Shown: one piece after another, positions 1-58,886 of the stretch | How positions within the stretch are numbered: position 1 is the first letter of the stretch | How the letters are laid out: the number at the start of each line of letters is the position of its first letter | Virus record (IMG/VR): IMGVR_UViG_3300008116_004701 | Coordinates: 1-58,886 of that record | Length of the DNA: 58,886 nt | Source: a virus | Lineage: Duplodnaviria; Caudoviricetes | Reading direction: 5' to 3' (one strand) | The notes under the pieces: model-generated | Databases searched by the model: none | What the model saw: only the letters and a program-made list of their open reading frames with translations | What the model was told of the DNA's origin: nothing | Program-made: the position numbers and the translations under genes

Positions 1-2
1 TA

Positions 3-689
3 ACAGAGATTAACAATCATGCATTCTTTTATGCTGATGTTCCTAAACCTAATCAAACAGATGAACATTTTATTACTTACGATATTGCATGCAATGAAGA
101 CTTTGCGCTCCATGCCAAGTATCACGATTGGCAAAGAATATTTGAATTCTTCCGCACGCATCCTATTGCAAAAGCTACACTTGCGACTAAAATAATACCT
201 ATTGACTTTCTAGAATACAATCCTGAAGGTAAAGTAAGAATTAGATTTAGTCTAATGCCACAAAAGATATCAAGTATATTGGAACCTAATACTAGTTTAA
301 TCATCGATAGAATCAAAGCTATTGATGCATTTATAGAAGCAGGGTACGATGTACATGTTAACTTTAGTCCTGTAGTAGTATATCCTGGTTATTTAGAAGA
401 CTATGCTGAATTGTTTGAAATGTTAGAGCATTATGTAGATTATAAGGATCAAGTAAAAGCTGAAGTAATTTTCTTGACTCATAATAAATCTAAGCATATT
501 TACAATCTTATAAATAATGTACCAGGTGAAGATTTGTTATGGACTCCTAACAACCAAGAGACTAAAAATTCACAGTACGGCGGAGAGAATATTAGATATC
601 AATTAGCTCTTAAAGCTAAATATATCCAAGATTTTAAAACTTTACATGATTCTATAATCCCTTGGAATACAATTCGTTACATTTTTTAA
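3..689 (+). CDS. splB: Spore photoproduct lyase-like radical SAM protein, 5'-truncated
   Basis: The frame is open from base 3, upstream of the ORF-track Met at 255. It reads KPNQTD..ITYDIACNED, RIRFSLMP, LEPNTS..DRI.A, GYDVHVNFSPV and EVIFLTHN, typical of the SplB-like family. The CxxxCxxC motif would lie outside the window. Confidence 0.85.
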   Translation, partial: TEINNHAFFYADVPKPNQTDEHFITYDIACNEDFALHAKYHDWQRIFEFFRTHPIAKATLATKIIPIDFLEYNPEGKVRIRFSLMPQKISSILEPNTSLIIDRIKAIDAFIEAGYDVHVNFSPVVVYPGYLEDYAELFEMLEHYVDYKDQVKAEVIFLTHNKSKHIYNLINNVPGEDLLWTPNNQETKNSQYGGENIRYQLALKAKYIQDFKTLHDSIIPWNTIRYIF

Positions 690-698
690 ACTATCTTT

Positions 699-884
699 AT
701 GCAGAAATTTAAACTAATTTTTATAGGCACAATGTTAGGCATAATAGTAAGCATTTTTGTTGACAAAGCTAATTATAGACCTATTGTAGAAAAATATACT
801 ATTAGTATTACTCAAGATTGGGAAAAAACATGTAACCCACGTGAGCGTGCTTATTACGAACATTTAATTAGAACTAAGCCATGA
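699..884 (+). CDS. Small hypothetical protein with N-terminal TM helix
   Basis: 61 aa, co-oriented, hydrophobic N-terminus. Confidence 0.6.
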   Translation: MQKFKLIFIGTMLGIIVSIFVDKANYRPIVEKYTISITQDWEKTCNPRERAYYEHLIRTKP

Positions 885-979
885 TTAAAGAATTAGAATT
901 CTGGCTTAAATACATCATAGTTATTGTACTAATTGTGTACATACTTAAACAACTATCATGTTATGAGTTTCTCTATTAA
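881..979 (+). CDS. Small membrane peptide, 32 aa (not in ORF track)
   Basis: ATGA overlap with the previous stop; MIKELEFWLKYIIVIVLIVYILKQLSCYEFLY. Confidence 0.5.
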   Translation: MIKELEFWLKYIIVIVLIVYILKQLSCYEFLY

Positions 980-997
980 CTAAACAACAAGAACAAT
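980..997 (+). repeat. 18-bp dispersed repeat CTAAACAACAAGAACAAT, copy 1
   Basis: Identical copy at 16332-16349; both lie at or just upstream of starts of small genes. Confidence 0.8.
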
Positions 998-1017
998 AAA
1001 CCCCTAAATTTCTAAAT

Positions 1018-1212
1018 ATGACAAAGTACAAAGTAGTGCAAGTAGATGAGAATGTATTCGCTATTAAAAAGCGTGTATTATTTTTCTTTTGGTCTTATGT
1101 AACAGTGCCTAACTATCCTCGTATAGTATGGACTTCTAGCTCTTACAGAGGCGCAAAAGCATACCACACTTTATTGGTTAATAAAGTGCAAAACAAAAAG
1201 AAAACTAAATAG
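1018..1212 (+). CDS. Small basic hypothetical protein
   Basis: 64 aa; similar to the ORF at 19134-19301. Confidence 0.65.
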   Translation: MTKYKVVQVDENVFAIKKRVLFFFWSYVTVPNYPRIVWTSSSYRGAKAYHTLLVNKVQNKKKTK

Positions 1213-1325
1213 TCAAGTCTCTTGACAGTTGCATAATTATTGTAAATTATTTATATTTACAGTTAGCTTTTAGTTTTCCCGTACAACAATAATTTACTGA
1301 TTATCAACTTAATAAGTTTTTACTT

Positions 1326-3335
1326 ATGATTTATTTAGTTACTAACCAGCAGAGTATGTTTACCTCTGCTGGTTATTCTTTGGCGACTGTCGAAGACTCA
1401 ATAAAATACCTCAAAACACTAGACATTATCGGTTTCGATACCGAGACTATGGGCTTAGACCCTTACACTAAACCTTTGCTGTCTATGCAGCTAGGTGATG
1501 AGCAAAAACAGTATGTAGTAGACTGCACGACTGTAGATCCCAAAGTGTACAAAGAATTGCTTGAAAGCAAGGTTTTGATCATGCACAATGCAAAGTTTGA
1601 CTTGAGATATCTATTTCACCATGGAATTGTGCCTACTAAAATCTTTGATACTTTTCTTATCGAGAGAATCTTAACTACTGGCATAGATACTGTTAGAAGA
1701 TCGCTTGATGCAGTGGTGTATAGATATTGCAAAATAGAACTTGATAAAACTGTACGTGGCCATATTCATCGTGAAGGCTTGTCTACAAGAGTTATTAAAT
1801 ATGCAGCTGATGACGTTAAATATCTTCACCAAGTGATGAGAAAACAACAAGTAGCATTGCAAGAGAATAACTTGACACGTGCTGCTAGTCTTGACAACGA
1901 GTTTGTTGTGGTACTAGCATACATCGAGTATTGTGGCTTCTATATGAATCCACAAGACTGGGCTAAAAAATGCGAAGAAGACAAGAAAGATCTTGAAGCT
2001 GTTAAGAAGAAGCTAGATGATTTTATCTTGGCTAATCCTGAGCAATATGCTGATTATATAGACAATCAGCTAGATTTATTTGCTGCAGGTGTGTCTACTA
2101 AAATCAATTGGTCATCTTCTAAACAAGTAATAAGCTTTATGCAATCGCTAGGCGTCGAGACTCTTACTAAAGACAAGGAGACAGGCTTGTTTAAACACTC
2201 TGTTGACAAGAAAGTCTTGGGTCCTCAGAAGAAGAAACACCCTATTATTCCTACGTACATTGAGTACACTGAGCATCAAAAAGTTGTGAGTACTTATGGA
2301 GACAACTGGTTTAGTTACATAAACCCTGTCACCAAAAGAATACATAGCAATTTTACTCAGATTATGAATACGGGCAGACTGTCCAGTGGTCAAAAAGCTA
2401 ACAAAAAGACTAACATACCACAGGCACCTAATATGCAAAACATACCAAGTGATTCTAGAACTCGTAGTTGTTTTCAATCTCAAGAAGGTAATGTACTAAT
2501 AGTAAGTGATTATAGTGGTCAGGAGCAGATTGTACTTGCCAATAAAAGCTTAGACAATGACTTGTTGTATTTCTATTCACAAGGCCTTGGTGATATGCAT
2601 AGTTTCGTAGCATCAAAGATTTTTCCTGAATTATCAGGATTGTCGCTAGATGAAATTAAAAACAATCACAAAGACAAGAGACAAATTGCTAAAGGTGCAG
2701 GCTTTGCTATTAATTACGGCGGCACAGGAATTACTATATCTCAAAACTTAAACATCTCTATGGAAGAAGGCGAGAAAGTATATCAAGAATACTTTAAAGC
2801 ATTTCCTGGCTTAGCTAACTATTTTAAGCAAGAGAAACAACGAGCGTTGAGTTTGGGTTATATAGAATTTAATCCTATTAGTCGTCGTAAATGTTTTATT
2901 CCTTTTTGGGAAGATTACAAGAGATTACATGATGAAATCTATAATACTACAGGATTCTGGGATGACTACAAATACCACAAACAAGAAGAAACTGAAGAGT
3001 TTCGACAGTTTTACAAGCCTAAAGTGCGTGAGTATTTTATGAAAAAAGGTGATATTGAACGCATGTCATTGAATTATCCTATTCAAGGCTCTAGTGCCGA
3101 CATTACTAAACTTGCAGGTGTATACTTTTTTAGGTATTTACTTGAAAAAAGTTTAGTATTCAAAGTTTTAATGCCTAATGTAGTACATGACGAGTGGATT
3201 GTAGAATCTCCAAAAGAACTTGCAGAAGAAATAAAAAACAAATTACAAGAATGCATGGAAGATGCAGGTAAAGTATTTTGTAAAGTTGTTAAACTAAAAG
3301 CTGACCCTGTTGTAACAACACACTGGCAGCATTAA
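1326..3335 (+). CDS. polA: DNA polymerase family A (3'-5' exonuclease plus polymerase, no 5'-3' exonuclease)
   Basis: ExoI FDTET, ExoII HNAKFD, ExoIII YAADD, TGRLSS, PNMQNIP, motif A DYSGQE, motif B RQIAKGAGFAINYG (Phe at the 762-equivalent site), motif C VHDE. Confidence 0.97.
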   Translation: MIYLVTNQQSMFTSAGYSLATVEDSIKYLKTLDIIGFDTETMGLDPYTKPLLSMQLGDEQKQYVVDCTTVDPKVYKELLESKVLIMHNAKFDLRYLFHHGIVPTKIFDTFLIERILTTGIDTVRRSLDAVVYRYCKIELDKTVRGHIHREGLSTRVIKYAADDVKYLHQVMRKQQVALQENNLTRAASLDNEFVVVLAYIEYCGFYMNPQDWAKKCEEDKKDLEAVKKKLDDFILANPEQYADYIDNQLDLFAAGVSTKINWSSSKQVISFMQSLGVETLTKDKETGLFKHSVDKKVLGPQKKKHPIIPTYIEYTEHQKVVSTYGDNWFSYINPVTKRIHSNFTQIMNTGRLSSGQKANKKTNIPQAPNMQNIPSDSRTRSCFQSQEGNVLIVSDYSGQEQIVLANKSLDNDLLYFYSQGLGDMHSFVASKIFPELSGLSLDEIKNNHKDKRQIAKGAGFAINYGGTGITISQNLNISMEEGEKVYQEYFKAFPGLANYFKQEKQRALSLGYIEFNPISRRKCFIPFWEDYKRLHDEIYNTTGFWDDYKYHKQEETEEFRQFYKPKVREYFMKKGDIERMSLNYPIQGSSADITKLAGVYFFRYLLEKSLVFKVLMPNVVHDEWIVESPKELAEEIKNKLQECMEDAGKVFCKVVKLKADPVVTTHWQH

Positions 3336-3345
3336 ATCTTACATT

Positions 3346-4491
3346 ATGAGGGAAAAAATACAAACAGCAGCAACTGATGCCATCATTGCTAATAAATTTA
3401 AAGGCATCATTGAAGTAGCGCCTCGTGTAGGTAAAAGCAAAATAGTAATCGATGCTCTCAATACTGTAGAAGCTAACCTGAAAGTACTTATTACTGCACC
3501 TAGAAAAGAAATATTTGAGAGTTGGAAGAAAGAGTTTGAAATTTGGGGTTTAAGAGAAAATATTTCTATTGATTTCTTGTGGAGTAATAGTTTAAAGAAG
3601 AACAAAACCGCATACAATCTAATTATATGTGATGAGGTTCATGCTTACAATCTAAATGTCCTTAGTTTGCTTACACTAGAGCAAGCTAAGGGCACTAGGA
3701 TATTAAGCATTACAGGTACGCTAGATGGAAATACTGAGTATTTGTTAGAGACTATGTTAAAGCAAGAAGTGTTATACACCTACACTGTTGCTGAAGCTAT
3801 CGAAGATCAAATTGTAGCTGACTATGAAATCATATGTGTAGGCTGTAATTTAGATAGCACACTGAGCTATGTACAAGCAGGTAATATTGAGAAACCTTTT
3901 ACTCAAACAGAGTTAGCAGCTTATACTTATTGGAACGATGCATATCAAAAAGCTAAATCTAGACAGCAGTGGAGTTCTTTAAGATTTTTGATGTCTAAGC
4001 GTTTAGATGTAATTTATAATTCTAAGACTAAACTGGAAGCAACTAAGAAAATCTTATCTTTGCAAGACAGAGCAATTTCTTTTTCTGGGCGCCAAGAAAT
4101 AGCCGATCAACTAGGAGATGAATCTTTCCACAGTAAAGCTGATAAAACTGCATTAGATCGCTTTAAAGCAGGCAAAATTAACAAATTGAGCGTAGTTTCT
4201 ATGGTCTCAATGGGTGTTACTATTCCTGATTTAAAAGTAGCAGTATTTAATCAACTTAAAAGTGAAGAAAATCTTGCTATTCAACAAGCTATGAGAGTAA
4301 TGAATATGGAAGGAGGCAAAAAAGCCACTATCTATATTGTGTATTTGAAGGGCACTCAAGATGAAGTATGGATGCTATCTGCACTACAAGGATTTGATCC
4401 TAATAAAATCAAAAAAATAGACTTAAAAGATTTACCAGATGGAAATAGTATTAAACCTAAAAGAGTTAACAAAAAAAAGTCTGTGTCCTGA
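3346..4491 (+). CDS. Superfamily 2 (DExH) helicase
   Basis: Walker A APRVGKS, DEVH, motif III SITGT, helicase C-terminal GVTIPDL; motif VI is divergent (QQAMRVMN). Confidence 0.85.
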   Translation: MREKIQTAATDAIIANKFKGIIEVAPRVGKSKIVIDALNTVEANLKVLITAPRKEIFESWKKEFEIWGLRENISIDFLWSNSLKKNKTAYNLIICDEVHAYNLNVLSLLTLEQAKGTRILSITGTLDGNTEYLLETMLKQEVLYTYTVAEAIEDQIVADYEIICVGCNLDSTLSYVQAGNIEKPFTQTELAAYTYWNDAYQKAKSRQQWSSLRFLMSKRLDVIYNSKTKLEATKKILSLQDRAISFSGRQEIADQLGDESFHSKADKTALDRFKAGKINKLSVVSMVSMGVTIPDLKVAVFNQLKSEENLAIQQAMRVMNMEGGKKATIYIVYLKGTQDEVWMLSALQGFDPNKIKKIDLKDLPDGNSIKPKRVNKKKSVS

Positions 4492-4999
4492 TGAGTATGT
4501 ATTGTTGTATTTGATGTATCACAAAGATTTTGATACGATTCTGACTTTATACGGAGCAAAACATGCTTTAAAACTAAGAGACGGATTAAAAGGTTCTGGA
4601 TATATACTAGACGCTTCAGGAAAGTTTACAGAAACTAAGCTTAGTAACAAACATGTAGAAAAACTCTTGCATATAAGATCTGACAAAGTAAATTTTTGGG
4701 AGTTTTATAACTGCTACCCTGTCAAGGTTGGATCTCGCATTCTTCGTAGTGCGGGACCAACCTCTCAGGTAGCAATAAAACATGAAAAAAAATACTTGAC
4801 TCGTATTAAAACACAAGAGCAACACCAGCATGCAGTTGCATGTATACAAGCTTATGTAGCTAAAGTAATCCAAACAGGTAAACAGCAATATCTGCCTAAT
4901 ATGGAGACTGTAATGAATAATTCATTATGGGAACAGTGGGAAGAATTTATACAACCGTTTGGAGCTGAAGGACAAGACTGGAATTCTCAAGTAATTTAA
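4439..4999 (+). CDS. Hypothetical protein, possible replication initiator/helicase-loader-like
   Basis: FWEFYNCYP resembles the F..FW..YP motif of phage replisome organisers; located just upstream of DnaB. Confidence 0.45.
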   Translation: MEIVLNLKELTKKSLCPDEYVLLYLMYHKDFDTILTLYGAKHALKLRDGLKGSGYILDASGKFTETKLSNKHVEKLLHIRSDKVNFWEFYNCYPVKVGSRILRSAGPTSQVAIKHEKKYLTRIKTQEQHQHAVACIQAYVAKVIQTGKQQYLPNMETVMNNSLWEQWEEFIQPFGAEGQDWNSQVI

Positions 5000-5004
5000 T
5001 AAAC

Positions 5005-5193
5005 ATGAATATAACAATAGACTTAGAAGAAGCAATACTTACATTGGCTAAAGAAAAGGCTCTTTATAATTTTACAGATAACTCATTAAGTTATGAAGAA
5101 GCTTTGCTAACAGACATAGGCCCGCAATTAGTAGAAGCAGTTATAATGTACAGCAGATACTACAGGCGAATATTAACGTCCTTAAAAAAATAA
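5005..5193 (+). CDS. Hypothetical protein
   Basis: 62-aa ORF tightly packed in the operon. Confidence 0.6.
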   Translation: MNITIDLEEAILTLAKEKALYNFTDNSLSYEEALLTDIGPQLVEAVIMYSRYYRRILTSLKK

Positions 5194-5197
5194 TCAA

Positions 5198-6271
5198 ATG
5201 GCTAAAATCAAATATTGGGATAGGCTAAAAGAAAGTATTGAACGTGGTAAACACGGTTTAAATACAGGCATACCTTTCCAAGGCTTTACTACTTTAAGTA
5301 ATCAGATAAAGAATATTCAACAAGGTCGTTATGATTTAATTTTTGCAGGTACTAGTGTCGGTAAAACAGCGTTTGTAAATTCTACTTATGTGTATGGTGC
5401 TATTGAGTTTCTACAAAATAATCCTGGTTATATCCATGATATTGAGATTATTTATTATTCTCTAGAGATTCCACCTGAACATCAAATTGCTAAACATATT
5501 GCTAGTTTGATATGGAGAAATCACGGAGTACTAACATCGGTAGACGAGATACTTTCTAGAGGTAATTTACTTATTCGTCCTGAAGTCGAAGCATTGATAG
5601 ATTTATATCAATCACAGATGGAAGAGATACAGGATAAGTATTTGTATTTTAGAAGTTCGTTGAATCCTGATTTTTTGTACAAAGACTTGATTACTTATGC
5701 TGAAAGTCGTGGGAAAGTAGTAAAGAGTCCTGAAGGTTTGATAGTTGATTATGTGCCTAACAATCCAGGCTTAATTACTCTAGTAGTAATAGACCATATT
5801 GGTCTTATAGGCTATAATAACTACAAAGACCTCAAGGAAGCTATCGACAAAGCATCAAGAACTTTAGTGTTCTTCAGAAACATGTTTAACTTCAGCCCTG
5901 TAGTAATCTCGCAAATTAACCGTAGCTCTGAGCAAATGGATCGTAGAGAAAATGACAGTTGGATGCCTATGTTGAGTGATATCAAAAACACTGGTAACGT
6001 AGCAGAAGACTGCAACACAGCTATTGGCATTGCTAGTCCGTTTTATTACGGCGTAGACAAGTGTTTGGGTTACGACATCACCAAGTACAAAAACCGTTAC
6101 AGGCTTGCCAAAATCTGCAAGAACCGTGACGGCGACGTAAATCTTTTGGCTAGCTTCCTGTTTATAGGCGAGTTTGGCGGTTATTATCAACTACCAAAAG
6201 CTGAAGATATGATGGGTAAGCCAGAAGAACTACGTAAAATCGATGATTATTATCGTTCCTTAAACTTTTAA
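5198..6271 (+). CDS. dnaB: DnaB-like replicative helicase (SF4)
   Basis: Walker A GTSVGKT, YSLE, Walker B VVIDHIG, ISQINR, SDIKNTGNVAED, KNRDG. Confidence 0.92.
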   Translation: MAKIKYWDRLKESIERGKHGLNTGIPFQGFTTLSNQIKNIQQGRYDLIFAGTSVGKTAFVNSTYVYGAIEFLQNNPGYIHDIEIIYYSLEIPPEHQIAKHIASLIWRNHGVLTSVDEILSRGNLLIRPEVEALIDLYQSQMEEIQDKYLYFRSSLNPDFLYKDLITYAESRGKVVKSPEGLIVDYVPNNPGLITLVVIDHIGLIGYNNYKDLKEAIDKASRTLVFFRNMFNFSPVVISQINRSSEQMDRRENDSWMPMLSDIKNTGNVAEDCNTAIGIASPFYYGVDKCLGYDITKYKNRYRLAKICKNRDGDVNLLASFLFIGEFGGYYQLPKAEDMMGKPEELRKIDDYYRSLNF

Positions 6272-6273
6272 CT

Positions 6274-6567
6274 ATGATAGTAGAAAAATATGAGTGGGTT
6301 AAGAAACAACTCACAGATTTCCCTGCGCTAAGAGATAGTAACGAGCGATTGTATTATCGATACTTACTAGCAATGGGTTATGATGTAGACACTAAAACTG
6401 CTAAGGAATTCTTAAAAGATATGGAAGCTAGAAGCATACCGTACTTAGATTCTGTAAGCAGAGCTAGTCGTAAGGTACAAGAAGAACATCCACACTTACG
6501 TGGAGAACTATACAACAAACGCAAAGTAAAACAAGAGCAAGTAAAAGAAGAAATTCAAAGTATGTAA
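6274..6567 (+). CDS. Hypothetical phage protein
   Basis: 97 aa with LRDS..L and SVSRASRKVQE..P.LRG motifs. Confidence 0.7.
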   Translation: MIVEKYEWVKKQLTDFPALRDSNERLYYRYLLAMGYDVDTKTAKEFLKDMEARSIPYLDSVSRASRKVQEEHPHLRGELYNKRKVKQEQVKEEIQSM

Positions 6568-6568
6568 T

Positions 6569-6820
6569 ATGCAACTAACTTTTAAAGACTGGGGTAAGCC
6601 CCATGGAATCGCAGGCAGCATTAAATCAAACGATCCTGAAAAATCAAAAGAAGAAGCAAAAAGAATTCTATTTTATCAAGAAGAACTAACTCCGCAAGGA
6701 GGAAGATTCGAGCTTTTTAGAGAACCACAGCACACAGATGAAGATGTCAATAGAGCCAAAAGTTGGCTAAGACATAACCTTGATGTAGTAAGCATTAAAG
6801 TGGTTAAAGCCCTTGTATAA
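6569..6820 (+). CDS. Hypothetical protein
   Basis: 83 aa, 1-nt gap from the previous gene. Confidence 0.65.
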   Translation: MQLTFKDWGKPHGIAGSIKSNDPEKSKEEAKRILFYQEELTPQGGRFELFREPQHTDEDVNRAKSWLRHNLDVVSIKVVKALV

Positions 6821-6870
6821 TCTAGATTTTTTGCGTATCTTTATTAAGTAATCTAATCAAAAATTTATTT

Positions 6871-7545
6871 ATGGCACAACTAGTGTTCCTGGTAGGAAAA
6901 TCAGGTATGGGAAAGTCGACTTCTCTAAGAAATCTTAATCCCGATGAGACTGTAATCATTAATACAGACCAAAAAGCCTTGCCGTTTAAGAACTTTTCTG
7001 CTAAGTATAGCGAGGAAAAAAGAAACTACCGCAAGACTTCAGACATCAACATTGTTATCAGCACTCTACAAAAGGTAAACACTCTACCTAATGTAAAGAC
7101 TGTAGTAATTGACACATGGTCAAGAATTATGACTGATACGGTAATGTCACAAAGTTTCCGTGCAGAGAAAGGCTTCGACAAATGGTCGAAGATGGCTGCG
7201 GCTCAGTATGATTTAATCAACACTGTGAATGATGTGATGAGAGATGATATCATTGTGTATCTAATTGCTCACCCAGAAACTCACTATGATGATTCAGGAT
7301 TCTCTTCTGAGCGTATTGGTGTACAAGGCAAAATGCTAGAGCGTTTTGTTCCTGAGTCGTTTAGTACTATTGTACTTTACTCAGAGATTGTTAAAACACC
7401 TGGACAACCAAATCGACACGTGTTCCGCACAGTGTCATCAGGTAATGATACCTGTAAAACTCCACTAGAAATGTTCGAAGAAGACCTTATCGACAATGAT
7501 CTAGTAGATGTAAACAATAAAATTCGTGAATATTATTCAATTTAA
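6871..7545 (+). CDS. AAA_24 / Sak4-like P-loop ATPase
   Basis: GKSGMGKSTS, VVIDT, K.LPF, GFDKW, IAH, CKTP..MF. Confidence 0.85.
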   Translation: MAQLVFLVGKSGMGKSTSLRNLNPDETVIINTDQKALPFKNFSAKYSEEKRNYRKTSDINIVISTLQKVNTLPNVKTVVIDTWSRIMTDTVMSQSFRAEKGFDKWSKMAAAQYDLINTVNDVMRDDIIVYLIAHPETHYDDSGFSSERIGVQGKMLERFVPESFSTIVLYSEIVKTPGQPNRHVFRTVSSGNDTCKTPLEMFEEDLIDNDLVDVNNKIREYYSI

Positions 7546-7576
7546 TCCTTAATCCTTAATCCTTAAAACCTTAAAA
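7542..7576 (+). repeat. Short tandem repeat (TTAATCC)x3 plus degenerate TTAAAACC/TTAAAA
   Basis: Read directly; it fills the intergenic gap. Confidence 0.75.
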
Positions 7577-8128
7577 ATGGAGAATTTAATTTGGGACGGC
7601 GTTCCCGCACAACGCACAAGAAAATCAGAGAAGTATGATTTCGCAGTAGTAACTATGTCAGCAATCGATAAGCCAGGTGCTGGTCGTAAGTTTACTTTTA
7701 ACAAAGCAGCACAAAGTGTATTAGGAATCAACGGAGAAGACCGTGTTTCTTTTGGCTTTAGTACTGATCGTACAATTATTGCTGTTCGTAAAGCAGCAGG
7801 TGATGCAGGTTTGAAACTTACTAAAACTTGTACTCTTAGCGACAAGCGTACTTATGACTTCATCGCTAAAATCTTGGATCTTGACATTACTCAAGAAACT
7901 GATTTAGAGATTGTAGCAGCTAATGGTTTGCTTACTTTAAATCGCATTACAGCAACTGAAGCAGCTGCTCCTTACCAAGAAGAAGAGTATATCTCTGCTC
8001 CTGCAGTAGAACCAGTAGTAGAAGAAGCTGAAGAAAGCTTTGAGCTTGCAGGTGAAGTAGAAGAAGAAGAAGAGGTATTTGAAGTACCTGCTACTGAGTC
8101 TGAAGAATCAACTGAAGACGTTTGGTAA
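7577..8128 (+). CDS. Hypothetical protein with long acidic C-terminal tail
   Basis: Beta-rich N-terminal domain then an E-rich tail ending EDVW. Confidence 0.8.
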   Translation: MENLIWDGVPAQRTRKSEKYDFAVVTMSAIDKPGAGRKFTFNKAAQSVLGINGEDRVSFGFSTDRTIIAVRKAAGDAGLKLTKTCTLSDKRTYDFIAKILDLDITQETDLEIVAANGLLTLNRITATEAAAPYQEEEYISAPAVEPVVEEAEESFELAGEVEEEEEVFEVPATESEESTEDVW

Positions 8129-8177
8129 TTCACAACTAACTAATTTTTAATTTTTTTACCCTTAATTTTTAACAACA

Positions 8178-8771
8178 ATGATTAATTTAAATGACACGTC
8201 GTTTGACGCAAAAGAAGGTTCAGTAATTTTTAACAACGGTAACGCAGGTGTAGCAGAGAATGTTACTATGTCCGTAGTAAAACGTAAGCCAGAAGACAAA
8301 GAAAACTCTCCTGAGTATAAACTTGTGTTTACTGACGAAAACGGCGGTGCTTGTAATTCTTCTTTTTGGTATGTAGAGAAAGCAACTGCATATGCTAGTG
8401 TAGAAGATCAAATCAAGAAACAAGGTACTGTGTTGAAACACGTTATTCACTCTATCTACGGTGGTAACTATCAGCTTCCTTCTTTCAACTCTGCTAAAGA
8501 GATGTTAGATGGCTGTATGAAAATTATCCGTGATGGTCTTGCTAGCGCAGGTAAATTCCGTGTGTTTGCTAACTATGGTTCTACACAGTCTGTAAAGAAT
8601 TATATCCAACCGCGTTCTTGGGTTCCATTTGTAGAGAACATGAGTGTTCCTGCAGCTGAGACTCGTTTGAAAGCTGGTAACATCGATGCAATGCAGCGTA
8701 TTGAGCGTGACAGCGTAACTGTTAACTCTACACCGTCTGCGGATTCTATTATCGACAACGATAATTGGTAA
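8178..8771 (+). CDS. Putative single-stranded DNA-binding protein
   Basis: Lies between the AAA_24 ATPase and primase; acidic tail ending in an aromatic residue (DNDNW); followed by a terminator. Confidence 0.55.
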   Translation: MINLNDTSFDAKEGSVIFNNGNAGVAENVTMSVVKRKPEDKENSPEYKLVFTDENGGACNSSFWYVEKATAYASVEDQIKKQGTVLKHVIHSIYGGNYQLPSFNSAKEMLDGCMKIIRDGLASAGKFRVFANYGSTQSVKNYIQPRSWVPFVENMSVPAAETRLKAGNIDAMQRIERDSVTVNSTPSADSIIDNDNW

Positions 8772-8788
8772 AAATCCCTTAATTTTAC

Positions 8789-8826
8789 AGAGCGGGCTCA
8801 ACAACGGGCCCGCTCTTTTATTTATT
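8789..8826 (+). terminator. Intrinsic terminator
   Basis: AGAGCGGGCTC-loop-GGGCCCGCTCT followed by TTTATTTATT. Confidence 0.8.
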
Positions 8827-9825
8827 ATGGGCGAGATCAATCTAAATTCTATTGCATTTAACAATCTGATTACCAGGGAAGATTTGTTTAGTCTTGTACC
8901 ACAAGAAAGTATCTACAGTTTCTATTTAAATGAAGATATTAGCTCTTTAGGAGTGTATCATAGTCCTCTTCGTGAGGATAATATACCGTCTTTTGCACTG
9001 TATTTTCATAAAATTAATAGAGATATCTTAATGTTTAAAGATTTTGCTACTAATGACACAGGTGATGTGGTTGTATTAGTAATGAAAATGTTTGGCTTAG
9101 GATATAAAGATGCTATTCACAAGATAGCATTTGATATGAAGCTTAGTACTTTTAATGTAGATTCGACAAAGCAAGTATTCTCAGGCATTACTAGATTAGT
9201 AGAAAAAACAAGAGTAGACTTAGGGATTAAAACTAGACCCTGGATGGTTAAAGATCGTGATTATTGGTCCCAATTTGGGATACATAAAGTTACTCTTGAG
9301 AAATTTAATGTGTTTCCTATTAGTCATATTTTCTACAACGACACTGCTGTAAAAGCAAGTGATTTAGCATATGCTTATGTAGAGACTAAAGATGGCAGAA
9401 CAAGTTATAAAATTTATCAGCCTTTAGAAACTAAGATTAAGAAATGGATTAACAATGCTGACTACAGCGTTCATCAAGGTTACACACAACTTGCTAAACA
9501 TGGCGAGTTACTTGTTATTACTAAATCTCTTAAAGATGTAATGAGTATTCACGATTGTATAGGTGTATCTGCGATAGGTCTACAATCTGAATCTGTTACA
9601 ATGAAAGACTCGGTGATGGACGAGTATAAATCTAGGTTTGAAAAAGTAGTATGTATTTTTGATAATGATGCTGCAGGTGTAAAACTTTCAGAAAGTTTTA
9701 CTGAAAAGTATCATATACCGCACTATTTTATGCCAAAGATTAACGGCGTCAAAGATTTTAGTGATCTAGTAAAAGCCAAAGGAAAGGATTTCGCAATAGA
9801 ATATTTCAACAACTTAAAAATTTAG
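8827..9825 (+). CDS. dnaG: DnaG-like primase (TOPRIM), crAss-type
   Basis: SPLRED..PSF and FKDF (degenerate Zn-binding domain), ITKSLKDVM, FDNDAAG, KDFSD. Confidence 0.85.
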   Translation: MGEINLNSIAFNNLITREDLFSLVPQESIYSFYLNEDISSLGVYHSPLREDNIPSFALYFHKINRDILMFKDFATNDTGDVVVLVMKMFGLGYKDAIHKIAFDMKLSTFNVDSTKQVFSGITRLVEKTRVDLGIKTRPWMVKDRDYWSQFGIHKVTLEKFNVFPISHIFYNDTAVKASDLAYAYVETKDGRTSYKIYQPLETKIKKWINNADYSVHQGYTQLAKHGELLVITKSLKDVMSIHDCIGVSAIGLQSESVTMKDSVMDEYKSRFEKVVCIFDNDAAGVKLSESFTEKYHIPHYFMPKINGVKDFSDLVKAKGKDFAIEYFNNLKI

Positions 9826-9827
9826 CT

Positions 9828-11012
9828 ATGACTAAAGCAGAATCGCTTAGTAAAGTTAGTAAAGAATTGATGTTGAAGGAGCCGTTTTACGGCTTTTTCC
9901 TTTTAATGCTAAACAAAGTATGGGACTCTAAACGTGTACCAACTGCATGTGTAAGCAAAAACAACATCAATTACCAACTTACTATTAATCCTGAGTTTTG
10001 GGAAAGTCTTGTAGACAAACACCAAATGGGATTACTTAAACACGAGCTCTTGCATATTGCATTTAACCATCTTACTAGTACGTTCCCGTTTAGTGATAAG
10101 AAGCTGGCTAATATTGCATTTGACTTAGAGATTAATCAATTTATTGACCCAACATGGTTACCTGAAGGAGGCTTAACACTAGATACTTATCCAGAGTTAA
10201 ACTTAGAAGCTAAACAGGGTAGTAGATATTATTATTCTAAGTTGCTTGCAGCAAAGCAAGAGAAAGAGAAAAAAGGCACATCAGGTTGTCCTAATTTTGA
10301 CAAACATTGTGACCAAATGGATAATGGAGAAGATCCTGCAAACCATGGCACTTGGGAAGAATTTGAGGATTTACCAGAAGCAGAAAGAAAGCTTATTGAA
10401 AAGCAAGTACAACGTATACTCGGCGAAGTAAAAGAGCAAACAGAAAAGCGCCAAGGAAATGTTCCTGGTGAGATGGTAAGCAAGATTCTTATCGAAGTAA
10501 TTGAGAAAGCCAAATTTAATTGGCGTGAGTATGTTCGTAGATTTGCTGGCAACAGTACTAAAATCTATACTAAAAAAGTACGACGCAAAGAGAATAGAAG
10601 GTTTTCTGATAATCCTGGATTAAAGATCAAAATGCGTCAACACATGTTGTTGGCTATTGATACATCAGGATCTGTAAGTGACGCAGAGCTAAAAGAATTT
10701 ATGAATGAGATATTTCATATTTACAAGCAAGGCGTAGACGTCACTATTGTACAATGTGATACGCAAATCACAAGCATTAAACCTTATAAAGGTACTTTAG
10801 ATTTAGAAGTAGGTGGAAGAGGAGGAACAGATTTTGATCCTGTATTAGAATACTTCAATGAAAATCTTAAAAAATATACTAGCCTAGTATATTTTACCGA
10901 CGGCGAATGCAGTACTGACGTTAAGCCGCGTGGACCCATTTTATGGGTGTTATCAGAAAGGTCGTATGACAACGAAAACCTTCCTGGAAAAGTAATCAAG
11001 TTAGAACTTTAA
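9828..11012 (+). CDS. HExxH metallopeptidase-like domain plus vWA domain (DUF2201-like)
   Basis: HELLH, NIAFDLEINQ, MIDAS DTSGS, GRGGTDF, FTDG. Confidence 0.9.
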   Translation: MTKAESLSKVSKELMLKEPFYGFFLLMLNKVWDSKRVPTACVSKNNINYQLTINPEFWESLVDKHQMGLLKHELLHIAFNHLTSTFPFSDKKLANIAFDLEINQFIDPTWLPEGGLTLDTYPELNLEAKQGSRYYYSKLLAAKQEKEKKGTSGCPNFDKHCDQMDNGEDPANHGTWEEFEDLPEAERKLIEKQVQRILGEVKEQTEKRQGNVPGEMVSKILIEVIEKAKFNWREYVRRFAGNSTKIYTKKVRRKENRRFSDNPGLKIKMRQHMLLAIDTSGSVSDAELKEFMNEIFHIYKQGVDVTIVQCDTQITSIKPYKGTLDLEVGGRGGTDFDPVLEYFNENLKKYTSLVYFTDGECSTDVKPRGPILWVLSERSYDNENLPGKVIKLEL

Positions 11013-11022
11013 AAATTAACAC

Positions 11023-12192
11023 ATGAATCAAGTAAAATTAAATGTTGAAGAGTTAAAAGGCTTTATTAAGCATATGATTGTAAACAATCAAACTATACAA
11101 GCACAAGGTAAAGTACCTGTTGCAGTTAACATTGAAGGTGATGCGGGTCTCGGTAAAACTTCTGCTATTATGCAATTAGGTCAAGAGATTGGTAAACAGG
11201 TAGTAAAACTAAACTTAGCACAGCTAGAAGAGTTAGGTGACCTTGTTGGTTTTCCTGTAAAAGAATATCAAGTAAAAAATGCAGAAGGTAAAACTTTATG
11301 GATTACTGAGCAAGAAATTGAAATGGCAGGTACTAAAGGTTATCGTGTTGTAGACAAGAGAATGTCTCATGCTGCTCCTGAATGGATCCAAGGTAAAGGC
11401 GAGGGCGGTATTTTGATTTTAGATGATTATACTCGTGCTGACCAACGTTTTACTCAAGCAACTATGGAATTGCTAGATCGCCAAGAGTATGTGTCTTGGA
11501 AGCTTCCTAAAGATTGGCACATTATCTTAACTACTAATCCAGATAACGGCGATTATAATGTTACTAGCTTGGATGTTGCGCAAAAGACTCGTTTCATTTC
11601 TGTAGAGCTTAAATTTGATGTAGAGGTATGGGCTAAGTGGGCAGAGACTGCAGGTATTGATGGTCGTTGTATTAACTTTTTGTTGATGCACCCTGAAAGT
11701 ATCACGCAGAGAATCAATCCTCGTTCTGTGACTACATTCTTTAATGCTATTACATCTATTGAAGACTTTGATAGCAACTTGCCTTTGATTCAAATGATCG
11801 GCGAGGGCTCAGTAGGGCCAGAGTTTGCTGGTTTGTTTACTATGTTTATTAATAACAAGTTAGATAGAATTATCAGCCCTAAAGATATCTTAGAGAAAGA
11901 TACTCAGTATGTGTTGAATACTCTTACGCATGTTATTGGCAAAGATGATGAATATCGTGCTGACATTGCTAGTGTATTAGCTACTCGTCTAGTAAATTAT
12001 TCATTGAACTTTAGCACTAAGCATTCTGTACCACAAGAAATGGTAGACAGATTGGTAGTACTAAGCACAGAATCTAATGTGTTTACAGAGGATTTAAAGT
12101 ATCGCTTAGTTAAGGATATTATCAACGGCAACAAAGTGAAGTTTGCTAAATTAATTATGAACCAAGAAGTCATGAAAATGGCTATAAACTAA
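11023..12192 (+). CDS. MoxR-like AAA+ ATPase
   Basis: GDAGLGKT, GDLVGFP, Walker B LILDDYTRA, TTNP, LDVAQKTRF, NPRS. Confidence 0.88.
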   Translation: MNQVKLNVEELKGFIKHMIVNNQTIQAQGKVPVAVNIEGDAGLGKTSAIMQLGQEIGKQVVKLNLAQLEELGDLVGFPVKEYQVKNAEGKTLWITEQEIEMAGTKGYRVVDKRMSHAAPEWIQGKGEGGILILDDYTRADQRFTQATMELLDRQEYVSWKLPKDWHIILTTNPDNGDYNVTSLDVAQKTRFISVELKFDVEVWAKWAETAGIDGRCINFLLMHPESITQRINPRSVTTFFNAITSIEDFDSNLPLIQMIGEGSVGPEFAGLFTMFINNKLDRIISPKDILEKDTQYVLNTLTHVIGKDDEYRADIASVLATRLVNYSLNFSTKHSVPQEMVDRLVVLSTESNVFTEDLKYRLVKDIINGNKVKFAKLIMNQEVMKMAIN

Positions 12193-12197
12193 GAATC

Positions 12198-13409
12198 ATG
12201 AGCAATAAAATATTTTATAAGTCTTTGTATATTACCAATTTAGAGACGGATTATAAAGGCGACATTTTATCTATAGATATTGAGCCTATTGGTGTAGTAC
12301 ATGAAAATGCTATGAAGTCCATTCCTTACACTACTTATACACAAGTACCGTATGAAAAGTATTTTCTAATGCCAGGTACAGTAGTGCCTAGGGTTAAGCT
12401 ACAAAATTTATCTGTAGATGCAGGAATTAAGATAGTACGCTCACCTGAAGATGCTGATAAAGTATTTATCGGCAAAAACAGTTTTAGTAAAATGTCCAAA
12501 TCTGGACATGCATATGCTGTTGAAAAAGCTTTAGTCGAGGCTTATGTCAATGCTACAAATTTAACTACAGACGGTTACATTATTGATAGATTAAAGATAG
12601 CATTGCTTAATGCTGAACACGATTATTTAGCTATGGATTACAATGCTAAAAATTTTTTCATTGGTAATGTAACTAATAAGCAACAAGTACTACTTCGCAA
12701 TCTTCACGATAAGTCACCTAATAGACTAAGATCTAGCAATTTTAGCTATGAGCATCATCTTATTGAAAGTGAATATTGTGAAATGTTGGATAAAGCTTTA
12801 AATAGTTCTACGCTACAGCTTTGCAACGAACAAGATTTATTAGAAAATCTAAATGGCGATGATGCTTTAGTAATTACTCAAACAGAATTTAATCAGTTGT
12901 CTGAAATGTTTAAGAGTTCTGATAAAGATAATCACGTACTTGCTATGGAGATTATGGCGAATTCTAATTATCCGCAAAGTATCTTTTACTTACTAAGATT
13001 GTTTAAAGATTTTTCTGATAAAATGGCTAATCAAAAGTCTAGAAATCATGTTAATTTTAAAAGTTTAGTAAGTTATTTATCTATAGGCAGTGCAACTTAT
13101 AATTGGGATTTGATAGCTAACAAAATGCTAGAAATTATTAAAGATAAAGGTTTGTTAACTCTACAAATGATTGAAGAAACTTTTGTTGCATATGAATATG
13201 AGATACGACAGTACTCTGTTCAAGAAGTATCAGTGATTCAGATTAAATCTTATACTTTACATCCTGATTACGCAGCATTTCTTAACGTAAATTATGTAAA
13301 TACTGTTAAAAAAGATTTCATTCCTGTAGAAACAGTAGAGGTTCCTGAAGAGCCTCAAGTATTATCCGACGTAGTACCTGATAAAACAGCAACTATTAGT
13401 TGGAATTAA
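12198..13409 (+). CDS. Hypothetical protein, third gene of the vWA-MoxR unit
   Basis: 403 aa directly downstream of the ATPase; short BRCT-like segment (IKIVRSPEDADKVFIG) is tentative. Confidence 0.75.
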   Translation: MSNKIFYKSLYITNLETDYKGDILSIDIEPIGVVHENAMKSIPYTTYTQVPYEKYFLMPGTVVPRVKLQNLSVDAGIKIVRSPEDADKVFIGKNSFSKMSKSGHAYAVEKALVEAYVNATNLTTDGYIIDRLKIALLNAEHDYLAMDYNAKNFFIGNVTNKQQVLLRNLHDKSPNRLRSSNFSYEHHLIESEYCEMLDKALNSSTLQLCNEQDLLENLNGDDALVITQTEFNQLSEMFKSSDKDNHVLAMEIMANSNYPQSIFYLLRLFKDFSDKMANQKSRNHVNFKSLVSYLSIGSATYNWDLIANKMLEIIKDKGLLTLQMIEETFVAYEYEIRQYSVQEVSVIQIKSYTLHPDYAAFLNVNYVNTVKKDFIPVETVEVPEEPQVLSDVVPDKTATISWN

Positions 13410-13418
13410 ATTAGAGAT

Positions 13419-13913
13419 ATGGTAAGCGGAATTAAATTAGAATTTCCAGAGTTTATCACGCATATTCCTCAGAATAAAAAACTATGGGTCAAAATTGGTT
13501 ATAATAAGATTCATGCAAGTGCACATTTTTCCACGCGGGCGGCTTTAGTAGCCGCCATGCATGGATATATTGAAAAGCATATTCCACCAAATCTTACTAT
13601 CCAAGGACCTGTAGAAACTAAATTGATTGTATATGCGCCTATAAATTTTGGCAGCGTAAAAATGGTACTCAGCAGACAAACAGGTAAAAGACAAATTACT
13701 TGGAAACCTCCATTGGCTACATATAAGCCAAACTGGGATATTGGAAATCTGGCTTTAGTGTGGTTAAAATCATTAGACGATGTGTTGATTAAAAAGGGAA
13801 TACTACCCGACGATACTATTGAGTACATACAACGCACAAGTTATGAATTTAGACCTGTAAAAGATTTCAAAGACAGAAAATTAGTATACGAACTAAAAAC
13901 AATTAAACGATGA
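13419..13913 (+). CDS. RusA-like Holliday junction resolvase
   Basis: WDIGNL...KSLDDVL...GILPDD matches the RusA D..N..K...D......DD pattern. Confidence 0.7.
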   Translation: MVSGIKLEFPEFITHIPQNKKLWVKIGYNKIHASAHFSTRAALVAAMHGYIEKHIPPNLTIQGPVETKLIVYAPINFGSVKMVLSRQTGKRQITWKPPLATYKPNWDIGNLALVWLKSLDDVLIKKGILPDDTIEYIQRTSYEFRPVKDFKDRKLVYELKTIKR

Positions 13914-14929
13914 GCGTGGATTATAGAGACATTCCCGCATTAAATCAAAGTTCCTTAAAGAAAATATTGACCCATCCTCAAGACTACCTCAATGCGATCA
14001 AACGCAATGAGGAGTCTAAAGAGGATCATTTTATCTTTGGCACACTAGTAGATTTAATGTTGACAGGAACAAAAGAAGAATTCGATAACAAGTTTTATGT
14101 TATCAAACAAGACATTAGTGTCACTGATGCAGTAAAAACTATTGTAGATGGTGTTATAGAAGAAATACGCAACCTTGGTGTAGATTTATCATTGTGGACT
14201 AATGAGCGTGATGTAATTCTAAAGCATGTGAAATATCAAAACTACCAGGGTAACTGGAAAGATGATACCAGAATCGATGCTATTATCAAAGCTGCTCAAG
14301 GATATGTAAAATTATTGGAAACTGCAGGTAACCGCACAATGATTACAGACATTACGTATTCTAAAGCAGTAAACGCTGTAGCAGGATTACGTTCTGATAA
14401 GTTTACTCAAGAGTTTTCAATGCCTGCAAAGAAATATCCTGAACATATTCAAGTAATTGATAAATTTATTGTAAGTTTTAAACATAGAGACTTTAACATT
14501 AAAGGAGAATTAGACAGAGTTATCATTAATCATCAAACTCAAAAGATTAAACCTCTTGATTTTAAGACTACAAGTAAACCAATTATGAACTTTATGAGTG
14601 AGTTTTGGAAATTAAGGTATGATTTTCAAGCAGCAACATACTCTTTAGGACTGGTATCCCATCCAGAAATCAAAGAGTTGCTTGAAAAAGGTTATACTAT
14701 GGAGCCGTTTAGATTTATAGTAGCTCACTCCGAGTCTATTACTGCTCCTATGGTATTTACAGTGCCAATGAAAGTAATTACTATTGGTACCTATGGTGGC
14801 GAAACTTCAGTAAGATATTATGAAGGCCTTGAACAGGCTTTACAACGTTACGAATTTGCTACAACTAACAATCTTTGGGACCATCCTAAAGAATATTATG
14901 AAAAAGGATCGATTGATATAGAGCTATGA
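13910..14929 (+). CDS. PD-(D/E)xK exonuclease (RecE/DUF3799-like)
   Basis: LNQSSLK, FGTLVD, KGELDRV, LDFKTT, YDFQAATY. Confidence 0.85.
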   Translation: MSVDYRDIPALNQSSLKKILTHPQDYLNAIKRNEESKEDHFIFGTLVDLMLTGTKEEFDNKFYVIKQDISVTDAVKTIVDGVIEEIRNLGVDLSLWTNERDVILKHVKYQNYQGNWKDDTRIDAIIKAAQGYVKLLETAGNRTMITDITYSKAVNAVAGLRSDKFTQEFSMPAKKYPEHIQVIDKFIVSFKHRDFNIKGELDRVIINHQTQKIKPLDFKTTSKPIMNFMSEFWKLRYDFQAATYSLGLVSHPEIKELLEKGYTMEPFRFIVAHSESITAPMVFTVPMKVITIGTYGGETSVRYYEGLEQALQRYEFATTNNLWDHPKEYYEKGSIDIEL

Positions 14930-15543
14930 CGACAATGAAATTCACAAAAACCGCAACTTTTCTTTTCCCATTAACGACCATTCCTAAAAGTTTGTTCGAA
15001 TGTAACATCAGAGATGTATTTGGGAGAACTAAGTTTACTACAAGATTTGTTAATGCTTTTTCTTCTAGTACTTGTATTAACAAGTATCAAGGAGAATTAG
15101 GCTTAATATTTATTGTAACTAAACAATATCAAGATGTGGGTTTTGAGGCTTTCTATACAACGATAACTTCTTTCCCTAATTACGTAGATGATTATGATGA
15201 TTCAGGATATTTAGTATTTATTTTTAAAATACTTGAAGAGCATCAAAAAGATTATGAATTAATACTTAACGGGAAATATTCTAAAATTTCTCAACAAAGT
15301 AAAAAATTAATCCTAGGAAACAACTTTTTTACAGGAAAAGCCTTTACTTTGCCATTAATCTTAAACAAATCTGAAGCATTAAAAACAAGTTGGGAAGATC
15401 GGCTTAGTACTCCAACGTCTCCTGCATTTTTAGGTGACCAAGAAGTTTGGCCAATAATTGACTCAGTAGAAGAAGTCTTGACACCTGCTGTAATGAAAAA
15501 CATTGCAGTAACATCAAAATTAACACCATCGGGGGAGTTTTAA
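14926..15543 (+). CDS. Hypothetical protein
   Basis: 205 aa, ATGA-coupled to the previous gene. Confidence 0.75.
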   Translation: MTTMKFTKTATFLFPLTTIPKSLFECNIRDVFGRTKFTTRFVNAFSSSTCINKYQGELGLIFIVTKQYQDVGFEAFYTTITSFPNYVDDYDDSGYLVFIFKILEEHQKDYELILNGKYSKISQQSKKLILGNNFFTGKAFTLPLILNKSEALKTSWEDRLSTPTSPAFLGDQEVWPIIDSVEEVLTPAVMKNIAVTSKLTPSGEF

Positions 15544-15551
15544 GCTCCCCC
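15531..15551 (+). terminator. GC-rich hairpin over the stop codon
   Basis: GGGGGAG...CTCCCCC; U-tract weak. Confidence 0.45.
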
Positions 15552-15585
15552 TATATGGGCTTCTACAATCTTTTATAAAGATGTT

Positions 15586-15650
15586 AGAGAGGGAGGATTT
15601 AAATTGTTAAACTAAGATTTCAAATTAAATCAGGAGCCTCCCTCTCTTTT
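15586..15650 (+). repeat. 11-bp perfect inverted repeat with 40-nt spacer and T-tract
   Basis: AGAGAGGGAGG (15586-15596) pairs with CCTCCCTCTCT (15637-15647). Confidence 0.75.
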
Positions 15651-15719
15651 ATGTATATAAAACGCTATTTTCTATACATGAGCTTGTTAATATGTATAAA
15701 AACTTAAAAAACATTAACT

Positions 15720-15833
15720 ATGAACTGGAGACAAAGAGAAAAAGAGAAATACTCTTATTATGTTACTGGTGTAACATTATCAGTAATCTTAATTGGGCTA
15801 ATTAGTCTTATTATTAATAACTTATTTTTTTAA
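15720..15833 (+). CDS. Small membrane peptide, 37 aa (not in ORF track)
   Basis: MNWRQREKEKYSYYVTGVTLSVILIGLISLIINNLFF. Confidence 0.55.
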   Translation: MNWRQREKEKYSYYVTGVTLSVILIGLISLIINNLFF

Positions 15834-15846
15834 ACAAAAAACAATA

Positions 15847-16044
15847 ATGGAAAAAACATTAGCAGAAACAATAAAAATTAACACAGCACAACCTACATGG
15901 AAGATCGTGTTTAAATCTGATGGAAAAGAAAGTTTAATTGATTTTCCTAATGAAGATTGGCATATTATAGCTAAAGTACTACATGAAATTCTTCTATCAC
16001 ATGGTGTTAAAAGTGTATTAACTGTACAAAATAAAATAGAATGA
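15847..16044 (+). CDS. Hypothetical protein
   Basis: 65 aa with an A-rich leader. Confidence 0.6.
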   Translation: MEKTLAETIKINTAQPTWKIVFKSDGKESLIDFPNEDWHIIAKVLHEILLSHGVKSVLTVQNKIE

Positions 16045-16292
16045 TACTATCAATAACAGCGCTTATAGCAAGTATACTAGCATTAGTTTATCAGGTATAT
16101 ACTAATCGTGAAGAAAACAAACGATGGGATGAATATTTTGAAAATCAGAAAAAACAAAGACAAAAGGAAGCCCCTATAAAGATGATGTCAGATGATGCTG
16201 AAGACAACCTATATCAAGAAGGTGAAATGATAATTGAACATAAAGGAGATAGGGAAACATATATAACTTTTAAACAAAATGATAAAGAATAA
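16041..16292 (+). CDS. Hypothetical membrane-anchored protein
   Basis: N-terminal TM helix; ATGA overlap. Confidence 0.65.
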   Translation: MILSITALIASILALVYQVYTNREENKRWDEYFENQKKQRQKEAPIKMMSDDAEDNLYQEGEMIIEHKGDRETYITFKQNDKE

Positions 16293-16331
16293 GGGGTAAT
16301 TTTTACCACATAACTAAACACGAAATGTAAC

Positions 16332-16349
16332 CTAAACAACAAGAACAAT
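16332..16349 (+). repeat. 18-bp dispersed repeat, copy 2
   Basis: Identical to 980-997; runs into the ATG at 16348. Confidence 0.8.
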
Positions 16350-16737
16350 GAAGCAATTAGTTTATAATTCTGTTACATGCCTTGAGTGTAATGAAACAAT
16401 AGTAAGTTATCATAGACATGATTATGTAACATGTTCTTGTCCAAATGAAGCAATGGTTGATGGAGGTACAGCTTATCTTAGATATGGTGCAAAAAACATG
16501 AGCAAAATCAAAATCTTTGCAGTATACACAGATGATGATTTTGAACTTGTTAGAAAGTATGCTACTAGAGGCAGTAGAGGTAAAGATGGAAAAGATCCAT
16601 TATCTTGGATTGCAATATGCGATATGGATGATGATCACTTAGAAGCTGTACTTGATTATGGTGGTGCAGATTGGCACCTTGATTTGATTCGCAAAGAGAT
16701 TAAATATAGAGAGCATGAACGAAGTAGTAAAGTTTAA
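16348..16737 (+). CDS. Zn-finger-like phage protein
   Basis: CLEC..I.SYHRHDYVTCSC...VDGG..YLR. Confidence 0.75.
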   Translation: MKQLVYNSVTCLECNETIVSYHRHDYVTCSCPNEAMVDGGTAYLRYGAKNMSKIKIFAVYTDDDFELVRKYATRGSRGKDGKDPLSWIAICDMDDDHLEAVLDYGGADWHLDLIRKEIKYREHERSSKV

Positions 16738-17077
16738 AGAGAGACTCAAAAAGATTGGCTATGAGATTGAATTAGAGGGTAACGCCCCTTGGATATACCT
16801 CAAGTCAGTTAATGGAAACAAGGTAAAAAAAGTGGATTGGATAAACGCAAACCACGGGTATACTTTTGCTTGGTTTCCTAAAACAAATGATGATGACTTT
16901 ACACTTAATTGGATCGACATGAAGTTAACTTTTAAGTTAATCAGGAAGTACGGTAAGCCAATACACAAATACAACAATGGTAATGGCGCAACGCTATGCC
17001 ATGACTGCGGAGTAATTATATCTGAGGGATTAACTAAAGATATGAAGTGTGAAAAATGTCTAATATTTTATCCATAA
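16715..17077 (+). CDS. Hypothetical protein with C-terminal CxxC...CxxC Zn ribbon
   Basis: KPIHKYNNGNGATLCHDC...CEKC. Confidence 0.7.
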   Translation: MNEVVKFKERLKKIGYEIELEGNAPWIYLKSVNGNKVKKVDWINANHGYTFAWFPKTNDDDFTLNWIDMKLTFKLIRKYGKPIHKYNNGNGATLCHDCGVIISEGLTKDMKCEKCLIFYP

Positions 17078-17122
17078 TCGGGTGAAAACCAATTAAGTAT
17101 GGTGAAAAACACATAATTTAAT

Positions 17123-17332
17123 ATGAATCAGAAGAAATTTGAAAAGCTATACGAACCTAAGCAAAAAAAGATATTACTTCTAATACCTTTCTTACAAGAA
17201 AAGCCAAGACCTTTAATGTCAATTGCCAACTTGTTAAGCGTTCATCCTAAGTGGGCATCCTCTTACATTAGGGACTTACGTAAATTAGAAGTAGAAGTAA
17301 AGAAAGACGAATATAAAAAATACTACATATGA
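17123..17332 (+). CDS. Small winged-HTH-like protein
   Basis: LMSIANLLSVHPKWASSYIRDL followed by a beta hairpin. Confidence 0.55.
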   Translation: MNQKKFEKLYEPKQKKILLLIPFLQEKPRPLMSIANLLSVHPKWASSYIRDLRKLEVEVKKDEYKKYYI

Positions 17333-17562
17333 AAGCAACACTACACTTTGAACACGAGGAGCAAGATGAATTGATGGATGCCATCAATGGTTTTAAATGG
17401 AGACTTATAGTTTGGGAGCTTGACCAAGACCTACGAGGTATAGTCAAGCACGGATACATCGGCAACCGAGAGGCTACTGACGCAGAGATTGCAATGGCTG
17501 ACTACTGCCGAACAAAACTTAGACGATTAGTTAGTGATGATGGATTAAATTTAGAAGCATGA
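17329..17562 (+). CDS. Hypothetical phage protein
   Basis: MKATLHF...AING.KW...WELDQ.LR. Confidence 0.7.
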   Translation: MKATLHFEHEEQDELMDAINGFKWRLIVWELDQDLRGIVKHGYIGNREATDAEIAMADYCRTKLRRLVSDDGLNLEA

Positions 17563-17666
17563 AAAATAAAAACAGAGATATTCAAGAACTAAGTGCTTAT
17601 GGTACTATGATAATAGTAAGTATACTGGCTATTATTTTAATTTTTGCATTTATTTTTAGATTCTAA
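17559..17666 (+). CDS. Small membrane peptide, 35 aa (not in ORF track)
   Basis: ATGA overlap upstream and TAATG overlap downstream; MKNKNRDIQELSAYGTMIIVSILAIILIFAFIFRF. Confidence 0.65.
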   Translation: MKNKNRDIQELSAYGTMIIVSILAIILIFAFIFRF

Positions 17667-18352
17667 TGCAACGAAATAAAGCTTATTGGGTAGATAAATT
17701 AGGTGAAGATTGGACAATAGCCCTAAAAGATATCTTAAAAAGTCCGTACATGGAAAGACTTTTAAACTTTTTGGCAATGGAAGCAGCTTTTAAGAGCATA
17801 TATCCTAGCAGCAAAGATGTTTTTAAGCATTTTAAAGAAGTTAGTCTTGCAGATGTGAGATTAATAATCAGTTACACGGAACCAGGAATAGATTCAAGTA
17901 TCTTTCCTATGGACCGCAGTGATGAGTATATAGACTCTTATCATCATGCTAATTACATGAAAATTTCTGAATGTATAAGTCGTGAGTACCCAGACAACGG
18001 TGTGTTTACTTTTGATCATTTTCCCGAAGAGTGGATAAGCCAGGGAGTATTATTGCTTCCAAGGGCTTTTACTGTTCCTACACAACAAGCTGGTGCACAT
18101 CTGGTGCAGTGGCGTAGATTTTACGAGGCAGTTTTACAAGCAGTAGTTAGGGAAAAGCCAGGAGTAATCTGGTTTTTGTGGGGAGATGAAGCTAAGAAAT
18201 ATTCCAATAGTCTACCTAATCAACATGTCTACAGCTGGGAGTGTCCTAGCAAAGCTGTTAAAGAAAACAGAGATTGGCATTGTCCAAATTTTAAACAAGC
18301 AAATAAACTTATAAGTAAATTAAATGGAGATAATTTTCAAATTACCTGGTAG
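17666..18352 (+). CDS. Family-1 uracil-DNA glycosylase-fold protein with substituted active site
   Basis: Scaffold kept (IYP..KDVF..F, W..QGVLLL, W..F, FLWG..A, C..F..AN). GQDPY is YTEPG, LLLN is LLLP, HPSPLS is CPSKAV. Confidence 0.85.
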   Translation: MQRNKAYWVDKLGEDWTIALKDILKSPYMERLLNFLAMEAAFKSIYPSSKDVFKHFKEVSLADVRLIISYTEPGIDSSIFPMDRSDEYIDSYHHANYMKISECISREYPDNGVFTFDHFPEEWISQGVLLLPRAFTVPTQQAGAHLVQWRRFYEAVLQAVVREKPGVIWFLWGDEAKKYSNSLPNQHVYSWECPSKAVKENRDWHCPNFKQANKLISKLNGDNFQITW

Positions 18353-18719
18353 GTTTAATAGTCCTAGATGTAAATCAGAGTTTACTCAAGATGATTTAGA
18401 TGGTATTTATGACGATTTTATCGCAGGTATGATTCAAGTAGATTTATATCAAAAGCATGCTATTAATAGATCAATTTTAGAATATTTAGTAACTAATTAT
18501 TATATTAAAGGTTCTAGTGCATTTGCAGCAGCTTATACTAAATTTACTATAGGAATTTTAGGACATAAAGATTCTGCCTATTTTACAGAAAAAGAAATGT
18601 TAAATCCCAAAGAATATACTTGGGAAAGTTTATCAAAAAAAGAAAGATTATTTTATGAAAAATACACAAGAAAACTCGAAAGAGAGCGATACTACACTAG
18701 ATATCGTAGCAATGGTTAA
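18324..18719 (+). CDS. Hypothetical protein
   Basis: 131 aa overlapping both neighbours. Confidence 0.65.
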   Translation: MEIIFKLPGRFNSPRCKSEFTQDDLDGIYDDFIAGMIQVDLYQKHAINRSILEYLVTNYYIKGSSAFAAAYTKFTIGILGHKDSAYFTEKEMLNPKEYTWESLSKKERLFYEKYTRKLERERYYTRYRSNG

Positions 18720-19131
18720 AGATTGGAGTTCTGTATTTGGTGCGCCAATAAAAGAAACAGAAGGATTTCCTGATGTAGATCGAATGAGATTAGCAATGGA
18801 TCTTATTGATGAAGAGTTTATGGAGACTGTACAAGCTATTGATCATAAAAACTTTGTAGAAGTTAAAGACGGCTTAGGTGATTTATTGTGGGTAGTAGTA
18901 CGTGCTATGATGGAATTCGGAGTAGATCCAGAAACTACTATTAGAGAAATTTATCGATCTAATATGTCAAAAGCAGATTATACTGAAAAAGATGCATTAA
19001 AGACAAGAGATAAATATAAAGAACAAGGTATTGATACTTACATGCGCATTCGCAAAGATATTTATATAACTTATAATGCAGAAACTGGTAAAATACTAAA
19101 AAGTCATAACTTTATAGCACCAAAGCTTTAA
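18655..19131 (+). CDS. All-alpha NTP pyrophosphatase (MazG/PRA-PH-like)
   Basis: LIDEEFME...EVKDGLGDLLWV...EIYRSNMSK...GKILK. Confidence 0.85.
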   Translation: MKNTQENSKESDTTLDIVAMVKDWSSVFGAPIKETEGFPDVDRMRLAMDLIDEEFMETVQAIDHKNFVEVKDGLGDLLWVVVRAMMEFGVDPETTIREIYRSNMSKADYTEKDALKTRDKYKEQGIDTYMRIRKDIYITYNAETGKILKSHNFIAPKL

Positions 19132-19133
19132 TA

Positions 19134-19301
19134 ATGTATAAAATAATACCCATTAAACGATATTACTATACTAAATTTGCAATAGCAAAGAAAGTAAAAT
19201 TTCGTGTATGGGTATTTATACTAAACCATGAAGATATGGTTTTTACATTAAGTACTGTCAAAGCAGCAGAAGTCTACATTAATCAAGTTAGTAAATTATA
19301 A
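19134..19301 (+). CDS. Small hypothetical protein, 55 aa (not in ORF track)
   Basis: MYKIIPIKRYYYTKFAIAKKVKFRVWVFIL...; fills the gap and resembles 1018-1212. Confidence 0.6.
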   Translation: MYKIIPIKRYYYTKFAIAKKVKFRVWVFILNHEDMVFTLSTVKAAEVYINQVSKL

Positions 19302-19305
19302 TTTT

Positions 19306-19614
19306 ATGAAGATCGGACAACAAGTTATTTGTATAGACGATAGTATTAAAACTGGAGAACTTTTTAATGTAGGACAGCATTACCAAAATTGGATTAAAAA
19401 AGGAGTAAAATACACTATAAGAGCTATATTAGATAATCAAGATATTGTAACAGGTATATTATTAGAAGAAGTTGTAAATACTCCTATTTATATTAAGTTA
19501 ATTGATAAAACACAGGAACCTGCATTTAGACCTGATAGGTTTCGAGAATTACAAGAACCTGATAAATTAGAAGTATTATGTATAGAAGAAGAATTATTAC
19601 GTCTAGAGTTATGA
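19306..19614 (+). CDS. Hypothetical protein, SH3-like start
   Basis: MKIGQQVICIDD...G..YTI...LEE..N...F...RF. Confidence 0.7.
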   Translation: MKIGQQVICIDDSIKTGELFNVGQHYQNWIKKGVKYTIRAILDNQDIVTGILLEEVVNTPIYIKLIDKTQEPAFRPDRFRELQEPDKLEVLCIEEELLRLEL

Positions 19615-19898
19615 CGCAACAAGATTTTATTTATCAAGCTGCAAGATTTTTTTTGCATGATGAATTTTATGATATACCAACACAATTAGAAATTTTAATT
19701 AACAGTGATCGTGTATATGATATTCCTTATATAGAATATGCAGAAGTATATAGAACTATGCATAAAGCTGATTTGCTAACAGAGATAGGACACTTAGCAG
19801 GATTGTTAAAAGTTGCTTATACAGAAGGGCAAAAAAATAGAAAATATGAAAGAACAAGAATTTCAAGAAGTACTTCAACAGAGGTTGAAGAAGATTGA
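19611..19898 (+). CDS. Hypothetical protein
   Basis: Probable start is the ATGA-coupled Met at 19611; the ORF track starts at 19578. Confidence 0.6.
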   Translation: MTQQDFIYQAARFFLHDEFYDIPTQLEILINSDRVYDIPYIEYAEVYRTMHKADLLTEIGHLAGLLKVAYTEGQKNRKYERTRISRSTSTEVEED

Positions 19899-20178
19899 GG
19901 AAACTCTCGGCAATAAAGCCAAAGAATATGCTGCAGAAGGAGATAAATTACATAATTTTAATGTAGGCGCTAGAATTACTGGTCAAATACGAGAAAAAGT
20001 ACTTTGGGGTTTTGCCCTTAAACACTACATATCTTTTATGGATATCCTTGACAACATGGAATTAGGTAAACTTCCTAGTGAAGCGATGGTAGATGAAAAA
20101 ATTGGAGATTTAATAAACTATCTAGTCCTTGTTGAAGCTAGTATTAAAGACAAACTAAATGGAGAACTTCCCTACTGA
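19846..20178 (+). CDS. All-alpha protein, DUF1599/NTP-PPase-like
   Basis: K.KEYA...D.LHNF...KH...EKIGDLINYL; probable ATG at 19846. Confidence 0.55.
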   Translation: MKEQEFQEVLQQRLKKIEETLGNKAKEYAAEGDKLHNFNVGARITGQIREKVLWGFALKHYISFMDILDNMELGKLPSEAMVDEKIGDLINYLVLVEASIKDKLNGELPY

Positions 20179-20539
20179 TGACGCTATAAAGTACATTACA
20201 ATGCTTACTGCTTTTCAAGTAGTATTAAATTGTCAATTAGATTTAGAAGGAAGTGTGTATTTATCTGGTAAGTCTAAACAGAAAGTGCGTGAAGCTATTA
20301 ACATGTTAAATCTTGAACACTCAAAAAATCATAGAGCTATTTGGAATATAGACTCACAAAAAGCAGCGAGTTTAATGTTAGGTTTAGAAATATTAGCTAA
20401 AGAAATTTCTGAAAGTAATGGAGTTATTTTATCTGTAATAACAGAATTAAAAAGAGCCAAATTTGATTTAAGTAGAATTAAAGTAGTAGAAGTAAGTGAT
20501 GAAGAACTGGAAGAATTGGAAAATCGTAAAGCTGATTAA
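20159..20539 (+). CDS. Hypothetical protein
   Basis: 126 aa, last gene of the + arm. Confidence 0.7.
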   Translation: MENFPTDDAIKYITMLTAFQVVLNCQLDLEGSVYLSGKSKQKVREAINMLNLEHSKNHRAIWNIDSQKAASLMLGLEILAKEISESNGVILSVITELKRAKFDLSRIKVVEVSDEELEELENRKAD

Positions 20540-20629
20540 AATATTAACTTGTCAGCATAAATTGTGGGGAGTAAAAGTAGGAGAAGATTATTTAAATTAT
20601 ACATGTTTACATTGTGGCATAACAAAACA

Positions 20630-20657
20630 AAAAAAGCGGACTTAGTGCCGCTTTTTT
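20630..20657. terminator. Bidirectional intrinsic terminator between the convergent arms
   Basis: AAAAAAGCGG-ACTTAGTG-CCGCTTTTTT. Confidence 0.85.
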
Positions 20658-20691
20658 ATTTATAAACAGTACATTCTAAAAAATTTGCCGT

Positions 20692-23600
20692 CTACTTGTC
20701 AAAAATTGTACTACCTGAACGATAAATTCTAATAGCTTGTGCAGGTCCAGGAATTAATTCTCCTGCATGCACTGCCCATTTAGAATCTCCTTTAAAAGGA
20801 CCTGAACGAAATTCGTCATTTTCTTTATCATCATCAAAATTCTTTTTAATGTCTGATACTAATTCATAAGAATCTTGTACTAAACTAGCCATAGGAATAG
20901 CTGTTTTAGTTAATTTTTCAAATTCTAATGGGTTAGTGTAAAAACCTATATCTGTACGTAAACGAATAGTTTGGTTTAATAAAAAGTTAGTCATCATTTG
21001 ATCTTCGTCGTCATCGTCAATAGCAGCTTTTAACAATAATGCTACTCCCATAAGGCCTAACATAATATGAAGTTCCATCATATTTTTTCGCATATTAGCA
21101 GCATCAACTTCTCCAAACTTAGTATCATACCCAGGTTTCATAAACATTAGTTTTCTTGCTAATTGTTTGAGAGAGTATAATGTATCTTCAACTGCAGAAT
21201 ATTGGGTTTGCATGCCTCCTATTTTTCCAGCAATAATACCTATACCTGCACCAATAGCAGTACCGATTCCTGGTAGCATCATGGTACCAATGCCTATACC
21301 TGCAGTAGTAAGTTGGCCTAATGTATAACTACGATATCTACCTTTGCGAATGTATGGAGTATCCATACCATAGCTTAACATATCGTCTACTTTTTCGCCT
21401 TCAAATCTGTTGGCAAATCCTTCAAACATCCATGTTCTAAATTGGCTTAACGCACGTCCTGCCGCAGTTGATTTGACTTTTAGTTGATTATTATAATCAC
21501 CGTGAGTCATTTCACTAATGCGCTTAATTTTTTGAATTACTTTAGGAATATCAGCATCTGTAGTATAGCCGTCTTTTAACTTTGCATTTTGACCCATAGC
21601 TTCCCAAAGACTGACTTCATTGCCTTCAGGATCTTTAGCTTTCATGTCCATTAATACAGCAATCATAATTGGTGCTTGGTTCAAGTATTCAGAACGTTGT
21701 TGAATAGTATAAGGGCCGAAGCGTTTAAGTTTAGAAAGGCTAGACTTTTGTGAATTATCGTAAAGTTCGTTAGCTGAAGTTTGTAGAATATCCCAATCAT
21801 CCATTAAACTTCTAATCTTAGTAGCAGCTCCATTAGGATCATTAAATAAGATATCAGCAGACATATTTCTTCCAATAGAATTTAAAGTAAGCATGTATGC
21901 TTTACGAAGATTAGCACTATTAATTAATCGACCATCTGCACCTTCTATTAAGTTAGATATTAAGCCAAAACCGATGTTAGAAAAACCACTTGTTAAGTTC
22001 CATCCTAATCCTTTTAAAGTGCTAAATTTTAAAGCAGTATCTACAACACCACTAGCAGTGCGGTAGCCTCCTAATGCATCAATCTGTGCTTGTAAGAAAG
22101 TTTTTTCGTCTTCATCTTCTTCTTCAGCGAGTAGTTTTTCTAACTCTTTTTTACGAAGTTCTTCTTCTTTAGTGTAAAGCTTAGTTTTAGTAACACCTTC
22201 TACTTTACGAGTACCAGTGCCATAAAAAGTTTTAAGAAAGAAATCTAAACTATCGTTTAGATTTTTAAGGCCTTCTTTTGTTACAGGAACTTGTTTCCCA
22301 TTAATAGTTTTAGTCTGTACTTGTCCCGCACGGTTGGTTTGTAATTCTTTACGTTCTCTAAATGCCTGTTCTACTAGTTTAATCTGGGGCTCAATATTAG
22401 TTTTATGTTTATATGCTAAAATATTAAGAGCATACGCTTTAAGCACTTTACTAATATCCCAAGATTTATCCTTAGAGAGCATATCTCTAGCTTCTTCTTT
22501 AAATTTTTTACGATCTTCAGCTGTTGGGGGATTACCAGTTTGTTGTCTAAATGCAATACTTTTCTCACGTACTAGCTCATTAACTCTAGAATCAGTATCT
22601 TGAATATACTGTATCTGCACACTTTGTTCGATATCACCTGTAAGTGGGTCGATATCAGAAGTAATGCTAGTAGCAAAGTCAGTAGTAGTCTGTAGTTGTT
22701 TGAACTTATCCCATAAAGGAGTTATTCCTACCATCATCCCTTTTTCAGAAAATAGGTCTAATAGAGTTTTTTCTAGCGTAGGAAGTACTCCCACCCCCAT
22801 AATACGTTTTTTCTGTGGAGGGAGTAAGTAATTTAAGCTTTTAAGAGTATCTCTAATATAATTATGATAAGCTAGTAAATCTTCATCTGCTTCAATCTTA
22901 TCAAAGTTTTTATCGTACCATCCTGTTTCTTTGCCGTCAGCAAATCTTCTAGGTACTTGAATAATATATTCTCTAAGACCGTGTACAGCGTAGTAACTAT
23001 TATCTGGTTTAATACGTAAAGAAGGATCTTCTTGCATATCCATCATTGCGTAAGGAGAATTTTCTCTTAACCATTCTTTAAACTTAACATCTTTCTCATC
23101 TTGAGACCAATTAGCATTATTTTGAATACTGTCATAAACTACAGTACGTTCTTGTTGGAACTTTTCAATTTTATTTTTAGCACGATCGATAAATAAATTA
23201 TATCCTTTTTCGCCAAGTTGCTTTTTTAAATCAGCAATATGAGCCGCTTTTTGCTCTTCTGTGAAAGTCTTATAATTATACACAAACTCTTCAGGAACTA
23301 GTGTATCTTCAGGTAAACTATCTGGAAACAAAATACGAGGATCAAACATAATAGTGTTTGCTCTGTTCCAGTCAAAGAAATTTTTAATTAAAGCTGAATC
23401 TTTTTTAGTTTTTCCTGTATTTTTATCTCGACGATTAAATGCTTGATCAATTAACTCATTACGTTTTTTATAAAACTCATCAGAAAATCTATCTACTAAA
23501 CGACCTGTTTCTAAACCTCCTGCAGTGCGCTGTTTTAAGATATCATAGCTATTACCTGACTTTTTAAGAAACTTAGTAGTTAGCTCATCTAGTTTTTTAA

Positions 23601-24699
23601 AGATATCATTTGCTTCTTGTTGTGCTAGAATATTAGCACGTTCAACTGCACTAAATGCAGAGCTCAACATTGGATCTCCTAAACGAGAAAGATTAAGAGT
23701 TTCTATAGAAAGTTTATTAGCATCAATAAGATGCTTATAAATTTCATCTTGTGTAAGATTTCTTCCTGAATACTCTTGCACAAAAGCAGTAACCTGCTGA
23801 CGTGCTAGAGCTGTTAATCTTGCTTGTAAATCAGCTGCTTTAGCGGCACGTCCTCTAAACTCTTCACGAATAGCAGGAGTATCAAATTCATACTGATCAA
23901 GAATAATATGCTCATCTGCAGGTGTCGAAAAATCACCAGCTTTAATCCATAAATTAACAATACGCTGTGCATAAGTCAAATCATCCGCACTAACAGCAGG
24001 ATTTTTAAGCAACTCTTCTACTTCTTTTAACTGTACATCACCGAATTGTAGTACTTCTTCAAATCCTTCAATACCTTGAGAACGCACTATACGTCCTTCT
24101 GCTTCATCAATTTCTTGTTTAAGTTCTATGATATTACCCGTGATGGTTTTCTTTTTATCTGCAGTATCTGCTTTTTTAAGTAAATCTTTTTGTCGAATAA
24201 ACTCTGATTGTAGTTTTTTAATTCGAACTTTTTCAGAAGATTCTATTTGATAAGGTGCAGAAGGGATAATATCTGAACTTTCAAATAAATCTAGCTGTCT
24301 TACTTGTTCTATGATAGATGCATTTGGATATGTGTTAACTAAATTTTCTACTGCCATCGGTTCTTGACGACGTAGATCTCTTAGTTGTTGCTGAGCTTTG
24401 TTTACTGGTAAGTAATTATACTTCATTTCTATCTTGAAAGTATTACCCCAAGCACGTGTAGCCTCAAAACTATGAGATGTATTATTACGTTGGTTGTAAT
24501 TTCTTAGCTTACTTGCTAATCCTGCAGTGTTTTCTAGTGTTGGTTGGAAGCCTACAGCTTTTTTTATCTCTGTTGTAGGCTTTACATCTGGCATTTGAAA
24601 ATTATTAAAAGCAAAAGCTTTGTGGGCAAGGTCTTCTCCCACTTGTTTTACTAACATTTTCCATTCTTTACTGTTCTTATTGGGACAAGCTATAGCCAT
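20692..24699 (-). CDS. Giant ejected/virion protein, 1335 aa
   Basis: Follows the RNAP gene. N-terminal CPN motif, helical body, C-terminal glycine zipper (AGIGIGTMMLPGIGTAIGAGIGIIAG) and TM-like helix. Single Cys at residue 5. Confidence 0.8.
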   Translation of the reverse strand: MAIACPNKNSKEWKMLVKQVGEDLAHKAFAFNNFQMPDVKPTTEIKKAVGFQPTLENTAGLASKLRNYNQRNNTSHSFEATRAWGNTFKIEMKYNYLPVNKAQQQLRDLRRQEPMAVENLVNTYPNASIIEQVRQLDLFESSDIIPSAPYQIESSEKVRIKKLQSEFIRQKDLLKKADTADKKKTITGNIIELKQEIDEAEGRIVRSQGIEGFEEVLQFGDVQLKEVEELLKNPAVSADDLTYAQRIVNLWIKAGDFSTPADEHIILDQYEFDTPAIREEFRGRAAKAADLQARLTALARQQVTAFVQEYSGRNLTQDEIYKHLIDANKLSIETLNLSRLGDPMLSSAFSAVERANILAQQEANDIFKKLDELTTKFLKKSGNSYDILKQRTAGGLETGRLVDRFSDEFYKKRNELIDQAFNRRDKNTGKTKKDSALIKNFFDWNRANTIMFDPRILFPDSLPEDTLVPEEFVYNYKTFTEEQKAAHIADLKKQLGEKGYNLFIDRAKNKIEKFQQERTVVYDSIQNNANWSQDEKDVKFKEWLRENSPYAMMDMQEDPSLRIKPDNSYYAVHGLREYIIQVPRRFADGKETGWYDKNFDKIEADEDLLAYHNYIRDTLKSLNYLLPPQKKRIMGVGVLPTLEKTLLDLFSEKGMMVGITPLWDKFKQLQTTTDFATSITSDIDPLTGDIEQSVQIQYIQDTDSRVNELVREKSIAFRQQTGNPPTAEDRKKFKEEARDMLSKDKSWDISKVLKAYALNILAYKHKTNIEPQIKLVEQAFRERKELQTNRAGQVQTKTINGKQVPVTKEGLKNLNDSLDFFLKTFYGTGTRKVEGVTKTKLYTKEEELRKKELEKLLAEEEDEDEKTFLQAQIDALGGYRTASGVVDTALKFSTLKGLGWNLTSGFSNIGFGLISNLIEGADGRLINSANLRKAYMLTLNSIGRNMSADILFNDPNGAATKIRSLMDDWDILQTSANELYDNSQKSSLSKLKRFGPYTIQQRSEYLNQAPIMIAVLMDMKAKDPEGNEVSLWEAMGQNAKLKDGYTTDADIPKVIQKIKRISEMTHGDYNNQLKVKSTAAGRALSQFRTWMFEGFANRFEGEKVDDMLSYGMDTPYIRKGRYRSYTLGQLTTAGIGIGTMMLPGIGTAIGAGIGIIAGKIGGMQTQYSAVEDTLYSLKQLARKLMFMKPGYDTKFGEVDAANMRKNMMELHIMLGLMGVALLLKAAIDDDDEDQMMTNFLLNQTIRLRTDIGFYTNPLEFEKLTKTAIPMASLVQDSYELVSDIKKNFDDDKENDEFRSGPFKGDSKWAVHAGELIPGPAQAIRIYRSGSTIFDK

Positions 24700-24705
24700 T
24701 ATAAA

Positions 24706-27700
24706 TTATTTACCACAAATTAACAAATATTTTTCATACATATCTTCATCCATTTCTCTTGTTGCAAGGAATTCATCAGAGAAAGCACGATTAAATGCTT
24801 CCCAATCATCAGGTGAAGGTGTGAATGTATCTTTTTCTTGGAAACCAGAAGGTAGAGACTTTTTCTTAACAGCTGGAGATATTTTACTTGTATCTAGTTT
24901 ATTAGTAAAAGGCTGAGCAGGTGTTTGAATACTTCTAAGCTCGTCTCTTACTTCCATAAGTAATTTTGGAAACTCTTTGCCCCATTTAGTTTTATCTTGA
25001 GTATGTGTAAGAGTAGCGTTACCTGTAGCAAGTAGTTTAGCTAGAGCATCTGGATTTTGTTCAAAAGATTCTTTTAGTAATTCTTTCATAATTCTAGAAG
25101 AATTTTTATCCCATTCTTTTGTATCTAATCCTGTAATTGTTCTGCCTAATGCTTTAGCTTTTGCTCCTGTAACATTCATTAATTCTAGTACAATAGGTAA
25201 TCTATCTCCTATACCCATAGATGAATATCTAAATTTAGCAGCTTGAAATGCTCCTTCTACTGTATTAAAAGTACCATGGATAGTCACGACACTTTTAAAA
25301 GGCCTAACAGCAAAATTACTTAACTCAGCATTTTCTCCTGTACCTGCATAAATATTAATAGTTGTGTTAGATAGTATACTAGGTTCTGTAGTAGTATCAA
25401 ATCCTGTTAGAGTTGCTTTTATTCCTGGAGCAGGCGCAAAAAATACATCGTCTTGTAGTGATTTTCTTTGTGTAGAATCGATCAAATCAATAGTTTCTTT
25501 AACTGCAGAAGCTAAAGCTGTACCTGCTTTAATATCTATACCTAAAGAATTTAAGAGTTGTAACAACAAATCTTTGAGTTTATCCATCATAGACTTGTCT
25601 TCTACTTTTACTTTATTTAACCATGCCTGGAATCCTTGGTCAGTAAGCGCCATAGTAACAAACTCTGTAAGTTTGATAGCACCGTAGTATTTACTTAAAC
25701 CTTTATCTGTAGTAAAAGGAGTTCTTGTAGCAGGGTCTGCTTTTGCCCAAGTATTAAATTTTTCTATAAATTCATTTAACTCATTACGATTTCCTTGAGT
25801 TTCTAAATAATTAATATAACTTAACTGTAAAGCTTTTAGGTTATCAATAATCTTTACTTGTTCAGCAGTAAGTTTATCCATTCTACCTGCCTGATAATCT
25901 CTAATCGCCTCTCCTGTAAAAGTATGAATTAGTTCATGTGCTACAGTATTAGCAAGATCGTTAACTGTTTTATGATTTTGATGATTTAAATTTATAAACA
26001 AAGTCTTAGTTGCATATTCATATCTGCCTCGAACACCAGCTTCTTTTACAAACTCAAATTTAAATCCTTCTGGAAATATTAAACTATGAAGTTTTTCTAA
26101 AAGTAATTTGTTAGTAGTACTAACAGTAGGATCGGATAGTAGTCTATCAACTAGGTCATCAAATGCTCGTTTACCTGACATGTTTGTATCTACACCTAGT
26201 TGATTAGGTGGAGTTTGTTGTACAGGATTGTTTACAATATTAGGATCAAATGTCTTAGTAGGTTTAACAAGAACACCTTGGATTGTGGTACCTGGAGCAA
26301 CTACGCTTGGTTTGTTGTCTTTAATCTTAGGTTGATAAACAGGAACAACTACAGCATTCTGTGAGTTATACTGTGTAAAACCATAAGTACCTTGTAGTAC
26401 AGGAATACGGTTGTATTTACGAGTAGATTCATCAAACTCGTATAATGCGTACTTAGATTTATTATTCTTATTATCATCTCTGATAGTTAAGAAATGCGTC
26501 TGTGTCTCAGTCATATCTCCAGATACAGGATCTACAACACTTACAAAATTTCTTTCTAATGCTTCTTTATCTAACTCAAATGATTCTGGAACTGTACTTA
26601 CTTTACCTTTTAAGTCGCCAAGAGATATTGTTTTAGCAAGGTTTGGATTATTTTGAATGTATTGACGAGTAAAACTACTAGGCATGCTATAAATAGGGTT
26701 GCCTAAATCGTCAACTATTCCACCAAAAGTACGTTCAAAATCAAAAGGAATTCCTTGCAGATAGTTGCCAAACCCTAAAGTTTTTAAGTATCCAATAGGA
26801 ATATAGCGCATGTATTGTTTAGAACCTTGTATACCGCCTTCTAAGAAGGCCGCTGTAATAAGATCTTGTGCAAGAAGTCTAGTAGTATAATCAATACCGT
26901 TAAAGTTTCCTAGAGGAACGTTTTTAGAAAGCAAATATGCAAAGCCTGCATAAATGCTGCGCTCGTCAAAATTAGCAGCATTACTAGACTCAAAGTTAAT
27001 TCTTGAAACATCTCCATTACTGTTAAAGTTAAACGTAAGTTTATTTAAGAATTGATTGTTTTGATACCAAGGTTGAGTAGATAACTCTTGTAGTATAGTA
27101 GCAAGACTTTTGTTTTCACCTTCTTTATCGATAAATAATCTTGCTCTTTCTTCATCTGGATTGCCTAAAAATAAACTACTTCCTTCATTAGAATAAAAGT
27201 AAGATTTAATATCTTGGAAAATTTCTGTTTGTACATCGGATAACTTAGTGCTGCTAGCAATTACTTTATCTCCACTAGGAATATGTTTAAGAACTTCTTT
27301 AAATATTGTTTGAAATCCGTCTGTATTATACGGAAAATATGGAGCGTAAATATTATTAGCAAACATAGTTCCGTATTTAGAAGCATATCCACTAATAGTT
27401 GTTGGTACAAACTCTTTATTTTCTATTGTACCTAGTAGACTATTTGCATTAAATACATTAGATAAAGGAAGGTTTTCAATCTGAGTTACTTTAGTATTAG
27501 TTTCTAACAAAGATTTGGGAATGCCTTTAGATGCAGTATTAATAGCTGATTGTATTTTCTTAATTTCTTCACCTATTCCATCAAGTTTTAAAAACTTATT
27601 TAAAATCATTAACTGTCCTATATTATAGTCAGTTGATTTAGTAGGATTAAATTTAGTCTCTTTTAGGTTTTCTAAAAGTTGTTCTCCAGACATGTCACCT

Positions 27701-29700
27701 AATTTTTCATAGGCTAACATTTGACTTTCAGAAGCTTCTGTTAATTTATTTTCAGGGTCGTATTTTTTACGAAGCTCCTGCATCAATTCTGCTTGGAAGT
27801 TAGCATTATATTTACTAGTAGTAGATCGATTAGCTTTTATTCGATCTAAGTACTCCCAAATGATGTCTTGAGTAATAAGCCCTGCTATATCTGTTTCTTC
27901 AAACCCAAACATTACCATAGCACGTATTGCGCCAAAAGTATCTGAGTTAATATTTAGTTTATCAAGAATCTGCTCTTTTTCGTTATCTACTGCAGTAGAC
28001 TGTAGTGCTCGAATAATTGCTGATTTAAATTTAAGAGACTCTTTTTCTTCTTTAGTAAGCTCACGTTTTTCTGCTTTAGCTCTATTAATAAGAGCTTGAG
28101 ATTTAAGAGTATATGGATTAGACATATCTCCTTTAGAAACAAACTCTCCAAATGTTGCTACAGGCATATTAGCTTCTGCTAACTCTTGTGCAGTAGGAAT
28201 ACGTGGATTCATTGGTGTACCAAATAATTCTACATACGCTTCGTCATTAAGATTTTGATAAACTAAATCTTTGCCTTGTGCATTAGCATTAAAAGTAGAA
28301 TCAAGAGAAAATGATCCTACACCATCTTTACCTGCTGTTGCATTAATGTATTTAGTACGTTGATAAATATCAGAAAGAATAGTAACAGGTGTAGGGTTTA
28401 CACCCTTCTCGGAACGTATTTTATTTACTTCTGCAGCTAGACCTGTAAATTCTCCAGAACCATCAAGTGCAATAATACTAGCAATCACTTCAGGGTTAGT
28501 ACTAGTCATTACATCTAAATGGATATCTAAGATCTTATTCTGTTTAGCTGCTACATAAGAACGATTTAAGATCGATAAGCGATCTATTAATGTTTCGATT
28601 TGACCAGGCTCTAGAAATTTTTTATCCAAACTTCTTGTGATAATTTCATTAGCTTGCGACGCCAAAGTAGAATCAATATCATCTTTTTCTTCATTACTGT
28701 CTATAGTATTCTTAATGTAATCTCTTAGTATTTTATTTTCTTCTTTTGAAAGCTTTAATCTTTCTTGTATATCGTTTAAAGTTTCTTTAGCAATCTTAAT
28801 TTGCGCTTCTATTTTTTTAGGATCAGATAGAAAGTTAGTATATAGCTTGCCATTTTGATAAAAATGATTGTACATGTATGTGTACAATTTATCAACGTCA
28901 AAGTCGGACCCCATTTGTTTAGTAAAATCTCTAGGCGCTAAGACTAAATCCCCCATTGCTTCTGGTAAAAATCCTACTATTTCTACAGCAGCCATAGAGT
29001 TACGGCTTTGAGTAGGAATACGGAATCCAAATAGTTGAAGTAGTTTTTCAGGAACTTTAGTAGTGTCTAATAAACCATCTTTTGTTAAAAATTCCTCTAT
29101 GTTCAAGATTTCTCCACGCTCATTGCGAAACTTAAATGGAATCATAATTTGAGCAGGTAACATTTTACCTGTTGCAGGATCTACACGCAAAGGTTGTAAC
29201 CCTTTAGTAGCATCAAATTTATTTGTGAATACGATATCAGAATTCTTTAAATCTCCTGCTGCAGCATCACCTTCTTTAATTTTAATCCCTTCTTCAGAGC
29301 CGAGTACATAAGAATTACCCGTAAACTTTTGTTTAACTACTTTATTACTAACGAGTGACGTAAGTAAACTTTCAAATTTATCTGCATAAGGAGATGCCCA
29401 CAAAGGAATTTTAAAGTTTTGTTTGTCTTCTGTTAATTCTAAAGCAGACAACATGTTAGGCGCATATCCTTGGCGAGTTTTGATTTCTTGAGCAAGAATC
29501 TCAGCAAGTTTAACTGCGGGAATTGTAGTTCTTTCTATGATTTTTTTGTCAGCAACTTTAACTTTAGAGCTATCTTTTTTAAATCCTGGAAGACTCAGCT
29601 TACCGTTAGCAACTAAAGTATCTAAAAGGCCTTCATTTAAAAGTGCCTTAAATTCATTTTCAGAGACCCAACGACCCCCTACAAAGTACTGACAAGCCAT
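24706..29700 (-). CDS. Virion RNA polymerase catalytic (beta'-like) half fused to zincin and NADAR domains, 1664 aa
   Basis: FRIPTQ..NS and GSDFDVDKL (DxDxD at 28891-28905, compare phi14:2 gp66 DFDID), AVDNEK. Zincin: AHELIH...EFV. NADAR: LSNF...TVEGAFQAAK...AKALGR...W...M...F.QNP...LLATG. Confidence 0.9.
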   Translation of the reverse strand: MACQYFVGGRWVSENEFKALLNEGLLDTLVANGKLSLPGFKKDSSKVKVADKKIIERTTIPAVKLAEILAQEIKTRQGYAPNMLSALELTEDKQNFKIPLWASPYADKFESLLTSLVSNKVVKQKFTGNSYVLGSEEGIKIKEGDAAAGDLKNSDIVFTNKFDATKGLQPLRVDPATGKMLPAQIMIPFKFRNERGEILNIEEFLTKDGLLDTTKVPEKLLQLFGFRIPTQSRNSMAAVEIVGFLPEAMGDLVLAPRDFTKQMGSDFDVDKLYTYMYNHFYQNGKLYTNFLSDPKKIEAQIKIAKETLNDIQERLKLSKEENKILRDYIKNTIDSNEEKDDIDSTLASQANEIITRSLDKKFLEPGQIETLIDRLSILNRSYVAAKQNKILDIHLDVMTSTNPEVIASIIALDGSGEFTGLAAEVNKIRSEKGVNPTPVTILSDIYQRTKYINATAGKDGVGSFSLDSTFNANAQGKDLVYQNLNDEAYVELFGTPMNPRIPTAQELAEANMPVATFGEFVSKGDMSNPYTLKSQALINRAKAEKRELTKEEKESLKFKSAIIRALQSTAVDNEKEQILDKLNINSDTFGAIRAMVMFGFEETDIAGLITQDIIWEYLDRIKANRSTTSKYNANFQAELMQELRKKYDPENKLTEASESQMLAYEKLGDMSGEQLLENLKETKFNPTKSTDYNIGQLMILNKFLKLDGIGEEIKKIQSAINTASKGIPKSLLETNTKVTQIENLPLSNVFNANSLLGTIENKEFVPTTISGYASKYGTMFANNIYAPYFPYNTDGFQTIFKEVLKHIPSGDKVIASSTKLSDVQTEIFQDIKSYFYSNEGSSLFLGNPDEERARLFIDKEGENKSLATILQELSTQPWYQNNQFLNKLTFNFNSNGDVSRINFESSNAANFDERSIYAGFAYLLSKNVPLGNFNGIDYTTRLLAQDLITAAFLEGGIQGSKQYMRYIPIGYLKTLGFGNYLQGIPFDFERTFGGIVDDLGNPIYSMPSSFTRQYIQNNPNLAKTISLGDLKGKVSTVPESFELDKEALERNFVSVVDPVSGDMTETQTHFLTIRDDNKNNKSKYALYEFDESTRKYNRIPVLQGTYGFTQYNSQNAVVVPVYQPKIKDNKPSVVAPGTTIQGVLVKPTKTFDPNIVNNPVQQTPPNQLGVDTNMSGKRAFDDLVDRLLSDPTVSTTNKLLLEKLHSLIFPEGFKFEFVKEAGVRGRYEYATKTLFINLNHQNHKTVNDLANTVAHELIHTFTGEAIRDYQAGRMDKLTAEQVKIIDNLKALQLSYINYLETQGNRNELNEFIEKFNTWAKADPATRTPFTTDKGLSKYYGAIKLTEFVTMALTDQGFQAWLNKVKVEDKSMMDKLKDLLLQLLNSLGIDIKAGTALASAVKETIDLIDSTQRKSLQDDVFFAPAPGIKATLTGFDTTTEPSILSNTTINIYAGTGENAELSNFAVRPFKSVVTIHGTFNTVEGAFQAAKFRYSSMGIGDRLPIVLELMNVTGAKAKALGRTITGLDTKEWDKNSSRIMKELLKESFEQNPDALAKLLATGNATLTHTQDKTKWGKEFPKLLMEVRDELRSIQTPAQPFTNKLDTSKISPAVKKKSLPSGFQEKDTFTPSPDDWEAFNRAFSDEFLATREMDEDMYEKYLLICGK

Positions 29701-29705
29701 AGCAA

Positions 29706-30182
29706 TTATTTATTAAGTAGTTCTTGATCGAACAACAACATGTTATCAGTAAGCGCTAAACGAGCAAGTAAATCCATGTACTCACCTACTGCTCCTACTT
29801 GATGAGTAGTAAAGTCTTGTAGTAACAATCTTACTTTCAGAGAAAGATCCATTTTGCAAGCAGATTCTTCGTATGCCATAAGCAAATCACGCTCCATTTC
29901 GTATGCCATCTCTAAAGCACCTTTAACATCTGTGCAATCACACTTCACAGCATCTAAAGCATCAGTAGAAAGTTCTCCGCCTAAATCGTTGCAGAACTTT
30001 TCGATTTTATTATAATGATCTCGTTCTCCTAAAGACTCTTCAGTAAATAATTTTTCAGCGCCAAAGTAACCATTAGTCTTCATACGATTTGCTAAATGCA
30101 AATACGTATGAGAAGCAGTAAGCTCTAGACGGCCAAATTTATTGAGTTCTTTTTGTTCAATATCGGTAAGTAGCTTTTCCAT
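29706..30182 (-). CDS. Ferritin-like protein
   Basis: ELTASHTY, GY.G...F..ES..ERDH..K, ALE.E, Q..A and FDQ.L have ferritin spacing; 158 aa. Confidence 0.88.
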   Translation of the reverse strand: MEKLLTDIEQKELNKFGRLELTASHTYLHLANRMKTNGYFGAEKLFTEESLGERDHYNKIEKFCNDLGGELSTDALDAVKCDCTDVKGALEMAYEMERDLLMAYEESACKMDLSLKVRLLLQDFTTHQVGAVGEYMDLLARLALTDNMLLFDQELLNK

Positions 30183-33100
30183 TAATCACAATTTTTAAAC
30201 TGGTCATTCTCGTCGAAGAAGTAATTAATCTTAGAGTCTACTAAGCCTTCAACGATTTTATCAAAGTTTTGATTTATAAAGTTAATTCTTTCTAGGTTAT
30301 CAGCACCTATTTCATCTTCAAATTCTTGTAAAGCAGTCTGTTTCTTAATCGGCGATTTGATTTTAGAGATAGCATCCATCTTTTCTGCTATCTTCTCAAC
30401 CATTTCTGGATCGGCTTCTACTTCATTAAATTGTTCTAGAACATTGTCTTCAGTAATTTCTTCGTAAAGACCTAAACGTTTAGCAAGTTTTTTCTGATTG
30501 TACTCAAATAAATCTTGATAAGCACTGTTATATTCTTTAACTAGGTCTTTACCTGTTTTGTCTTTAGTTACTTGAACATCTAACAAGTCTACAAATAGTA
30601 ATGCTCGTTCTTGGGTACCTACGTTGATTTCAGCTTTTTCTCGTTTATACGGTACATCTTGCTGAATTCTAAAGTTGCTACGATCTAGTACTAAAGTGTT
30701 TTCAGGTTTAACTTCAAAGTTATCTACAACATTGCCGTTGTCATCAAAAGTCTTAATTTCACTAGCAACAGCACCTACTTTATTAGCAGTACCAAAAGAT
30801 GCTCTAATAAATTTAGGTTGTCCTCCTGCAGTGATATCTTTAGATACACTTTCTTCGTACTTTTCTAATCCTTGTCGGATTTTGTCTATTTGTAAGCCTG
30901 CAGTAAACTGTGGAATAAGTGGAAAACTCGAAGATTTAATGTATACACGGCGGTCTGCATTGTCTTCTACACTTGTCATGTTACCCACATACACAGGTTT
31001 CATAGGCTGCATTACTAGTCCTAGTTCTTCATATGTAAGTTTTGTGTTGTTATTTATAACACCTGCAGATTGCTGAGTTAGCTTCTTGTTAATAGTATTG
31101 TATTGGAAATCAGTAAGACGTCCTAATTGGTTTAATACATATAAGTGTTCTTTCCAAGTAGTGTATTCCTGAGCATCTGATCCTTCTATCTCTCCATAAC
31201 CTTTTTTGCCGTCACTGTAATCTTTGTTAATCTTTTCAAAAAATTCTTTTTGTACAGAATCTTTAAGGTTATTACTTTTAAGTTTTTTATCTTGTAAGAA
31301 TACTTGTAAGTATTTATTGTTAGCACTATCTGCCAACTCTAATCCTGGTGCAATATCTCCAGCAAGACGTTTACCCATATTGATAAAAGTTGCTGATAGA
31401 TTTTCTAAAGTAGTGTTACCATCTTTAAACTTAGCATATAATGCAGGGTCTCCAGTAAACAACTTCATCATTTCGCTGTTAGCAATAAGAGAGTTAAATA
31501 CATAATCTGTAGCAGCAAAACGTACTCTAGCAGCTTCTCCTACACCTTTAGCAATGTTGGACATGTAAGCAGAGTCTAAGAAAGTATACTTGTCAGTTAC
31601 ACGTCCTTTAGCGTCTTTTATAGTTTGTCCAATTCCAAGATTGTTCCAGTCTTCTAGCTTTTTATCTACAAGAGTGTTAAGAGTTTCTTGTAAGTAGTCG
31701 TATACAGCTTGTTTAACTTCTGGGTTAACTACAGCATCATTTCCTGAACGAACAAGGTCTCTGTAGTTTTGCATAGTGCCGTTTACTTCTACTATTAGAT
31801 CGTTTAATGCTGGGAAGAAATAAAAATATTCAGGTTCGTATCCTGCAATATCTGACTTGCCTTCTAACACTGCGGCACGGATTCTGTTAATCTCTGGCTG
31901 TACTGTTGCTTGGTAAAGACTTTCTAAGTTAGCATCAGTAACACCTCCTGGCGTCACAACTACTTGTTGGGCTAAAGCATTGACTACTAACATCGTAGTC
32001 TTATCCGACATTGTAGGATAGAAATAAGAAACTTTTCTGTAGGTCTTACCGTCAGCAACTTGTTTGCTTCCGTTAAAGAACATACCTAGTTTTACTAACT
32101 CATGTTCGTCGACAGTAAGTTTGTTTAGCTTACGGTCTTCTTGTGACTTAGTATACTGACGTTTAAGTGCTTCAAGAGATAGATAGTCTATACCTAAAGA
32201 ACTTCTCATTAAATCTCCTGTTTCTCCATCTTGAGTAAGCGCTGCCAACCATAAGCTATCTCTTGTAAATGAGATTTTTTTAAGCTTGTCAATTAAGTCT
32301 TGATTAATAAACTTTTTATTATCACTGTCGTAACTAGTAAGATCGCGCATGCGATTTACTAGATAATTATTGTTACCGTAAGAATAAATAGTCTTAGTAC
32401 CTGCACGGAAAGAATTACTAAAATTACTAGCAGTATTAATTGCTTCTAATTTAGATAATGCTTTGATTGCAGAATCTTTTAACAGTGACTTATCAGCTAT
32501 TTTATCGGGGTTATTAGCAATAGCTTTAAGTTCTTCTTTTAGTACTTTTACTAACCCAGAACTAGTATTAAAGAGTGCTTCCCAAGATTTACGGCCAGAA
32601 TTGTTGTATTTACCAGCACGTAAATCTTTATAAGTAGCATCAGACAGTACAATACCAAAATTACCTAACCATTTAGCTAATTCTTCATTTGTTACGTCTT
32701 TAGGATTTTTTTCCCATTCAGAAGCAATAGTTACTATATCATCTACTACTTCCTTATTGTATATATAATCACCTGCTTCGTTAACTAAAATAAGATTATT
32801 ACCTGGTTTTAAAAGATTGCTACCCCAATAATCTCTGAGGCGCTCTTCCATAGCACTAGAATTACTTGACCAACGTTGTAGAGAATAATTACCATATTGA
32901 TCTTTATTCCACATAATAAACTTCATACCGATATGATGTTTAGCCATATCTGATACAAACTCATTTTTAATTCTTTCTGGAGAATTTTCTATGTTGTCAA
33001 TAACAGTTTGTAACCATGGGAATGCTTCAGTATATAATCCTAAAGTATCTAACATTATATCTAAGTCGGCAGGTTTATTTGCCAATAACATATGGAGAGT

Positions 33101-36100
33101 GTCGTAAACTTGATCAAAAGGAATGATTTCTGGGAAACCTAATTCATTAGTCATTACGGCACCGTTAGCATCACGTGCTTCAACAAATGCAAAGAACTTA
33201 CGTAAATCGGCACTTGCTGTAGCTTTTGAGTTAATAGTAAACGCCCAGTCGTCTGAGTAAATTGTCTTTTCTAGACCTACTGTTTCTTCACTTTCATCGA
33301 GGTCCATACTTTCGTCTACTCGTCCTGTAGAAAGTACACTCATGTATTGGTTTACTAAACTTTGTAGTTTAGGAAATTGATCGACAATTTTATCTAGTAC
33401 TGCAGCTTTTTTAGGAAAACCATTGTTTCTATAAAAATCTGCTAGTTGTTTTAAAGATTCTTTATGTTCTTCAAATACAGGAAGAGTTTCTAAAGTTTTC
33501 TTGCCACCAACTTCTTTAAGAGCTAAGGCTCTTTTCATGATGTCTGCAGCAATATAAGATTGCAAAGATTCTTGAGTACGTGGGCTAACGCCTTCTAATA
33601 GTAGTTCCCTAGCTTCAGCAACAATAGTTTCTACTTGATCGGGCTCAATAGTAGCCAAAGCATCATCAAAAGTATCTTCTGAAATATCAGTGCTGTCTTT
33701 AGTATTACCATCTACTTTAATAGTTAATCCATTAGGTAAAGTAATACTGCCTGTGTTTTGTGTTGAACGGGCTTTATATAATTCTAATGCTTTGTTAAAA
33801 CTGTCTACAGCATTTTGCTTAGACTCAAAGCCGTTAGCTACAGCATCTTCGTCTGTCTTTAAAAAAGTACCGTCTCCTAAATTTTGAATATATCCTTCTA
33901 AAGTTTTAACAATAGACTCAGGAGCTACTGACTCTAACATCTGAGAGATAATCTGCTCGGCATTTTCAGTAACAGTATCTGCAACAGGTGGTGTAGTAGT
34001 AGCTGTAGGTTGTGTAGCAACAGGCTGTTCTAAAGCAGCTAGTTCTGCATCATATTTAGCATTTATATCTTGTAACTCTTTTTCTAATTCTTTAATTGAT
34101 TTAGTCTTACCTGTAAAGTCTTGTGCATAATATTTTTTTAAAGCATTCTTCCTTTTTCTTTCTATATTAGCTTTTTGAGCTTCTATATCAGTAGATGGTG
34201 CAGCAGGTTGACTTGCTGGCGGAGCACTTGGCGGTGTAGCTGTAGAAGCAACAGGCGCAGGCTTAGGCAATTGATTAGCATTAAGCTTTTGTGTCTGTAG
34301 TTTACCAGCAAACTTAGTATCAAAAAGAATAGTTGGCTGAATAGTATAAACCCATTTAGGCTTATCTTCTGTGCCAATGTTAGCAGAGATTACGTTACTC
34401 TTAGTAGAACGTTTAATTTGATCTAAGTAACTTAGAGTCTCTGTTTCTCCTTCTCTATTTAAAACTATTACAGTAGGAGTGTTTTCTTGTAGAGCTTCAA
34501 TTCTTACGTTACTTACCATTTGTGCTAACACATTAGTAAGCTTTGTAAGATTTTCTGCATTTAATCTTTTACCAAAATTTGATCCTTCAAAGTTTCTAGA
34601 GATTACTACGCCATATCGTTGGACTTCACTACCATCTTGTTGGACGTATTTGTTCATCATAATGCCTGGACGGCCGAATTCTATACCTGTTTTAGTAATA
34701 GACAGTAACGGCGTAGTAGAAGGTAGAGCACTATTAGTACCGCCTTGCATTAATAAATTCTCAATAGATTGCCCTTTAGCAGGAAAAATATAAGTAAATT
34801 GATTAACATAGTTAGCTAACCCTACTGAGTCTGTGATATCGTGACCTGTAGCATCAGCAATAGCTTTAACTACAGGATTGTTAATATCTCCAGTAAGATG
34901 TGCTTCAACCGCTAATACAATAGAGTTAACAACCTCAGCTGCTAACTTAGTACGCTCTAAAGGAATAGCTAAAAATTTATCAGGACCTACTTTAACTATA
35001 GCATAAGGACGACCTGCTTGAGTATCTTCTTTATTTATGATTACTCCTTTTTTGCCTAGTAGATTTTCTTTAGAGTTTGCAAATTTATATTCACCGTCTT
35101 TACCTACAGCAATAATTAACTTATCATCAGGCATTGCTTCTGTAAGAGGTAAAGACTTTCCGTCTGCAGTTTTAAACAAACGACCAAAACTTTTATAATC
35201 TACTTTAGATTTAACAGTTCCTTTTTCTACAATAGATTTACGGATTAAGTAATTTTTTTGTCGGTCTTCAGCAATTGCTTCTTGTGTATTGTCTAAGTTT
35301 TCCGCCTTGTACCAAGAGTTATCGTGTACGTAAAATACAGTTTCTCCTGACTCAAGAGTAACTTTAATAGGAACTTCAGCAATATACTCTGGCAATTGGT
35401 TTAATGGAATGTTACGATTTTCAGCAATCTGACGTAACTCTGCTAAACGTAATGGCCATGCTATTGTCTCACGAGTATTACTTTTAGGATCGTATTTCTC
35501 TCCTTCATACTCAGTATCTATAGTCATAATTAGTTTAGTACCTGGCTGCAATGCATCAGGGTCTAGTACTAATTGATTATCTTCGAGTTGATCAGTAAAC
35601 TCTTCACGATTTACAGTAAGTATTTCTGCAGTTTGATTAAAATCTCTTGATAAAAATGCTGCACGATTATGTCCTTCTGCAGCTCTATCGTAGCTATAAA
35701 TTAAATTACCATTGACGTCTTGGCCTATTAAATAAGTCTTGTCGTTTTGATTAAGAGATTCTGCAGCATTAGTAGTGCGCTTAGAAGCTTGGTCTGCTTC
35801 ATTTTTTGGGTCAGGTAATCCATCAGGAAGCTCTGTTTCAGTGTCTTTGTTGTTCTGATCGTTAGCATCTTTTGTTTCTTGTTCTTCAGTTTCATTACCT
35901 TGTTGAAATTGATCAAGTGGATTCTTAGGAGGAGCAGTAGGATTCTTTAAGCGCTCTAAATGATCAGAATACTCCATGCGAAGTTGATCTTTTTTATTTT
36001 GACTTATTTCTGCATCATCTATTGCTTTTTGGATTTCATCATAGTTTGCATCTGTAGAAGCATTAATTTTAGAACGCAACTGTTGCATTGTAAGTTCGAC

Positions 36101-38290
36101 TTGCTTTCTTTTTGCAGCTGCCGCATTACTTTGTTTGATAGTATCAATCTTTGCTTCTGCAAGTTGTCTAAACTGCTCATCGTCAGTTTGATCCATTAAT
36201 TTTTCTACATCAGGAATAGTTTGTGCGTTAACTAATTCAGCATTAAGAGTTTTAAGTAATTCTTTTTTAGCTTGTTTAGCTTCATATTCTTGTTGATATT
36301 TTCTACTAGTAAGTGTAGTAAACTCTTCTTGATTGCTTTCTATTAATTTATTTAATAGCTCTTCCTGCCCTTGATAACCTTCATACTGCTCGTATTCAGG
36401 AGTATTTTTGACTTCTTTTAAAAACTTGTTGTAAGTTTTTTGGTTCTCTTTAGTATCTCCTTGATTATTTTCAATATCGCTAAGTACATAGTTAAGAGGA
36501 ACTTCTTTCTTTTTTGGAGTACGTTTTACCTCAACACCTTCTACTTTATCAATCTGATCGTACTCTTCCGTAAACTTATACTTCTGAGCAATGTCACGCA
36601 CTTTTTGTGCGTAAGCAACTTGAGCATTCTTAGTAAGAGTACCTGTTGTATTTGCTTGACGGTCTAATCTTTGTTTGGCTGCACGGTTATAAAAAATCTC
36701 ATCGGCGTTTTTATACTCTTCAAAGTTATTATAGACTTCTTCTAATTCTTTTAAATTTTCTAAAGCTTTTTTAGCATTAGCTAAATATTCAGGACCTACT
36801 TCTGCAGGATCCTTAGCCATTTCTTCTTTAAGTTGCTCTTCTAAGATATCTGTAGTACCAGATTGAAAAGCTTTTAATGCAGTGTTTTCAAAAAGTTTTT
36901 CTCGAATCTCTTGCACTTTAGCATCATCTCCACGATTTGCAGCATCAAACAATTCTTGTTCAAATTGCATGCGCTCGTTGATATTCATTAAAGCATCAGT
37001 AACTTTAACTCCGTTTTGTTTAAGTTCTTCAATTACTTTTTGCTGTCTCTGATATTGCTGACGAAGATTTTCGTTATAACTAATTTTGTTACCATTTTCA
37101 TCAAGAGTAGCACCTGGGCCATATTTACTAGACCTTAAAGCTGAAGTAATAGCAGTTTGTCCTGCTCCACCTATAGCTCCTAAAAAAGCAGCTTCTAAGC
37201 CTTCCATAGTACTAATAGCTTCAAAACCTTTTTTCATGTAATCCTTCTCACCACGTCCTTTAGCTTCTCCAGCTTTTTGCGCGACAAGGTTAACAGTTTC
37301 TTCTAAAGCTTCTTGCCCTGCTTCTAATCCTACTTTACCTAAAGTAGCTCCTAATGTAGGAGCAATAAGAAGGTTACGGGTAGATTTCATTGGGGTCAAG
37401 AATGCTTTTGCAGATGTAAGATTTAGAAGAATATTAGCACGGTTAATATTCATTGTAGTTGCAGCAGCTCTTGCAGCATCTTCTTTTGCTTCTGTGTCAC
37501 TCTTACCTTTAGCTCTAGAATTTTGGTAAGTATTTTTATAAACCTGGGTAGCTTCAATAACAGCTTCTGCTTGGTTCATCATAGTAGCTGCACCAACTTG
37601 GCCTACTACACCTCCTACAGTTTTAGCATTTTTTGCCCCCATTACAGTCGCTGCTAAACCACGAGCTAATGCTTTACCTCCTAATGATGCTAACTTACCT
37701 GCTCCCATACCTGTAGCAGCAAATGCAGTAATAGATTCTACAAGACCTTCGCCTCGTGTCATCCACCATGCAAAGTCTCCAAGTTGCATTGAACCACTAG
37801 GATTTTCTTCATAAATAGGTAAAGCTTCACTAGATTTTTCTTTAATACTATCTGCCCAATTAACAATAGAATTAGTTGCTGCTTCTTCTGCACTAAAATA
37901 CCCAGGAAGATCTAACATAGCTGCAGCTCCTCCAATAATTTGAGGCACTATATTTACAGCAAGTCTACCTATTGCATTTCCTGCTTGTTCCCAATTAGAT
38001 TGGTTTTCTGCTCTTAAAGTATTAAGAAAATCTGTATCAAACTGTCCTCCACGTAATGTATTACGATCTATGTAGTCTTCATATGCATCATAAAAATCTG
38101 GAGAATCAATGTTGTACATTGCATCTACTCCACTGTACCCTGCTATCCTGCCTCCAGCTTCTTCTTGTGCTTTTTCGTAATCAGGAAGAACTCCTGATTT
38201 AATAGCTTCATTTTTACTTTGTTGTATTAAACTATCAAGTTTTGAAGTATCTGGAAGTTTATTAATAGGAGGCGTTGTATTTTTAGGCAT
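30182..38290 (-). CDS. Giant virion protein carrying the beta-like half of the virion RNAP, 2702 aa
   Basis: C-terminal motifs PTMSDKT, LFTGDPALY, KRLAGDIAPG, SDAQEY, MKPVY, YIKSSSFPL, IQQDVP, GTQ. N-terminal Gly/Ala hydrophobic helices. Single Cys at the penultimate residue. Confidence 0.85.
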   Translation of the reverse strand: MPKNTTPPINKLPDTSKLDSLIQQSKNEAIKSGVLPDYEKAQEEAGGRIAGYSGVDAMYNIDSPDFYDAYEDYIDRNTLRGGQFDTDFLNTLRAENQSNWEQAGNAIGRLAVNIVPQIIGGAAAMLDLPGYFSAEEAATNSIVNWADSIKEKSSEALPIYEENPSGSMQLGDFAWWMTRGEGLVESITAFAATGMGAGKLASLGGKALARGLAATVMGAKNAKTVGGVVGQVGAATMMNQAEAVIEATQVYKNTYQNSRAKGKSDTEAKEDAARAAATTMNINRANILLNLTSAKAFLTPMKSTRNLLIAPTLGATLGKVGLEAGQEALEETVNLVAQKAGEAKGRGEKDYMKKGFEAISTMEGLEAAFLGAIGGAGQTAITSALRSSKYGPGATLDENGNKISYNENLRQQYQRQQKVIEELKQNGVKVTDALMNINERMQFEQELFDAANRGDDAKVQEIREKLFENTALKAFQSGTTDILEEQLKEEMAKDPAEVGPEYLANAKKALENLKELEEVYNNFEEYKNADEIFYNRAAKQRLDRQANTTGTLTKNAQVAYAQKVRDIAQKYKFTEEYDQIDKVEGVEVKRTPKKKEVPLNYVLSDIENNQGDTKENQKTYNKFLKEVKNTPEYEQYEGYQGQEELLNKLIESNQEEFTTLTSRKYQQEYEAKQAKKELLKTLNAELVNAQTIPDVEKLMDQTDDEQFRQLAEAKIDTIKQSNAAAAKRKQVELTMQQLRSKINASTDANYDEIQKAIDDAEISQNKKDQLRMEYSDHLERLKNPTAPPKNPLDQFQQGNETEEQETKDANDQNNKDTETELPDGLPDPKNEADQASKRTTNAAESLNQNDKTYLIGQDVNGNLIYSYDRAAEGHNRAAFLSRDFNQTAEILTVNREEFTDQLEDNQLVLDPDALQPGTKLIMTIDTEYEGEKYDPKSNTRETIAWPLRLAELRQIAENRNIPLNQLPEYIAEVPIKVTLESGETVFYVHDNSWYKAENLDNTQEAIAEDRQKNYLIRKSIVEKGTVKSKVDYKSFGRLFKTADGKSLPLTEAMPDDKLIIAVGKDGEYKFANSKENLLGKKGVIINKEDTQAGRPYAIVKVGPDKFLAIPLERTKLAAEVVNSIVLAVEAHLTGDINNPVVKAIADATGHDITDSVGLANYVNQFTYIFPAKGQSIENLLMQGGTNSALPSTTPLLSITKTGIEFGRPGIMMNKYVQQDGSEVQRYGVVISRNFEGSNFGKRLNAENLTKLTNVLAQMVSNVRIEALQENTPTVIVLNREGETETLSYLDQIKRSTKSNVISANIGTEDKPKWVYTIQPTILFDTKFAGKLQTQKLNANQLPKPAPVASTATPPSAPPASQPAAPSTDIEAQKANIERKRKNALKKYYAQDFTGKTKSIKELEKELQDINAKYDAELAALEQPVATQPTATTTPPVADTVTENAEQIISQMLESVAPESIVKTLEGYIQNLGDGTFLKTDEDAVANGFESKQNAVDSFNKALELYKARSTQNTGSITLPNGLTIKVDGNTKDSTDISEDTFDDALATIEPDQVETIVAEARELLLEGVSPRTQESLQSYIAADIMKRALALKEVGGKKTLETLPVFEEHKESLKQLADFYRNNGFPKKAAVLDKIVDQFPKLQSLVNQYMSVLSTGRVDESMDLDESEETVGLEKTIYSDDWAFTINSKATASADLRKFFAFVEARDANGAVMTNELGFPEIIPFDQVYDTLHMLLANKPADLDIMLDTLGLYTEAFPWLQTVIDNIENSPERIKNEFVSDMAKHHIGMKFIMWNKDQYGNYSLQRWSSNSSAMEERLRDYWGSNLLKPGNNLILVNEAGDYIYNKEVVDDIVTIASEWEKNPKDVTNEELAKWLGNFGIVLSDATYKDLRAGKYNNSGRKSWEALFNTSSGLVKVLKEELKAIANNPDKIADKSLLKDSAIKALSKLEAINTASNFSNSFRAGTKTIYSYGNNNYLVNRMRDLTSYDSDNKKFINQDLIDKLKKISFTRDSLWLAALTQDGETGDLMRSSLGIDYLSLEALKRQYTKSQEDRKLNKLTVDEHELVKLGMFFNGSKQVADGKTYRKVSYFYPTMSDKTTMLVVNALAQQVVVTPGGVTDANLESLYQATVQPEINRIRAAVLEGKSDIAGYEPEYFYFFPALNDLIVEVNGTMQNYRDLVRSGNDAVVNPEVKQAVYDYLQETLNTLVDKKLEDWNNLGIGQTIKDAKGRVTDKYTFLDSAYMSNIAKGVGEAARVRFAATDYVFNSLIANSEMMKLFTGDPALYAKFKDGNTTLENLSATFINMGKRLAGDIAPGLELADSANNKYLQVFLQDKKLKSNNLKDSVQKEFFEKINKDYSDGKKGYGEIEGSDAQEYTTWKEHLYVLNQLGRLTDFQYNTINKKLTQQSAGVINNNTKLTYEELGLVMQPMKPVYVGNMTSVEDNADRRVYIKSSSFPLIPQFTAGLQIDKIRQGLEKYEESVSKDITAGGQPKFIRASFGTANKVGAVASEIKTFDDNGNVVDNFEVKPENTLVLDRSNFRIQQDVPYKREKAEINVGTQERALLFVDLLDVQVTKDKTGKDLVKEYNSAYQDLFEYNQKKLAKRLGLYEEITEDNVLEQFNEVEADPEMVEKIAEKMDAISKIKSPIKKQTALQEFEDEIGADNLERINFINQNFDKIVEGLVDSKINYFFDENDQFKNCD

Positions 38291-38326
38291 AGCAAAAACT
38301 TTTATGTAAAAGTAAGAATTTTGTGA

Positions 38327-40906
38327 TTACTTTAAGTACCTCTGTTCTGCAATCTGTACCTTTAAACCGTTTATATCACTAGACTTTAATCCAGTATCAA
38401 CTTTTCCTGCAGGACTAATAACATAAGCTTTATAAATAGGATCGACGTTATTGCCTACATATTCTTTAACTAATCTAATATTTACACCTGTTTCTCCTGT
38501 TGGAATAGTTTCTAGTACTGCAGTTCTATTAGTATTATTTACTTCAGCTGCTTCAGCACTTTGTCTTGTTACGCTACTACTAGTCATTAAATTATAAAGA
38601 CCTACTGCAGTTGTTTGAAATGTTTGATTTGCCAATGGATCAGAATCTTTTAGTTGATAGTTCATTTGAGCAGTTCTACGTAAAATTTTCTCAAATAATG
38701 CTTCTTGTCCAGGTTTAGCCATTACTTCAACAGTATTAGAGCGTGTGTCCCCATCTTCATCTTTATAAGTATAAGGTATCTCCATAAATACTACATTACC
38801 ACGCATACCAATTTTAGGAGTTTTACCTTCTGCTAATTTAGTACCTCCTGCCATTCTTCCTTCTTCATCAAATCCTGGAACATTTGCCCAACCTCTTCCT
38901 GTTAAAGGAGCAAATCTAGTTAGTTCACTAGCATTTAATAATTCTTGTCCTAGTGCAGCATCTACAACTTTATCTCCTACAATACGGGAACCCATTTCAT
39001 TTCCTGAGAAATTTTCTTTATATGCTTTATCTTTAGCTAAGTTAATTGTACCACCTAATTCTTTAGAACCTGCTCTCGAAAAATCAAACCCGTTTTCTAC
39101 AGCTTCTGTTAGACTTTTAAAGCCATAAGCTTTTGCAATATTATTAGCTGACAGCCTGTATTCTGCAGGCATGTAAGTTTCTTTAGCTGAACGAGAAGGA
39201 GTATATTCTACTACTCCACTTTCAATTAATTTTTCTACTGTTGTTCCCCAACTTTTTGCTAACTTTTCTACAGTACCTACATCAGTTAAAGTTTTTTCTT
39301 TTCCTAATGTTTGTATTTCTTCTTTAAATCCTTTTAATGAAGTAACACTGCCAGCAATTTGTTTAATTTGATCGTCAGCATCTCTAAAACGATTATAGTT
39401 TTCTTGCATTCCTTCGAGAGTTGTGCCTACCATTTGAGCAGTTTTAGTATTGCTTAACTCATTAAATACAGATGCAGAAGTACTTTGTTTAATGCCAGTA
39501 GCTAATCCTGCATTATATAATTTTCTGTGGAAATCAGTAGCATCTTTAGATTGTTGGAAGATAGCAAAAATTTGTTGCTGACGTGCAACAGCCATTGCTG
39601 GGTTAGCTTCCATATTTTTACGCAATTCAGAACCTTTAGCTCCCATTGAAAGAGCTCTCATATTTCCTCCAGCGATATTATTAATTTTTGTAATATTTGG
39701 TACTAAGCTTTTAGTTGCTAAATATCTATTTTGTTCTAAGTCTACACTTACTAATTCTTTAGTAGTAGGAGTAGTTCTACCTACTGTACCTTCTAATGTA
39801 AAATCTTTTCCTGAACCTGATCCACTAGTTGGTATTGCTTGGAAAGAATAATCAGTGCTTATATTATTTACTTTAAAAATTTGACCTAACTCAGCAGCAT
39901 CATATTGATTAGCCATGTAATCTCTTGTATATAAAGCTTGAATAATATCTGGATTAGGGTTATTCTTTTGGTCTAATAAAAGCTGTTTAGTTTCTAATAG
40001 TTTTTGGTATTCTTCTGTATCAGTTTTTTTATCTGCTTCAGCTTTTTTAATTAATCTTTCATTAGCTGATAAATTTTTATCAATTAAATTATTTGCTAAG
40101 TTGTAGAAAGAAGCGCCTTCATCTTTAGCATATAAATAATCTTTAAAGTTATAAGCAGCATTTTCTTGAAGCCATGGCTTAAATCTATCAAGACTCATCA
40201 TATAAGCTTCTACTGCTTGATCTATTTCTTCAGGTTTTAATTGCTCAAAAGAACTTTTAACAAATTGAGCTTTTTGAGAAGTAGGTTCAATGCCTAAAGT
40301 TCTTAAAGCTCCATCCCATTCTTTAGCTTTCATTGCACTAGCGACTTTATATTTAGTATCGTCAAAGTCTTTTTGCATATCTGTGATTCTTCCTACTTTA
40401 CCAGTAATAGGATTATAAGTTCCTGTAGGATTTTCTGCATCTCTTTTATAAGCAGTACCTCCTACATTTTCAAATTTTCGAAGCTCGTCGGTTCTCCATT
40501 GCAAATATTGCTGCTTAGTAATATCTCCTTTTGCTACACGAGCAACTTCTTCTTTATCCCGTTCTGTAAAAGTTTTATAATTTGTTTCTAGTGCAATACG
40601 TTCTGGATCTTCTAACCATAATCTATTAAGCTGTTTAAGTTTACTAGCAGCTTGTGTATAGTTTTTACTTTCCATTAAGTTAGTTACTAACTCATCTCGT
40701 TTAGTTCTATATAATTGTTCTAAAGCTTTTGCCTTTTCCTTTTCATAAGGAAATTCTAATGACGTTGCTTTAACATCAGCTTCTTCAATAGCAGCTTTTG
40801 TTAAGTCATATTTTTCCTGCATTTTCATTAATGGCTCTGCAAATGCCATTAAATTTAAAGGCTTATATTGAAATTGAGTAGGAGTACTATACGGAGTAAT
40901 TGCCAT
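38327..40906 (-). CDS. Ejected/cargo virion protein, 859 aa
   Basis: N-terminal PY...QYKP.........KMQ..YD pattern, GSGSG linker, no Cys, directly upstream of the RNAP genes. Confidence 0.7.
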   Translation of the reverse strand: MAITPYSTPTQFQYKPLNLMAFAEPLMKMQEKYDLTKAAIEEADVKATSLEFPYEKEKAKALEQLYRTKRDELVTNLMESKNYTQAASKLKQLNRLWLEDPERIALETNYKTFTERDKEEVARVAKGDITKQQYLQWRTDELRKFENVGGTAYKRDAENPTGTYNPITGKVGRITDMQKDFDDTKYKVASAMKAKEWDGALRTLGIEPTSQKAQFVKSSFEQLKPEEIDQAVEAYMMSLDRFKPWLQENAAYNFKDYLYAKDEGASFYNLANNLIDKNLSANERLIKKAEADKKTDTEEYQKLLETKQLLLDQKNNPNPDIIQALYTRDYMANQYDAAELGQIFKVNNISTDYSFQAIPTSGSGSGKDFTLEGTVGRTTPTTKELVSVDLEQNRYLATKSLVPNITKINNIAGGNMRALSMGAKGSELRKNMEANPAMAVARQQQIFAIFQQSKDATDFHRKLYNAGLATGIKQSTSASVFNELSNTKTAQMVGTTLEGMQENYNRFRDADDQIKQIAGSVTSLKGFKEEIQTLGKEKTLTDVGTVEKLAKSWGTTVEKLIESGVVEYTPSRSAKETYMPAEYRLSANNIAKAYGFKSLTEAVENGFDFSRAGSKELGGTINLAKDKAYKENFSGNEMGSRIVGDKVVDAALGQELLNASELTRFAPLTGRGWANVPGFDEEGRMAGGTKLAEGKTPKIGMRGNVVFMEIPYTYKDEDGDTRSNTVEVMAKPGQEALFEKILRRTAQMNYQLKDSDPLANQTFQTTAVGLYNLMTSSSVTRQSAEAAEVNNTNRTAVLETIPTGETGVNIRLVKEYVGNNVDPIYKAYVISPAGKVDTGLKSSDINGLKVQIAEQRYLK

Positions 40907-40908
40907 GA

Positions 40909-43900
40909 TTATGAATTTTTACCTTTATTTGCTCTACGTGCTGCAGCTGCTGCATTTAGTTTATCTGCAATACTTATATATCTAAAATTACCTGCATAGT
41001 CAGGAGCTATTGTTTGCAAATATTTTTCTTGTAAATCTGTGCTAGATAATCCTTGAGCAATTTCACTAGCTTGTGTTAAACCTGCAGCTAACATATTTTG
41101 TCTAGCAGATAAAGCTTGATCATTATACTGTTGAATAGCTAAATCTTGTGTCATATTATTAGACTCTACTTGAGCATTAAATTTATCTGCTTCCATTTTT
41201 TGAGCCTTGTCAAAGTTTTCTTTTTGTGCATAAATATCACGAATAGCTTGTTGACGCATATTAGCCATGTTGCCTAATGTAGCTAAGTAACTTCCTGCAC
41301 CAGGTGCTGCATTTTTAGCAGCTTGCATTGCAGTACCATAAGCACTGCGGACTGCTGCTAATTGCGGATCTACGTTCATTTCATAAGGAGAAATTTTAGC
41401 ACGAGACTGATAGTCGCTAACATCTAATTGATTTACTTTACCAAAAAGACCACGACCAATATTATAAAGTGCAGGTAATGCAGAAACTCCCGCTAAAATA
41501 GGATTTTGTTCTATAGATTCTAAACCTGTTTTTTTATCCATTTTAGTGAGCATTTTTCGTAATTCAGATGCCCACTCATCATCACTCATTCCTTCAGGTT
41601 TTACTAGACCATTACTTGCAGCAGCATTCATAATAGCTTCGTCTTCTTGTGCAAGTTTTTCTACTTCTAATAAATCAGTATCATCTCCTTCTTCAGCAAC
41701 AACTTCAGTAGTAGATACATCAATAGGGTTACTTAAACTAGCATAATGTTCTTCTAAAGCTGCTTTTGCCATTTCAATATCTTGACTGTCAAACTTTCCA
41801 TCTCCATCTGCATCAGCTCCTTCTGGCATAAAACTTTGAAGGATTATAGGATTATTTAATGCTTCCTCAATTGTAAGACTAACGGGAACTCCTTGAATAT
41901 TAAATGTAGCTTTTGGTCCAGTAATAGGATCTAAAGAACTTCCTTCTGCAAACTGATTAGTAAACATACCAGTAGTAGGTGCTCCTAAATAGCCTCCCTG
42001 TGCCATGAAATTTCCTGCGACATTCATCGCTTTAGTAATAAATGGGTTTTGAGGAGCGTTCATTAATTTAGCAGCAGCTTTACTTCCTTCAAGAGCTCCT
42101 TCTGGGATTACTTTTTTATCTGGAGAACCACCAAAGAATGTACCGTACATTGAACCTAATTGTCCTACACCTTGTGCTACTTTATCTGTTTTTTCTCCTG
42201 TACCTGGCAAAGCAGCAACTCCGCTAGCTAAACCTTCTACACCTTCACTAATAGCTGATTTAGTAGTAGCACCACCCGTTAGTACTGCAGAACCAAGAGC
42301 ACCTGCTGCATTACCAAAACCTCTTGCAGCATCTAGACGACCTGCCTGACGTTCATCAACATCTCCTATTTGAGATAGTTTTTCGTATCCTTTGTCTGTA
42401 AGATTGTCAGTAGTACCAAAAGTAGCTGCATCTAGTACACCTTCTCCGATACCATAAAGCGCAGAACCGATACCACGTAGGGCCATCATGCCTCCACCTG
42501 CACCGTACATATGACCGCCCATGTTATACATCTTACCCCCCATGCTCATTATACCTTGTTGTTGCATTTGTTGCATCATTGCTGGGTCTATTTCTTGTGG
42601 CATTCCTGCTGGAGGAGCCATTTGTTGTTGCTGCTGCATTGCCATCTCGTCTGCCATTGCTTGTTGGTCCGCCATAGCTGCTTGATCTACTATTTGTAAA
42701 TCAGGATACTTAGATTGCATTTCTGCAACAGCTGCTTGTTTTTCAGACTCTTTTTGCTGCTCTTGCGCTTGCATTAAGTTTTCTAAATCACGTTGAATAG
42801 CAACTTGTTCAATAGTATCATTTTCACGACGAGAATTTGGACGATTTAATTTCTTAGAAATATCAGCAAATGTTTTTCCTATATCTCCTTTAGGCAAATC
42901 GTATAGAGTAGCAGTTTCTTTAGATACTTTAATCTCATCTGAAAAAATATAATCTGCTGCATTAAGTTTAGTTTCACCTTGTTCTACAAGATTTAATTTA
43001 CCATCTTGTGCAAATCCTTGTGGAATGCCTCCTAGCGGATTTATTTCATGGGAACCTCCTTCATTAAATTCAGTAAGTTGTCCGCCATCAGCAAACGCTC
43101 GACCTCCCATGGAGTACATATGGCCTCCCATAGCATGTTTAACATTATGTGCTTTACCACCAATACTAACCTTTTGGTTACCTGGTGTTCTTTCAAATTC
43201 TCCTGTAGCATGTCCATATGCTAACCATGCTTTGTATGCGGCTGGTGATTTAAAGTTCATAGCGCCTCCTTGTTTAAAATTATTTTCTCCCAATCCTTCT
43301 GGATCGTTAGGGTCATATATAATAGGTTCTACATTAGAACCTGATTTTGTTGATGGTACATAAATATCTTCTGCGTTTTTATTCCAACGTTTATCTATTG
43401 GGCTAGCATTTACTTTAGGACCAAAATCTCCATAAGGATCTCCTCCTTGTATTTGTAAATTTTCTTCGCCGCCTTTATCTGCTCTTCCTAAGAATGAAGT
43501 AAGAGGCGACATATTAATGTCTGGCATATTAATATGAGGAGTCTCTATTTGTTGTAAGGGAAATCTAATTCCTACTTCACCCGAAACATGAGGGCGAAAC
43601 ATAGTTCCTAATGTTTTATCCATAGGTCCCGCACCTGTAGTATTAGTACTATTATTGCTGTTTTGATTAGGATCATAGTTAGGGTCTTGTCCTATAGTAT
43701 TAGAAATATTAGCAGCATTTTTAGATGCAGCCCCAAACCCACCTGTTAAAGCAGCTTTACCATAAAAAGACATAGGAAAATCCTTAAATGCTTTAGGTCT
43801 ATATTCTCCTTCAGCACGAATTCCCCAACCAAGTTTTGCTCCTTTTGTTGAATTTAAAGTAAAACCTGTATAAGGTTCGATAATGCCTGATGGTCTACCT

Positions 43901-44619
43901 GCTTTTACTAAACCATTTCGATAAGGATTTCCAAAAGGAAATACACTTCCTACTTCTCCATGCAATCCTAAACCTGTTGACGGAGCATACTCTCCACCAA
44001 ATTCAATACGTGGCATAGCGCTTTCAAAAATAGCGCCGCCTCCAACTTCTTGTCCTCCTTTAACAACTTTACCTTGCCAACCTATTTTACCTCCTGCTAT
44101 AATATTTTGAGCATTAGGAGCTCCTCCGAGTAAAGCATCTTTGTTATTAGTAATATTTGTGATACTATTCTGATAAGCCTGTTCTTCAGGACTTAATGTA
44201 GTATTAAATGGTATACTTGGATTATACTGTTGCCCTGCATAGGCACTAGCATAAAATCCTGGAGCCTTTTTGCCTAAACCAGAATCTGTCTCAATACCTG
44301 CAATATAACCAGGCTTAAAGTTTCCTACTAATGCATTAGTATAAAAGGGACTAGCATAAACATTAGCTGTTGGATTTTTCTTATAAAATTTTTCCATAAG
44401 ATCCTCAATAGGACCCCCTTCAGCGTAAGTTTGAATATTAGAAGCTTTAAAACTACTCATCTTACCACCATGACTCATTTGATTTTTAATCTTTTTTTCT
44501 TGTGCTAACATTTCTTTTGTAGGTTTCTTTCCAGAACCTGCATTAGCACGAATATTATCCCATAGCCCTCGTGGACTGTATGAGCCGTCAGCACGTTTAA
44601 TAAGATCTTTTTTAGCCAT
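40909..44619 (-). CDS. Modular cargo protein with multiple Phi-xx-GG motifs, 1236 aa
   Basis: GGSHEINPLGG..VEQGET..DYIFSD domain, Q/M-rich linkers, Gly/Ala helices, no Cys. Confidence 0.75.
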   Translation of the reverse strand: MAKKDLIKRADGSYSPRGLWDNIRANAGSGKKPTKEMLAQEKKIKNQMSHGGKMSSFKASNIQTYAEGGPIEDLMEKFYKKNPTANVYASPFYTNALVGNFKPGYIAGIETDSGLGKKAPGFYASAYAGQQYNPSIPFNTTLSPEEQAYQNSITNITNNKDALLGGAPNAQNIIAGGKIGWQGKVVKGGQEVGGGAIFESAMPRIEFGGEYAPSTGLGLHGEVGSVFPFGNPYRNGLVKAGRPSGIIEPYTGFTLNSTKGAKLGWGIRAEGEYRPKAFKDFPMSFYGKAALTGGFGAASKNAANISNTIGQDPNYDPNQNSNNSTNTTGAGPMDKTLGTMFRPHVSGEVGIRFPLQQIETPHINMPDINMSPLTSFLGRADKGGEENLQIQGGDPYGDFGPKVNASPIDKRWNKNAEDIYVPSTKSGSNVEPIIYDPNDPEGLGENNFKQGGAMNFKSPAAYKAWLAYGHATGEFERTPGNQKVSIGGKAHNVKHAMGGHMYSMGGRAFADGGQLTEFNEGGSHEINPLGGIPQGFAQDGKLNLVEQGETKLNAADYIFSDEIKVSKETATLYDLPKGDIGKTFADISKKLNRPNSRRENDTIEQVAIQRDLENLMQAQEQQKESEKQAAVAEMQSKYPDLQIVDQAAMADQQAMADEMAMQQQQQMAPPAGMPQEIDPAMMQQMQQQGIMSMGGKMYNMGGHMYGAGGGMMALRGIGSALYGIGEGVLDAATFGTTDNLTDKGYEKLSQIGDVDERQAGRLDAARGFGNAAGALGSAVLTGGATTKSAISEGVEGLASGVAALPGTGEKTDKVAQGVGQLGSMYGTFFGGSPDKKVIPEGALEGSKAAAKLMNAPQNPFITKAMNVAGNFMAQGGYLGAPTTGMFTNQFAEGSSLDPITGPKATFNIQGVPVSLTIEEALNNPIILQSFMPEGADADGDGKFDSQDIEMAKAALEEHYASLSNPIDVSTTEVVAEEGDDTDLLEVEKLAQEDEAIMNAAASNGLVKPEGMSDDEWASELRKMLTKMDKKTGLESIEQNPILAGVSALPALYNIGRGLFGKVNQLDVSDYQSRAKISPYEMNVDPQLAAVRSAYGTAMQAAKNAAPGAGSYLATLGNMANMRQQAIRDIYAQKENFDKAQKMEADKFNAQVESNNMTQDLAIQQYNDQALSARQNMLAAGLTQASEIAQGLSSTDLQEKYLQTIAPDYAGNFRYISIADKLNAAAAARRANKGKNS

Positions 44620-44640
44620 GGTAAGTTTTAAAGAATAAAG

Positions 44641-47571
44641 TTAACAGTTTTTATTAAGTTCACCACCAAATAAATAGGGGTTAGCAATACTAAAATAATA
44701 TTTAGGTACACTTGGTTGATGCATTCTATTATGATAATTAATCATATTAGGAATATTCTTTTTAGGTATTTTATTTCCTTTAAGGTCTACTATTTTATCA
44801 AATCTAGAAATTGAAGGAAAGTATTTATTAGGCATTTTTGTAAATCCTTTATATAATACACCTTTTTGTATATCATCGACATTACCAAGATATCCACGTT
44901 CTACATCACTTGCTACTCGATCTAATTTAAACTGTAGGTCTTTTGGTAATATAACTTCCATTTCTTGTGGAAAATGTTGTATATTACTTGCATTAGGATA
45001 CATATAACTTTGTCCTGCAGGAGCATTAATTACATAATCTAAATTTTCAGCTCTTTGAGTAAATCCTGTTAAAGGAGCTTCAAATCCTAAAGTTGTTTCT
45101 GGTTTAGCTTTTATTACACTAGTACTAGTAAAAGATTTAGGAACAAAAAGATCTCCTTCCTTTAAATCAGAAAATTTTAAATCTTGTAAAGTTTCTCCAT
45201 TTCTAATAACAAATCCTTCATTATTTATATCAAAATTTTTAGTTCCTCTAATTAAACTTTGAGGTTGTTGAAATTTATTTTTTAAAATACTTTGCTCTAA
45301 TATAGGAGCAATTTTTTCTTGATAAAAAGGAGCAACTTTTTCTGCTTCTCTCGTATTAATTAGTTGATCGTATCCTCTAGCATAAGCATCTAATACTAGC
45401 TCTTCTTTTTTAGTTAAATCTAATGTTGGTTTATGAGTTTGTAAAAAATCTGAATGTATTTCTCTGCTAAGCGCTGGCATATATTCGCTTTCAGCATTTC
45501 TTACTGTTTCTCTTGTAGGAATAAACTCTAACTCTTTTAACTTTCCGTACAATCCTACATCTTTAGGATTAAGTTGATAAGTAGGAATATTAAATTGTTT
45601 AGAAAATTCATCTGCGTATTTATTAACTAAAAATTGCTCTTCTGCTTTAGGAATAATAAATCGTTCATTAGTAGTAATTGCTTTTTCTTGTGCTTCTTTC
45701 CAATCTTTTAAACTAATTGCTGGAGCTTCTGGATCAAATAACTGTTTGCTTAATTTAGCAGGATTTCCTCCAATTGGAGAACTTGCTCCATAAACAGTAA
45801 CACCAGAAGCATCTGTTAAATCTCCATATTCATCAATAGTGCCTACTATTTTTTTAGCAGCAGGAGCATCTACTAAAGTTTTGCTATTAACAAATGTTGG
45901 AGCATTCATTGATTTAATAATGTTACTAGCATTTTTTATTGGTATTCCTGCTCCCGCAAAATCTAAGCCTGTAAGTCCTGTTTTTAATGCTGCTTCTTTC
46001 CAATCCATGTTACCTGCAGCAACATCTTGCCAATCTTGATATCTGTTGTCAATTTGAGTAGCTCCATGAACAAGTCCTGCAGCATTTGCTACACCTCCAA
46101 GATTTACTCCTGCACCTAAAGGAATACTTGCAGCAGCTCCTAAAACTTCTGCAGCTATAGGCGCACCTATTATTGCTTGAGGTACCCAATTTGCAGCTTG
46201 TGCTGCTTGAGGCTTTAACGAACCGTCAGGCATATATAAACCTGAAGTGCCTGATTGTTTATGAACATTAGCAACAAATTGTTTTGCTGCTAAATCTTGC
46301 TCCCCTTGTTGCTGTGCTTTATTCCACACTGCTTGATTCATAACAGGTTTAGGTGCTCCTTGTACTGGTGCATTGTATACAGTTGCATATTTATTTAATA
46401 GTGCAGCACGTTCTCCTGTTGGATCATTAATAGGTACATATTGATTTCCTGTAGAAGCATTACTAATAGCCCAACCTTCTGGTGTTCTTTGGTAATAAGA
46501 TCCTGGTCGTTTAGAGTATGTGTAGATAGGACCCCCATCATCATAATGTTCTCTAGCATCAGAACCATATTCACTAGGTTCAAAATGTATAGTACCTCCT
46601 TGTCCGTATTCTTCTGTAGTCTCCCCTTCTCTTTGAATATATGCACTATTTCTAGTTTCAATTCCTGGGATAGGAATATATCTTCTTTTACCAGGTTTAA
46701 TTAAATCTCCACCATGTCCAGGTTGTCTAAACCTTGGAAGTCTATAAGGAATTCTATTGGCATCCCAGTCTATATATCTTTCTGTTTGATTGACCCATTC
46801 TGCACCTGGATCAGGGGTAGCATACATAGAAGTCTCATCAATATTATATTGCGGCATAATACCAGGATATTCTGCTGGTGGTATAGGGGGTGTAGGTGGG
46901 ACTAGCGGAGGACCTGGAGGAATAGGTGTTGGAATAGGTATAAGTTGTTCTGTAATAGGTGTAGGTTGTATTACTTCTTTTGTAATTAACGGAGTTGGTT
47001 TAATAATTGTTTTATTATTAACCTTACTTTTTGGTTTATTTGGAGTAGGTTCAACAAACTTAACACGCTGGACAGGACGGTCAAAACTAAATCTTGGAAG
47101 TACATTTTGTCCATATGTTCTAAAATAAGGAGTTGGACGAGTTGGTTTGTTAACTACATCTTGTAAAAGAGGATTGTTTTTTCTACTTTCCCAATATGCA
47201 CGCTGTGCATCAAGTTCGTCCCATGCTTGAAGACCATCTGCAGGAGAATTATGTCTGCTTCTTATACGGCCTGTTGCGTTGTCATCTGCTAATCTTTTAG
47301 CAGCAGTAAATTCATTATTAAGTTTAAAAATAGTCAGACTATCATCATAAGCTGCTTTTCTGTAAGCATACTCTTTAGGATCAGAAGTAACAAATGGTTC
47401 TACTCTTTGTGGTTTTTTATTTTTTTTATTTTTATCGCGGTCACGATTATATTCACTAATAGTTGAATCTAGTGTACCTCCTTGAGCAAAAGGCAAAGCA
47501 GTAGTGTCTCTAAAGATTGGTGTGCCTTTTGACTGATAATAAGTAGGCAGTATTTTTGGAGTCTTTTTCAT
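44641..47571 (-). CDS. Cargo protein with C-terminal ADP-ribosyltransferase domain (VIP2/Alt-like, R-S-ExE), 976 aa
   Basis: Y...Y..IN, LIRG, FTSTS, INAPAG, EMEVILP; preceded by a Gly/Ala hydrophobic hairpin and a Pro-rich linker. Confidence 0.85.
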   Translation of the reverse strand: MKKTPKILPTYYQSKGTPIFRDTTALPFAQGGTLDSTISEYNRDRDKNKKNKKPQRVEPFVTSDPKEYAYRKAAYDDSLTIFKLNNEFTAAKRLADDNATGRIRSRHNSPADGLQAWDELDAQRAYWESRKNNPLLQDVVNKPTRPTPYFRTYGQNVLPRFSFDRPVQRVKFVEPTPNKPKSKVNNKTIIKPTPLITKEVIQPTPITEQLIPIPTPIPPGPPLVPPTPPIPPAEYPGIMPQYNIDETSMYATPDPGAEWVNQTERYIDWDANRIPYRLPRFRQPGHGGDLIKPGKRRYIPIPGIETRNSAYIQREGETTEEYGQGGTIHFEPSEYGSDAREHYDDGGPIYTYSKRPGSYYQRTPEGWAISNASTGNQYVPINDPTGERAALLNKYATVYNAPVQGAPKPVMNQAVWNKAQQQGEQDLAAKQFVANVHKQSGTSGLYMPDGSLKPQAAQAANWVPQAIIGAPIAAEVLGAAASIPLGAGVNLGGVANAAGLVHGATQIDNRYQDWQDVAAGNMDWKEAALKTGLTGLDFAGAGIPIKNASNIIKSMNAPTFVNSKTLVDAPAAKKIVGTIDEYGDLTDASGVTVYGASSPIGGNPAKLSKQLFDPEAPAISLKDWKEAQEKAITTNERFIIPKAEEQFLVNKYADEFSKQFNIPTYQLNPKDVGLYGKLKELEFIPTRETVRNAESEYMPALSREIHSDFLQTHKPTLDLTKKEELVLDAYARGYDQLINTREAEKVAPFYQEKIAPILEQSILKNKFQQPQSLIRGTKNFDINNEGFVIRNGETLQDLKFSDLKEGDLFVPKSFTSTSVIKAKPETTLGFEAPLTGFTQRAENLDYVINAPAGQSYMYPNASNIQHFPQEMEVILPKDLQFKLDRVASDVERGYLGNVDDIQKGVLYKGFTKMPNKYFPSISRFDKIVDLKGNKIPKKNIPNMINYHNRMHQPSVPKYYFSIANPYLFGGELNKNC

Positions 47572-50500
47572 TAGAAGATTTGATAATCAAAGTACGACAC
47601 TAATTTATTCATGATAAGTTCTTTATCATAAGAATTATCAAAATATAAAGTTACAATAAAATAAGTACTGCGTAGACGTCCTTGTCGAACATTACTGTTT
47701 TGATCTCTAGGAATTTTTAAGCGCCATTTATCAAACTTGCGTTTAAATCTTTCAGGACTAAATGGTACTATATCTGTATCTTGATATTGGTTATAAACTC
47801 TAAAACCTGTTAATGTTTGTGTACGATCTATAATCTTATTGTTGTCTCTAACTATAGAATTAAATTCTAAAGTTCTTAAAACTTTATTTACATCAGCATC
47901 AGGATTAATAACTAACGTTAATTCTGTAGAAGCTAAACGATTATAGAATACACCCCAAGATCCTTTATTACTTGTGAATACTTTTTTATTAGCAAGTGGA
48001 TCAGGACTCATTAAAATGTTACCGTTATTAATCCAAATCGGTGGAGTAGTAGTATATCTTGAAGAAAACTGTTGTGCTAATTCGTCATACACAAGTGTGT
48101 TAGAATTAAATACTTGATTTTCCGTAGCTTCTATACTATTTGCATAAAGTAAGTTAACGTTTGTTCCTGTATCATTACCTGTTGTAAACTCATTAACTAC
48201 ATAGTAGTAAACCTCATTATATAATATAATGTCTTCCATTGCATAAGAAGTATTACGCAAAAGACTTTTAATAAAGTTTTTACTTAAAAAAGTAAATAAT
48301 ACTTCATCATTAATTACATCTTTTGTGATATGTACTCCGTATCCTTTAATAGGATTGTCTCCATTATTTTCTTTACGTAAGAATACTCCAGCAGGTAAAT
48401 TTTGTAACCAACTGTGCATTCCTTTTACTTCAGAAATAGGAAGACTTAATGGACTACCTTCTCCAGGTGATTGTAATGTAAATATTTTTCTATGAAAAGC
48501 ATCAAAAAAGTAAATACCCATTTCTGTAGCATCAACTGCCCATTGATGAATACATCCATGTACTTTAGAATGATAAATATGTTTACCAAATCCTAATCCT
48601 GTACCAAGTTGTGTCGGTACTCCATCTGCTGTAGTAGTTACAGCAGCACGATTAATTGTATAAGTACCTATTCCTTTATCTTGAATAAAAAATACTAAAT
48701 CCTTCCAGTTTAATATTTTATTGATAGGACCATAATCATCAATATCATAAAAGTTATTAGCTCCAAACTTTGTCCAAGAGTCGATAACTTCTTCATTAAT
48801 TTTTACATTAGACAAATACGCCCTAATATCATTAGCACCACTATAGATTAAATTTTGTGGTTTTATAAAAAATCCAACATCATCTTTTTCTGCAGAGTAA
48901 ACAAAATTGTATTGATACATGTCTAATACTTTAGCATAAGCTGCTTCTGCATTATTAGTTTCTTGTCTAAGAATTACGCTGCGTTCTGTATCAAATTCAT
49001 ATTTAACATTAGTACGAATATTGGCGCCGTAATCTAAGTCTATATTAATAGTAGACTCTATAGGAAATGCTTGAGTCTGTGCTTTGTTCTTACGGTACAA
49101 ATCATTAGCAGCATAAAAATCTTTATTAAACTCTATTAATCCTGTAGAAATAACTGCCATATTAATAAATGTATCTCCTCCAAAAACTACAGGAGAAGTA
49201 TTTGCTACATCAATTAATGGAGATGCAGGAATAAATTTATTAGACTCTAAACTATTTAATGTATAACCTCCATATACTTCAAGCTTTGGCAATAAAGTAT
49301 CTATGATAGGATAATAATTTTCATAATCTGTTAATGGAGCATATGTAGAAGAATTTAACGGCTTGATAAAAGATGGTGCTGCAAAGTAATCTACAGATGG
49401 TGGAGTAGGTACAGGATTACCAGTAAAAAAGTCTACTGTAATCCTGCCTATTTTTCCTGCTATACTAGAACCTGATTTATAAAACTCAGGTCGAGTGTTA
49501 TTAATTCCTTGCTGTGGCCTATTAGGATTTACTTGTGGATCTGCTGTGTCTTCATAGTCATCCATACACCAATAATTACGCATATAATAGCTACCAAATA
49601 AAGGCGTTACTTTTTGTGTATAATCACTAGTGTCTTCCATGCGGAATAGTTGGTTAATTTGCCACTTTCTAATATTTTGTACAGAATTAAAGTTTACAGG
49701 AAATACTTTTCTAAATTGCTTTCTTGTGTCTATACAATTATCTGAAAGTCCTATTGCACTGTAATCTTCTGAATCTGTATATGAAACAAATGTTCCTAAA
49801 GCCCCTGTAACAAGTAAACATGGGTTACTTCCTATATTAGTAATACTAGATATGTTACTGCTGTTAAAAGAGACATCGGGGGAATAAAAGTTTACATAAT
49901 TTCCTAATCTTTCAAAATTTGCAAATTGTGGTACATAACTAGTGTCACCAAATACAGCAAAAGATCCATTATCGTAAATAGTATAAGGTCCAGAACCTTC
50001 TGGATAAAAAGGATATAAGTGTAGCACATTACCGTTTCCATCTACTTGTAAATCAAAATCTGATCCTGATGGCGGTGATATTACTGGATTATAATAAAAG
50101 TTTTTAAGAATCCCTTGAGACACTCTTCTAGTATCTGCTATATCTCTTTTAAGTCTTACTATTTGATAGCTTTCTACTTCGTTAAGTAAACTAGGACAAG
50201 TAGAAAAATCAAGAGTAAATTTAATACCCATAGCATAACCGTAAGTTGTATCACCTGTTCCAGGAATACTTAATGGCCAGTGAGTAGTGCCTGAGTTATT
50301 AGTAACACTATCTCTTTCAGAAATATCAGGAAATTTGATATCTCCAATATATTCAACAAAACTAGCTTCTCCTTTTTTAGTATAAAATACTATTCCAAAT
50401 CTATAAGTTTCTCCACGTTTATAACCACGCAGTAATCCTGAAATAAAGGGCGATGCATAGTTAGGAAAAGTAGTATTAGCGTAATCTCCATATCCATCAT

Positions 50501-51878
50501 TTAGATTATGTGCTGGAGAATCTGGAGTACTAGGTACTTGAGTTACACCTGGTAATCCAAAACCACTCATAGGAGTAGAATCTATAGTATATTGTTCTAA
50601 GTGAAAAGTATAAGAAATGTTTGGGCCTTGTCCTCCTAAACGAAGTCCGTCAGACTTATATCTATATTGACTGTTTGTATGCCAAGTATTATTCCAGTGT
50701 GCATCAGAGTTATAGTCTACATTAAAAGCATTTAATAAATCGTTAGTTGCAGTACCTGGTGTATAAGGAGGTATTGGACTACCACCGTTATATTTATATC
50801 GTCTTGTTTTTGCATCAAATGTTTCACCTGGTGCTAATAAATCTTGAATACTTACTAAAGATTCTTTAATATTAGCAATGACTAGAGACCCATCTTTTTG
50901 AGTAATAGTTTTAGGCGTTTTAAACTGATAGTTTTTAGTAATAAAATCAAATAGTTCTACATCATAAGAAGAGCTTTCTGTTCCTGTATAAATAATAGAG
51001 ATTGTATTTGCACCATCAAGAGTAACTTGCTCTATACTTGTTACTACTGGTGCAGCAGTTACAGAAGATTTGTAAATAGATAAAAATTCTATTTTATAAA
51101 AATCTTGATAGTTTGTAGTATCTATCTTAATAGTAATAGCTTTACCTGTATTAATAGGTGTTGGGTCTCCATTGTACGTATAAGAATTACCACTCTCTGC
51201 ATCAGATACAATGTGTACTATATTACTTGGAGGGGCTACTAAAGTTTCTTTTCCGTCAGAAGTAATAAGCTTGTAGCTAATTTGATAAGTGCCACCAATT
51301 AATCCTCCACCGCTAGTTATACCTGTAATTAAAGGTTGTGTAAATATTACATCAGGAAAAATATCTATTAATCCTACTGGAGTTGTAGCAAGATTAACAT
51401 CTTTAGTATTTACGGATCTAAAAAAATTATTATAGTCTGTCCAATAGATTCTTTGAATATTCTCAGACTCATAACGACCTAATGCTTCAATTGGCCACTC
51501 TTTTTTAAAATTAAGATTTGCACTGTAATACAATAATGTAGGACCTGAAGTAATAGTACTATCAGCGGGGTTATATTGTACATCATAAATCCAGCCTTTA
51601 GTACCAGAATCATCTGCAACAAATAATATAATTCTAGTACGAATTGTAGCATAACCAATAATTACTGGATTAGTTGCTGTCCATGTTCCTGGAGGATCAC
51701 TGTCTAAAGGCAAACTAAAAGCATATTCGTTGCCTTTAATATTAGTAAATCCTCCTAATGATTCTCCTTGAGTTGTAGTAATTCGAACATTTAATGCATC
51801 TATATAAAAAGTCGGCGCTATACTATCGTAGGCCGTATCTTTATTCATCCCTTGGTAACTATTTGCGTGTTGCTTCAT
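47571..51878 (-). CDS. Tail stabilisation / muzzle-like protein
   Basis: 1435 aa, beta-rich: GMNKD, YIDALNVRI, IYWTD, GYKRGETYRFGIVFY, FGGDTFI, YGPI; position after the ring proteins. Confidence 0.85.
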   Translation of the reverse strand: MKQHANSYQGMNKDTAYDSIAPTFYIDALNVRITTTQGESLGGFTNIKGNEYAFSLPLDSDPPGTWTATNPVIIGYATIRTRIILFVADDSGTKGWIYDVQYNPADSTITSGPTLLYYSANLNFKKEWPIEALGRYESENIQRIYWTDYNNFFRSVNTKDVNLATTPVGLIDIFPDVIFTQPLITGITSGGGLIGGTYQISYKLITSDGKETLVAPPSNIVHIVSDAESGNSYTYNGDPTPINTGKAITIKIDTTNYQDFYKIEFLSIYKSSVTAAPVVTSIEQVTLDGANTISIIYTGTESSSYDVELFDFITKNYQFKTPKTITQKDGSLVIANIKESLVSIQDLLAPGETFDAKTRRYKYNGGSPIPPYTPGTATNDLLNAFNVDYNSDAHWNNTWHTNSQYRYKSDGLRLGGQGPNISYTFHLEQYTIDSTPMSGFGLPGVTQVPSTPDSPAHNLNDGYGDYANTTFPNYASPFISGLLRGYKRGETYRFGIVFYTKKGEASFVEYIGDIKFPDISERDSVTNNSGTTHWPLSIPGTGDTTYGYAMGIKFTLDFSTCPSLLNEVESYQIVRLKRDIADTRRVSQGILKNFYYNPVISPPSGSDFDLQVDGNGNVLHLYPFYPEGSGPYTIYDNGSFAVFGDTSYVPQFANFERLGNYVNFYSPDVSFNSSNISSITNIGSNPCLLVTGALGTFVSYTDSEDYSAIGLSDNCIDTRKQFRKVFPVNFNSVQNIRKWQINQLFRMEDTSDYTQKVTPLFGSYYMRNYWCMDDYEDTADPQVNPNRPQQGINNTRPEFYKSGSSIAGKIGRITVDFFTGNPVPTPPSVDYFAAPSFIKPLNSSTYAPLTDYENYYPIIDTLLPKLEVYGGYTLNSLESNKFIPASPLIDVANTSPVVFGGDTFINMAVISTGLIEFNKDFYAANDLYRKNKAQTQAFPIESTINIDLDYGANIRTNVKYEFDTERSVILRQETNNAEAAYAKVLDMYQYNFVYSAEKDDVGFFIKPQNLIYSGANDIRAYLSNVKINEEVIDSWTKFGANNFYDIDDYGPINKILNWKDLVFFIQDKGIGTYTINRAAVTTTADGVPTQLGTGLGFGKHIYHSKVHGCIHQWAVDATEMGIYFFDAFHRKIFTLQSPGEGSPLSLPISEVKGMHSWLQNLPAGVFLRKENNGDNPIKGYGVHITKDVINDEVLFTFLSKNFIKSLLRNTSYAMEDIILYNEVYYYVVNEFTTGNDTGTNVNLLYANSIEATENQVFNSNTLVYDELAQQFSSRYTTTPPIWINNGNILMSPDPLANKKVFTSNKGSWGVFYNRLASTELTLVINPDADVNKVLRTLEFNSIVRDNNKIIDRTQTLTGFRVYNQYQDTDIVPFSPERFKRKFDKWRLKIPRDQNSNVRQGRLRSTYFIVTLYFDNSYDKELIMNKLVSYFDYQIF

Positions 51879-51880
51879 GA

Positions 51881-52702
51881 TTAGATAGCTGGGTTAGGAC
51901 CTTGTGCGTTTTCGCTTAGTGTATGAATTGTAGAAATAAGAGCCGAACCAGCTTTAGGACGGAACTTACGTTGCTCAGGAAGCTGCATATTAGCAAAGAA
52001 GCTAGCATGATCCTGCATAGCAGGAATAGTGCGTACAGTAGCATTTTTAACACTTTCTGCTTCGTCAACATTTTGCCATTGTTTAGCATGGTTAACTGCT
52101 TGTGCAAAATACCAATCTCGATCACGCTCAATAATTTGAAACTTATCAGCAGCTAATTCATTGCGTATCCAGAGTTTGCGTGCTATTTTGTACGCAACAT
52201 AGTGAGCTCCACCTTCTAACCATTGCTGTTCTGCAGGAATAGTAGGATAACCGCAATCGTCAGTAGGAATAGCACTATAGGAGATTGCTACAAAACCGCT
52301 ATCAAAAGAAGGAAAAATATATCCTTGGCCAACAGTATAAGTCTCTGCAGACTGTGATGTGTAATCTCTATCATCTAAATGATAACGTTTATGAAAGTAA
52401 TCAGTCTTCCAACGCATTGGATACATAGAACCTTTACCACATTCAGCTTCTTCTACACTATCAATACCTTGTATTTGAGCTACTTGTCCAATTTTATATA
52501 AATCAAATGGAAGATCTCCTCTACCATCACATATATGTACATAAGCAATTTGTTCAACCATTGTGACACCTACATTAGTGTGTGCCATAAACTCGGCCAA
52601 CCATTCTACTCCTTCTTCTTCTTGGACATCGTAGTTAAAGCCGAAATCCCTGATAACTTTATCAAGGATTGCTTTATAAGAAACATGTTGGCCTGAGTAC
52701 AT
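51881..52702 (-). CDS. Tail ring/tubular protein
   Basis: LP.DL, Y.V..GYI..SF..G.V.ISY.AIPTD..GYP.IP; adjacent to the stabilisation protein. Confidence 0.7.
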   Translation of the reverse strand: MYSGQHVSYKAILDKVIRDFGFNYDVQEEEGVEWLAEFMAHTNVGVTMVEQIAYVHICDGRGDLPFDLYKIGQVAQIQGIDSVEEAECGKGSMYPMRWKTDYFHKRYHLDDRDYTSQSAETYTVGQGYIFPSFDSGFVAISYSAIPTDDCGYPTIPAEQQWLEGGAHYVAYKIARKLWIRNELAADKFQIIERDRDWYFAQAVNHAKQWQNVDEAESVKNATVRTIPAMQDHASFFANMQLPEQRKFRPKAGSALISTIHTLSENAQGPNPAI

Positions 52703-52977
52703 TACATTAAGTTTTTAAGTGCTTCTTCTAAACGGCTAGCAATAGCCTCTGGTGTTTTTTCTTGAGTAGGATCTTCAGTGCTTACAGACTTTTCTGTTTT
52801 CCACTGCCATTCTCCTTTTTCGTCTTTATAACGGCATTCTTTAGTAATAATGTAACCACCTTCAACTTGTTCTACACGAGTCTCCTCAGAGCCACCATCT
52901 TCAAATTGTTTGCGGGTAATCTTAACAGTAGATTCTACTTCTTTACCGTTTTCTTTGTATTCCATTGCCTCATCCAT
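52702..52977 (-). CDS. Hypothetical protein
   Basis: Probable start MDEAME at 52977, overlapping the upstream stop; the ORF track gives 53019. Confidence 0.65.
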   Translation of the reverse strand: MDEAMEYKENGKEVESTVKITRKQFEDGGSEETRVEQVEGGYIITKECRYKDEKGEWQWKTEKSVSTEDPTQEKTPEAIASRLEEALKNLM

Positions 52978-53500
52978 AATAAAATGTTTTTCTGTTTGGG
53001 TCTTTGACAGTCTTAGCAATTAATCGCGAATATTGTCTAGACGGTTTAAAATTATAAAAACTTTTATACTTTAATGGCGCACTGTAATTATCCCAAAAGT
53101 GTTCATAGAACTCAGAGTTACTATGTGTGTTCTCATGGTATAATAACTTTTTGCCAGTTATTTCTGTAATTTCATCTTTTGTTTTTCCTGGGTAAAGTTT
53201 TTCCCAATAACTCCAGGTTGCTTGCCAATCTACTTTTAGACTCTTAGCTAACTTTCCATCTGCTCGAAAAAAGTGTAAATCTTTTGCTCTTACTCTTAAT
53301 TTTCCTACATACGGAATTCTTAATTCTAATCCTGTTGTAACTATTTCTGTACTATATAGTTGCAATAGTTCTTTATTAAATTTGTTAAACAGTTTGATGT
53401 CTATTGGGTTACTACTTCTTTCTTTGTAGTCTTTATAGAAATCTTGTTTCTTTACACTGCTTAGTATTTTACCTTTTCCCCGCTTTAAAAAATTATGCAT
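52970..53500 (-). CDS. IHF/HU-like DNA-binding protein, crAss-type
   Basis: ELRIPYVGKLRVR, VDWQAT, YHEN.H, FKPSR...R; sits within the tail ring genes. Confidence 0.65.
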   Translation of the reverse strand: MHNFLKRGKGKILSSVKKQDFYKDYKERSSNPIDIKLFNKFNKELLQLYSTEIVTTGLELRIPYVGKLRVRAKDLHFFRADGKLAKSLKVDWQATWSYWEKLYPGKTKDEITEITGKKLLYHENTHSNSEFYEHFWDNYSAPLKYKSFYNFKPSRQYSRLIAKTVKDPNRKTFYYG

Positions 53501-54197
53501 TTGTTACGTTTTGCTGTACTCTATCGTCATTAGCATTATTAGCATTATCTAGTGCAGATACTGTTTTCTGCATTAATTGTTGTAAAATATATGGTTTAAT
53601 ATATGCCCACATCCATTGATTTATTGGATAAGGATCGGACGGACTCCAACATTTTTGCTGTGTTTCACAGTTAATAAAATCACTAAGTTTTGTAGGATCC
53701 TCAAATAAACCACGAATAGTAATGTATTTAGTCATTAAGTATTCTGGACTCTTACTAATAAGATACATGTAACCATCATATAAAAATGCATATACAGACT
53801 TAGCTGTTGTGCGCCCATGTCCAATAAATGCTATTCTTGCATAATCAATTAATGAAATTCTTGCTTTAGTAATATCAGGAGAACCTACTGATACTATCCC
53901 TTTTGTAAAAAAGAATTCAATAGTATTAGGAATAGCTTTAGTAGTACGTAATACTTTACACCCTGTAGGAACAGTAATACAGCAATCAATAGGGTTAACG
54001 GGCTCTAATGTTACACAGGCTAATGTCTGTACTACATAAGGATCTATACTACGGTTTTTATTATACTCGTTACGTAACCAAAGAGATCTTTGCTCATTAA
54101 TTAAATCAGTATATAACTCATACGAAAAAGAAGATTCAATGGAGTTTATCGCCAATGATTCATCTATTTGTGCATGAAGATCTTCTAGAGTTAACAT
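53493..54197 (-). CDS. Tail ring/adaptor protein
   Basis: QTL.C..L..V...CC, IPN.I, YLY-like strand, I.GLFEDP, YPI. Confidence 0.65.
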   Translation of the reverse strand: MLTLEDLHAQIDESLAINSIESSFSYELYTDLINEQRSLWLRNEYNKNRSIDPYVVQTLACVTLEPVNPIDCCITVPTGCKVLRTTKAIPNTIEFFFTKGIVSVGSPDITKARISLIDYARIAFIGHGRTTAKSVYAFLYDGYMYLISKSPEYLMTKYITIRGLFEDPTKLSDFINCETQQKCWSPSDPYPINQWMWAYIKPYILQQLMQKTVSALDNANNANDDRVQQNVTNA

Positions 54198-54204
54198 AAC
54201 TTAT

Positions 54205-54345
54205 TTATTTACCTTGCCCTCTATAAAGTTTTTTATACTTTTTAGATGACTTGAGTTTAGAAACTTTTGTTTTAGCATGAACACCAGGACGAGACACTTT
54301 TACTTTAGCTTTCGCTCCACCTGTCATATCTTTAATCTTCGCCAT
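54205..54345 (-). CDS. Small highly basic protein, 46 aa (not in ORF track)
   Basis: MAKIKDMTGGAKAKVKVSRPGVHAKTKVSKLKSSKKYKKLYRGQGK; TAATG-coupled. Confidence 0.75.
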   Translation of the reverse strand: MAKIKDMTGGAKAKVKVSRPGVHAKTKVSKLKSSKKYKKLYRGQGK

Positions 54346-54503
54346 TATCTATTTTTTAAGCTAACATTTAATATTGTTAAACAGTAGAAGTTTCTAGAAA
54401 TATCAAATTCTACTGTAAAAATATCTAAAGAAGACACTCTAAACTTAATGGCTAATTTGTCCCATTGTCTTTTTGGATGTCTCCAATTATTTCTAATTAT
54501 CAT
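54345..54503 (-). CDS. Small hypothetical protein, 52 aa (not in ORF track)
   Basis: MIIRNNWRHPKRQWDKLAIKFRVSSLDIFTVEFDISRNFYCLTILNVSLKNR; its stop overlaps the next ATG. Confidence 0.7.
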   Translation of the reverse strand: MIIRNNWRHPKRQWDKLAIKFRVSSLDIFTVEFDISRNFYCLTILNVSLKNR

Positions 54504-54518
54504 ATTCTTTATTTTAAA

Positions 54519-54526
54519 CAAATATA
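54519..54526 (-). promoter_or_regulatory. Bacteroidota -7 promoter box TATATTTG
   Basis: Matches TAnnTTTG, 15 nt upstream of the ATG at 54503 and just downstream of a terminator. Confidence 0.65.
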
Positions 54527-54555
54527 ACTAATAAAATAGTTAGTTTTTAAATTTT

Positions 54556-54588
54556 AAAAAGGGGAGAGCTAAACCACGTCTCTCCCCT
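54556..54588 (-). terminator. Intrinsic terminator after the lysis/phosphoesterase genes
   Basis: AGGGGAGAG/CTCTCCCCT stem followed by a T-tract on the minus strand. Confidence 0.8.
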
Positions 54589-54618
54589 AATAATTAATTA
54601 CTTTAACAAAGTTAAATA

Positions 54619-55494
54619 TTATAACGGGAATTTGTAACTATCGATGCTTTTTAATATCTTCTCTGATTTACCAGTTAATTCTCTTCTTGTAAAAAATTCT
54701 AAAATTCTGCCTCCTACAGGTTTAGGAGGTGCGCCACGCTCAACGTGCCATCCTTTTGAGCCATCACCAAATTCTTCTTTATAAGTACCAGTTATTGCTA
54801 AGTGAATATTTTTATGAACCATCTTATAGCCTGTAGAATGACTTATCAAACTATCACGTACTACATTAGTACATTTATTTTCGTGAATATGTCCCATAAT
54901 AAAGAATTCAAAATCTTCATATGTTTCTAAAGCACGAGTAAGATTAATCTCTCCACGTGTAACAATACCTCCACCACCTGAACCGTGAAAATACTTACCT
55001 TTAAAAGTAGAAAATACTCCTTTTCTATATTCTTGCTTAATAATTAACCAACCACTATAACCTCCTGTTTGAACGTTAGTATGGTTCTTATAATTAAGCA
55101 AGTCAACAAAGCGCTGAAGTACATCTGTTTCATGACGTTTAAGTATTGCAGTTTCGTGGTTGCCGTATCCGATAACAGTGATTAAGTGCGCGTAAGGCGT
55201 GAAGAAATCTACAGCCGTTTCAATAATAGAATCTAAATATCTAATATTATTATGCTCAGGGCGAATGTCAGACTTGGTACCTCTTGGGTCCCATTTACCC
55301 TGCATTAAACAAAAAGTATCCCCGTTAAACATAACGGGGATTGTATTTTCTTTGCAGTAGTCAAGATCTTTCTTTAAAATATCCCAGTCACATTTAGGAT
55401 TATCCCAATGAATATCTGAAAATATACCAAGTTTTTTACTACCTAATGGTAGTATAACTTCATGGACATTTTTGCTGTGGCAAATAGTAGTCAT
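54619..55494 (-). CDS. Calcineurin-like metallophosphoesterase
   Basis: SDIH, NGD, GNHE, FHG, GHIH. Confidence 0.9.
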   Translation of the reverse strand: MTTICHSKNVHEVILPLGSKKLGIFSDIHWDNPKCDWDILKKDLDYCKENTIPVMFNGDTFCLMQGKWDPRGTKSDIRPEHNNIRYLDSIIETAVDFFTPYAHLITVIGYGNHETAILKRHETDVLQRFVDLLNYKNHTNVQTGGYSGWLIIKQEYRKGVFSTFKGKYFHGSGGGGIVTRGEINLTRALETYEDFEFFIMGHIHENKCTNVVRDSLISHSTGYKMVHKNIHLAITGTYKEEFGDGSKGWHVERGAPPKPVGGRILEFFTRRELTGKSEKILKSIDSYKFPL

Positions 55495-55497
55495 TTG

Positions 55498-55959
55498 CTA
55501 TTTATATGGCAAATAAGATGTTGCTCCGCCTTTCTTAATAGCTTTAAGAATTTGCTTGCGTTGTTTACCTGCAGAGTCATAACTAACATGTACCCAATCA
55601 GGATTAGTATCTGTACCAAACTCCCAAATTAATTGATCAAAGTTTAAATTGTCTTTGATGTAATTAAAAATTTGAGCGTTAGTTACTGTTGTACCGTCCA
55701 TATCAATATCAATAGCTTCACCTTGACAATGTTGACTGGAAGATGCGCCCCCAATAGCCTTATTCAAAGCTGCAGAGCGGTAGCCTGATGAGATACGAAT
55801 AGGAACACCAAAGTGATCACGGATAGGTTGAAACACATTCTCAGCTAACTTTTTAAAGTTTTCAATGTGTTCAGGTGTAGGCATGTTAGAAATACCTCTA
55901 CGTTTTGCAGTTTCACTTCTAGTTACTTCTGACAATGCTAGATTTTTACTTAGTTGCAT
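55498..55959 (-). CDS. Endolysin, peptidase M15 family
   Basis: SSGYR...N..IGG...SQHC.GEA.D...WVHVS. Confidence 0.9.
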   Translation of the reverse strand: MQLSKNLALSEVTRSETAKRRGISNMPTPEHIENFKKLAENVFQPIRDHFGVPIRISSGYRSAALNKAIGGASSSQHCQGEAIDIDMDGTTVTNAQIFNYIKDNLNFDQLIWEFGTDTNPDWVHVSYDSAGKQRKQILKAIKKGGATSYLPYK

Positions 55960-56200
55960 CTTTATCTTTGTTTTTGAGTTTCATAATACGTCCTGCAGTA
56001 GTAATACCAAAGGCTCCTAAAGTTAATAACATAAATCCATCAAAAATAAATTCTTTGATAATTAATTCGTTACCAATAATTCCTGTGATGACATCTGTTA
56101 ATAATACAAACACCATTGCAAAAAACGAAATAACGCCTACAAAAGCTTGTTCGTTAATTTGATTGTCATCTGAGATTAATTCTCTAAAAAACTTTTTCAT
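55946..56200 (-). CDS. Holin-like protein with 2 TM helices
   Basis: Two hydrophobic helices and a basic tail; overlaps the endolysin start. Confidence 0.6.
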   Translation of the reverse strand: MKKFFRELISDDNQINEQAFVGVISFFAMVFVLLTDVITGIIGNELIIKEFIFDGFMLLTLGAFGITTAGRIMKLKNKDKDATK

Positions 56201-56751
56201 AATTTAAAAATATTTAGTTTAGGTCTTCTTGGTTTTACAATATCAGTGTGCCAACCAACAGGCGGTTCTTTTTGTTTATCGTCATCTGGACAATCTTCTG
56301 TTCGTTTAAAAAACATAATATCGCCTGTATAATCATCTTTACGTACAACATAATCAGAAAGATTAACTGCTACTATTTCATTATTTTCGTAAGAGTAATA
56401 AATCCACGCTCCTTCTTTAGCTCGATCTGCAAGCCATTCTCTAATAGTATCTAGTTTATCTTCTCTAATGATTTGAGTCTCTATAATTGTTTTGTATTCA
56501 GTATACCGAGAATTGTAAAAAATTAAGAGAGTATCTCGTAAAGTTATAATAGAGTCTTTTATTTTAATTTCTTGTTTAAACTTTGCAATTTTAGCTTTTT
56601 GATTATCAAAAATTGCATTAATAGTATCAGCTTGTGCTTTAGTAAGAATGACAACAGAGTCTCCGTCAATTACTGTCTGAAGTGGGTAACGTGATTGGCT
56701 GAAACTCAAACTGCTTACCACTAGACTGCTTGCGAACAATATCCTTTTCAT
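56197..56751 (-). CDS. Exported protein with signal peptide and coiled coil
   Basis: MKRILFASSLVVSSLSFS|Q, SPI-like with no lipobox Cys. Confidence 0.65.
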   Translation of the reverse strand: MKRILFASSLVVSSLSFSQSRYPLQTVIDGDSVVILTKAQADTINAIFDNQKAKIAKFKQEIKIKDSIITLRDTLLIFYNSRYTEYKTIIETQIIREDKLDTIREWLADRAKEGAWIYYSYENNEIVAVNLSDYVVRKDDYTGDIMFFKRTEDCPDDDKQKEPPVGWHTDIVKPRRPKLNIFKL

Positions 56752-57046
56752 TTGCTAGTTCTTTTTTAATGTCTTTAACGACAGATTTTGTACTGTCTAA
56801 ATCTCCTATTACTTCAGACACCATCTGTTCTAGGTTTGCTTTATCTTCTGTCAATTCTGCATTTTCAGCTTTTAACTTACTAACACTTGTTGTTAATTTT
56901 TTATTAGCTGTAGTAAGTTGTTTATTTTTACCTGTAAGTTGTACATTATCTTCTACAACAACAACATGACCGTGACCACTTGAAAACACTTGAAAACAAA
57001 CAAGAGTAATAAATAGCGCACCTACTACTAACAGCTTCTTTTTCAT
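56666..57046 (-). CDS. N-anchored coiled-coil protein, i-spanin-like
   Basis: N-terminal TM helix followed by heptad repeats. Confidence 0.55.
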   Translation of the reverse strand: MKKKLLVVGALFITLVCFQVFSSGHGHVVVVEDNVQLTGKNKQLTTANKKLTTSVSKLKAENAELTEDKANLEQMVSEVIGDLDSTKSVVKDIKKELANEKDIVRKQSSGKQFEFQPITLPTSDSN

Positions 57047-57285
57047 TTTTTACTTAAAAACATAAGAACTATTTCTTTAAGGCTTTTTGAGCTTTCTGTA
57101 CTTTCAGTAAGCTTGTCTTCTAAATTTTCTCTGTACTCGCCTTCTAATTCTTCTACTTTTGCTTTTAACTCGTCTTCGCTTTTCATTAGACGATTTAGAA
57201 ACATCCAACAAAGATACCCTAAACCTAAAACTGCAAAACCTAATACGCCGTATTGAGTTAATACTTCAAAAGGACCAAAAGACAT
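57043..57285 (-). CDS. Small TM protein, holin-like, paralog A
   Basis: FGPFEVLTQYGVLGFAVLGLGYLCWMF. Confidence 0.65.
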   Translation of the reverse strand: MSFGPFEVLTQYGVLGFAVLGLGYLCWMFLNRLMKSEDELKAKVEELEGEYRENLEDKLTESTESSKSLKEIVLMFLSKK

Positions 57286-57485
57286 TACTTCTTAGTTTTT
57301 CTTTTTACTACTTTCTTTTCTGTAAGCTCTTCTTTCATTTTCTTGTTTTCATCAAGATATCTTTTGATAAATAACCAAGCTACGTAACCAAGAGCAAGAA
57401 CTGCTAAACCAAGCGGACCGTAGTCTGCTAATTGTGCAAATACACCAAAGTCTGGTGCCGTTGTTTCTACTGCTGTTGTGTCCAT
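57285..57485 (-). CDS. Small TM protein, holin-like, paralog B
   Basis: FGVFAQLADYGPLGLAVLALGYVAWLF. Confidence 0.65.
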   Translation of the reverse strand: MDTTAVETTAPDFGVFAQLADYGPLGLAVLALGYVAWLFIKRYLDENKKMKEELTEKKVVKRKTKK

Positions 57486-57736
57486 TATTTAAGAATTAAT
57501 TGTTTAACGGCATCAGATAATTCACTGACATTTTTTGCAAGATTTTTAATTTCAATTTGCGTTTGCATTTGAATTGTCTCAAATTTTAATCTACTTTCTT
57601 GCTCTACTAATTCTATTTTACCTTTAAGCTTTCCAAGCTCTTCAGTGTTTTTTCTAACGTCATTATGGATGATTTTTAGAAAGTATCCAATAATAGTAGT
57701 AGCAGCTAGTAATCCGTATTGTAAGACTTCTTGCAT
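57485..57736 (-). CDS. Small TM plus coiled-coil protein
   Basis: N-terminal hydrophobic helix and heptads; coupled to both neighbours. Confidence 0.65.
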   Translation of the reverse strand: MQEVLQYGLLAATTIIGYFLKIIHNDVRKNTEELGKLKGKIELVEQESRLKFETIQMQTQIEIKNLAKNVSELSDAVKQLILK

Positions 57737-58179
57737 TATCTTCGATTTAAGAATTTATAAAAGGCATAAATTAATAATAATAGAAAAACGGTAATAGATA
57801 CGCCTATTACCGTTTCTTTAATTTTTTGAGAAAAAGTTTGTGTTTTTTCGTAGTATTTTACTGGGATTTTTCTCTCAATAATTTTATCTACGTAAACAGT
57901 ATCGCATTTGCCTTCGATAAATACATCGTCGCCTTTCATCCATACTTTTACTTTTAACTGCTCTTTTTCTATAAAGATAGTATCAAGTAAGTCGTTTACT
58001 TTAACAACTGTATCAACTTTAACTTCAGGTACAATTACTCTAATTGTATCCTTAATAATTAAAGTATCAGTTGTTAATAATTCTGGATGCTTAGTTACTA
58101 ATCGACTGAATCTCTTCTGTGGACTGCATGCCATCAGTAGAGACACTATCAGAATTAGTAGGTATTTGGCCTTGCTCAT
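57736..58179 (-). CDS. Lipoprotein with C-terminal TM helix, unimolecular-spanin topology
   Basis: Lipobox LMA|C, DT-rich beta region, C-terminal TM followed by KFLNRR. Confidence 0.65.
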   Translation of the reverse strand: MSKAKYLLILIVSLLMACSPQKRFSRLVTKHPELLTTDTLIIKDTIRVIVPEVKVDTVVKVNDLLDTIFIEKEQLKVKVWMKGDDVFIEGKCDTVYVDKIIERKIPVKYYEKTQTFSQKIKETVIGVSITVFLLLLIYAFYKFLNRR

Positions 58180-58288
58180 TTGCTAACTTGTTTAAAAAAT
58201 TTAGTAAAGGAGCGCCAAACTTTGTTGGTAATTCATTAGCAAAGTTCTCTAATTCCTTTACGTGCTGTTCTTCTAAAATAATTCTCAT
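58091..58288 (-). CDS. Hypothetical protein
   Basis: 65 aa with a promoter box upstream. Confidence 0.6.
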   Translation of the reverse strand: MRIILEEQHVKELENFANELPTKFGAPLLNFLNKLANEQGQIPTNSDSVSTDGMQSTEEIQSISN

Positions 58289-58322
58289 AACCCTTATTTT
58301 TAATAATTATTAATTCTCTTTA

Positions 58323-58330
58323 CAAATATA
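58323..58330 (-). promoter_or_regulatory. Bacteroidota -7 promoter box TATATTTG
   Basis: Same octamer as at 54519; intergenic, upstream of the lysis cassette. Confidence 0.6.
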
Positions 58331-58341
58331 GATTAATTATT

Positions 58342-58629
58342 TTATTCAGCAACTACTTGATTAATAATTGTTACGCCAATAGCGGCAGCGACGACCTCGT
58401 TCACGTAGTTATTATCCTGCCCCCAAGCTGCGAACTCTTCTTCTGTCAAAGTGTAGTTACCTTGAGATAGTTGGAGTCCGTCTTCGGATAGCAGTTGCCA
58501 ATACGTTGTGCAAGTCGTTGCCTCAGTTGTAAAGTTAAGAACTAAAACGGACATTTGCGTTGCCGTTCCTGCGTTAAGTGGGTATACAATTGGTTCAATT
58601 GCTACGCCTTGTGTTGGTTGTGTTTTCAT
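58342..58629 (-). CDS. Hypothetical tail-fibre-associated protein
   Basis: 95 aa directly after the tail-fibre gene. Confidence 0.7.
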   Translation of the reverse strand: MKTQPTQGVAIEPIVYPLNAGTATQMSVLVLNFTTEATTCTTYWQLLSEDGLQLSQGNYTLTEEEFAAWGQDNNYVNEVVAAAIGVTIINQVVAE

Positions 58630-58636
58630 ATTTTTA

Positions 58637-58886
58637 TTATAAAGTTATCCAAGTTGTTCCGTCATAAAAACACGGACGATTTAAAGTGGTGTCGTATATT
58701 TGAAGTCCCGTTGCAGGTGTTGCAATTGCGTTCTTTTGTGTTGTAGTCATTCTTGGTGGAAGGAAACCACGAGTAGTAGAATTACATTCTAAAACAGCAC
58801 TAGGTAATTGGTTTGAACCCCCTAAACCTTGGTCGCATATTTTTGCTCCATTATCGTTTCCAAGAACTCCACCGACTGCCGAAGTG
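58637..58886 (-). CDS. C-terminus of a tail fibre-like protein, truncated by the window edge
   Basis: SAVLECNSTTRGFLPPRMTTTQKNAIATPATGLQIYDTTLNRPCFYDGTTWITL*, a repeat type common in Flavobacteriales surface and fibre proteins. Confidence 0.7.
   Translation of the reverse strand, partial: TSAVGGVLGNDNGAKICDQGLGGSNQLPSAVLECNSTTRGFLPPRMTTTQKNAIATPATGLQIYDTTLNRPCFYDGTTWITL

Follow-up and report, generated by a model that had tools for sequence, protein, structure and literature searches.

Cysteine content of the giant proteins

Why should three giant phage proteins, 5,701 aa taken together, contain only four cysteines, and why should all four be placed at termini that face each other? The window, the whole stretch of DNA analysed here (58,886 nucleotides), encodes these proteins on its minus strand. 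The features concerned are the following.

30182..38290, minus strand: 2702-aa protein, putative N-terminal part of the virion RNA polymerase block (phrog_16227; BLASTP to gp66)
30185..30577, minus strand: tail extension at the C-terminus of the 2702-aa protein (residues ~2572-2702), ending ..NYFFDENDQFKNCD
29706..30182, minus strand: 158-aa ferritin-like ORF inside the 2702|1664 split (PF00210, E 3e-12; 4 Cys)
24706..29700, minus strand: 1664-aa protein, putative catalytic part of the virion RNA polymerase (homology to gp66)
29635..29700, minus strand: N-terminal head segment, MACQYFVGGRW.., of the 1664-aa protein, with head motif A (MAC[KQ]Y.[YF].G)
20692..24699, minus strand: 1335-aa protein at the end of the block; its homologue in phi14:2 is the C-terminal part of gp65

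The sole cysteine of the 2702-aa protein is residue 2701 (codon 30188-30190, ..KNCD*). The 1664-aa protein has Cys 3 (29692-29694, MAC..) and Cys 1662 (24715-24717, ..LICGK*) and no others, and the sole cysteine of the 1335-aa protein is residue 5 (24685-24687, MAIAC..), within head motif B (M..ACPNKNSKEW). All four residues lie at most 5 residues from the facing termini, and the outer termini of the trio are Cys-free. The initial annotation had described four cysteines in 5,701 aa, all at facing termini, for which the ORF translations give identical coordinates; its statement that the outer ends have none held up in the translations of the 2702- and 1335-aa proteins. It was correct on the terminal cysteines and missed two things, the ferritin-like gene in the 2702|1664 split and the C-terminal Cys of a 976-aa protein upstream. 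The 2702- and 1664-aa proteins, which it had treated as direct neighbours, are separated by the 158-aa ferritin-like ORF; with its 4 Cys, this ORF is outside the Cys-free set.

In the remaining ORFs of the window 82 Cys were counted in 12,823 aa (0.64%). The expectation for 5,701 aa is 36.5 against the four observed (Poisson P of four or fewer, 1e-11), and the chance that four Cys would all lie no more than 5 residues from the four facing termini is 1.5e-10.

Identity of the block

The Cys-poor block extends upstream, where ORFs of 976, 1236 and 859 aa contain 1, 0 and 0 Cys, respectively. These ORFs, the muzzle gene and the motifs within the 1664-aa protein are listed below.

47571..51878, minus strand: 1435-aa crassvirus muzzle protein (PF25731, E 1e-137; 5 internal Cys)
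44641..47571, minus strand: 976-aa cargo-like protein, poor in Cys, with an ADP-ribosyltransferase domain; the final residue (44644-44646) is its single Cys
40909..44619, minus strand: 1236-aa protein with the crassvirus cargo protein 1 domain (PF25725, E 6e-30; zero Cys)
38327..40906, minus strand: 859-aa Cys-free protein directly upstream of the giant proteins, without family match
28891..28905, minus strand: DFDVD at residues 266-270 of the 1664-aa protein, catalytic motif for metal binding (sequence motif)
25924..25938, minus strand: HELIH at residues 1255-1259 of the 1664-aa protein, of the zincin-like HExxH type (sequence motif)
24973..25335, minus strand: NADAR domain at residues 1456-1576 of the 1664-aa protein, ahead of the ..LLICGK tail (PF08719, E 6e-13; 2b3w, E 3e-7)

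The window is part of a crAss-like phage, as judged from the muzzle and cargo-1 Pfam domains, the DFDVD motif and the homology to gp66 and gp65 of phi14:2. Judged by homology and neighbourhood, the 2702-, 1664- and 1335-aa proteins would be the virion-packaged RNA polymerase with associated cargo; the muzzle protein and cargo protein 1 lie upstream of them on the same strand. The 859-aa protein is possibly cargo protein 2, going by its position alone. Matches to phrog_16227 in the RNA polymerase block had E values of 1e-68 and 4e-70. In BLASTP, gp66 residues 856-1127 align to residues 2256-2571 of the 2702-aa protein (E 5e-19), gp66 residues 1145-1548 to residues 23-462 of the 1664-aa protein (E 1e-16), and gp65 to the 1335-aa protein (E 3e-10). 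The 2702-aa protein thus corresponds to phi14:2 gp67 plus gp66 up to about residue 1127. Its tail extension has no aligned counterpart in phi14:2 gp66, and the last ~94 aa have none in the fused protein of one relative (L008).

A DFDxD motif has been described for gp66, and a zincin-like protease is mentioned for the RNA polymerase block (10.1101/2020.03.07.982082). An alignment that includes FpV4, crAss002 and IAS virus keeps the pattern G.D[FY]D[IV]D without exception, and one relative (L006) gave a weak SprT-like match at the position of HELIH. PDB searches with the tail, the head and the giant proteins matched NADAR proteins alone (2b3w, 8bau) and no gp66 chain; neither the 2702-aa protein (best E 0.22) nor the head alignment found a PDB relative.

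Reality of the gene splits

The 1664- and 1335-aa ORFs share one frame and are separated by TAA and 6 nt; TAA is also every stop read at the junctions. No tRNA genes were found within the window, and the TAA between the two ORFs is kept in relatives at 97% and 88% identity. A TAA stop, retained in relatives, in a window devoid of tRNA genes indicates that the 1664|1335 split is real, and stop-codon recoding or read-through joining the two ORFs was rejected on the same grounds. A group I intron or homing endonuclease at the 2702|1664 split is unlikely on the Pfam result: the inserted ORF is ferritin-like and not an endonuclease. A small ORF of 157-166 aa occupies the same position in four relatives (L002, L003, L006, L007).

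Within the window the RNA polymerase itself is split ~220 residues before the catalytic motif, and the gp67|gp66 junction of phi14:2 is fused. The cysteines behave reciprocally. gp66 has no Cys at the split site of the window, and none is present in the 2702-aa protein where phi14:2 separates gp67 from gp66.

Terminal cysteines in relatives

Cysteines were counted in homologous loci. A query of IMG/VR with a single protein returned 2 loci, and an alignment query was then used. The 81 sources analysed are the window and the best 80 of 518 relatives, with loci at 27-60% identity, so that the sample leans toward the kin of the window. Gene calls were crude (first ATG; ORFs of at least 100 aa).

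Across the window and the best 80 of 518 relatives, ORFs of at least 900 aa contain 269 Cys in 441,525 aa (0.061%), compared with 669 in 75,338 aa (0.89%) for smaller ORFs. In these 81 sources, 180 of the 269 Cys of the large ORFs lie within 10 aa of a complete terminus. N-terminal Cys, present on 92 of 147 termini in the same set, occur exclusively at positions 3-7. At the 161 C-termini of the set 90 Cys were counted, every one in the last 15 residues and 75 of them at -1 to -4. No Cys was seen at N-terminal positions 8-30 or C-terminal positions 16-30 in the 81 sources. The flanking residues are very variable, with K, N, E or G after the C-terminal Cys and A, S or K before the N-terminal one, and the tail is retained when the module preceding it is swapped from NADAR to helicase.

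Junction profile of the window and the best 80 of 518 relatives. Among 115 adjacent junctions, Cys is found on both sides in 79, on neither side in 27, on the N-side only in 8 and on the C-side only in 1. The Fisher P for this co-occurrence is 4e-18, a value that ignores kinship among sources. At two of the N-only junctions the sole Cys of the upstream protein lies 12 and 15 residues from its end. Mapping of splits onto fused references by BLAST worked for 20 of 76 junctions, the rest being too divergent.

The initial annotation had proposed a Cys count in homologous loci, to see whether terminal pairs accompany split genes and are missing from fused ones. The counts agree with it: terminal pairs track the splits (79 of 115 junctions with both, 27 with neither) and are absent in the fused forms described below. 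One split carries no Cys (3249|673 aa, L061); it may be an assembly artefact, since a relative (L059) is continuous at that site.

Could the pattern lack any function at the protein level and reflect chance, annotation artefacts or a by-product of nucleotide signals at the junctions? N-terminal positions do hinge on start calls, which took the first ATG only, and the terminal Cys of the 976-aa family is weakly conserved and can be replaced by Tyr, as in 3 of the 12 homologues that share its end motif. The C-terminal Cys, however, are independent of start calls. The probability for the window is about 1e-10, and Cys density near termini is ~288 times the internal density in the window and the best 80 of 518 relatives. 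Of 76 homologues of the 1335-aa protein in the database, 73 have an invariant Cys at positions 3-6 amid variable neighbours, and these homologues hold 5 internal Cys in 106,175 aa. The distance of the Cys to the stop (-1 to -15) or start (3 to 7) and the codon context vary, so a fixed RNA signal does not fit. A reading without function is strongly disfavoured, and we give it hardly any credence.

Loss of the cysteines in fused forms

No Cys is found in five complete fused proteins (L021, L023, L025, L056, L065; 4730-5331 aa) or in four further fused forms cut at the 5' end. The 1664- and 1335-aa proteins of the window both align within the five complete forms, which cover all three window proteins. 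A search of the database for longer (fused) homologues of the 1335-aa protein found none, which is weak evidence. From the Cys-free fused forms it follows that a staple is unnecessary if the chain is continuous and that the enzyme can do without any Cys chemistry.

By our reading of the tree, splits occur in ~10 separate clades; the fewest changes on the tree are 9 and 8, and 6 and 5. Independent contrasts showed a joint shift of the Cys on the two sides in 4-5 of 6 pairs and in 3-4 of 4, and opposite changes in none. The sign tests on these contrasts gave P values of 0.06-0.25, each non-significant alone, with few pairs (6 and 4). Depletion of cysteines, their terminal placement and their pairing across junctions are seen in the sequences, as is, in many lineages, their tracking of splits versus fusions.

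The terminal cysteines might instead anchor the cargo in the capsid until ejection, by linkage to a structural virion protein (portal, ring or capsid interior) or to a like copy. Tail proteins of crAss001 use disulfides, according to the accessible part of PMC10172136. The C-terminal Cys of the 976-aa protein has no N-terminal partner within the window, and a few N-terminal Cys are without a visible partner: L013 (1014 aa, N3), L042 (1118 aa, N6) and L043 (773 aa, N4). Anchoring, however, would predict neither equal numbers of C- and N-terminal Cys nor their restriction to split sites, and the fused forms, which would still need an anchor, have lost the Cys wholly. In crAss001 the counts balance (two C-terminal, two N-terminal) despite the rearranged gene order, and the predicted complex described below brings the two termini together. 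Anchoring is on these grounds improbable.

The same arrangement in model phages

The rule emerging from these counts, no Cys except one at each end created by a split, paired across the junction and lost on fusion, is also obeyed by phi14:2 (gp67 C1797, gp66 C3 and C2179, gp65 C3). It is followed in crAss001 (Gp47 C2339, Gp50 C5 and C2404, Gp49 C5), though the Gp47 gene is convergent, and in FpV4, cr11_1, cr116_1 and cr272_1. These phi14:2 and crAss001 proteins are homologous to those of the window and share with them the DFDxD motif and the neighbourhood of muzzle and cargo 1. The window differs from both phages in that the polymerase itself is split, gp67|gp66 is fused, a ferritin-like gene stands in the split and NADAR precedes the second tail. 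Internal Cys are present in some gut crassviruses (IAS 10 and 7, cr116_1 10, cr272_1 39 and 21), and internal Cys are therefore not lethal there.

Previous studies with phi14:2 revealed that the virions hold gp65, gp66 and gp67, named as three separate proteins, and that recombinant gp66 is active by itself (10.1101/2020.03.07.982082); a linkage is therefore not required for catalysis. The crAss001 homologues of the block are virion-packaged cargo, and the cargo must partly unfold at constrictions under 50 A, as stated in the accessible part of PMC10172136. The same part describes inter-protein disulfides in crAss001 virions, seen by cryo-EM between the tail hub and ring proteins (R1/R2).

Predicted docking of the facing termini

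Co-folding of the facing termini was among the checks the initial annotation had proposed, and its outcome is in line with that proposal. The tail of the 2702-aa protein (150 aa) and the head of the 1664-aa protein (120 aa) gave a score of 0.80, compared with 0.00 for the best control. The predicted interface includes tail residues 145-150 (with Cys 149) and head residues 1-9 (with Cys 3); no S-S distance was given. Runs agreed in at least 57% of contacts, with a partner pLDDT of at least 60. Of 80 solved complexes 58 attain the 0.80 mark, as do 2 of 110 mismatched pairs; these counts hold roughly, since own alignments were used in the co-fold. Part of this result may reflect the joining of two halves of one gp66 domain.

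Contact between the cysteines need not mean a disulfide. The tail and head could form a non-covalent docking module that serves assembly and lets the polymerase re-associate in the host; the facing Cys would then simply pack or share a metal. Co-occurrence, tracking of splits and predicted docking require contact and not a particular chemistry; virion assembly takes place in a reducing cytoplasm, many hosts live without oxygen, and in anoxic habitats the spontaneous oxidation of thiols is less obvious. Each terminus, however, offers one Cys, and no further His, Cys or Asp that could act as a ligand is conserved in the variable flanks. A structural metal site is rarely stable with a pair of thiolates as its only ligands. 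That Cys is purged everywhere else suggests redox reactivity as the selected property, and disulfides have been seen in crAss001 virions (accessible part of PMC10172136). We regard the metal or packing reading as unlikely.

A third possibility is that tail and head derive from a former ligation system, split-intein-like or other, which would rejoin the chain by a peptide bond with the Cys as catalytic nucleophiles. Extra segments do exist at the split (tail ~94-131 aa, head ~22-54 aa, depending on the reference). Their sizes are reminiscent of split inteins. The L007 orthologue harbours a true intein; the search that detects it gave no Hint or intein Pfam match with E up to 0.01 for either the 2702-aa or the 1664-aa protein. 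In addition, the Cys are at extreme free ends and not at extein-intein boundaries, where split inteins need their nucleophiles, and many junctions have very short extensions. Split inteins and the window thus have an extra tail and head at the split and Cys in common, whereas the window is without a Hint domain and its products stay separate, as do gp65, gp66 and gp67 in phi14:2 virions (10.1101/2020.03.07.982082). This origin is very improbable.

A proposed disulfide staple at each gene split

The reading that we consider probable is that a disulfide staple at each gene split restores one threadable chain in the virion. According to the prediction, the C-terminal tail of one protein would bind the head at the N-terminus of its successor while both are in the reducing cytoplasm, and the docked complex would then be packaged. 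After release the apposed thiols would oxidise to give 2702-S-S-1664-S-S-1335, a nearly unbranched covalent chain, which would pass the tail partly unfolded, in fixed order and at 1:1:1 stoichiometry. Reductants of the host cytoplasm would finally cut the staples and set the subunits free. The initial annotation had put forward such a chain, with release in the reducing cytoplasm and a 1:1 ratio of the polymerase halves; the Cys counts and the co-fold came out as it would predict and support its reading.

The initial annotation had known of no description of such a linkage, and the literature search likewise found no printed account of a disulfide chain linking crassvirus cargo proteins. 10.1101/2020.03.07.982082 and the accessible part of PMC10172136 are silent on cysteines or disulfides in the cargo proteins of these phages, the word 'cysteine' having 0 matches in either text. 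The disulfides of the crAss001 tail hub and ring resemble the proposed staples in joining different proteins of a crassvirus virion. They are structural and run side to side, whereas the staples would link cargo end to end and be broken on entry.

The arrangement may be compared with other systems. N4 gp50 and DEV gp71/72/73 are giant virion RNA polymerases and ejection proteins in which Cys is suppressed as in the window. The N4-like virion RNA polymerase is T7-like and belongs to another family than the crassvirus polymerase. It is a single polypeptide and so has no junctions; a terminal-Cys rule is unreported there. The initial annotation had taken the lack of Cys in N4 vRNAP as an established premise, and this is in print in the accessible part of PMC11445570. 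According to the same part, Cys frequency in DEV gp71 homologues is 0.00075% against 0.865% proteome-wide; in the giant proteins of the window, too, it is far below that of other proteins, as for the ejected proteins of Schitoviridae.

In polyketide and non-ribosomal peptide synthases, a short C-terminal docking tail binds the N-terminal head of the next protein and so sets the order of the chain. Those docking domains are unrelated in sequence, non-covalent and cytoplasmic; the likeness is one of working only, and no membership is claimed.

Implications for crassviruses

Crassviruses are among the most abundant viruses of the human gut. The cysteine rule predicts a covalent head-to-tail chain and bears on how these phages fit several very large proteins into the virion and send them through a narrow tail in the right order. 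In a wider form, which is possible and which we hold only tentatively, a disulfide would replace the peptide bond at every split of an ancestral ejected polyprotein of ~5,000 aa throughout Crassvirales, and the thread, kept in fixed order, would be cut only by the reducing power of the cytoplasm of a living host. If true, the threads would be gp67-S-S-gp66-S-S-gp65 in phi14:2 and Gp47-S-S-Gp50-S-S-Gp49 in crAss001; the prediction of a covalent chain is testable in these two cultured model phages. Release would then amount to a redox-triggered 'proteolysis without a protease', metering the subunits 1:1:1 and switching the polymerase on at entry. The staple would explain the free evolutionary tolerance of splits and fusions in this block, and it would add a positive use of cysteine to the known rule that ejected proteins avoid it.

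The terminal Cys can also serve annotation as a marker of true protein ends, start codons and partners. In crAss002 gp33 it points to a downstream start (MSC..), and in crAss001 it pairs the products of convergent genes.

Genomic context of the giant genes

The proteins encoded in the window show that it comes from a crAss-like phage, and the 58,886-bp contig is probably an incomplete phage genome. PF25731, the muzzle protein of crassviruses, is matched by a 1435-aa ORF (E 1e-137), and PF25725, the domain of cargo protein 1, by a 1236-aa ORF. The replication module also encodes helicases, a Toprim primase-like protein and a DUF2201 metallopeptidase/VWA protein. The features are as follows.

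1-20539, plus strand (opposite to the giant genes): replication module
1326-3335, plus strand: family A DNA polymerase
20692-24699, minus strand: 1335-aa protein; sole Cys is residue 5 (MAIAC..)
24706-29700, minus strand: 1664-aa protein; Cys only at residues 3 (MAC..) and 1662 (..LICGK, stop)
24973-25335, minus strand: NADAR domain of the 1664-aa polymerase protein, before its Cys tail
29706-30182, minus strand: 158-aa ferritin/rubrerythrin-like ORF (PF00210, E 3e-12; PF02915, E 2e-6); 4 Cys
30182-38290, minus strand: 2702-aa protein; sole Cys is residue 2701 (..KNCD, stop)
44641-47571, minus strand: 976-aa protein, Cys-poor, between muzzle and cargo protein 1

One 4401-position PHROG profile is matched in successive parts by the 2702-aa and then the 1664-aa protein. 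The G.DFD.D catalytic motif, invariant in crass-like virion RNA polymerases, is found as DFDVD at residue 266 of the 1664-aa protein. In phi14:2 the characterised enzyme is gp66; its residues 856-1127 align to the 2702-aa protein and residues 1145-1548 to the 1664-aa protein. Therefore, the polymerase of the window is itself divided between two genes, with the break about 220 residues N-terminal to the active site. gp65 aligns to the 1335-aa protein. In phi14:2 gp67 and gp66 are separate genes, whereas the corresponding junction is fused in the window.

Cysteine content of the giant proteins

The initial annotation had placed only four Cys in the three giant proteins (5,701 aa), all at facing termini, and ORF and translation checks reproduced them to the base. 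Neither outer end of the set has a Cys. The remaining ORFs of the window contain 82 Cys in 12,823 aa; about 36 are expected in the three giant proteins against 4 observed (Poisson P (≤4) = 1e-11), and P = 1.5e-10 for four Cys that all stand no more than 5 residues from the facing ends. The Cys-poor set had been drawn too narrowly: the three giant proteins belong to it, but the block reaches the 976-, 1236- and 859-aa proteins upstream (1, 0 and 0 Cys). The single Cys of the 976-aa protein is its very last residue.

The 2702- and 1664-aa proteins, described as facing neighbours, do carry terminal Cys on both sides, but the ferritin-like ORF, which had been overlooked, sits exactly within their split. 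Four related loci (L002, L003, L006 and L007) have a small ORF, 157-166 aa long, at the equivalent place. The 1664- and 1335-aa ORFs lie in the same frame, separated by TAA and 6 nt. TAA is the stop at each junction read, and no tRNA genes were found within the window. The stops and all four Cys are kept in relatives at 97% and 88% identity, in one of them in spite of a 500-aa insertion.

Terminal cysteines in related loci

IMG/VR was searched with an alignment of the catalytic region, and the best 80 of 518 relatives (27-60% identity) together with the window gave 81 sources. Genes were called crudely, from the first ATG, with a minimum of 100 aa per ORF and overlaps removed. ORFs of at least 900 aa contain 269 Cys in 441,525 aa (0.061%), as against 669 in 75,338 aa (0.89%) for smaller ORFs. 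For 180 of the 269, a complete terminus is no more than 10 residues away, and the density there is ~288 times the internal one. At 147 N-termini Cys occurs at position 3 (39), 4 (21), 5 (28), 6 (3) or 7 (1); at 161 C-termini it occurs at -1 (18), -2 (37), -3 (15) or -4 (5) and, less often, at positions as far in as -15. None was seen at N-terminal positions 8-30 or C-terminal positions 16-30 of these termini. In smaller ORFs, 28 of 214 have Cys among the first 10 residues and 26 of 282 among the last 10.

Junctions, taken as consecutive same-strand ORFs of at least 500 aa each (n=115), had Cys on both sides in 79 cases, on neither in 27, on the N-terminal side only in 8 and on the C-terminal side only in 1 (Fisher P = 4e-18, uncorrected for shared ancestry). 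That the terminal pattern has no function is extremely improbable. Among the eight N-only cases, the upstream protein of L057 and L060 has its sole Cys 15 and 12 residues from the end, and in L022 and L058 a long gap is followed by an apparently unrelated neighbour. L072 belongs to a clade with a convergent partner gene ending in Cys, seen in all five such loci examined. An anchoring of cargo to other proteins through the terminal Cys has a slight chance of being correct. L013, L042 and L043 are left without explanation. The sole C-only case is the 976-aa protein of the window. Database homologues with the same end motif have Cys as the last residue in 9 and Tyr in 3; this mixture indicates weak conservation, and the Cys is thus probably not part of the terminal-Cys system.

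Split and fused forms

It had been proposed to examine whether terminal Cys pairs appear at splits and vanish where genes are fused. Beside the paired junctions, the complete fused proteins are Cys-free (L021, 4933 aa; L023, 4799; L025, 5005; L065, 4730; L056, 5331). Both the 1664- and 1335-aa proteins align inside these five, the latter to L021 3846-4933 (E 6e-141). The 5'-truncated fused forms L011, L018, L041 and L074 likewise have zero Cys. The number of pairs follows the architecture, two-part forms having one and three-part forms two, as in L035: 1541 (C at -3), 2415 (N4 and C at -1), 1226 (N3). In the fused L008 protein, which has no internal Cys, the 2702|1664 split corresponds to position 2745; here the window has ~94 extra tail (C-terminal) and ~54 extra head (N-terminal) residues. 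One split without Cys, 3249|673 in L061, aligns flush to a continuous relative with ~134 residues missing and may be an assembly error.

In a FastTree phylogeny of the catalytic region, splits upstream of the motif occur, by our reading, in about ten separate clades. At the upstream junction (59 rows) its two sides need at least 9 and 8 changes, and at the downstream junction (69 rows) at least 6 and 5. Among phylogenetically independent pairs both sides changed jointly in 4-5 of 6 (upstream) and 3-4 of 4 (downstream), with no changes in opposite directions; each test on its own is underpowered (P 0.06-0.25). Taken together, the data show that a single Cys pair co-evolves at each split-created junction in ejected proteins otherwise purged of Cys.

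Named phages and database homologues

When 76 database homologues were compared with the 1335-aa protein, Cys fell within positions 3-6 in 73 of them; the remaining three are one with Cys at 11 through a longer start call and two shorter calls beginning downstream. Internal Cys number 5 in 106,175 aa. By their sequences, the named genomes obey the terminal-Cys rule.

Cysteines in giant proteins of named phages
phi14:2: gp67 (1797 aa), only C1797; gp66 (2180 aa), only C3 and C2179; gp65 (1421 aa), only C3
crAss001: Gp47, only C2339 of 2341; Gp50, C5, C1334 and C2404 of 2412
crAss001: Gp49, only C5; Gp46, no Cys
FpV4: gp32, only C4286 of 4287; gp33, C3
cr11_1: C1987 of 1988; next protein, C3
cr116_1 and recoded cr272_1: terminal pairs present, many internal Cys
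IAS virus: C2157 of 2159, then C5; internal Cys also

Read with table 11, the giant genes of cr272_1 (L088, 3356-29367) are interrupted by in-frame stops, 37 and 18 in number, and are therefore recoded; they have 39 and 21 Cys, yet end ..KKHCKN and start MIFCPN... Internal Cys are far more tolerated in gut crassviruses than in the environmental ones sampled. In crAss002 (L004, 11877-12150) the annotated start of gp33 puts Cys at 35. A Met 32 codons downstream would give MSC.., as in cr11_1 (MSCTV..) and in agreement with the rule, and the gap of 170 nt on the upstream side contains a hairpin with a T-run; the annotated start may be wrong. In IAS virus (L005, 10537-19519) the annotated 837- and 2159-aa genes overlap by 11 nt, with ambiguous bases near the end of the former. 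Together they are about as long as proteins that come in one piece in related loci (~2983 aa, L071) and may be one gene.

Predicted docking and the nature of the proposed link

Co-folding of the facing termini, suggested at the outset, was carried out with 150 C-terminal residues of the 2702-aa protein and 120 N-terminal residues of the 1664-aa protein (5-row alignment each). The score was 0.80 (runs 0.81, 0.80, 0.79) against 0.00 for the best of three controls. According to the tool, 58 of 80 complexes with solved structures and 2 of 110 mismatched pairs attain this mark, the runs agree in at least 57% of contacts, and partner pLDDT is at least 60; as custom alignments were used, the benchmark counts are only approximate. 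The confident predicted interface comprises tail 145-150 (Cys 149) and head 1-9 (Cys 3), the tightest terminal contacts being 146/147 with 5/6 and 138-141 with 5-7. We infer that an antiparallel register would set 149 opposite 3. The segments include halves of a domain continuous in gp66, so the pass may partly reflect that. No PDB chains resembling either segment were found by sequence.

A non-covalent or metal-mediated contact between the terminal Cys, with which docking alone would be compatible, is unlikely, though it keeps a small real chance; each end offers a single thiol, and the variable flanks hold no second ligand that is conserved, which favours a disulfide. Purging of Cys elsewhere points to redox reactivity, and disulfides are documented in a crassvirus virion, both of which favour the same chemistry. 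A disulfide is thus the most economical chemistry for these pairs, and we consider it rather probable that disulfide staples operate at the gene splits. Tail and head would dock in the cytoplasm, the thiols would oxidise once the virion is released, the linked cargo would be ejected as a single thread, and the staples would be reduced inside the host. An end-to-end link leaves stubs of 2-6 and 0-14 residues, and the chain therefore remains threadable. It is curious that a di-iron protein is encoded right at the junction proposed to undergo oxidation.

Cys-suppressed ejected proteins (N4-like), the crassvirus cargo block and structural disulfides of the crAss001 tail are already known. As had been stated, N4 gp50 lacks Cys, likewise DEV gp71, and Cys is suppressed across the whole ejection operon of Schitoviridae, according to PMC11445570. 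In the crAss001 structure paper (PMC10172136), the cargo is Gp45, 46, 47, 49 and 50, which must unfold partly for constrictions under 50 Å, and the sole disulfides reported join the tail hub to ring proteins; its text does not use the word 'cysteine'. For phi14:2, the preprint on gp66 places gp65-gp67 in virions and describes their fusion into one polyprotein in some phages (10.1101/2020.03.07.982082); its text holds neither 'cysteine' nor 'disulfide'. The claimed novelty held in the open full texts searched, where no mention of terminal Cys or of disulfides linking crassvirus cargo proteins was found. The disulfide-link mechanism is new, if it holds, and two cultured model phages make an immediate test feasible.

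Enzymatic modules in cargo proteins

Proteins of the NADAR family reverse the ADP-ribosylation of guanine. In L003:10001-16531 and L006:9824-17362 (88% and ~60% identity) a RecD/PIF1-like helicase (AAA_30 and UvrD_C_2) replaces it, and the ..LLICGK end is common to both versions. This exchange suggests swappable ejected counter-defence modules.

The 1664 orthologue in L007:9824-15028 (plus strand) has an intein from residue 376 to ~670, shortly after the catalytic region (Hom_end_hint, Hint, E 5e-22, and a LAGLIDADG homing endonuclease). The four internal Cys of this orthologue, at residues 376, 579, 585 and 615, are inside or adjacent to the matched domains and would be removed by splicing. 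Intein-like ligation at the splits themselves is very improbable.

In the 976-aa protein, aa 718-889 form a domain of the ADP-ribosyltransferase exoenzyme type (PF03496). Its homologues keep the N-terminal part with other C-terminal modules, e.g. a SET domain (PF00856). The protein resembles an injected effector of modular build, similar in concept to T4 Alt. Three longer homologues of the 1335-aa protein (P0111, P0133, P0137) have Pfam matches to Zeta-toxin/AAA_33 kinase-like and ART-PolyVal domains, which suggests that these cargo proteins, too, carry enzymatic modules.

Follow-up and report, generated by a model that had tools for sequence, protein, structure and literature searches.

A NADAR-type domain occupies an exchangeable slot in a predicted crAss-type virion RNA polymerase subunit

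INTRODUCTION

NADAR enzymes remove ADP-ribose from guanine that has been modified by DarT1 (PMC11543638; bioRxiv 10.1101/2024.07.11.602962), a point on which the original prediction for the locus described here was correct. Phage NADARs are reported to counter DarTG1, with members from three unrelated phage groups restoring phage growth (bioRxiv 10.1101/2024.07.11.602962), and AdfN (gp30.3) of phage T4 is described as neutralizing DarTG1 (bioRxiv 10.1101/2024.07.11.602962; PMC11125620). All tested NADARs hydrolyze guanine-ADP-ribose on DNA, and thymidine ADP-ribosylation is not reversed by NADARs (PMC11125620). Hydrolysis of guanine-ADP-ribose on RNA is also reported (PMC11833690), as is that of cytidine-ADP-ribose by some NADARs (PMC12945103). 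In one study, T4 AdfN and YbiA hydrolyzed guanine-ADP-ribose in vitro yet gave no rescue of DarT1 toxicity (PMC11125620); thus, in vitro chemistry does not fix the role in vivo.

Polyvalent proteins are large virion proteins that join a zincin-like peptidase to assorted enzymes predicted to act on entry, and fusion to zincin domains is a constant feature of the N4-like virion polymerases (Iyer et al. 2017, PMC5512222). Frequent packaging is described for NADAR, Macro, and Nudix domains (Iyer et al. 2022, PMC9503650), and phage NADARs are described as typically stand-alone (PMC5512222, PMC9503650). Packaged NADARs and polyvalent virion proteins are therefore both known from published work. Among crAss-like phage polymerases, virion presence and ejection are, in the sources consulted, known only for phi14:2 gp66 and crAss001 gp47/49/50 (10.1101/2020.03.07.982082; PMC10172136). 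The text of PMC5512222 contains neither "NADAR" nor "crAss," and that of PMC9503650 does not contain "crAss." Our literature search did not find crAssphage and DUF1768 together, and none of the matches listed for Crassvirales or crAssphage with YbiA, DUF1768, or ADP-ribosylglycohydrolase joined both themes; PMC10607447, which mentions crAss-like phages and NADAR, lists a protein of the NADAR family from a different group of phages.

RESULTS AND DISCUSSION

The NADAR domain and its active site

The window analyzed here is the whole IMG/VR record of 58,886 nucleotides (58.9 kb; about 44% complete). Its gene P0001 (24706..29700, minus strand) encodes 1664 residues, of which residues 1447-1590 ("INIYAG" to "ELRS"; 24931..25362, minus strand) form a NADAR domain. 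The original prediction had placed NADAR/YbiA motifs at 24931-25360, near the C-terminus and flanked by linkers, and the profile, fold, and residue evidence bore this out. Residues 1456-1576 (24973-25335) matched Pfam NADAR (PF08719, formerly DUF1768) with an E value of 6.2e-13 and 49.7 bits, above the gathering cut-off of 35.1, so that the NADAR HMM search suggested as a check was positive; a six-frame search of the record with PF08719 gave 53.4 bits at 24973-25335(-). By phmmer, Escherichia coli YbiA (2b3w) was found at 3e-7 and the NADAR structure 8bau at 0.0016, values that reached 4.9e-14 and 1.3e-10, respectively, with a profile of 20 subfamily members.

The AlphaFold2 model of residues 1430-1600 had a mean pLDDT of 89.0 and a pTM of 0.82. 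Only YbiA 2b3w (TM 0.68) and the Phytophthora NADAR 8bau (TM 0.59) were matched in the PDB by Foldseek at E<=0.001; the Geobacter lovleyi NADAR 8bat came third (E 0.027; probability, 0.97; TM 0.48), and all matches beyond these three had a probability of <0.1. Residues 1-14 of the model had a pLDDT of <50 and its last block one of about 58, in keeping with flanking linkers. These flanks are rich in Pro, Thr, and Ser and differ in length among relatives, and 74 residues of P0001 lie C-terminal to the domain.

The motif "TVEGAFQAAK" (25234..25263, minus strand) contains the predicted catalytic Glu1482 (25255-25257) and Lys1489 (25234-25236), both of which are invariant in 20/20 subfamily members and remain so when T5-like YbiA and T4 gp30.3 are aligned. 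The pair corresponds to E43/K50 of the Phytophthora NADAR and E88/K95 of the E. coli C7 NADAR, and PMC11543638 describes the catalytic Glu and the phosphate-binding Lys, seven residues apart, as required for guanine de-ADP-ribosylation. At the putative third catalytic site, the motif "LTHTQD" (24994..25011, minus strand) supplies His1566 (25003-25005), which, like Asp1569, is invariant in 20/20 members. His1566 aligns with the His of T4 gp30.3 "LKHS," and the HMMER alignments to YbiA are ambiguous by one residue there. The third site is reported to be His in phage gp30.3-type NADARs, Glu in YbiA, and Asp in DarG1-type NADARs and BC4488 (PMC11543638, PMC11125620). Across the subfamily alignment (20 members at 47 to 67% identity), 34 positions are invariant, the active site among them.

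Other family models stayed below their cut-offs, i.e., NCBIfam TIGR02464, a riboflavin-intermediate N-glycosidase model, as the best NCBIfam match (50.7 versus 73.7 bits), NF053876 as the second (21.1 versus 240 bits), and Pfam Phage_30_3 (PF08010; the T4 gp30.3 family; 17.9 bits versus 36). On the strength of its sequence and modeled fold, the domain is probably an intact NADAR-type ADP-ribosyl-base glycohydrolase with predicted activity.

The carrier gene and the polymerase block

The open reading frame (ORF) of P0001 encodes what is, by homology, the half of a crAss-type virion RNA polymerase that holds the catalytic DFDxD motif. C-terminal to this half come, in order, a zincin-like HExxH region, the NADAR cassette, and a tail that is conserved among orthologues. 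Residues 94-1386 matched phrog_16227 ("virion structural protein"; 6.1e-68), and tblastn matched P0001 to phi14:2 g066, p-crAssphage KP06_gp44, and a crAss001-like "putative RNA polymerase"; the match of residues 64-292 to the phi14:2 g066 "catalytic RNA polymerase subunit" was at 5e-11. The motif expected to bind metal in the catalytic double-psi beta-barrel reads DFDVD here (residues 266-270; 28891..28905, minus strand) and was invariant in 6/6 aligned orthologues. The DFDxD motif has been described, and in gp66 it reads 1361-DFDID-1365 (10.1101/2020.03.07.982082). The zincin-like motif HELIH (residues 1255-1259; 25924..25938, minus strand) lies in a region with weak family matches (Pfam SprT-like, E 0.033, 14.5 bits, cut-off 25.6); phrog_3768 matched residues 1207-1263 at 2.2e-6, and His1255, Glu1256, and His1259 were invariant in 6/6 orthologues.

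The other part of the polymerase core is predicted in the C-terminal third of the upstream gene P0003 (30182..38290, minus strand; 2702 residues). P0003 matched phrog_16227 at 4.4e-70, with profile positions reaching 2991 of 4401, and its last 900 residues matched phi14:2 g066 (4e-15, tblastn) immediately ahead of the part that P0001 matches. These matches indicate that the core is split here over two genes, P0001 and P0003. The original claim of a fusion to the injected RNA polymerase thus stands as to the DFDVD motif and the g066 match, with the qualification that the carrier holds one part of a divided core. In FpV4, both polymerase parts lie within one 4287-residue CDS, and the FpV4 match to P0001 stops at residue 1365, ahead of the NADAR cassette.

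Between P0001 and P0003 lies a ferritin/rubrerythrin-like ORF (29706..30182, minus strand; 158 residues; Pfam Ferritin, 3.4e-12; Rubrerythrin, 2.4e-6), and the relatives L004 and L005 have a 158-residue ORF in the same place. Downstream of P0001 is the giant gene P0002 (20692..24699, minus strand; 1335 residues), by position a candidate third polymerase-associated cargo protein. P0002 has a single Cys (residue 5) and yielded neither a Pfam nor a PHROG family, and its place in the gene order is kept in relatives. Upstream of the polymerase genes and on the same strand are the muzzle gene (47571..51878, minus strand; crAss_MUZ, 1.3e-137) and the crAss_CARG1 gene (40909..44619, minus strand; 6.4e-30). 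The DFDxD motif in a region homologous to gp66, together with the position in a muzzle-cargo-polymerase block, points to a crAss-type virion RNA polymerase as the carrier.

The slot in orthologues

The domain with its linkers forms an insertion of residues ~1436-1600 (approximately 24901..25395, minus strand). A 99% identical relative (P0010) is without exactly these ~150 residues. In the protein alignment, the slot reads "GFDTTTEP-STQTP-KLDTSK" in P0010, P0012, and P0026 and "GFDTTTEPS[NADAR]IQTPAQPFTNKLDTSK" here; P0012 is a 92% relative with no NADAR in the slot. The DNA alignment with a helicase-bearing relative showed conserved flanks and unrelated slot contents. After the cassette comes a conserved C-terminal tail (24709..24900, minus strand), which is present in orthologues with and without the cassette and ends "..DEDMYEKYLLICGK". 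It contains Cys1662 (24715-24717), one of only two Cys in P0001 (the other is residue 3). Since the NADAR domain is internal and followed by this tail, a full-length chain carries it, and the conservation of the tail indicates selection to keep the cassette in frame.

Among 14 database orthologues, recognized by a "..CGK" end and a DFDxD at residues 200-400, the slot was empty in 3, held NADAR only in 2, and held NADAR plus an SF1 helicase in 9. Five complete viral-contig orthologues had NADAR only (1/5) or a helicase without NADAR (4/5). The proposal to look for other domains in this slot was therefore borne out, with the states empty, NADAR, NADAR plus helicase, and helicase alone all found. 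In the more distant giant proteins P0045 and P0113, the order is AlkB-type dioxygenase-NADAR-SF1 helicase, and the giant protein P0049 joins a NADAR of the same subfamily to cpYpsA/SLOG and DUF7831. We conclude that NADAR is an optional cassette in a swappable slot, with the zincin-like region on one side and the conserved tail on the other. By its sequence, P0001 fits the definition of a polyvalent virion protein, in that it combines a putative zincin-like region with enzyme domains that vary between relatives.

A search for direct repeats at the cassette borders, as expected of a recombination joint, returned only short imperfect two-copy matches; the best (23 nt at 83%; 25338-25360 versus 25518-25540) was taken as chance.

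Distribution of the subfamily

At E<=1e-30, 221 cluster representatives belonged to the NADAR subfamily, and proteins of 2000 to 6900 residues were numerous among them. The polymerase barrel region was also matched in 86 of 256 NADAR-match proteins with a barrel profile built solely from close relatives; 170 of the 256 had no barrel match, and 97 of these 170 were <1500 residues and possibly fragments. Across cellular genomes of 185,579 species, the subfamily was found at 8 loci only, all in metagenome-assembled genomes (MAGs). The subfamily is thus phage restricted, i.e., common in giant phage proteins and very rare in cellular genomes. Among cultured phages, the closest NADARs are YbiA-like proteins of T5-like phages (Markadamsvirinae), with 38% identity over 81% of the domain.

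Possible functions of the cassette

We consider it somewhat more probable than the reverse (roughly 0.55) that the NADAR domain enters with the virion polymerase as an accessory remover of base-linked ADP-ribose, serving counterdefense or repair and not the polymerase mechanism. Inserted in frame through flexible linkers into a slot of the catalytic subunit, the domain would most likely be ejected into the cell together with the polymerase, by analogy with studied relatives in which such a subunit is particle borne and ejected. It would then remove ADP-ribose from guanine, or possibly cytosine, of the incoming phage DNA or the first transcripts, and its action would be located where early transcription starts. 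Several observations speak against this reading. The zincin-like region upstream in the chain could release NADAR, whether ahead of packaging or later; the domain consists of the YbiA-like core alone and has no N-terminal extension for DNA binding; a 99% identical relative lives without the cassette; a member of the same subfamily has a cpYpsA/SLOG neighbor in P0049; and 170 of the 256 NADAR-match proteins, possible fragments included, lacked a match to the barrel profile from close relatives. The cpYpsA/SLOG context is taken to point to soluble ADP-ribose derivatives (Iyer et al., PMC9503650).

A narrower version, which we put forward only tentatively, is that the tethered NADAR (in relatives, the SF1 helicase or AlkB) cleans the template in cis at the transcription bubble, removing adducts that would stall the first transcription. 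In that case, the opposing host factor would not be DarT1 but a defense of Bacteroidota yet to be described, based on an ADP-ribosyltransferase that targets guanine or cytosine in DNA or RNA. If this template-cleaning reading is true, the 99% identical pairs with and without the cassette make such a defense findable.

The domain may instead act as infection begins by degrading soluble ADP-ribose-derived signals or by-products made by host immune systems; cyclic ADP-ribose variants, ADPr-1''-phosphate, and NAD-cap remnants are candidate substrates. Iyer et al. (PMC9503650) argue that most NADAR, Macro, and SLOG domains of phages have such a role and note their frequent packaging, and the role would suit the bare core, the cpYpsA/SLOG and DUF7831 fusion in P0049, and the subthreshold TIGR02464 match. 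However, the partners found in the slot act on nucleic acids (the SF1 helicase in close orthologues and the AlkB-type base-repair dioxygenase farther off), all NADARs tested so far act on base-linked ADP-ribose in DNA or RNA (PMC11125620, PMC11833690), and a polymerase tether is hard to explain for an enzyme that works on diffusible molecules. We therefore regard a small-molecule role as unlikely.

The original prediction named DarT1 as the specific target, so that the domain would strip DarT1-made ADP-ribose from guanines of the single-stranded template, as T4 AdfN does. The reversal of this modification by NADARs, the three phage NADAR lineages that counter DarTG1, and the gp30.3/AdfN-like His at the putative third catalytic site agree with such a role. 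The features of DarT1-associated NADARs are absent, however. PMC11543638 describes D171 of the E. coli C7 NADAR as the Asp at the third catalytic site of the DarG1 type; in "LTHTQD," no Asp stands two residues ahead of the position aligned with Glu. The same source proposes a basic N-terminal extension of the YbiA core as a groove for single-stranded DNA in DarT1-associated NADARs; here the fold starts at the strand "INIY," and the preceding 14 residues are the low-pLDDT Thr/Pro/Ser linker. The DarG1-type structure 8bat showed the weakest likeness of the three NADAR/YbiA structures, and the Phage_30_3 score fell short of its cut-off. DarT (PF14487) had no match in the 58.9-kb record, and the DarG models of PADLOC likewise gave none at E<=1, the sole PADLOC match being PDC-M42C (1.2e-7).

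To look for DarT1 in potential hosts, we surveyed 401 genomes from the phylum of a Bacteroidota MAG. The DarT family was present in 34 of the 401, which is compatible with an anti-DarTG1 role, but the best 8 DarT loci all had a Macro-domain neighbor. They therefore represent DarTG2, the thymine-directed system, and NADARs do not reverse its product. A Pfam NADAR stood beside DarT in 0/34 of the DarT-bearing genomes and elsewhere in 4/34. This negative is weak because in the control, the phylum of a Pseudomonadales MAG, DarT was found in 22/401 genomes with an adjacent NADAR in 0/22, and DarTG1 was never detected by the pipeline. The survey says little on DarT1, only that easily found DarT loci are DarTG2. 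With no DarG1-type features and with Macro neighbors at 8/8 of the DarT loci, DarT1 as the specific target is not supported, and we consider an anti-DarTG1 factor quite improbable.

It is very unlikely that the domain is not delivered at all, either because it is cleaved off in maturation (e.g., by the zincin-like region) or because it is a passenger in decay that does nothing at entry. Polyprotein forms are thought to be cleaved, according to 10.1101/2020.03.07.982082, and the cassette is dispensable in close relatives; the 34 invariant positions with the active site included, the wide spread of the subfamily, and the selection on the reading frame indicated by the tail argue against decay.

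The window contains a second ADP-ribose-related cassette of the virion module. A 976-residue protein of the cargo block (44641..47571, minus strand), encoded between the muzzle gene and the crAss_CARG1 gene, has a predicted C-terminal R/S-T-S/E-x-E ADP-ribosyltransferase domain (residues 718-889; Pfam ADPrib_exo_Tox, 1.3e-6), and its alignment to C3-like transferases showed the motifs RG, STS, and EmE. The transferase domain occurs in one close NADAR-bearing relative and is missing in 4/4 NADAR-less relatives whose contigs span the position. A scan of viral contigs with this domain yielded only the same close relative and thus gives no independent test of co-occurrence with NADAR. The least probable reading, that NADAR is a safety partner removing off-target ADP-ribose put on phage DNA, RNA, or polymerase by this co-packaged transferase, can point to that pattern and to T4, in which the genes for the packaged Alt transferase and for the NADAR gp30.3 lie within a stretch of about 5 kb, but the co-occurrence is a single lineage (the window and a 98 to 99% identical contig), ExE is typical of arginine-directed protein transferases, and we know of no NADAR that reverses arginine ADP-ribosylation.

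The crAss-like phages rank with the most abundant phages of gut and marine Bacteroidota, and little has been learned about how they get through the opening minutes of infection. If the accessory-eraser reading is true, a ready-made ADP-ribose eraser sits on the sole enzyme needed before any phage gene is expressed, and a slot filled in relatives by a helicase or a base-repair dioxygenase gives a testable picture of an exchangeable entry tool kit. If so, ADP-ribosylation of bases in nucleic acid may be a defense commonly met by crAss-like phages, and near-identical phages with and without the cassette provide natural controls.

Comparison with known systems

Like T4 gp30.3/AdfN, the domain is a phage NADAR with a catalytic Glu, a Lys, and a putative third-site His ("LKHS" in T4 versus "LTHT" here), and the expected chemistry is likewise the removal of base-linked ADP-ribose at the start of infection. 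AdfN differs in that its 152 residues stand alone and are synthesized from an early gene once the cell is infected, whereas the domain here is an internal module of a giant, presumably virion-borne protein. The likeness in sequence is weak; beyond the subthreshold Phage_30_3 score, hhalign gave a probability of 75% over 55 columns. The T5-like YbiA-like NADARs resemble the present domain in having just the bare core fold, with no DarG1 extension, but are free-standing among replication genes and have Glu ("IEGN") at the third site instead of His. The active NADAR of Bas32 is reported to belong to this T5-like subfamily (bioRxiv 10.1101/2024.07.11.602962), and the YbiA of slur09 is presumably its orthologue.

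With phi14:2 gp66 and crAss001 gp47-gp49-gp50, the locus shares a homologous DFDxD barrel, a block placed after the muzzle and cargo genes, and a zincin-like module beside the polymerase. The virion RNA polymerase phi14:2 gp66 is represented by PDB 6VR4. Here, in contrast to the gp66 kind, the core is split over two genes with the ferritin-like ORF between them. In a further difference, the NADAR-only query had no match to phi14:2 among those listed, and the Cellulophaga matches were in the polymerase core.

A closer parallel is cr126_1 (Kolpuevirus hominis, an uncultured crAss-like phage), which carries the same NADAR subfamily at 52.9% identity on a 2402-residue "DUF1768 domain-containing protein." This protein also matches the polymerase barrel region (1e-4) and adjoins a "putative RNA-polymerase subunit," but its NADAR is N-terminal, whereas ours occupies a C-terminal slot. 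As the cr126_1 protein carries both NADAR and a barrel match, the fusion is already in GenBank under a generic name. From the proteins of Iyer et al. (2017, 2022), the present one differs in its carrier, a predicted two-barrel polymerase that is not of the N4 type. Because the concept is already published, the gain lies in the carrier, the cassette behavior, and the scale.

Split virion RNA polymerase carrying the NADAR domain

The 58.9-kb viral record of this crAss-like phage is ~44% complete and contains a minus-strand gene block typical of crAss-like phages. The block comprises the genes for a muzzle protein (47571..51878; crAss_MUZ, 1.3e-137), a protein of 976 residues, and cargo protein 1 (40909..44619; crAss_CARG1, 6.4e-30); next come an 859-residue protein and then three giant proteins of 2702, 1664, and 1335 residues (the giants within 20692..38290). 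The 1664-residue protein (P0001; 24706..29700) is the NADAR carrier. It has DFDVD at residues 266 to 270, and residues 64 to 292 matched the "catalytic RNA polymerase subunit" g066 of phage phi14:2 (5e-11), as well as p-crAssphage KP06_gp44 and crAss001-like "putative RNA polymerase" genes. In the 2702-residue protein, the final 900 residues matched the part of g066 directly before that stretch (4e-15). Both proteins matched successive parts of phrog_16227 (a 4401-position profile), and Flavobacterium phage FpV4 has both polymerase parts in a single 4287-residue CDS. The polymerase core is therefore divided here between 30182..38290 and 24706..29700 (both minus strand). A 158-residue ferritin/rubrerythrin-like ORF (29706..30182, minus strand; Pfam Ferritin, 3.4e-12), containing 4 of the block's few cysteines, lies exactly between these two genes; a 158-residue ORF occupies the equivalent place in two relatives.

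The gp66 protein of phi14:2 is reported to be present in virions, to enter the host, and to transcribe early genes (10.1101/2020.03.07.982082), and crAss001 polymerase-associated proteins were detected in virions by mass spectrometry (PMC10172136). By homology, we infer that the NADAR-bearing subunit would be delivered into the host. The original prediction of fusion to an injected RNA polymerase therefore holds for the carrier's homology to virion polymerases and needs amending in that the core is split over two genes, with delivery drawn from homology.

The NADAR domain's family, fold, and active site

The predicted domain at 24931-25360 corresponds to P0001 residues 1447/1448 to 1590 (INIYAG to ELRS), and its assignment to NADAR was borne out by profile score, PDB sequence matches, and modeled fold. 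Pfam NADAR matched residues 1456 to 1576 (E value, 6.2e-13; 49.7 bits; cutoff, 35.1 bits); a six-frame search of the record gave 53.4 bits. Against the PDB, phmmer returned only Escherichia coli YbiA (2b3w; 3e-7) and a Phytophthora NADAR (8bau; 0.0016), which a 20-member subfamily profile matched at 4.9e-14 and 1.3e-10, respectively. Four further profile matches, to coronavirus spike chains (E values, 0.011 to 0.045), look like chance. An AlphaFold2 model of residues 1430 to 1600, with an alignment of 20 subfamily members as input, had a pLDDT of 89.0, a pTM of 0.82, and disordered ends. The top three Foldseek matches in the PDB were YbiA (TM score, 0.68), 8bau (0.59), and 8bat (0.48), all others having a probability of ≤0.1.

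Guanine de-ADP-ribosylation is reported to require a Glu followed seven residues on by a Lys; a third site is occupied by Glu in YbiA, by Asp in NADARs of the DarG1 type, and by His in phage NADARs of the gp30.3 type (Schuller et al., PMC11543638). Glu1482 and Lys1489 (VEGAFQAAK), together with His1566 and Asp1569 (LTHTQD), were invariant in 20/20 subfamily members sharing just 47 to 67% identity with the window domain. His1566 aligned with the T4 gp30.3 His (LKHS), T5-like phage YbiA having IEGN there; the placement of the third site relative to YbiA is ambiguous, shifting by one residue in HMMER alignments. From these residues, the active site looks intact.

Distribution of the subfamily

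Among 1.84 billion cluster representatives, the subfamily had 1093 matches at an E value of ≤1e-3, 569 at ≤1e-10, and 221 at ≤1e-30. Many matching proteins were 2000 to 6900 residues long, with the NADAR N-terminal, central, or C-terminal. A polymerase-barrel profile, which undercounts because it was built from close relatives only, also matched 86 of 256 NADAR-hit proteins (NADAR downstream of the barrel in 66 and upstream in 20); of the 170 without a barrel match, 97 were <1500 residues and possibly fragments. Across 185,579 prokaryote species, each represented by one genome, 8 loci carried the subfamily; every one was in a MAG, and some lay on contigs of 86 to 115 kb. The subfamily is essentially phage borne. 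Across 50,697 GenBank phage records, identity exceeded 50% in cr126_1 only, where the NADAR is instead N-terminal on a protein of 2402 residues, annotated "DUF1768 domain-containing protein," which gave a barrel match as well and adjoins a "putative RNA-polymerase subunit." Next nearest were YbiA-like genes of T5-like phages (38% identity), followed by Streptomyces phage NADARs.

A cassette site in the carrier

The site between the zincin-like HExxH region and the conserved C-terminal tail was, in relatives, empty or filled by NADAR, by NADAR plus an SF1 helicase, or by a helicase without NADAR. Residues 1380 to 1664 recovered 517 proteins (E value, ≤1e-3) among 5650 candidates of 915 to 2912 residues; 14 were clear orthologs, ending in CGK and having DFDxD at residues 200 to 400. 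Precomputed Pfam matches in this set, which the query skewed toward NADAR, left the site empty in three (P0010, P0012, and P0026) and gave NADAR only in two (P0005 and P0009) and NADAR plus SF1 helicase in nine. Over the length they share, P0001 and P0010 are 99% identical; a clean gap of ~150 residues in P0010 corresponds to exactly the NADAR and its linkers. Five complete orthologs on IMG/VR contigs comprised one with NADAR only (N terminus 98% identical) and four with a helicase without NADAR. In a DNA alignment with a helicase-bearing relative, the flanks were conserved and the slot content was unrelated.

No convincing flanking repeat was found at the cassette borders. A 23-nt imperfect direct repeat (83%; 25338-25360 versus 25518-25540), relating the first NADAR strand (INIYAGT) to upstream IDIKAGT, is probably due to chance, but it could be microhomology used in cassette insertion. 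Orthologs on two related contigs (L026, 10001-17182; L027, 10001-17437) have ~500 to 600 residues without a Pfam match between the HExxH region (residues ~1261 to 1284) and the helicase (starting at residues ~1854 to 1938), which may hold further unrecognized cassette domains. In more distant giant proteins, neighbors of the NADAR subfamily are an AlkB-type dioxygenase plus a helicase (P0045 and P0113) or DUF7831 plus a cpYpsA/SLOG domain (P0049).

Terminal cysteines

A single Cys is present in the 2702-residue protein, at residue 2701 (KNCD), and in the 1335-residue protein (20692..24699), at residue 5 (MAIAC); the two in P0001 are Cys3 and Cys1662 (MAC and ICGK). The only Cys of the 976-residue protein is its final residue, and no Cys occurs in the cargo proteins of 1236 and 859 residues. 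The pattern was kept in the orthologs on 7/7 related viral contigs, down to 62% identity, except for one extra internal Cys in two large upstream proteins, and it also held in 15/15 orthologs from a separate comparison. A Cys fell within the last six residues of 221 of 254 NADAR-bearing database proteins (~1% expected from a mean Cys content of 0.17%). These positions fit a model in which successive ejected proteins, the two polymerase halves among them, are tethered head to tail by disulfides; cyanophage A4 offers a solved precedent (gp27 Cys1715 to gp26 Cys5; PMC12002296).

Proposed function

All NADARs tested are reported to strip ADP-ribose from guanine in DNA, thymidine ADP-ribosylation not being reversed (PMC11125620). 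Activity on guanosine in RNA (PMC11833690) and, for some NADARs, cytidine (PMC12945103) is also described, and the NADARs of T4, T5-like Bas32, and Bas60 restored phage growth against DarTG1 (10.1101/2024.07.11.602962). Because the active site appears intact, the domain sits inside a putatively particle-borne polymerase subunit, and its slot partners are nucleic-acid enzymes, we favor a pre-made base-ADP-ribose eraser arriving with the polymerase (probability, roughly 0.55). The NADAR would be packaged on the polymerase subunit, be enzymatically active, and act on template or transcript. Action on a soluble signal (Iyer et al. 2022, PMC9503650) is a possible alternative, in keeping with the SLOG neighbor and the bare core fold. 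Possibly, too, the NADAR is cleaved off or not delivered.

Self-protection would make the NADAR the counterpart of the phage's own R/STS/ExE ADP-ribosyltransferase cassette, although transferase and NADAR co-occur within one lineage only. That cassette is the C-terminal domain of the 976-residue protein (44641..47571, minus strand; Pfam ADPrib_exo_Tox, 1.3e-6; RG, STS, and ExE motifs), probably an injected Alt-like enzyme. Its gene directly follows the muzzle gene. The first ~36 residues were conserved in 5/5 relatives, the remainder varied in length (625 to 1826 residues), and the transferase domain was present in 1/5; the domain is a second exchangeable cassette, borne by a cargo protein.

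DarT1 as the specific target, part of the original prediction, was not supported. The domain has neither the DarG1 Asp at the third site nor a DarG1-type basic N-terminal extension, and 8bat, the DarT1-associated Geobacter lovleyi NADAR, was the weakest of the three structural matches. No DarT was found in the ~44% complete record, and PADLOC DarG models gave no match. Flavobacterium, Cellulophaga, and Bacteroides are the hosts of the nearest cultured relatives, so genomes were sampled from the phylum to which a Bacteroidota MAG belongs; DarT occurred in 34 of 401. A Macro-domain neighbor marks the best 8 loci (8/8) as DarTG2. A NADAR lay away from DarT in 4 of the 34 and beside it in none; the same procedure gave 0/22 in a second phylum and so never recovered DarTG1, and these counts are not a negative for DarT1.

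Comparison with known systems

The underlying idea is already in print: PMC5512222 describes polyvalent virion proteins that contain zincin modules, N4-type polymerases among them, and PMC9503650 states that phage NADAR domains are often packaged. The terms "NADAR" and "crAss" are absent from the text of that article, as is "crAss" from the text of PMC9503650, and we found no literature joining crAss-like phages to NADAR, DUF1768, or YbiA, although supplements may list such proteins. Phage NADARs are described as typically stand-alone (PMC9503650), whereas the window NADAR lies inside a polymerase subunit. A single chain makes up the core in phi14:2 gp66 and FpV4, whereas here it occupies two genes, with the break between successive g066-matching stretches. 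To these systems the window adds a near-isogenic pair with and without the cassette, a slot in the simple form that holds NADAR only, and a gp30.3-like His in a YbiA-like core.

Follow-up and report, generated by a model that had tools for sequence, protein, structure and literature searches.

Results

Layout of the locus and soundness of the assembly

The locus belongs to an uncultured freshwater crAss-like phage (IMG/VR record IMGVR_UViG_3300008116_004701), represented here by a window of 58,886 nt, this being the whole stretch of DNA analyzed. Three genes follow one another on the minus strand in the order gene A (2702 aa), ferritin (158 aa) and gene B (1664 aa). The genes for the muzzle (PF25731) and for cargo protein 1 (PF25725) lie upstream of A, i.e. 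the locus is within the crassvirus cargo block. The genes concerned are:

30182..38290, minus strand: gene A, with a gp67-like N-terminal part and the N-terminal half of a gp66-type virion RNA polymerase (RNAP) (ORF, phrog_16227, BLASTP)
29706..30182, minus strand: ferritin gene, 158 aa, part 2 of the insert described below (PF00210, ferroxidase-site residues)
24706..29700, minus strand: gene B, 1664 aa, with the remainder of the Connector, the DxDxD barrel, and zincin/SprT-like and NADAR parts (ORF, profiles)
20692..24699, minus strand: next giant protein (C), 1335 aa, which begins MAIAC and has its sole Cys at residue 5

In the raw sequence, the stop codon TAA of A and the ATG of the ferritin gene have one base in common (TAATG at 30180-30184), and the ferritin stop is separated from the ATG of B by 5 nt (29701-29705). 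The layout, the overlap and the spacer thus agree with the preliminary description of this DNA, as judged from the ORF list and the raw sequence. From this gene geometry we infer that the three genes are co-transcribed and that their translation is tightly coupled.

That description had asked for the assembly to be verified. Contigs from four runs of other studies cover the insert junctions, with 0 indels in 29500-30480: both junctions are spanned by X14 record 5 (28900-30820) and X10 record 2 (29049-30963), and one junction each by X8 records 17 and 18. At least half of the sampled words were present in 18 runs, while in two RNA-type runs the fraction present was only 0.08-0.17. The same arrangement occurs in 11 other IMG/VR contigs at 53-99% identity, with all three ORFs open. 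Coverage of the junctions by contigs from four other runs rules out a misassembly. The 13.6-kb locus had no megablast match among 50,697 phage records, and nothing on a ferritin-split phage RNA polymerase was found in the main texts of printed papers.

The two polymerase halves

The reference for both halves is gp66 of Cellulophaga phage phi14:2 (PDB 6VR4), described in the accessible text of a preprint (10.1101/2020.03.07.982082) as a single chain of 2180 aa, with the Connector at 1095-1238 and the catalytic motif DFDID at 1361-1365. By BLASTP, gp66 856-1127 corresponds to A 2256-2571 (4e-19) and gp66 1145-1548 to B 23-462 (3e-17); an alignment of the concatenated halves to gp66 had been proposed as a check. 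The profile phrog_16227 (4401 positions), as long as the unsplit Fpv1 gp33, matches A 2364-2609 with its positions 2749-2991 and B 94-1386 with its positions 3040-4310. The features of the two halves are:

30650..31693, minus strand: A residues 2200-2547, counterpart of gp66 799-1104, before the Connector; first (beta-like) double-psi beta-barrel (model, Foldseek, VIA)
30467..30649, minus strand: initial part of the Connector (A residues 2548-2608), common to unsplit relatives (blastp; A 2608 corresponds to the endpoint L031 2724 in an unsplit relative)
28891..28905, minus strand: DFDVD, the catalytic motif (B 266-270), which aligns with DFDID of gp66 and is invariant in alignment A1
24973..25335, minus strand: NADAR domain, B 1456-1576, at the C-terminal end of B (Pfam PF08719, 6.2e-13; YbiA 2b3w, 3e-07)

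The AF2 model of A 2200-2702 had a middling mean pLDDT (66.7). Its sole Foldseek match at ≤1e-3 was 6vr4_A (E 1.5e-11), and VIA aligned 283 residues of it to chain positions 799-1104 (Z 19.2, rmsd 10.2). Neither A nor B returned 6VR4 when run with phmmer against PDB sequences, and a HMMER profile of A 2200-2702 with 14 relatives gave 0 matches at E up to 0.01. HMMER does not link A to 6VR4, so the homology of A to gp66 rests on BLASTP and fold comparison. These two agree with the earlier statement that beta-like motifs end the 2702-aa gene.

Concerning B, profile A1 matched 6vr4_A only (E 2.4e-20), and the model of B 1-520 superposed on chain positions 1104-1501 (Z 12.6, rmsd 3.2, 177 aligned). 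The second AF2 model, that of the N-terminal part of B, was also middling (pLDDT 66.5), with residues 50-58 (head linker) below 50. In a motif scan, DFDVD was the only DxDxD motif of the two halves. So, the DxDxD half begins the 1664-aa gene, as had been noted, and neither half contains both barrels: A has no DxDxD motif and B begins inside the Connector. Beyond the DxDxD barrel, B gave a weak zincin/SprT-like HExxH match. A likeness of helices B 291-380 to chain 9k3a_A of phage A4 (Z 4.6, rmsd 4.0, 85 aligned) was dropped as too weak. By its position in the cargo block, the polymerase is a candidate for a virion-packaged enzyme acting on early promoters.

The break and the insert

The break falls inside the Connector, near gp66 residue 1165-1172, and can be measured against unsplit relatives. 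In one of them, L031 2343-2724 corresponds to A 2207-2608 and L031 2724-2964 to B 54-290 (BLASTP). Another four (L029, L035, L040 and L042) are contiguous across the break within 0-14 residues, and in L045 there is an overlap of about 28 residues between the two aligned parts. Given that L031 and L029 are unbroken at this point, the window holds an insert of about 925 nt (29542..30466). It is in frame and consists of a 94-aa tail closed by a stop codon, the ferritin gene, and a 53-aa head opened by a start codon. Its outer parts, neither of them found in unsplit relatives, are:

30185..30466, minus strand: insert part 1, the last 94 aa of A (C-terminal tail), modelled as helical and ending in NCD
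29542..29700, minus strand: insert part 3, the first 53 aa of B (N-terminal head), modelled as a beta-hairpin plus helix and starting with MAC

About 90 and 60 extra residues had been noted at the break. Extra residues, absent from L031, are indeed present; by measurement, A has 94 of them and B has 53. Measured likewise against L031, the tails comprise 68-94 residues in 10/10 split loci and the heads 45-59 residues in 6/10. In the other 4/10, BLAST runs on into an apparent head counterpart in L031, which was treated as an alignment artefact because the head HMM has no internal copy (best internal i-E 0.77). In the alignment of loci, positions N67, F68, I71, E86, K91 and C93 of the tail and M1, C3, Y5, E14, K18, L21, G24, L25 and L29 of the head are invariant, while the flanks of these loci are only 25-65% identical.

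The relatives had also been suggested for a survey, which covered the best 80 of 494 confirmed loci. The gene starts 267-279 aa before DFDxD in three of them, with ferritin directly upstream in 3/3; 59 are unsplit, with 1144-3444 aa before DFDxD and no ferritin; and the rest are 15 loci open at the 5′ side, one with ferritin 2511 aa upstream, one odd (L104) and one unclassified. A gp66-type RNAP gene has thus been interrupted by an in-frame insertion that parts its two double-psi beta-barrels within the Connector. With a stop, a ferritin gene and a new start between its gp66-like parts, the window's polymerase is a split variant and not a canonical gp66-type member.

The ferritin

The gene in the break had been recognized as ferritin, and indeed Pfam PF00210 matched it with 46.9 bits against a cut-off of 24.5; there was no match in NCBIfam or among PHROGs. 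Residues 12-154 align over the full-length four-helix fold of a solved ferritin (7y74_A, 9.2e-07). Residues E20, Y27, E53, H56, E97 and Q128, which we take to be those of the ferroxidase centre (Glu, Tyr, Glu-x-x-His, Glu, Gln), align with the 7y74 motifs and are 99-100% conserved among 119 family members; a C-terminal MLLFD motif is invariant. A Cys-x-Cys considered as a redox site was ruled out, as it is conserved in only 18-40%. The reading frame of the ferritin gene differs from those of both neighbours, and the relatives retain tight spacing, varying between -7 and +11 nt and between 5 and about 17 nt. The conserved residues predict an active, ferroxidase-type ferritin, most likely carried along with the block.

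Terminal cysteines

The appendages had been said to carry terminal Cys, and so they do. The codons concerned, read in the raw sequence for the first two, are:

30188..30190, minus strand: Cys2701, penultimate residue of A and its only Cys
29692..29694, minus strand: Cys3 of B
24715..24717, minus strand: Cys1662 of B, third from the end, facing Cys5 of the next protein

Residues 3 and 1662 are the only cysteines of B. The 8772 residues of the six cargo-type proteins of the window include five Cys, none of them more than 5 residues from an end; for comparison, the Cys content of ORFs on the replication side is 0.75%. Considering 50 junctions of ORFs of ≥1000 aa, Cys was found on both sides in 36, downstream only in 12, upstream only in one and on neither side in one, versus 7-9/124 in a comparison with small ORFs. 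Cys occurs in residues 2-6 at 20/20 gp66-type starts vs 1/39 chain-first starts. The termini in phi14:2 are TIC at the end of gp67, MAC and ECK at the start and end of gp66, and MSC at the start of gp65. The terminal cysteines follow a rule that is general for junctions between giant cargo proteins in crassviruses (both Cys at 36/50). The 976-aa protein encoded at 44641..47571 is Cys-ended and its downstream neighbour has no Cys, so the pairing rule is not perfect.

A second site of the block

The insert, besides its defined boundaries, its recovery in independent assemblies and the conservation of all three of its parts, has a second position. In another phage clade, the same tail-ferritin-head block is found some 2000-2500 residues upstream of DFDxD, between a gene of 1290-1666 aa and a giant gene of at least 3067 aa with both barrels. 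Seven contigs with this arrangement have ferritin with the same head. The upstream gene is in view in five, of which three have the same tail; the other two (L009 and L014) have a different tail, yet Cys-ended. Among 195 ORFs, the head and tail HMMs gave strong matches solely at termini flanking ferritin (13/13 each). A head-bearing gene is directly downstream of ferritin in 18/18 ferritin-bearing contigs and in the window, a sample biased by the retrieval of 14 ferritin loci with ferritin as the query.

The ferritin tree intermixes both arrangements, with starred branches requiring at least two changes, and the AU test of monophyly of the arrangements in this tree gave p 0.021. In the backbone tree, on the other hand, the two arrangements separate at 100 (starred). 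The second position and the conflict between the two trees make the block look exchangeable. Concerning signs of mobility, the only repeats near the insert were short two-copy ones, as chance predicts; there was no GC shift at the insert, no terminator-like site was found at it, no Rfam family was found in 28500-31500, and the cassette contains no ORF besides ferritin and no nuclease. Two comparisons were dropped: that of the second clade's junction with the gp67|gp66 junction of phi14:2, because the offsets place the former several hundred residues further upstream, and a by-eye likeness of A near residue 1400 to the ends of the second clade's upstream proteins.

Discussion

Predicted docking of the tail to the head

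The extra pieces had been interpreted as docking appendages. That they are additions to the polymerase is seen from the unsplit relatives, but on docking itself the outcome was weak. The predicted tail-head complex scored 0.58, the best of three controls 0.02, and the tool's verdict was weak support. The docking mark of this tool is passed by 58/80 solved complexes and 2/110 mismatched pairs; scores of ≤0.60 belong to 7 of those 80 solved complexes and to both passing mismatches. The score of 0.58 falls in a band in which, according to the tool, predictions fail more often than they succeed unless there was good prior reason to expect the complex. The docking runs agreed in at least 92% of contacts, with partner pLDDT of at least 69, and the last 25 residues of the tail were below pLDDT 50 in the A model.

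A proposed mechanism and its alternatives

The account favoured here, with a probability of about 0.6, is that of an RNAP split by an insert, whose halves would be rejoined by a clasp and a Cys2701-Cys3 disulfide, with the ferritin carried along. The block of about 925 nt, inserted in frame, would have cut a single-chain gp66-type RNAP in its Connector. The A and B halves would reassemble through the native barrel and Connector interfaces, and from the conservation we infer that both would form one active enzyme. The tail and head borne by the insert would act as a clasp aiding reassembly, and in the virion a disulfide would form between Cys2701 of A and Cys3 of B. So, the Cys-tipped end-pieces would probably tie the two polymerase halves together again. 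With a second link, Cys1662-Cys5, the ejected giant proteins A, B and C would make up a head-to-tail chain. A wider version, held more tentatively and at somewhat below even odds, would have the block be a portable kit for cutting and relinking, able to enter giant ejected proteins in frame at various sites, since its docked and disulfide-linked Cys clasp would restore the thread. This would exemplify a general system in which crassvirus cargo proteins, largely cleared of Cys elsewhere, are chained and leave the capsid as one string, so that fusion and fission of genes in the cargo block would be functionally equivalent.

The alternative that survives best accepts the split but takes tail, head and Cys for neutral leftovers, with reassembly only via the native inter-barrel interface, like beta/beta'. 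The weak docking score (0.58) fits with it, as does the occurrence of the barrels on separate chains in cellular RNAPs, mentioned in the accessible text of the gp66 preprint (10.1101/2020.03.07.982082). Neutral leftovers are difficult to reconcile with tail and head positions, both Cys included, that stay invariant across loci with flanks only 25-65% identical, with the strength of the terminal-Cys rule over the junctions, and with giant proteins that are Cys-free elsewhere. We consider it unlikely.

It is less likely still that the ferritin is a working part, which would bind the tail and head, aid the disulfide by iron/oxygen chemistry, or be packaged together with the polymerase. A head-bearing gene follows directly in 18/18 contigs plus the window, and none of 195 ORFs gave a strong tail or head match away from ferritin, but common descent of one block could explain this linkage. 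The invariant ferroxidase residues and MLLFD motif, and the tight gene spacing retained by relatives, would also suit a working ferritin; on the other hand, most crAss-like phages have their Cys junctions without ferritin, and the ferritin's own Cys are not conserved.

Rejoining of the halves into one chain, whether through an intron or intein or through bypass or readthrough in translation, seems very improbable. Introns and inteins are plentiful in crAss-like phages, as stated in the part of PMC7886860 available, but Rfam had no match in 28500-31500 and Pfam no intein/Hint domain in A or B (E up to 0.1). Furthermore, the ferritin gene is out of frame with both neighbours, the spacings vary among relatives, and tail and head are conserved at the protein level. 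An assembly artefact or decaying pseudogene, for which no support was found other than the existence of broken RNAP ORFs in metagenome contigs (L104), is hardly credible with junction contigs from four runs, at least half of the words in 18 runs, and three open ORFs in 11 other contigs at 53-99% identity.

If the favoured account of a split RNAP rejoined by a Cys-tipped clasp is true, the locus is a natural experiment: a two-barrel RNAP of one chain has come to consist of two subunits through a recent, datable insertion, and unsplit sisters (L031) are extant. It would offer a handle on the origin of the beta/beta' arrangement and on the needs of a working split active site. Crassviruses are very abundant gut and aquatic phages, and the terminal-Cys rule would hint at how they organise and eject more than 5000 protein residues through a narrow tail. 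Being small and self-contained, the clasp would possibly be of use in protein engineering, for re-tethering proteins that have been split.

Comparison with known systems

As in the multisubunit beta/beta' enzymes and the RNAPs of AR9 and phiKZ, the two barrels are on separate chains. The non-virion RNAPs of AR9 and phiKZ are split, and these splits and those of the multisubunit enzymes are ancient and located at other places. The fold matches were weak (Z 4.6 and 4.4 to AR9 7s01_d, and about 4 to large subunits of cellular RNAPs). Unlike the beta/beta' split, that of the window is a recent insertion, with near relatives in the clade that are single-chain.

Within its own family, the polymerase is homologous to gp66, as this is presented in the accessible preprint text, over both barrels and the Connector, with the DFDxD motif. 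Like gp66, it has Cys-tipped termini and is encoded in the cargo block, with the muzzle and cargo genes upstream. But gp66 is one chain, while the window's polymerase is cut, with a ferritin gene in the cut; furthermore, the fusion partner of its N-half is a gp67-like protein, and its C-half continues into zincin-like and NADAR parts.

A parallel to the split is nrdA of Aeromonas phage Aeh1, an essential enzyme gene split within its catalytic core by an inserted gene (NrdA-a/mobE/NrdA-b), with new terminal tails. In the accessible part of Crona et al. 2010 (PMC3045599), these insertion-derived C- and N-terminal tails are proposed as interaction domains. The Aeh1 insert is a homing endonuclease, which explains its own mobility, whereas that of the window is a ferritin without nuclease, repeats or composition shift. 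Unlike what the available Aeh1 text describes, tails of the window type bear a terminal Cys, and other phages have them at a different site. The fractured genes with split inteins, as far as described in the available text of Dassa et al. 2009 (PMC2677866), are also two-piece genes with another gene between, in metagenomic phage-like DNA. For A and B, Pfam gave no intein family at E up to 0.1, and the tail is modelled as helical. The rejoining proposed here would be by docking plus disulfide and not by a peptide bond.

Concerning the disulfide, cyanopodophage A4 offers the parallel, as the accessible text of Hou et al. 2025 (PMC12002296) reports by cryo-EM a C-terminal helix of gp27 docked in gp26 and a Cys1715-Cys5 disulfide. 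These end-Cys and early-Cys positions match those of Cys2701/Cys3 and Cys1662/Cys5. A4 comes from another group of phages, to which no sequence homology is shown, and the bond, observed there, is a putative one here. In A4, as far as that text goes, the disulfide does not rejoin a split enzyme, while in the window it would link two halves of an RNA polymerase.

Gene Block and Position of the Split

The window belongs to a crAss-like phage. The genes concerned lie in the following order, where A and B are the genes for the N-terminal and the DxDxD-containing polymerase halves, respectively.

Features of the gene block, with the basis of each in brackets
47571..51878, minus strand: crassvirus muzzle protein (PF25731, 1.3e-137)
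44641..47571, minus strand: 976-aa protein, between muzzle and cargo protein 1 (ORF)
40909..44619, minus strand: cargo protein 1 (PF25725)
minus strand: 859-aa gene, between cargo protein 1 and A (ORF)
30182..38290, minus strand: A, 2702 aa (ORF)
29706..30182, minus strand: ferritin, 158 aa (ORF)
29542..30466, minus strand: insert, i.e., 94-aa end of A, ferritin and 53-aa start of B (alignment to unsplit relatives)
24706..29700, minus strand: B, 1664 aa (ORF)
minus strand: 1335-aa gene, next after B (ORF)

The preliminary description had proposed that a virion RNA polymerase is split within its core, and A and B indeed align, by BLASTP and by fold comparison, to separate parts of gp66, the single-chain enzyme of Cellulophaga phage phi14:2 (PDB 6VR4). 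According to the available text of the gp66 preprint (10.1101/2020.03.07.982082), a Connector (1095-1238) joins its two barrels, and DFDID is at 1361-1365. By BLASTP, A 2256-2571 matched gp66 856-1127 (4e-19) and B 23-462 matched 1145-1548 (3e-17), with DFDVD falling on DFDID. The PHROG 16227 profile, with 4401 positions (the length in residues of unsplit gp33 of Flavobacterium phage Fpv1), placed A 2364-2609 on positions 2749-2991 and B 94-1386 on 3040-4310. HMMER on its own found no connection between A and 6VR4. The AF2 model of A 2200-2702 (pLDDT 66.7) had 6vr4_A as its sole Foldseek match at 1e-3 or better (1.5e-11), with model 1-348 on chain 799-1104 (Z 19.2, rmsd 10.2, 283 residues). 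The profile of the B barrel region matched only 6vr4_A (2.4e-20), and the model of B 1-520 (pLDDT 66.5) placed 129-413 on chain 1104-1501 (Z 12.6, rmsd 3.2, 177 residues). So, the split falls within the polymerase core: neither half holds both barrels, and the sole DxDxD motif is in B (none in A).

Other domains were observed in this block. The 976-aa protein contains an ADP-ribosyltransferase exoenzyme-like domain (residues 718-889; PF03496, 1.3e-06). At its C-terminal end, B carries a fused NADAR domain (residues 1456-1576, window 24973..25335, minus strand; PF08719, 6.2e-13; YbiA 2b3w, 3e-07); if injected, this predicted domain could remove ADP-ribose as an anti-defence activity. B 1221-1262 gave a weak SprT/zincin-like HExxH match. 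In crAss001 (L106, record 46119-64723), a small gp48 gene (annotated 'shock protein C') lies directly 3′ of gp49, before the convergent gp47 gene, which is on the strand opposite to gp48-gp50; small passengers in the cargo block are therefore not peculiar to ferritin phages.

Insertion Relative to Unsplit Genes

In the unsplit relative L031 (4375-aa ORF), A 2207-2608 corresponds to residues 2343-2724 and B 54-290 to 2724-2964, so that both parts join at a single residue. They are contiguous within 0-14 residues in L029, L035, L040 and L042, and overlap by about 28 residues in L045. Since unsplit relatives are contiguous at the break, the extra material of the window consists of 94 aa on A (the tail), the ferritin gene and 53 aa on B (the head). 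Through these alignments, the insertion point is near gp66 1165-1172, in mid-Connector. The alignments thus indicate that the break arose by insertion, close unsplit relatives being in existence. The insert agrees almost exactly with the interval initially proposed (29500-30480), and its flanking residues, absent from L031, with the earlier estimate of about 90 and 60. The spacings described previously were also seen in the raw sequence: the stop TAA of A shares one base with the ferritin ATG (TAATG), and 5 nt separate the ferritin stop from the ATG of B. Between A, ferritin and B no terminator-like sites were found, and promoter-like matches numbered two, below the shuffle mean of 6.2.

Reality and Conservation of the Arrangement

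Metagenome runs were checked for sampled words of 29300-30700. At least half of the words were present in 18 runs, and any of them in 20 runs from 17 studies, seven of which runs may be the source. When contigs of four non-source runs were compared with the window, both junctions were spanned by one X14 contig (28900-30820) and one X10 contig (29049-30963), while two X8 contigs each crossed one junction; no indels occurred in 29500-30480 among these contigs. The order tail, ferritin, head recurs in 11 IMG/VR contigs with flanks 53-99% identical. The split arrangement is, then, real and conserved.

A ferritin-unbiased survey covered the best 80 of 494 confirmed loci. Three genes start 267-279 aa before DFDxD, all three with ferritin directly upstream, and 59 are unsplit and lack ferritin; 15 run off the contig, one is unclassifiable, one has ferritin 2511 aa upstream, and one (L104) is broken in another way, without ferritin. 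L104 (4362-13240) carries the gp66-type gene in three stop-to-stop frames (1378, 269 and 1231 codons), its breaks lacking ferritin and terminal cysteines, whereas L101 and L105, which are almost identical siblings, have the gene in one piece; sequencing error, pseudogene formation or a different insert is the probable cause.

Portability of the Block

Concerning other phages, a distant clade (barrel region 25-34% identical) has seven contigs with a ferritin 72-77% identical to that of the window. Directly after it comes a giant gene (at least 3067 aa) that shares, over its first 37-68 residues, 40-51% identity with the head, and both barrels lie unsplit about 2000-2500 residues beyond. The upstream gene, in view in five cases, ends in the same tail motif in three; the other two (L009 and L014) have a different tail, ending ..TQGCK, still with Cys near or at the end. 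As these two keep ferritin and head with another tail, tail and head can recombine separately. HMMs built from the head and the last part of the tail, tested on 195 ORFs of at least 300 aa, matched strongly only at ferritin-flanking termini (13/13 each).

In the ferritin tree the two arrangements are intermixed, with starred branches requiring at least two changes; L005 is sister to L009/L011/L014 of the distant clade (97/96), and the AU test for monophyly of split-type ferritins gave p 0.021. The backbone tree, from a quick method and with long branches among outliers, separates the clades at 100 (starred). Within the window's clade, it unites ten split loci in one group at 99 (starred), and split, ferritin-bearing L032 is sister to unsplit L031 at 100 (starred), which means that the insert either entered this Connector site twice or was once lost cleanly. 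Mobility hallmarks (nuclease, flanking repeats, composition shift) were not found for the insert. From sequence comparison, the tail-ferritin-head block appears to be portable, and it likely spread by recombination between co-infecting phages.

Ferritin, Tail and Head

Ferritin residues 12-154 align with solved 24-mer ferritins. With a threshold of E 1e-5, its family comprises 158 clusters; in 119 members E20, Y27, E53, H56, E97 and Q128 are 99-100% conserved, but conservation does not extend to its four cysteines. The protein is probably an active ferroxidase. Its strict linkage to tail and head in the sample may reflect common descent only. The 119 members show little or no variation in a C-terminal motif, MLLFD (residues 148-152; window about 29727..29741), which could belong to helix E or serve as a signal for packaging or interaction.

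Complex prediction with the 94-aa tail and a 60-aa head (13-row alignment each) scored 0.58, against 0.02 for the best of three controls. The docking mark was reached by 58/80 solved complexes and 2/110 mismatched pairs, and scores up to 0.60 include only 7 of those 80 complexes and both passing mismatches. Contacts agreed between runs in at least 92%, with partner pLDDT of at least 69. The prediction hints that the tail may dock on the head.

The single Cys of A is residue 2701 of 2702; the only two of B are residues 3 and 1662 of 1664, and the only one of the 1335-aa protein is residue 5. Cys is absent from both cargo proteins upstream of A; the sole Cys of the 976-aa protein is its last residue, and the next protein lacks Cys. 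Altogether, these six cargo-type proteins contain 5 Cys in 8772 residues versus 0.75% Cys in replication genes. Junctions were counted in 89 loci, a Cys being scored if it lay among the final three residues of the upstream protein or at positions 2-6 of the downstream one. Among 50 junctions of ORFs of at least 1000 aa, Cys is on both sides in 36, downstream only in 12, upstream only in one and on neither side in one; smaller ORFs (n = 124) have such Cys in 7-9. The start Cys occurs in 20/20 gp66-type versus 1/39 chain-first proteins, fused giants have none at the positions of fusion, and phi14:2 and Fpv1 follow the rule. The terminal Cys of A and B conform to a general rule at giant-protein junctions. 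Disulfides are present in the tail of crassvirus virions (PMC10172136, in part); the seven 'disulfide' mentions in its main text, where 'cysteine' is absent, concern tail and portal-vertex proteins, and neither word was found in the accessible gp66 preprint text.

Comparison with Known Systems

Yutin 2021 (PMC7886860) reports that protein boundaries vary in the transcription block, and the portions available hold no mention of a split between barrels with ferritin. Literature searches on crAss-like/Crassvirales phages with ferritin or split DPBB polymerases yielded no description of it. The closest enzyme is gp66, from which the polymerase of the window differs in not being a single chain. The closest mechanism, as far as the source excerpts go, is found in Aeh1, where mobE interrupts NrdA and activity depends on tails that came with the insertion (PMC3045599); the passenger there is a nuclease, whereas in the window it is a ferritin. 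The closest linkage precedent, from the consulted sections of the cyanophage A4 cryo-EM study (PMC12002296), is gp27-gp26, in which the C-terminal helix of gp27 is docked in gp26 with a Cys1715-Cys5 disulfide.
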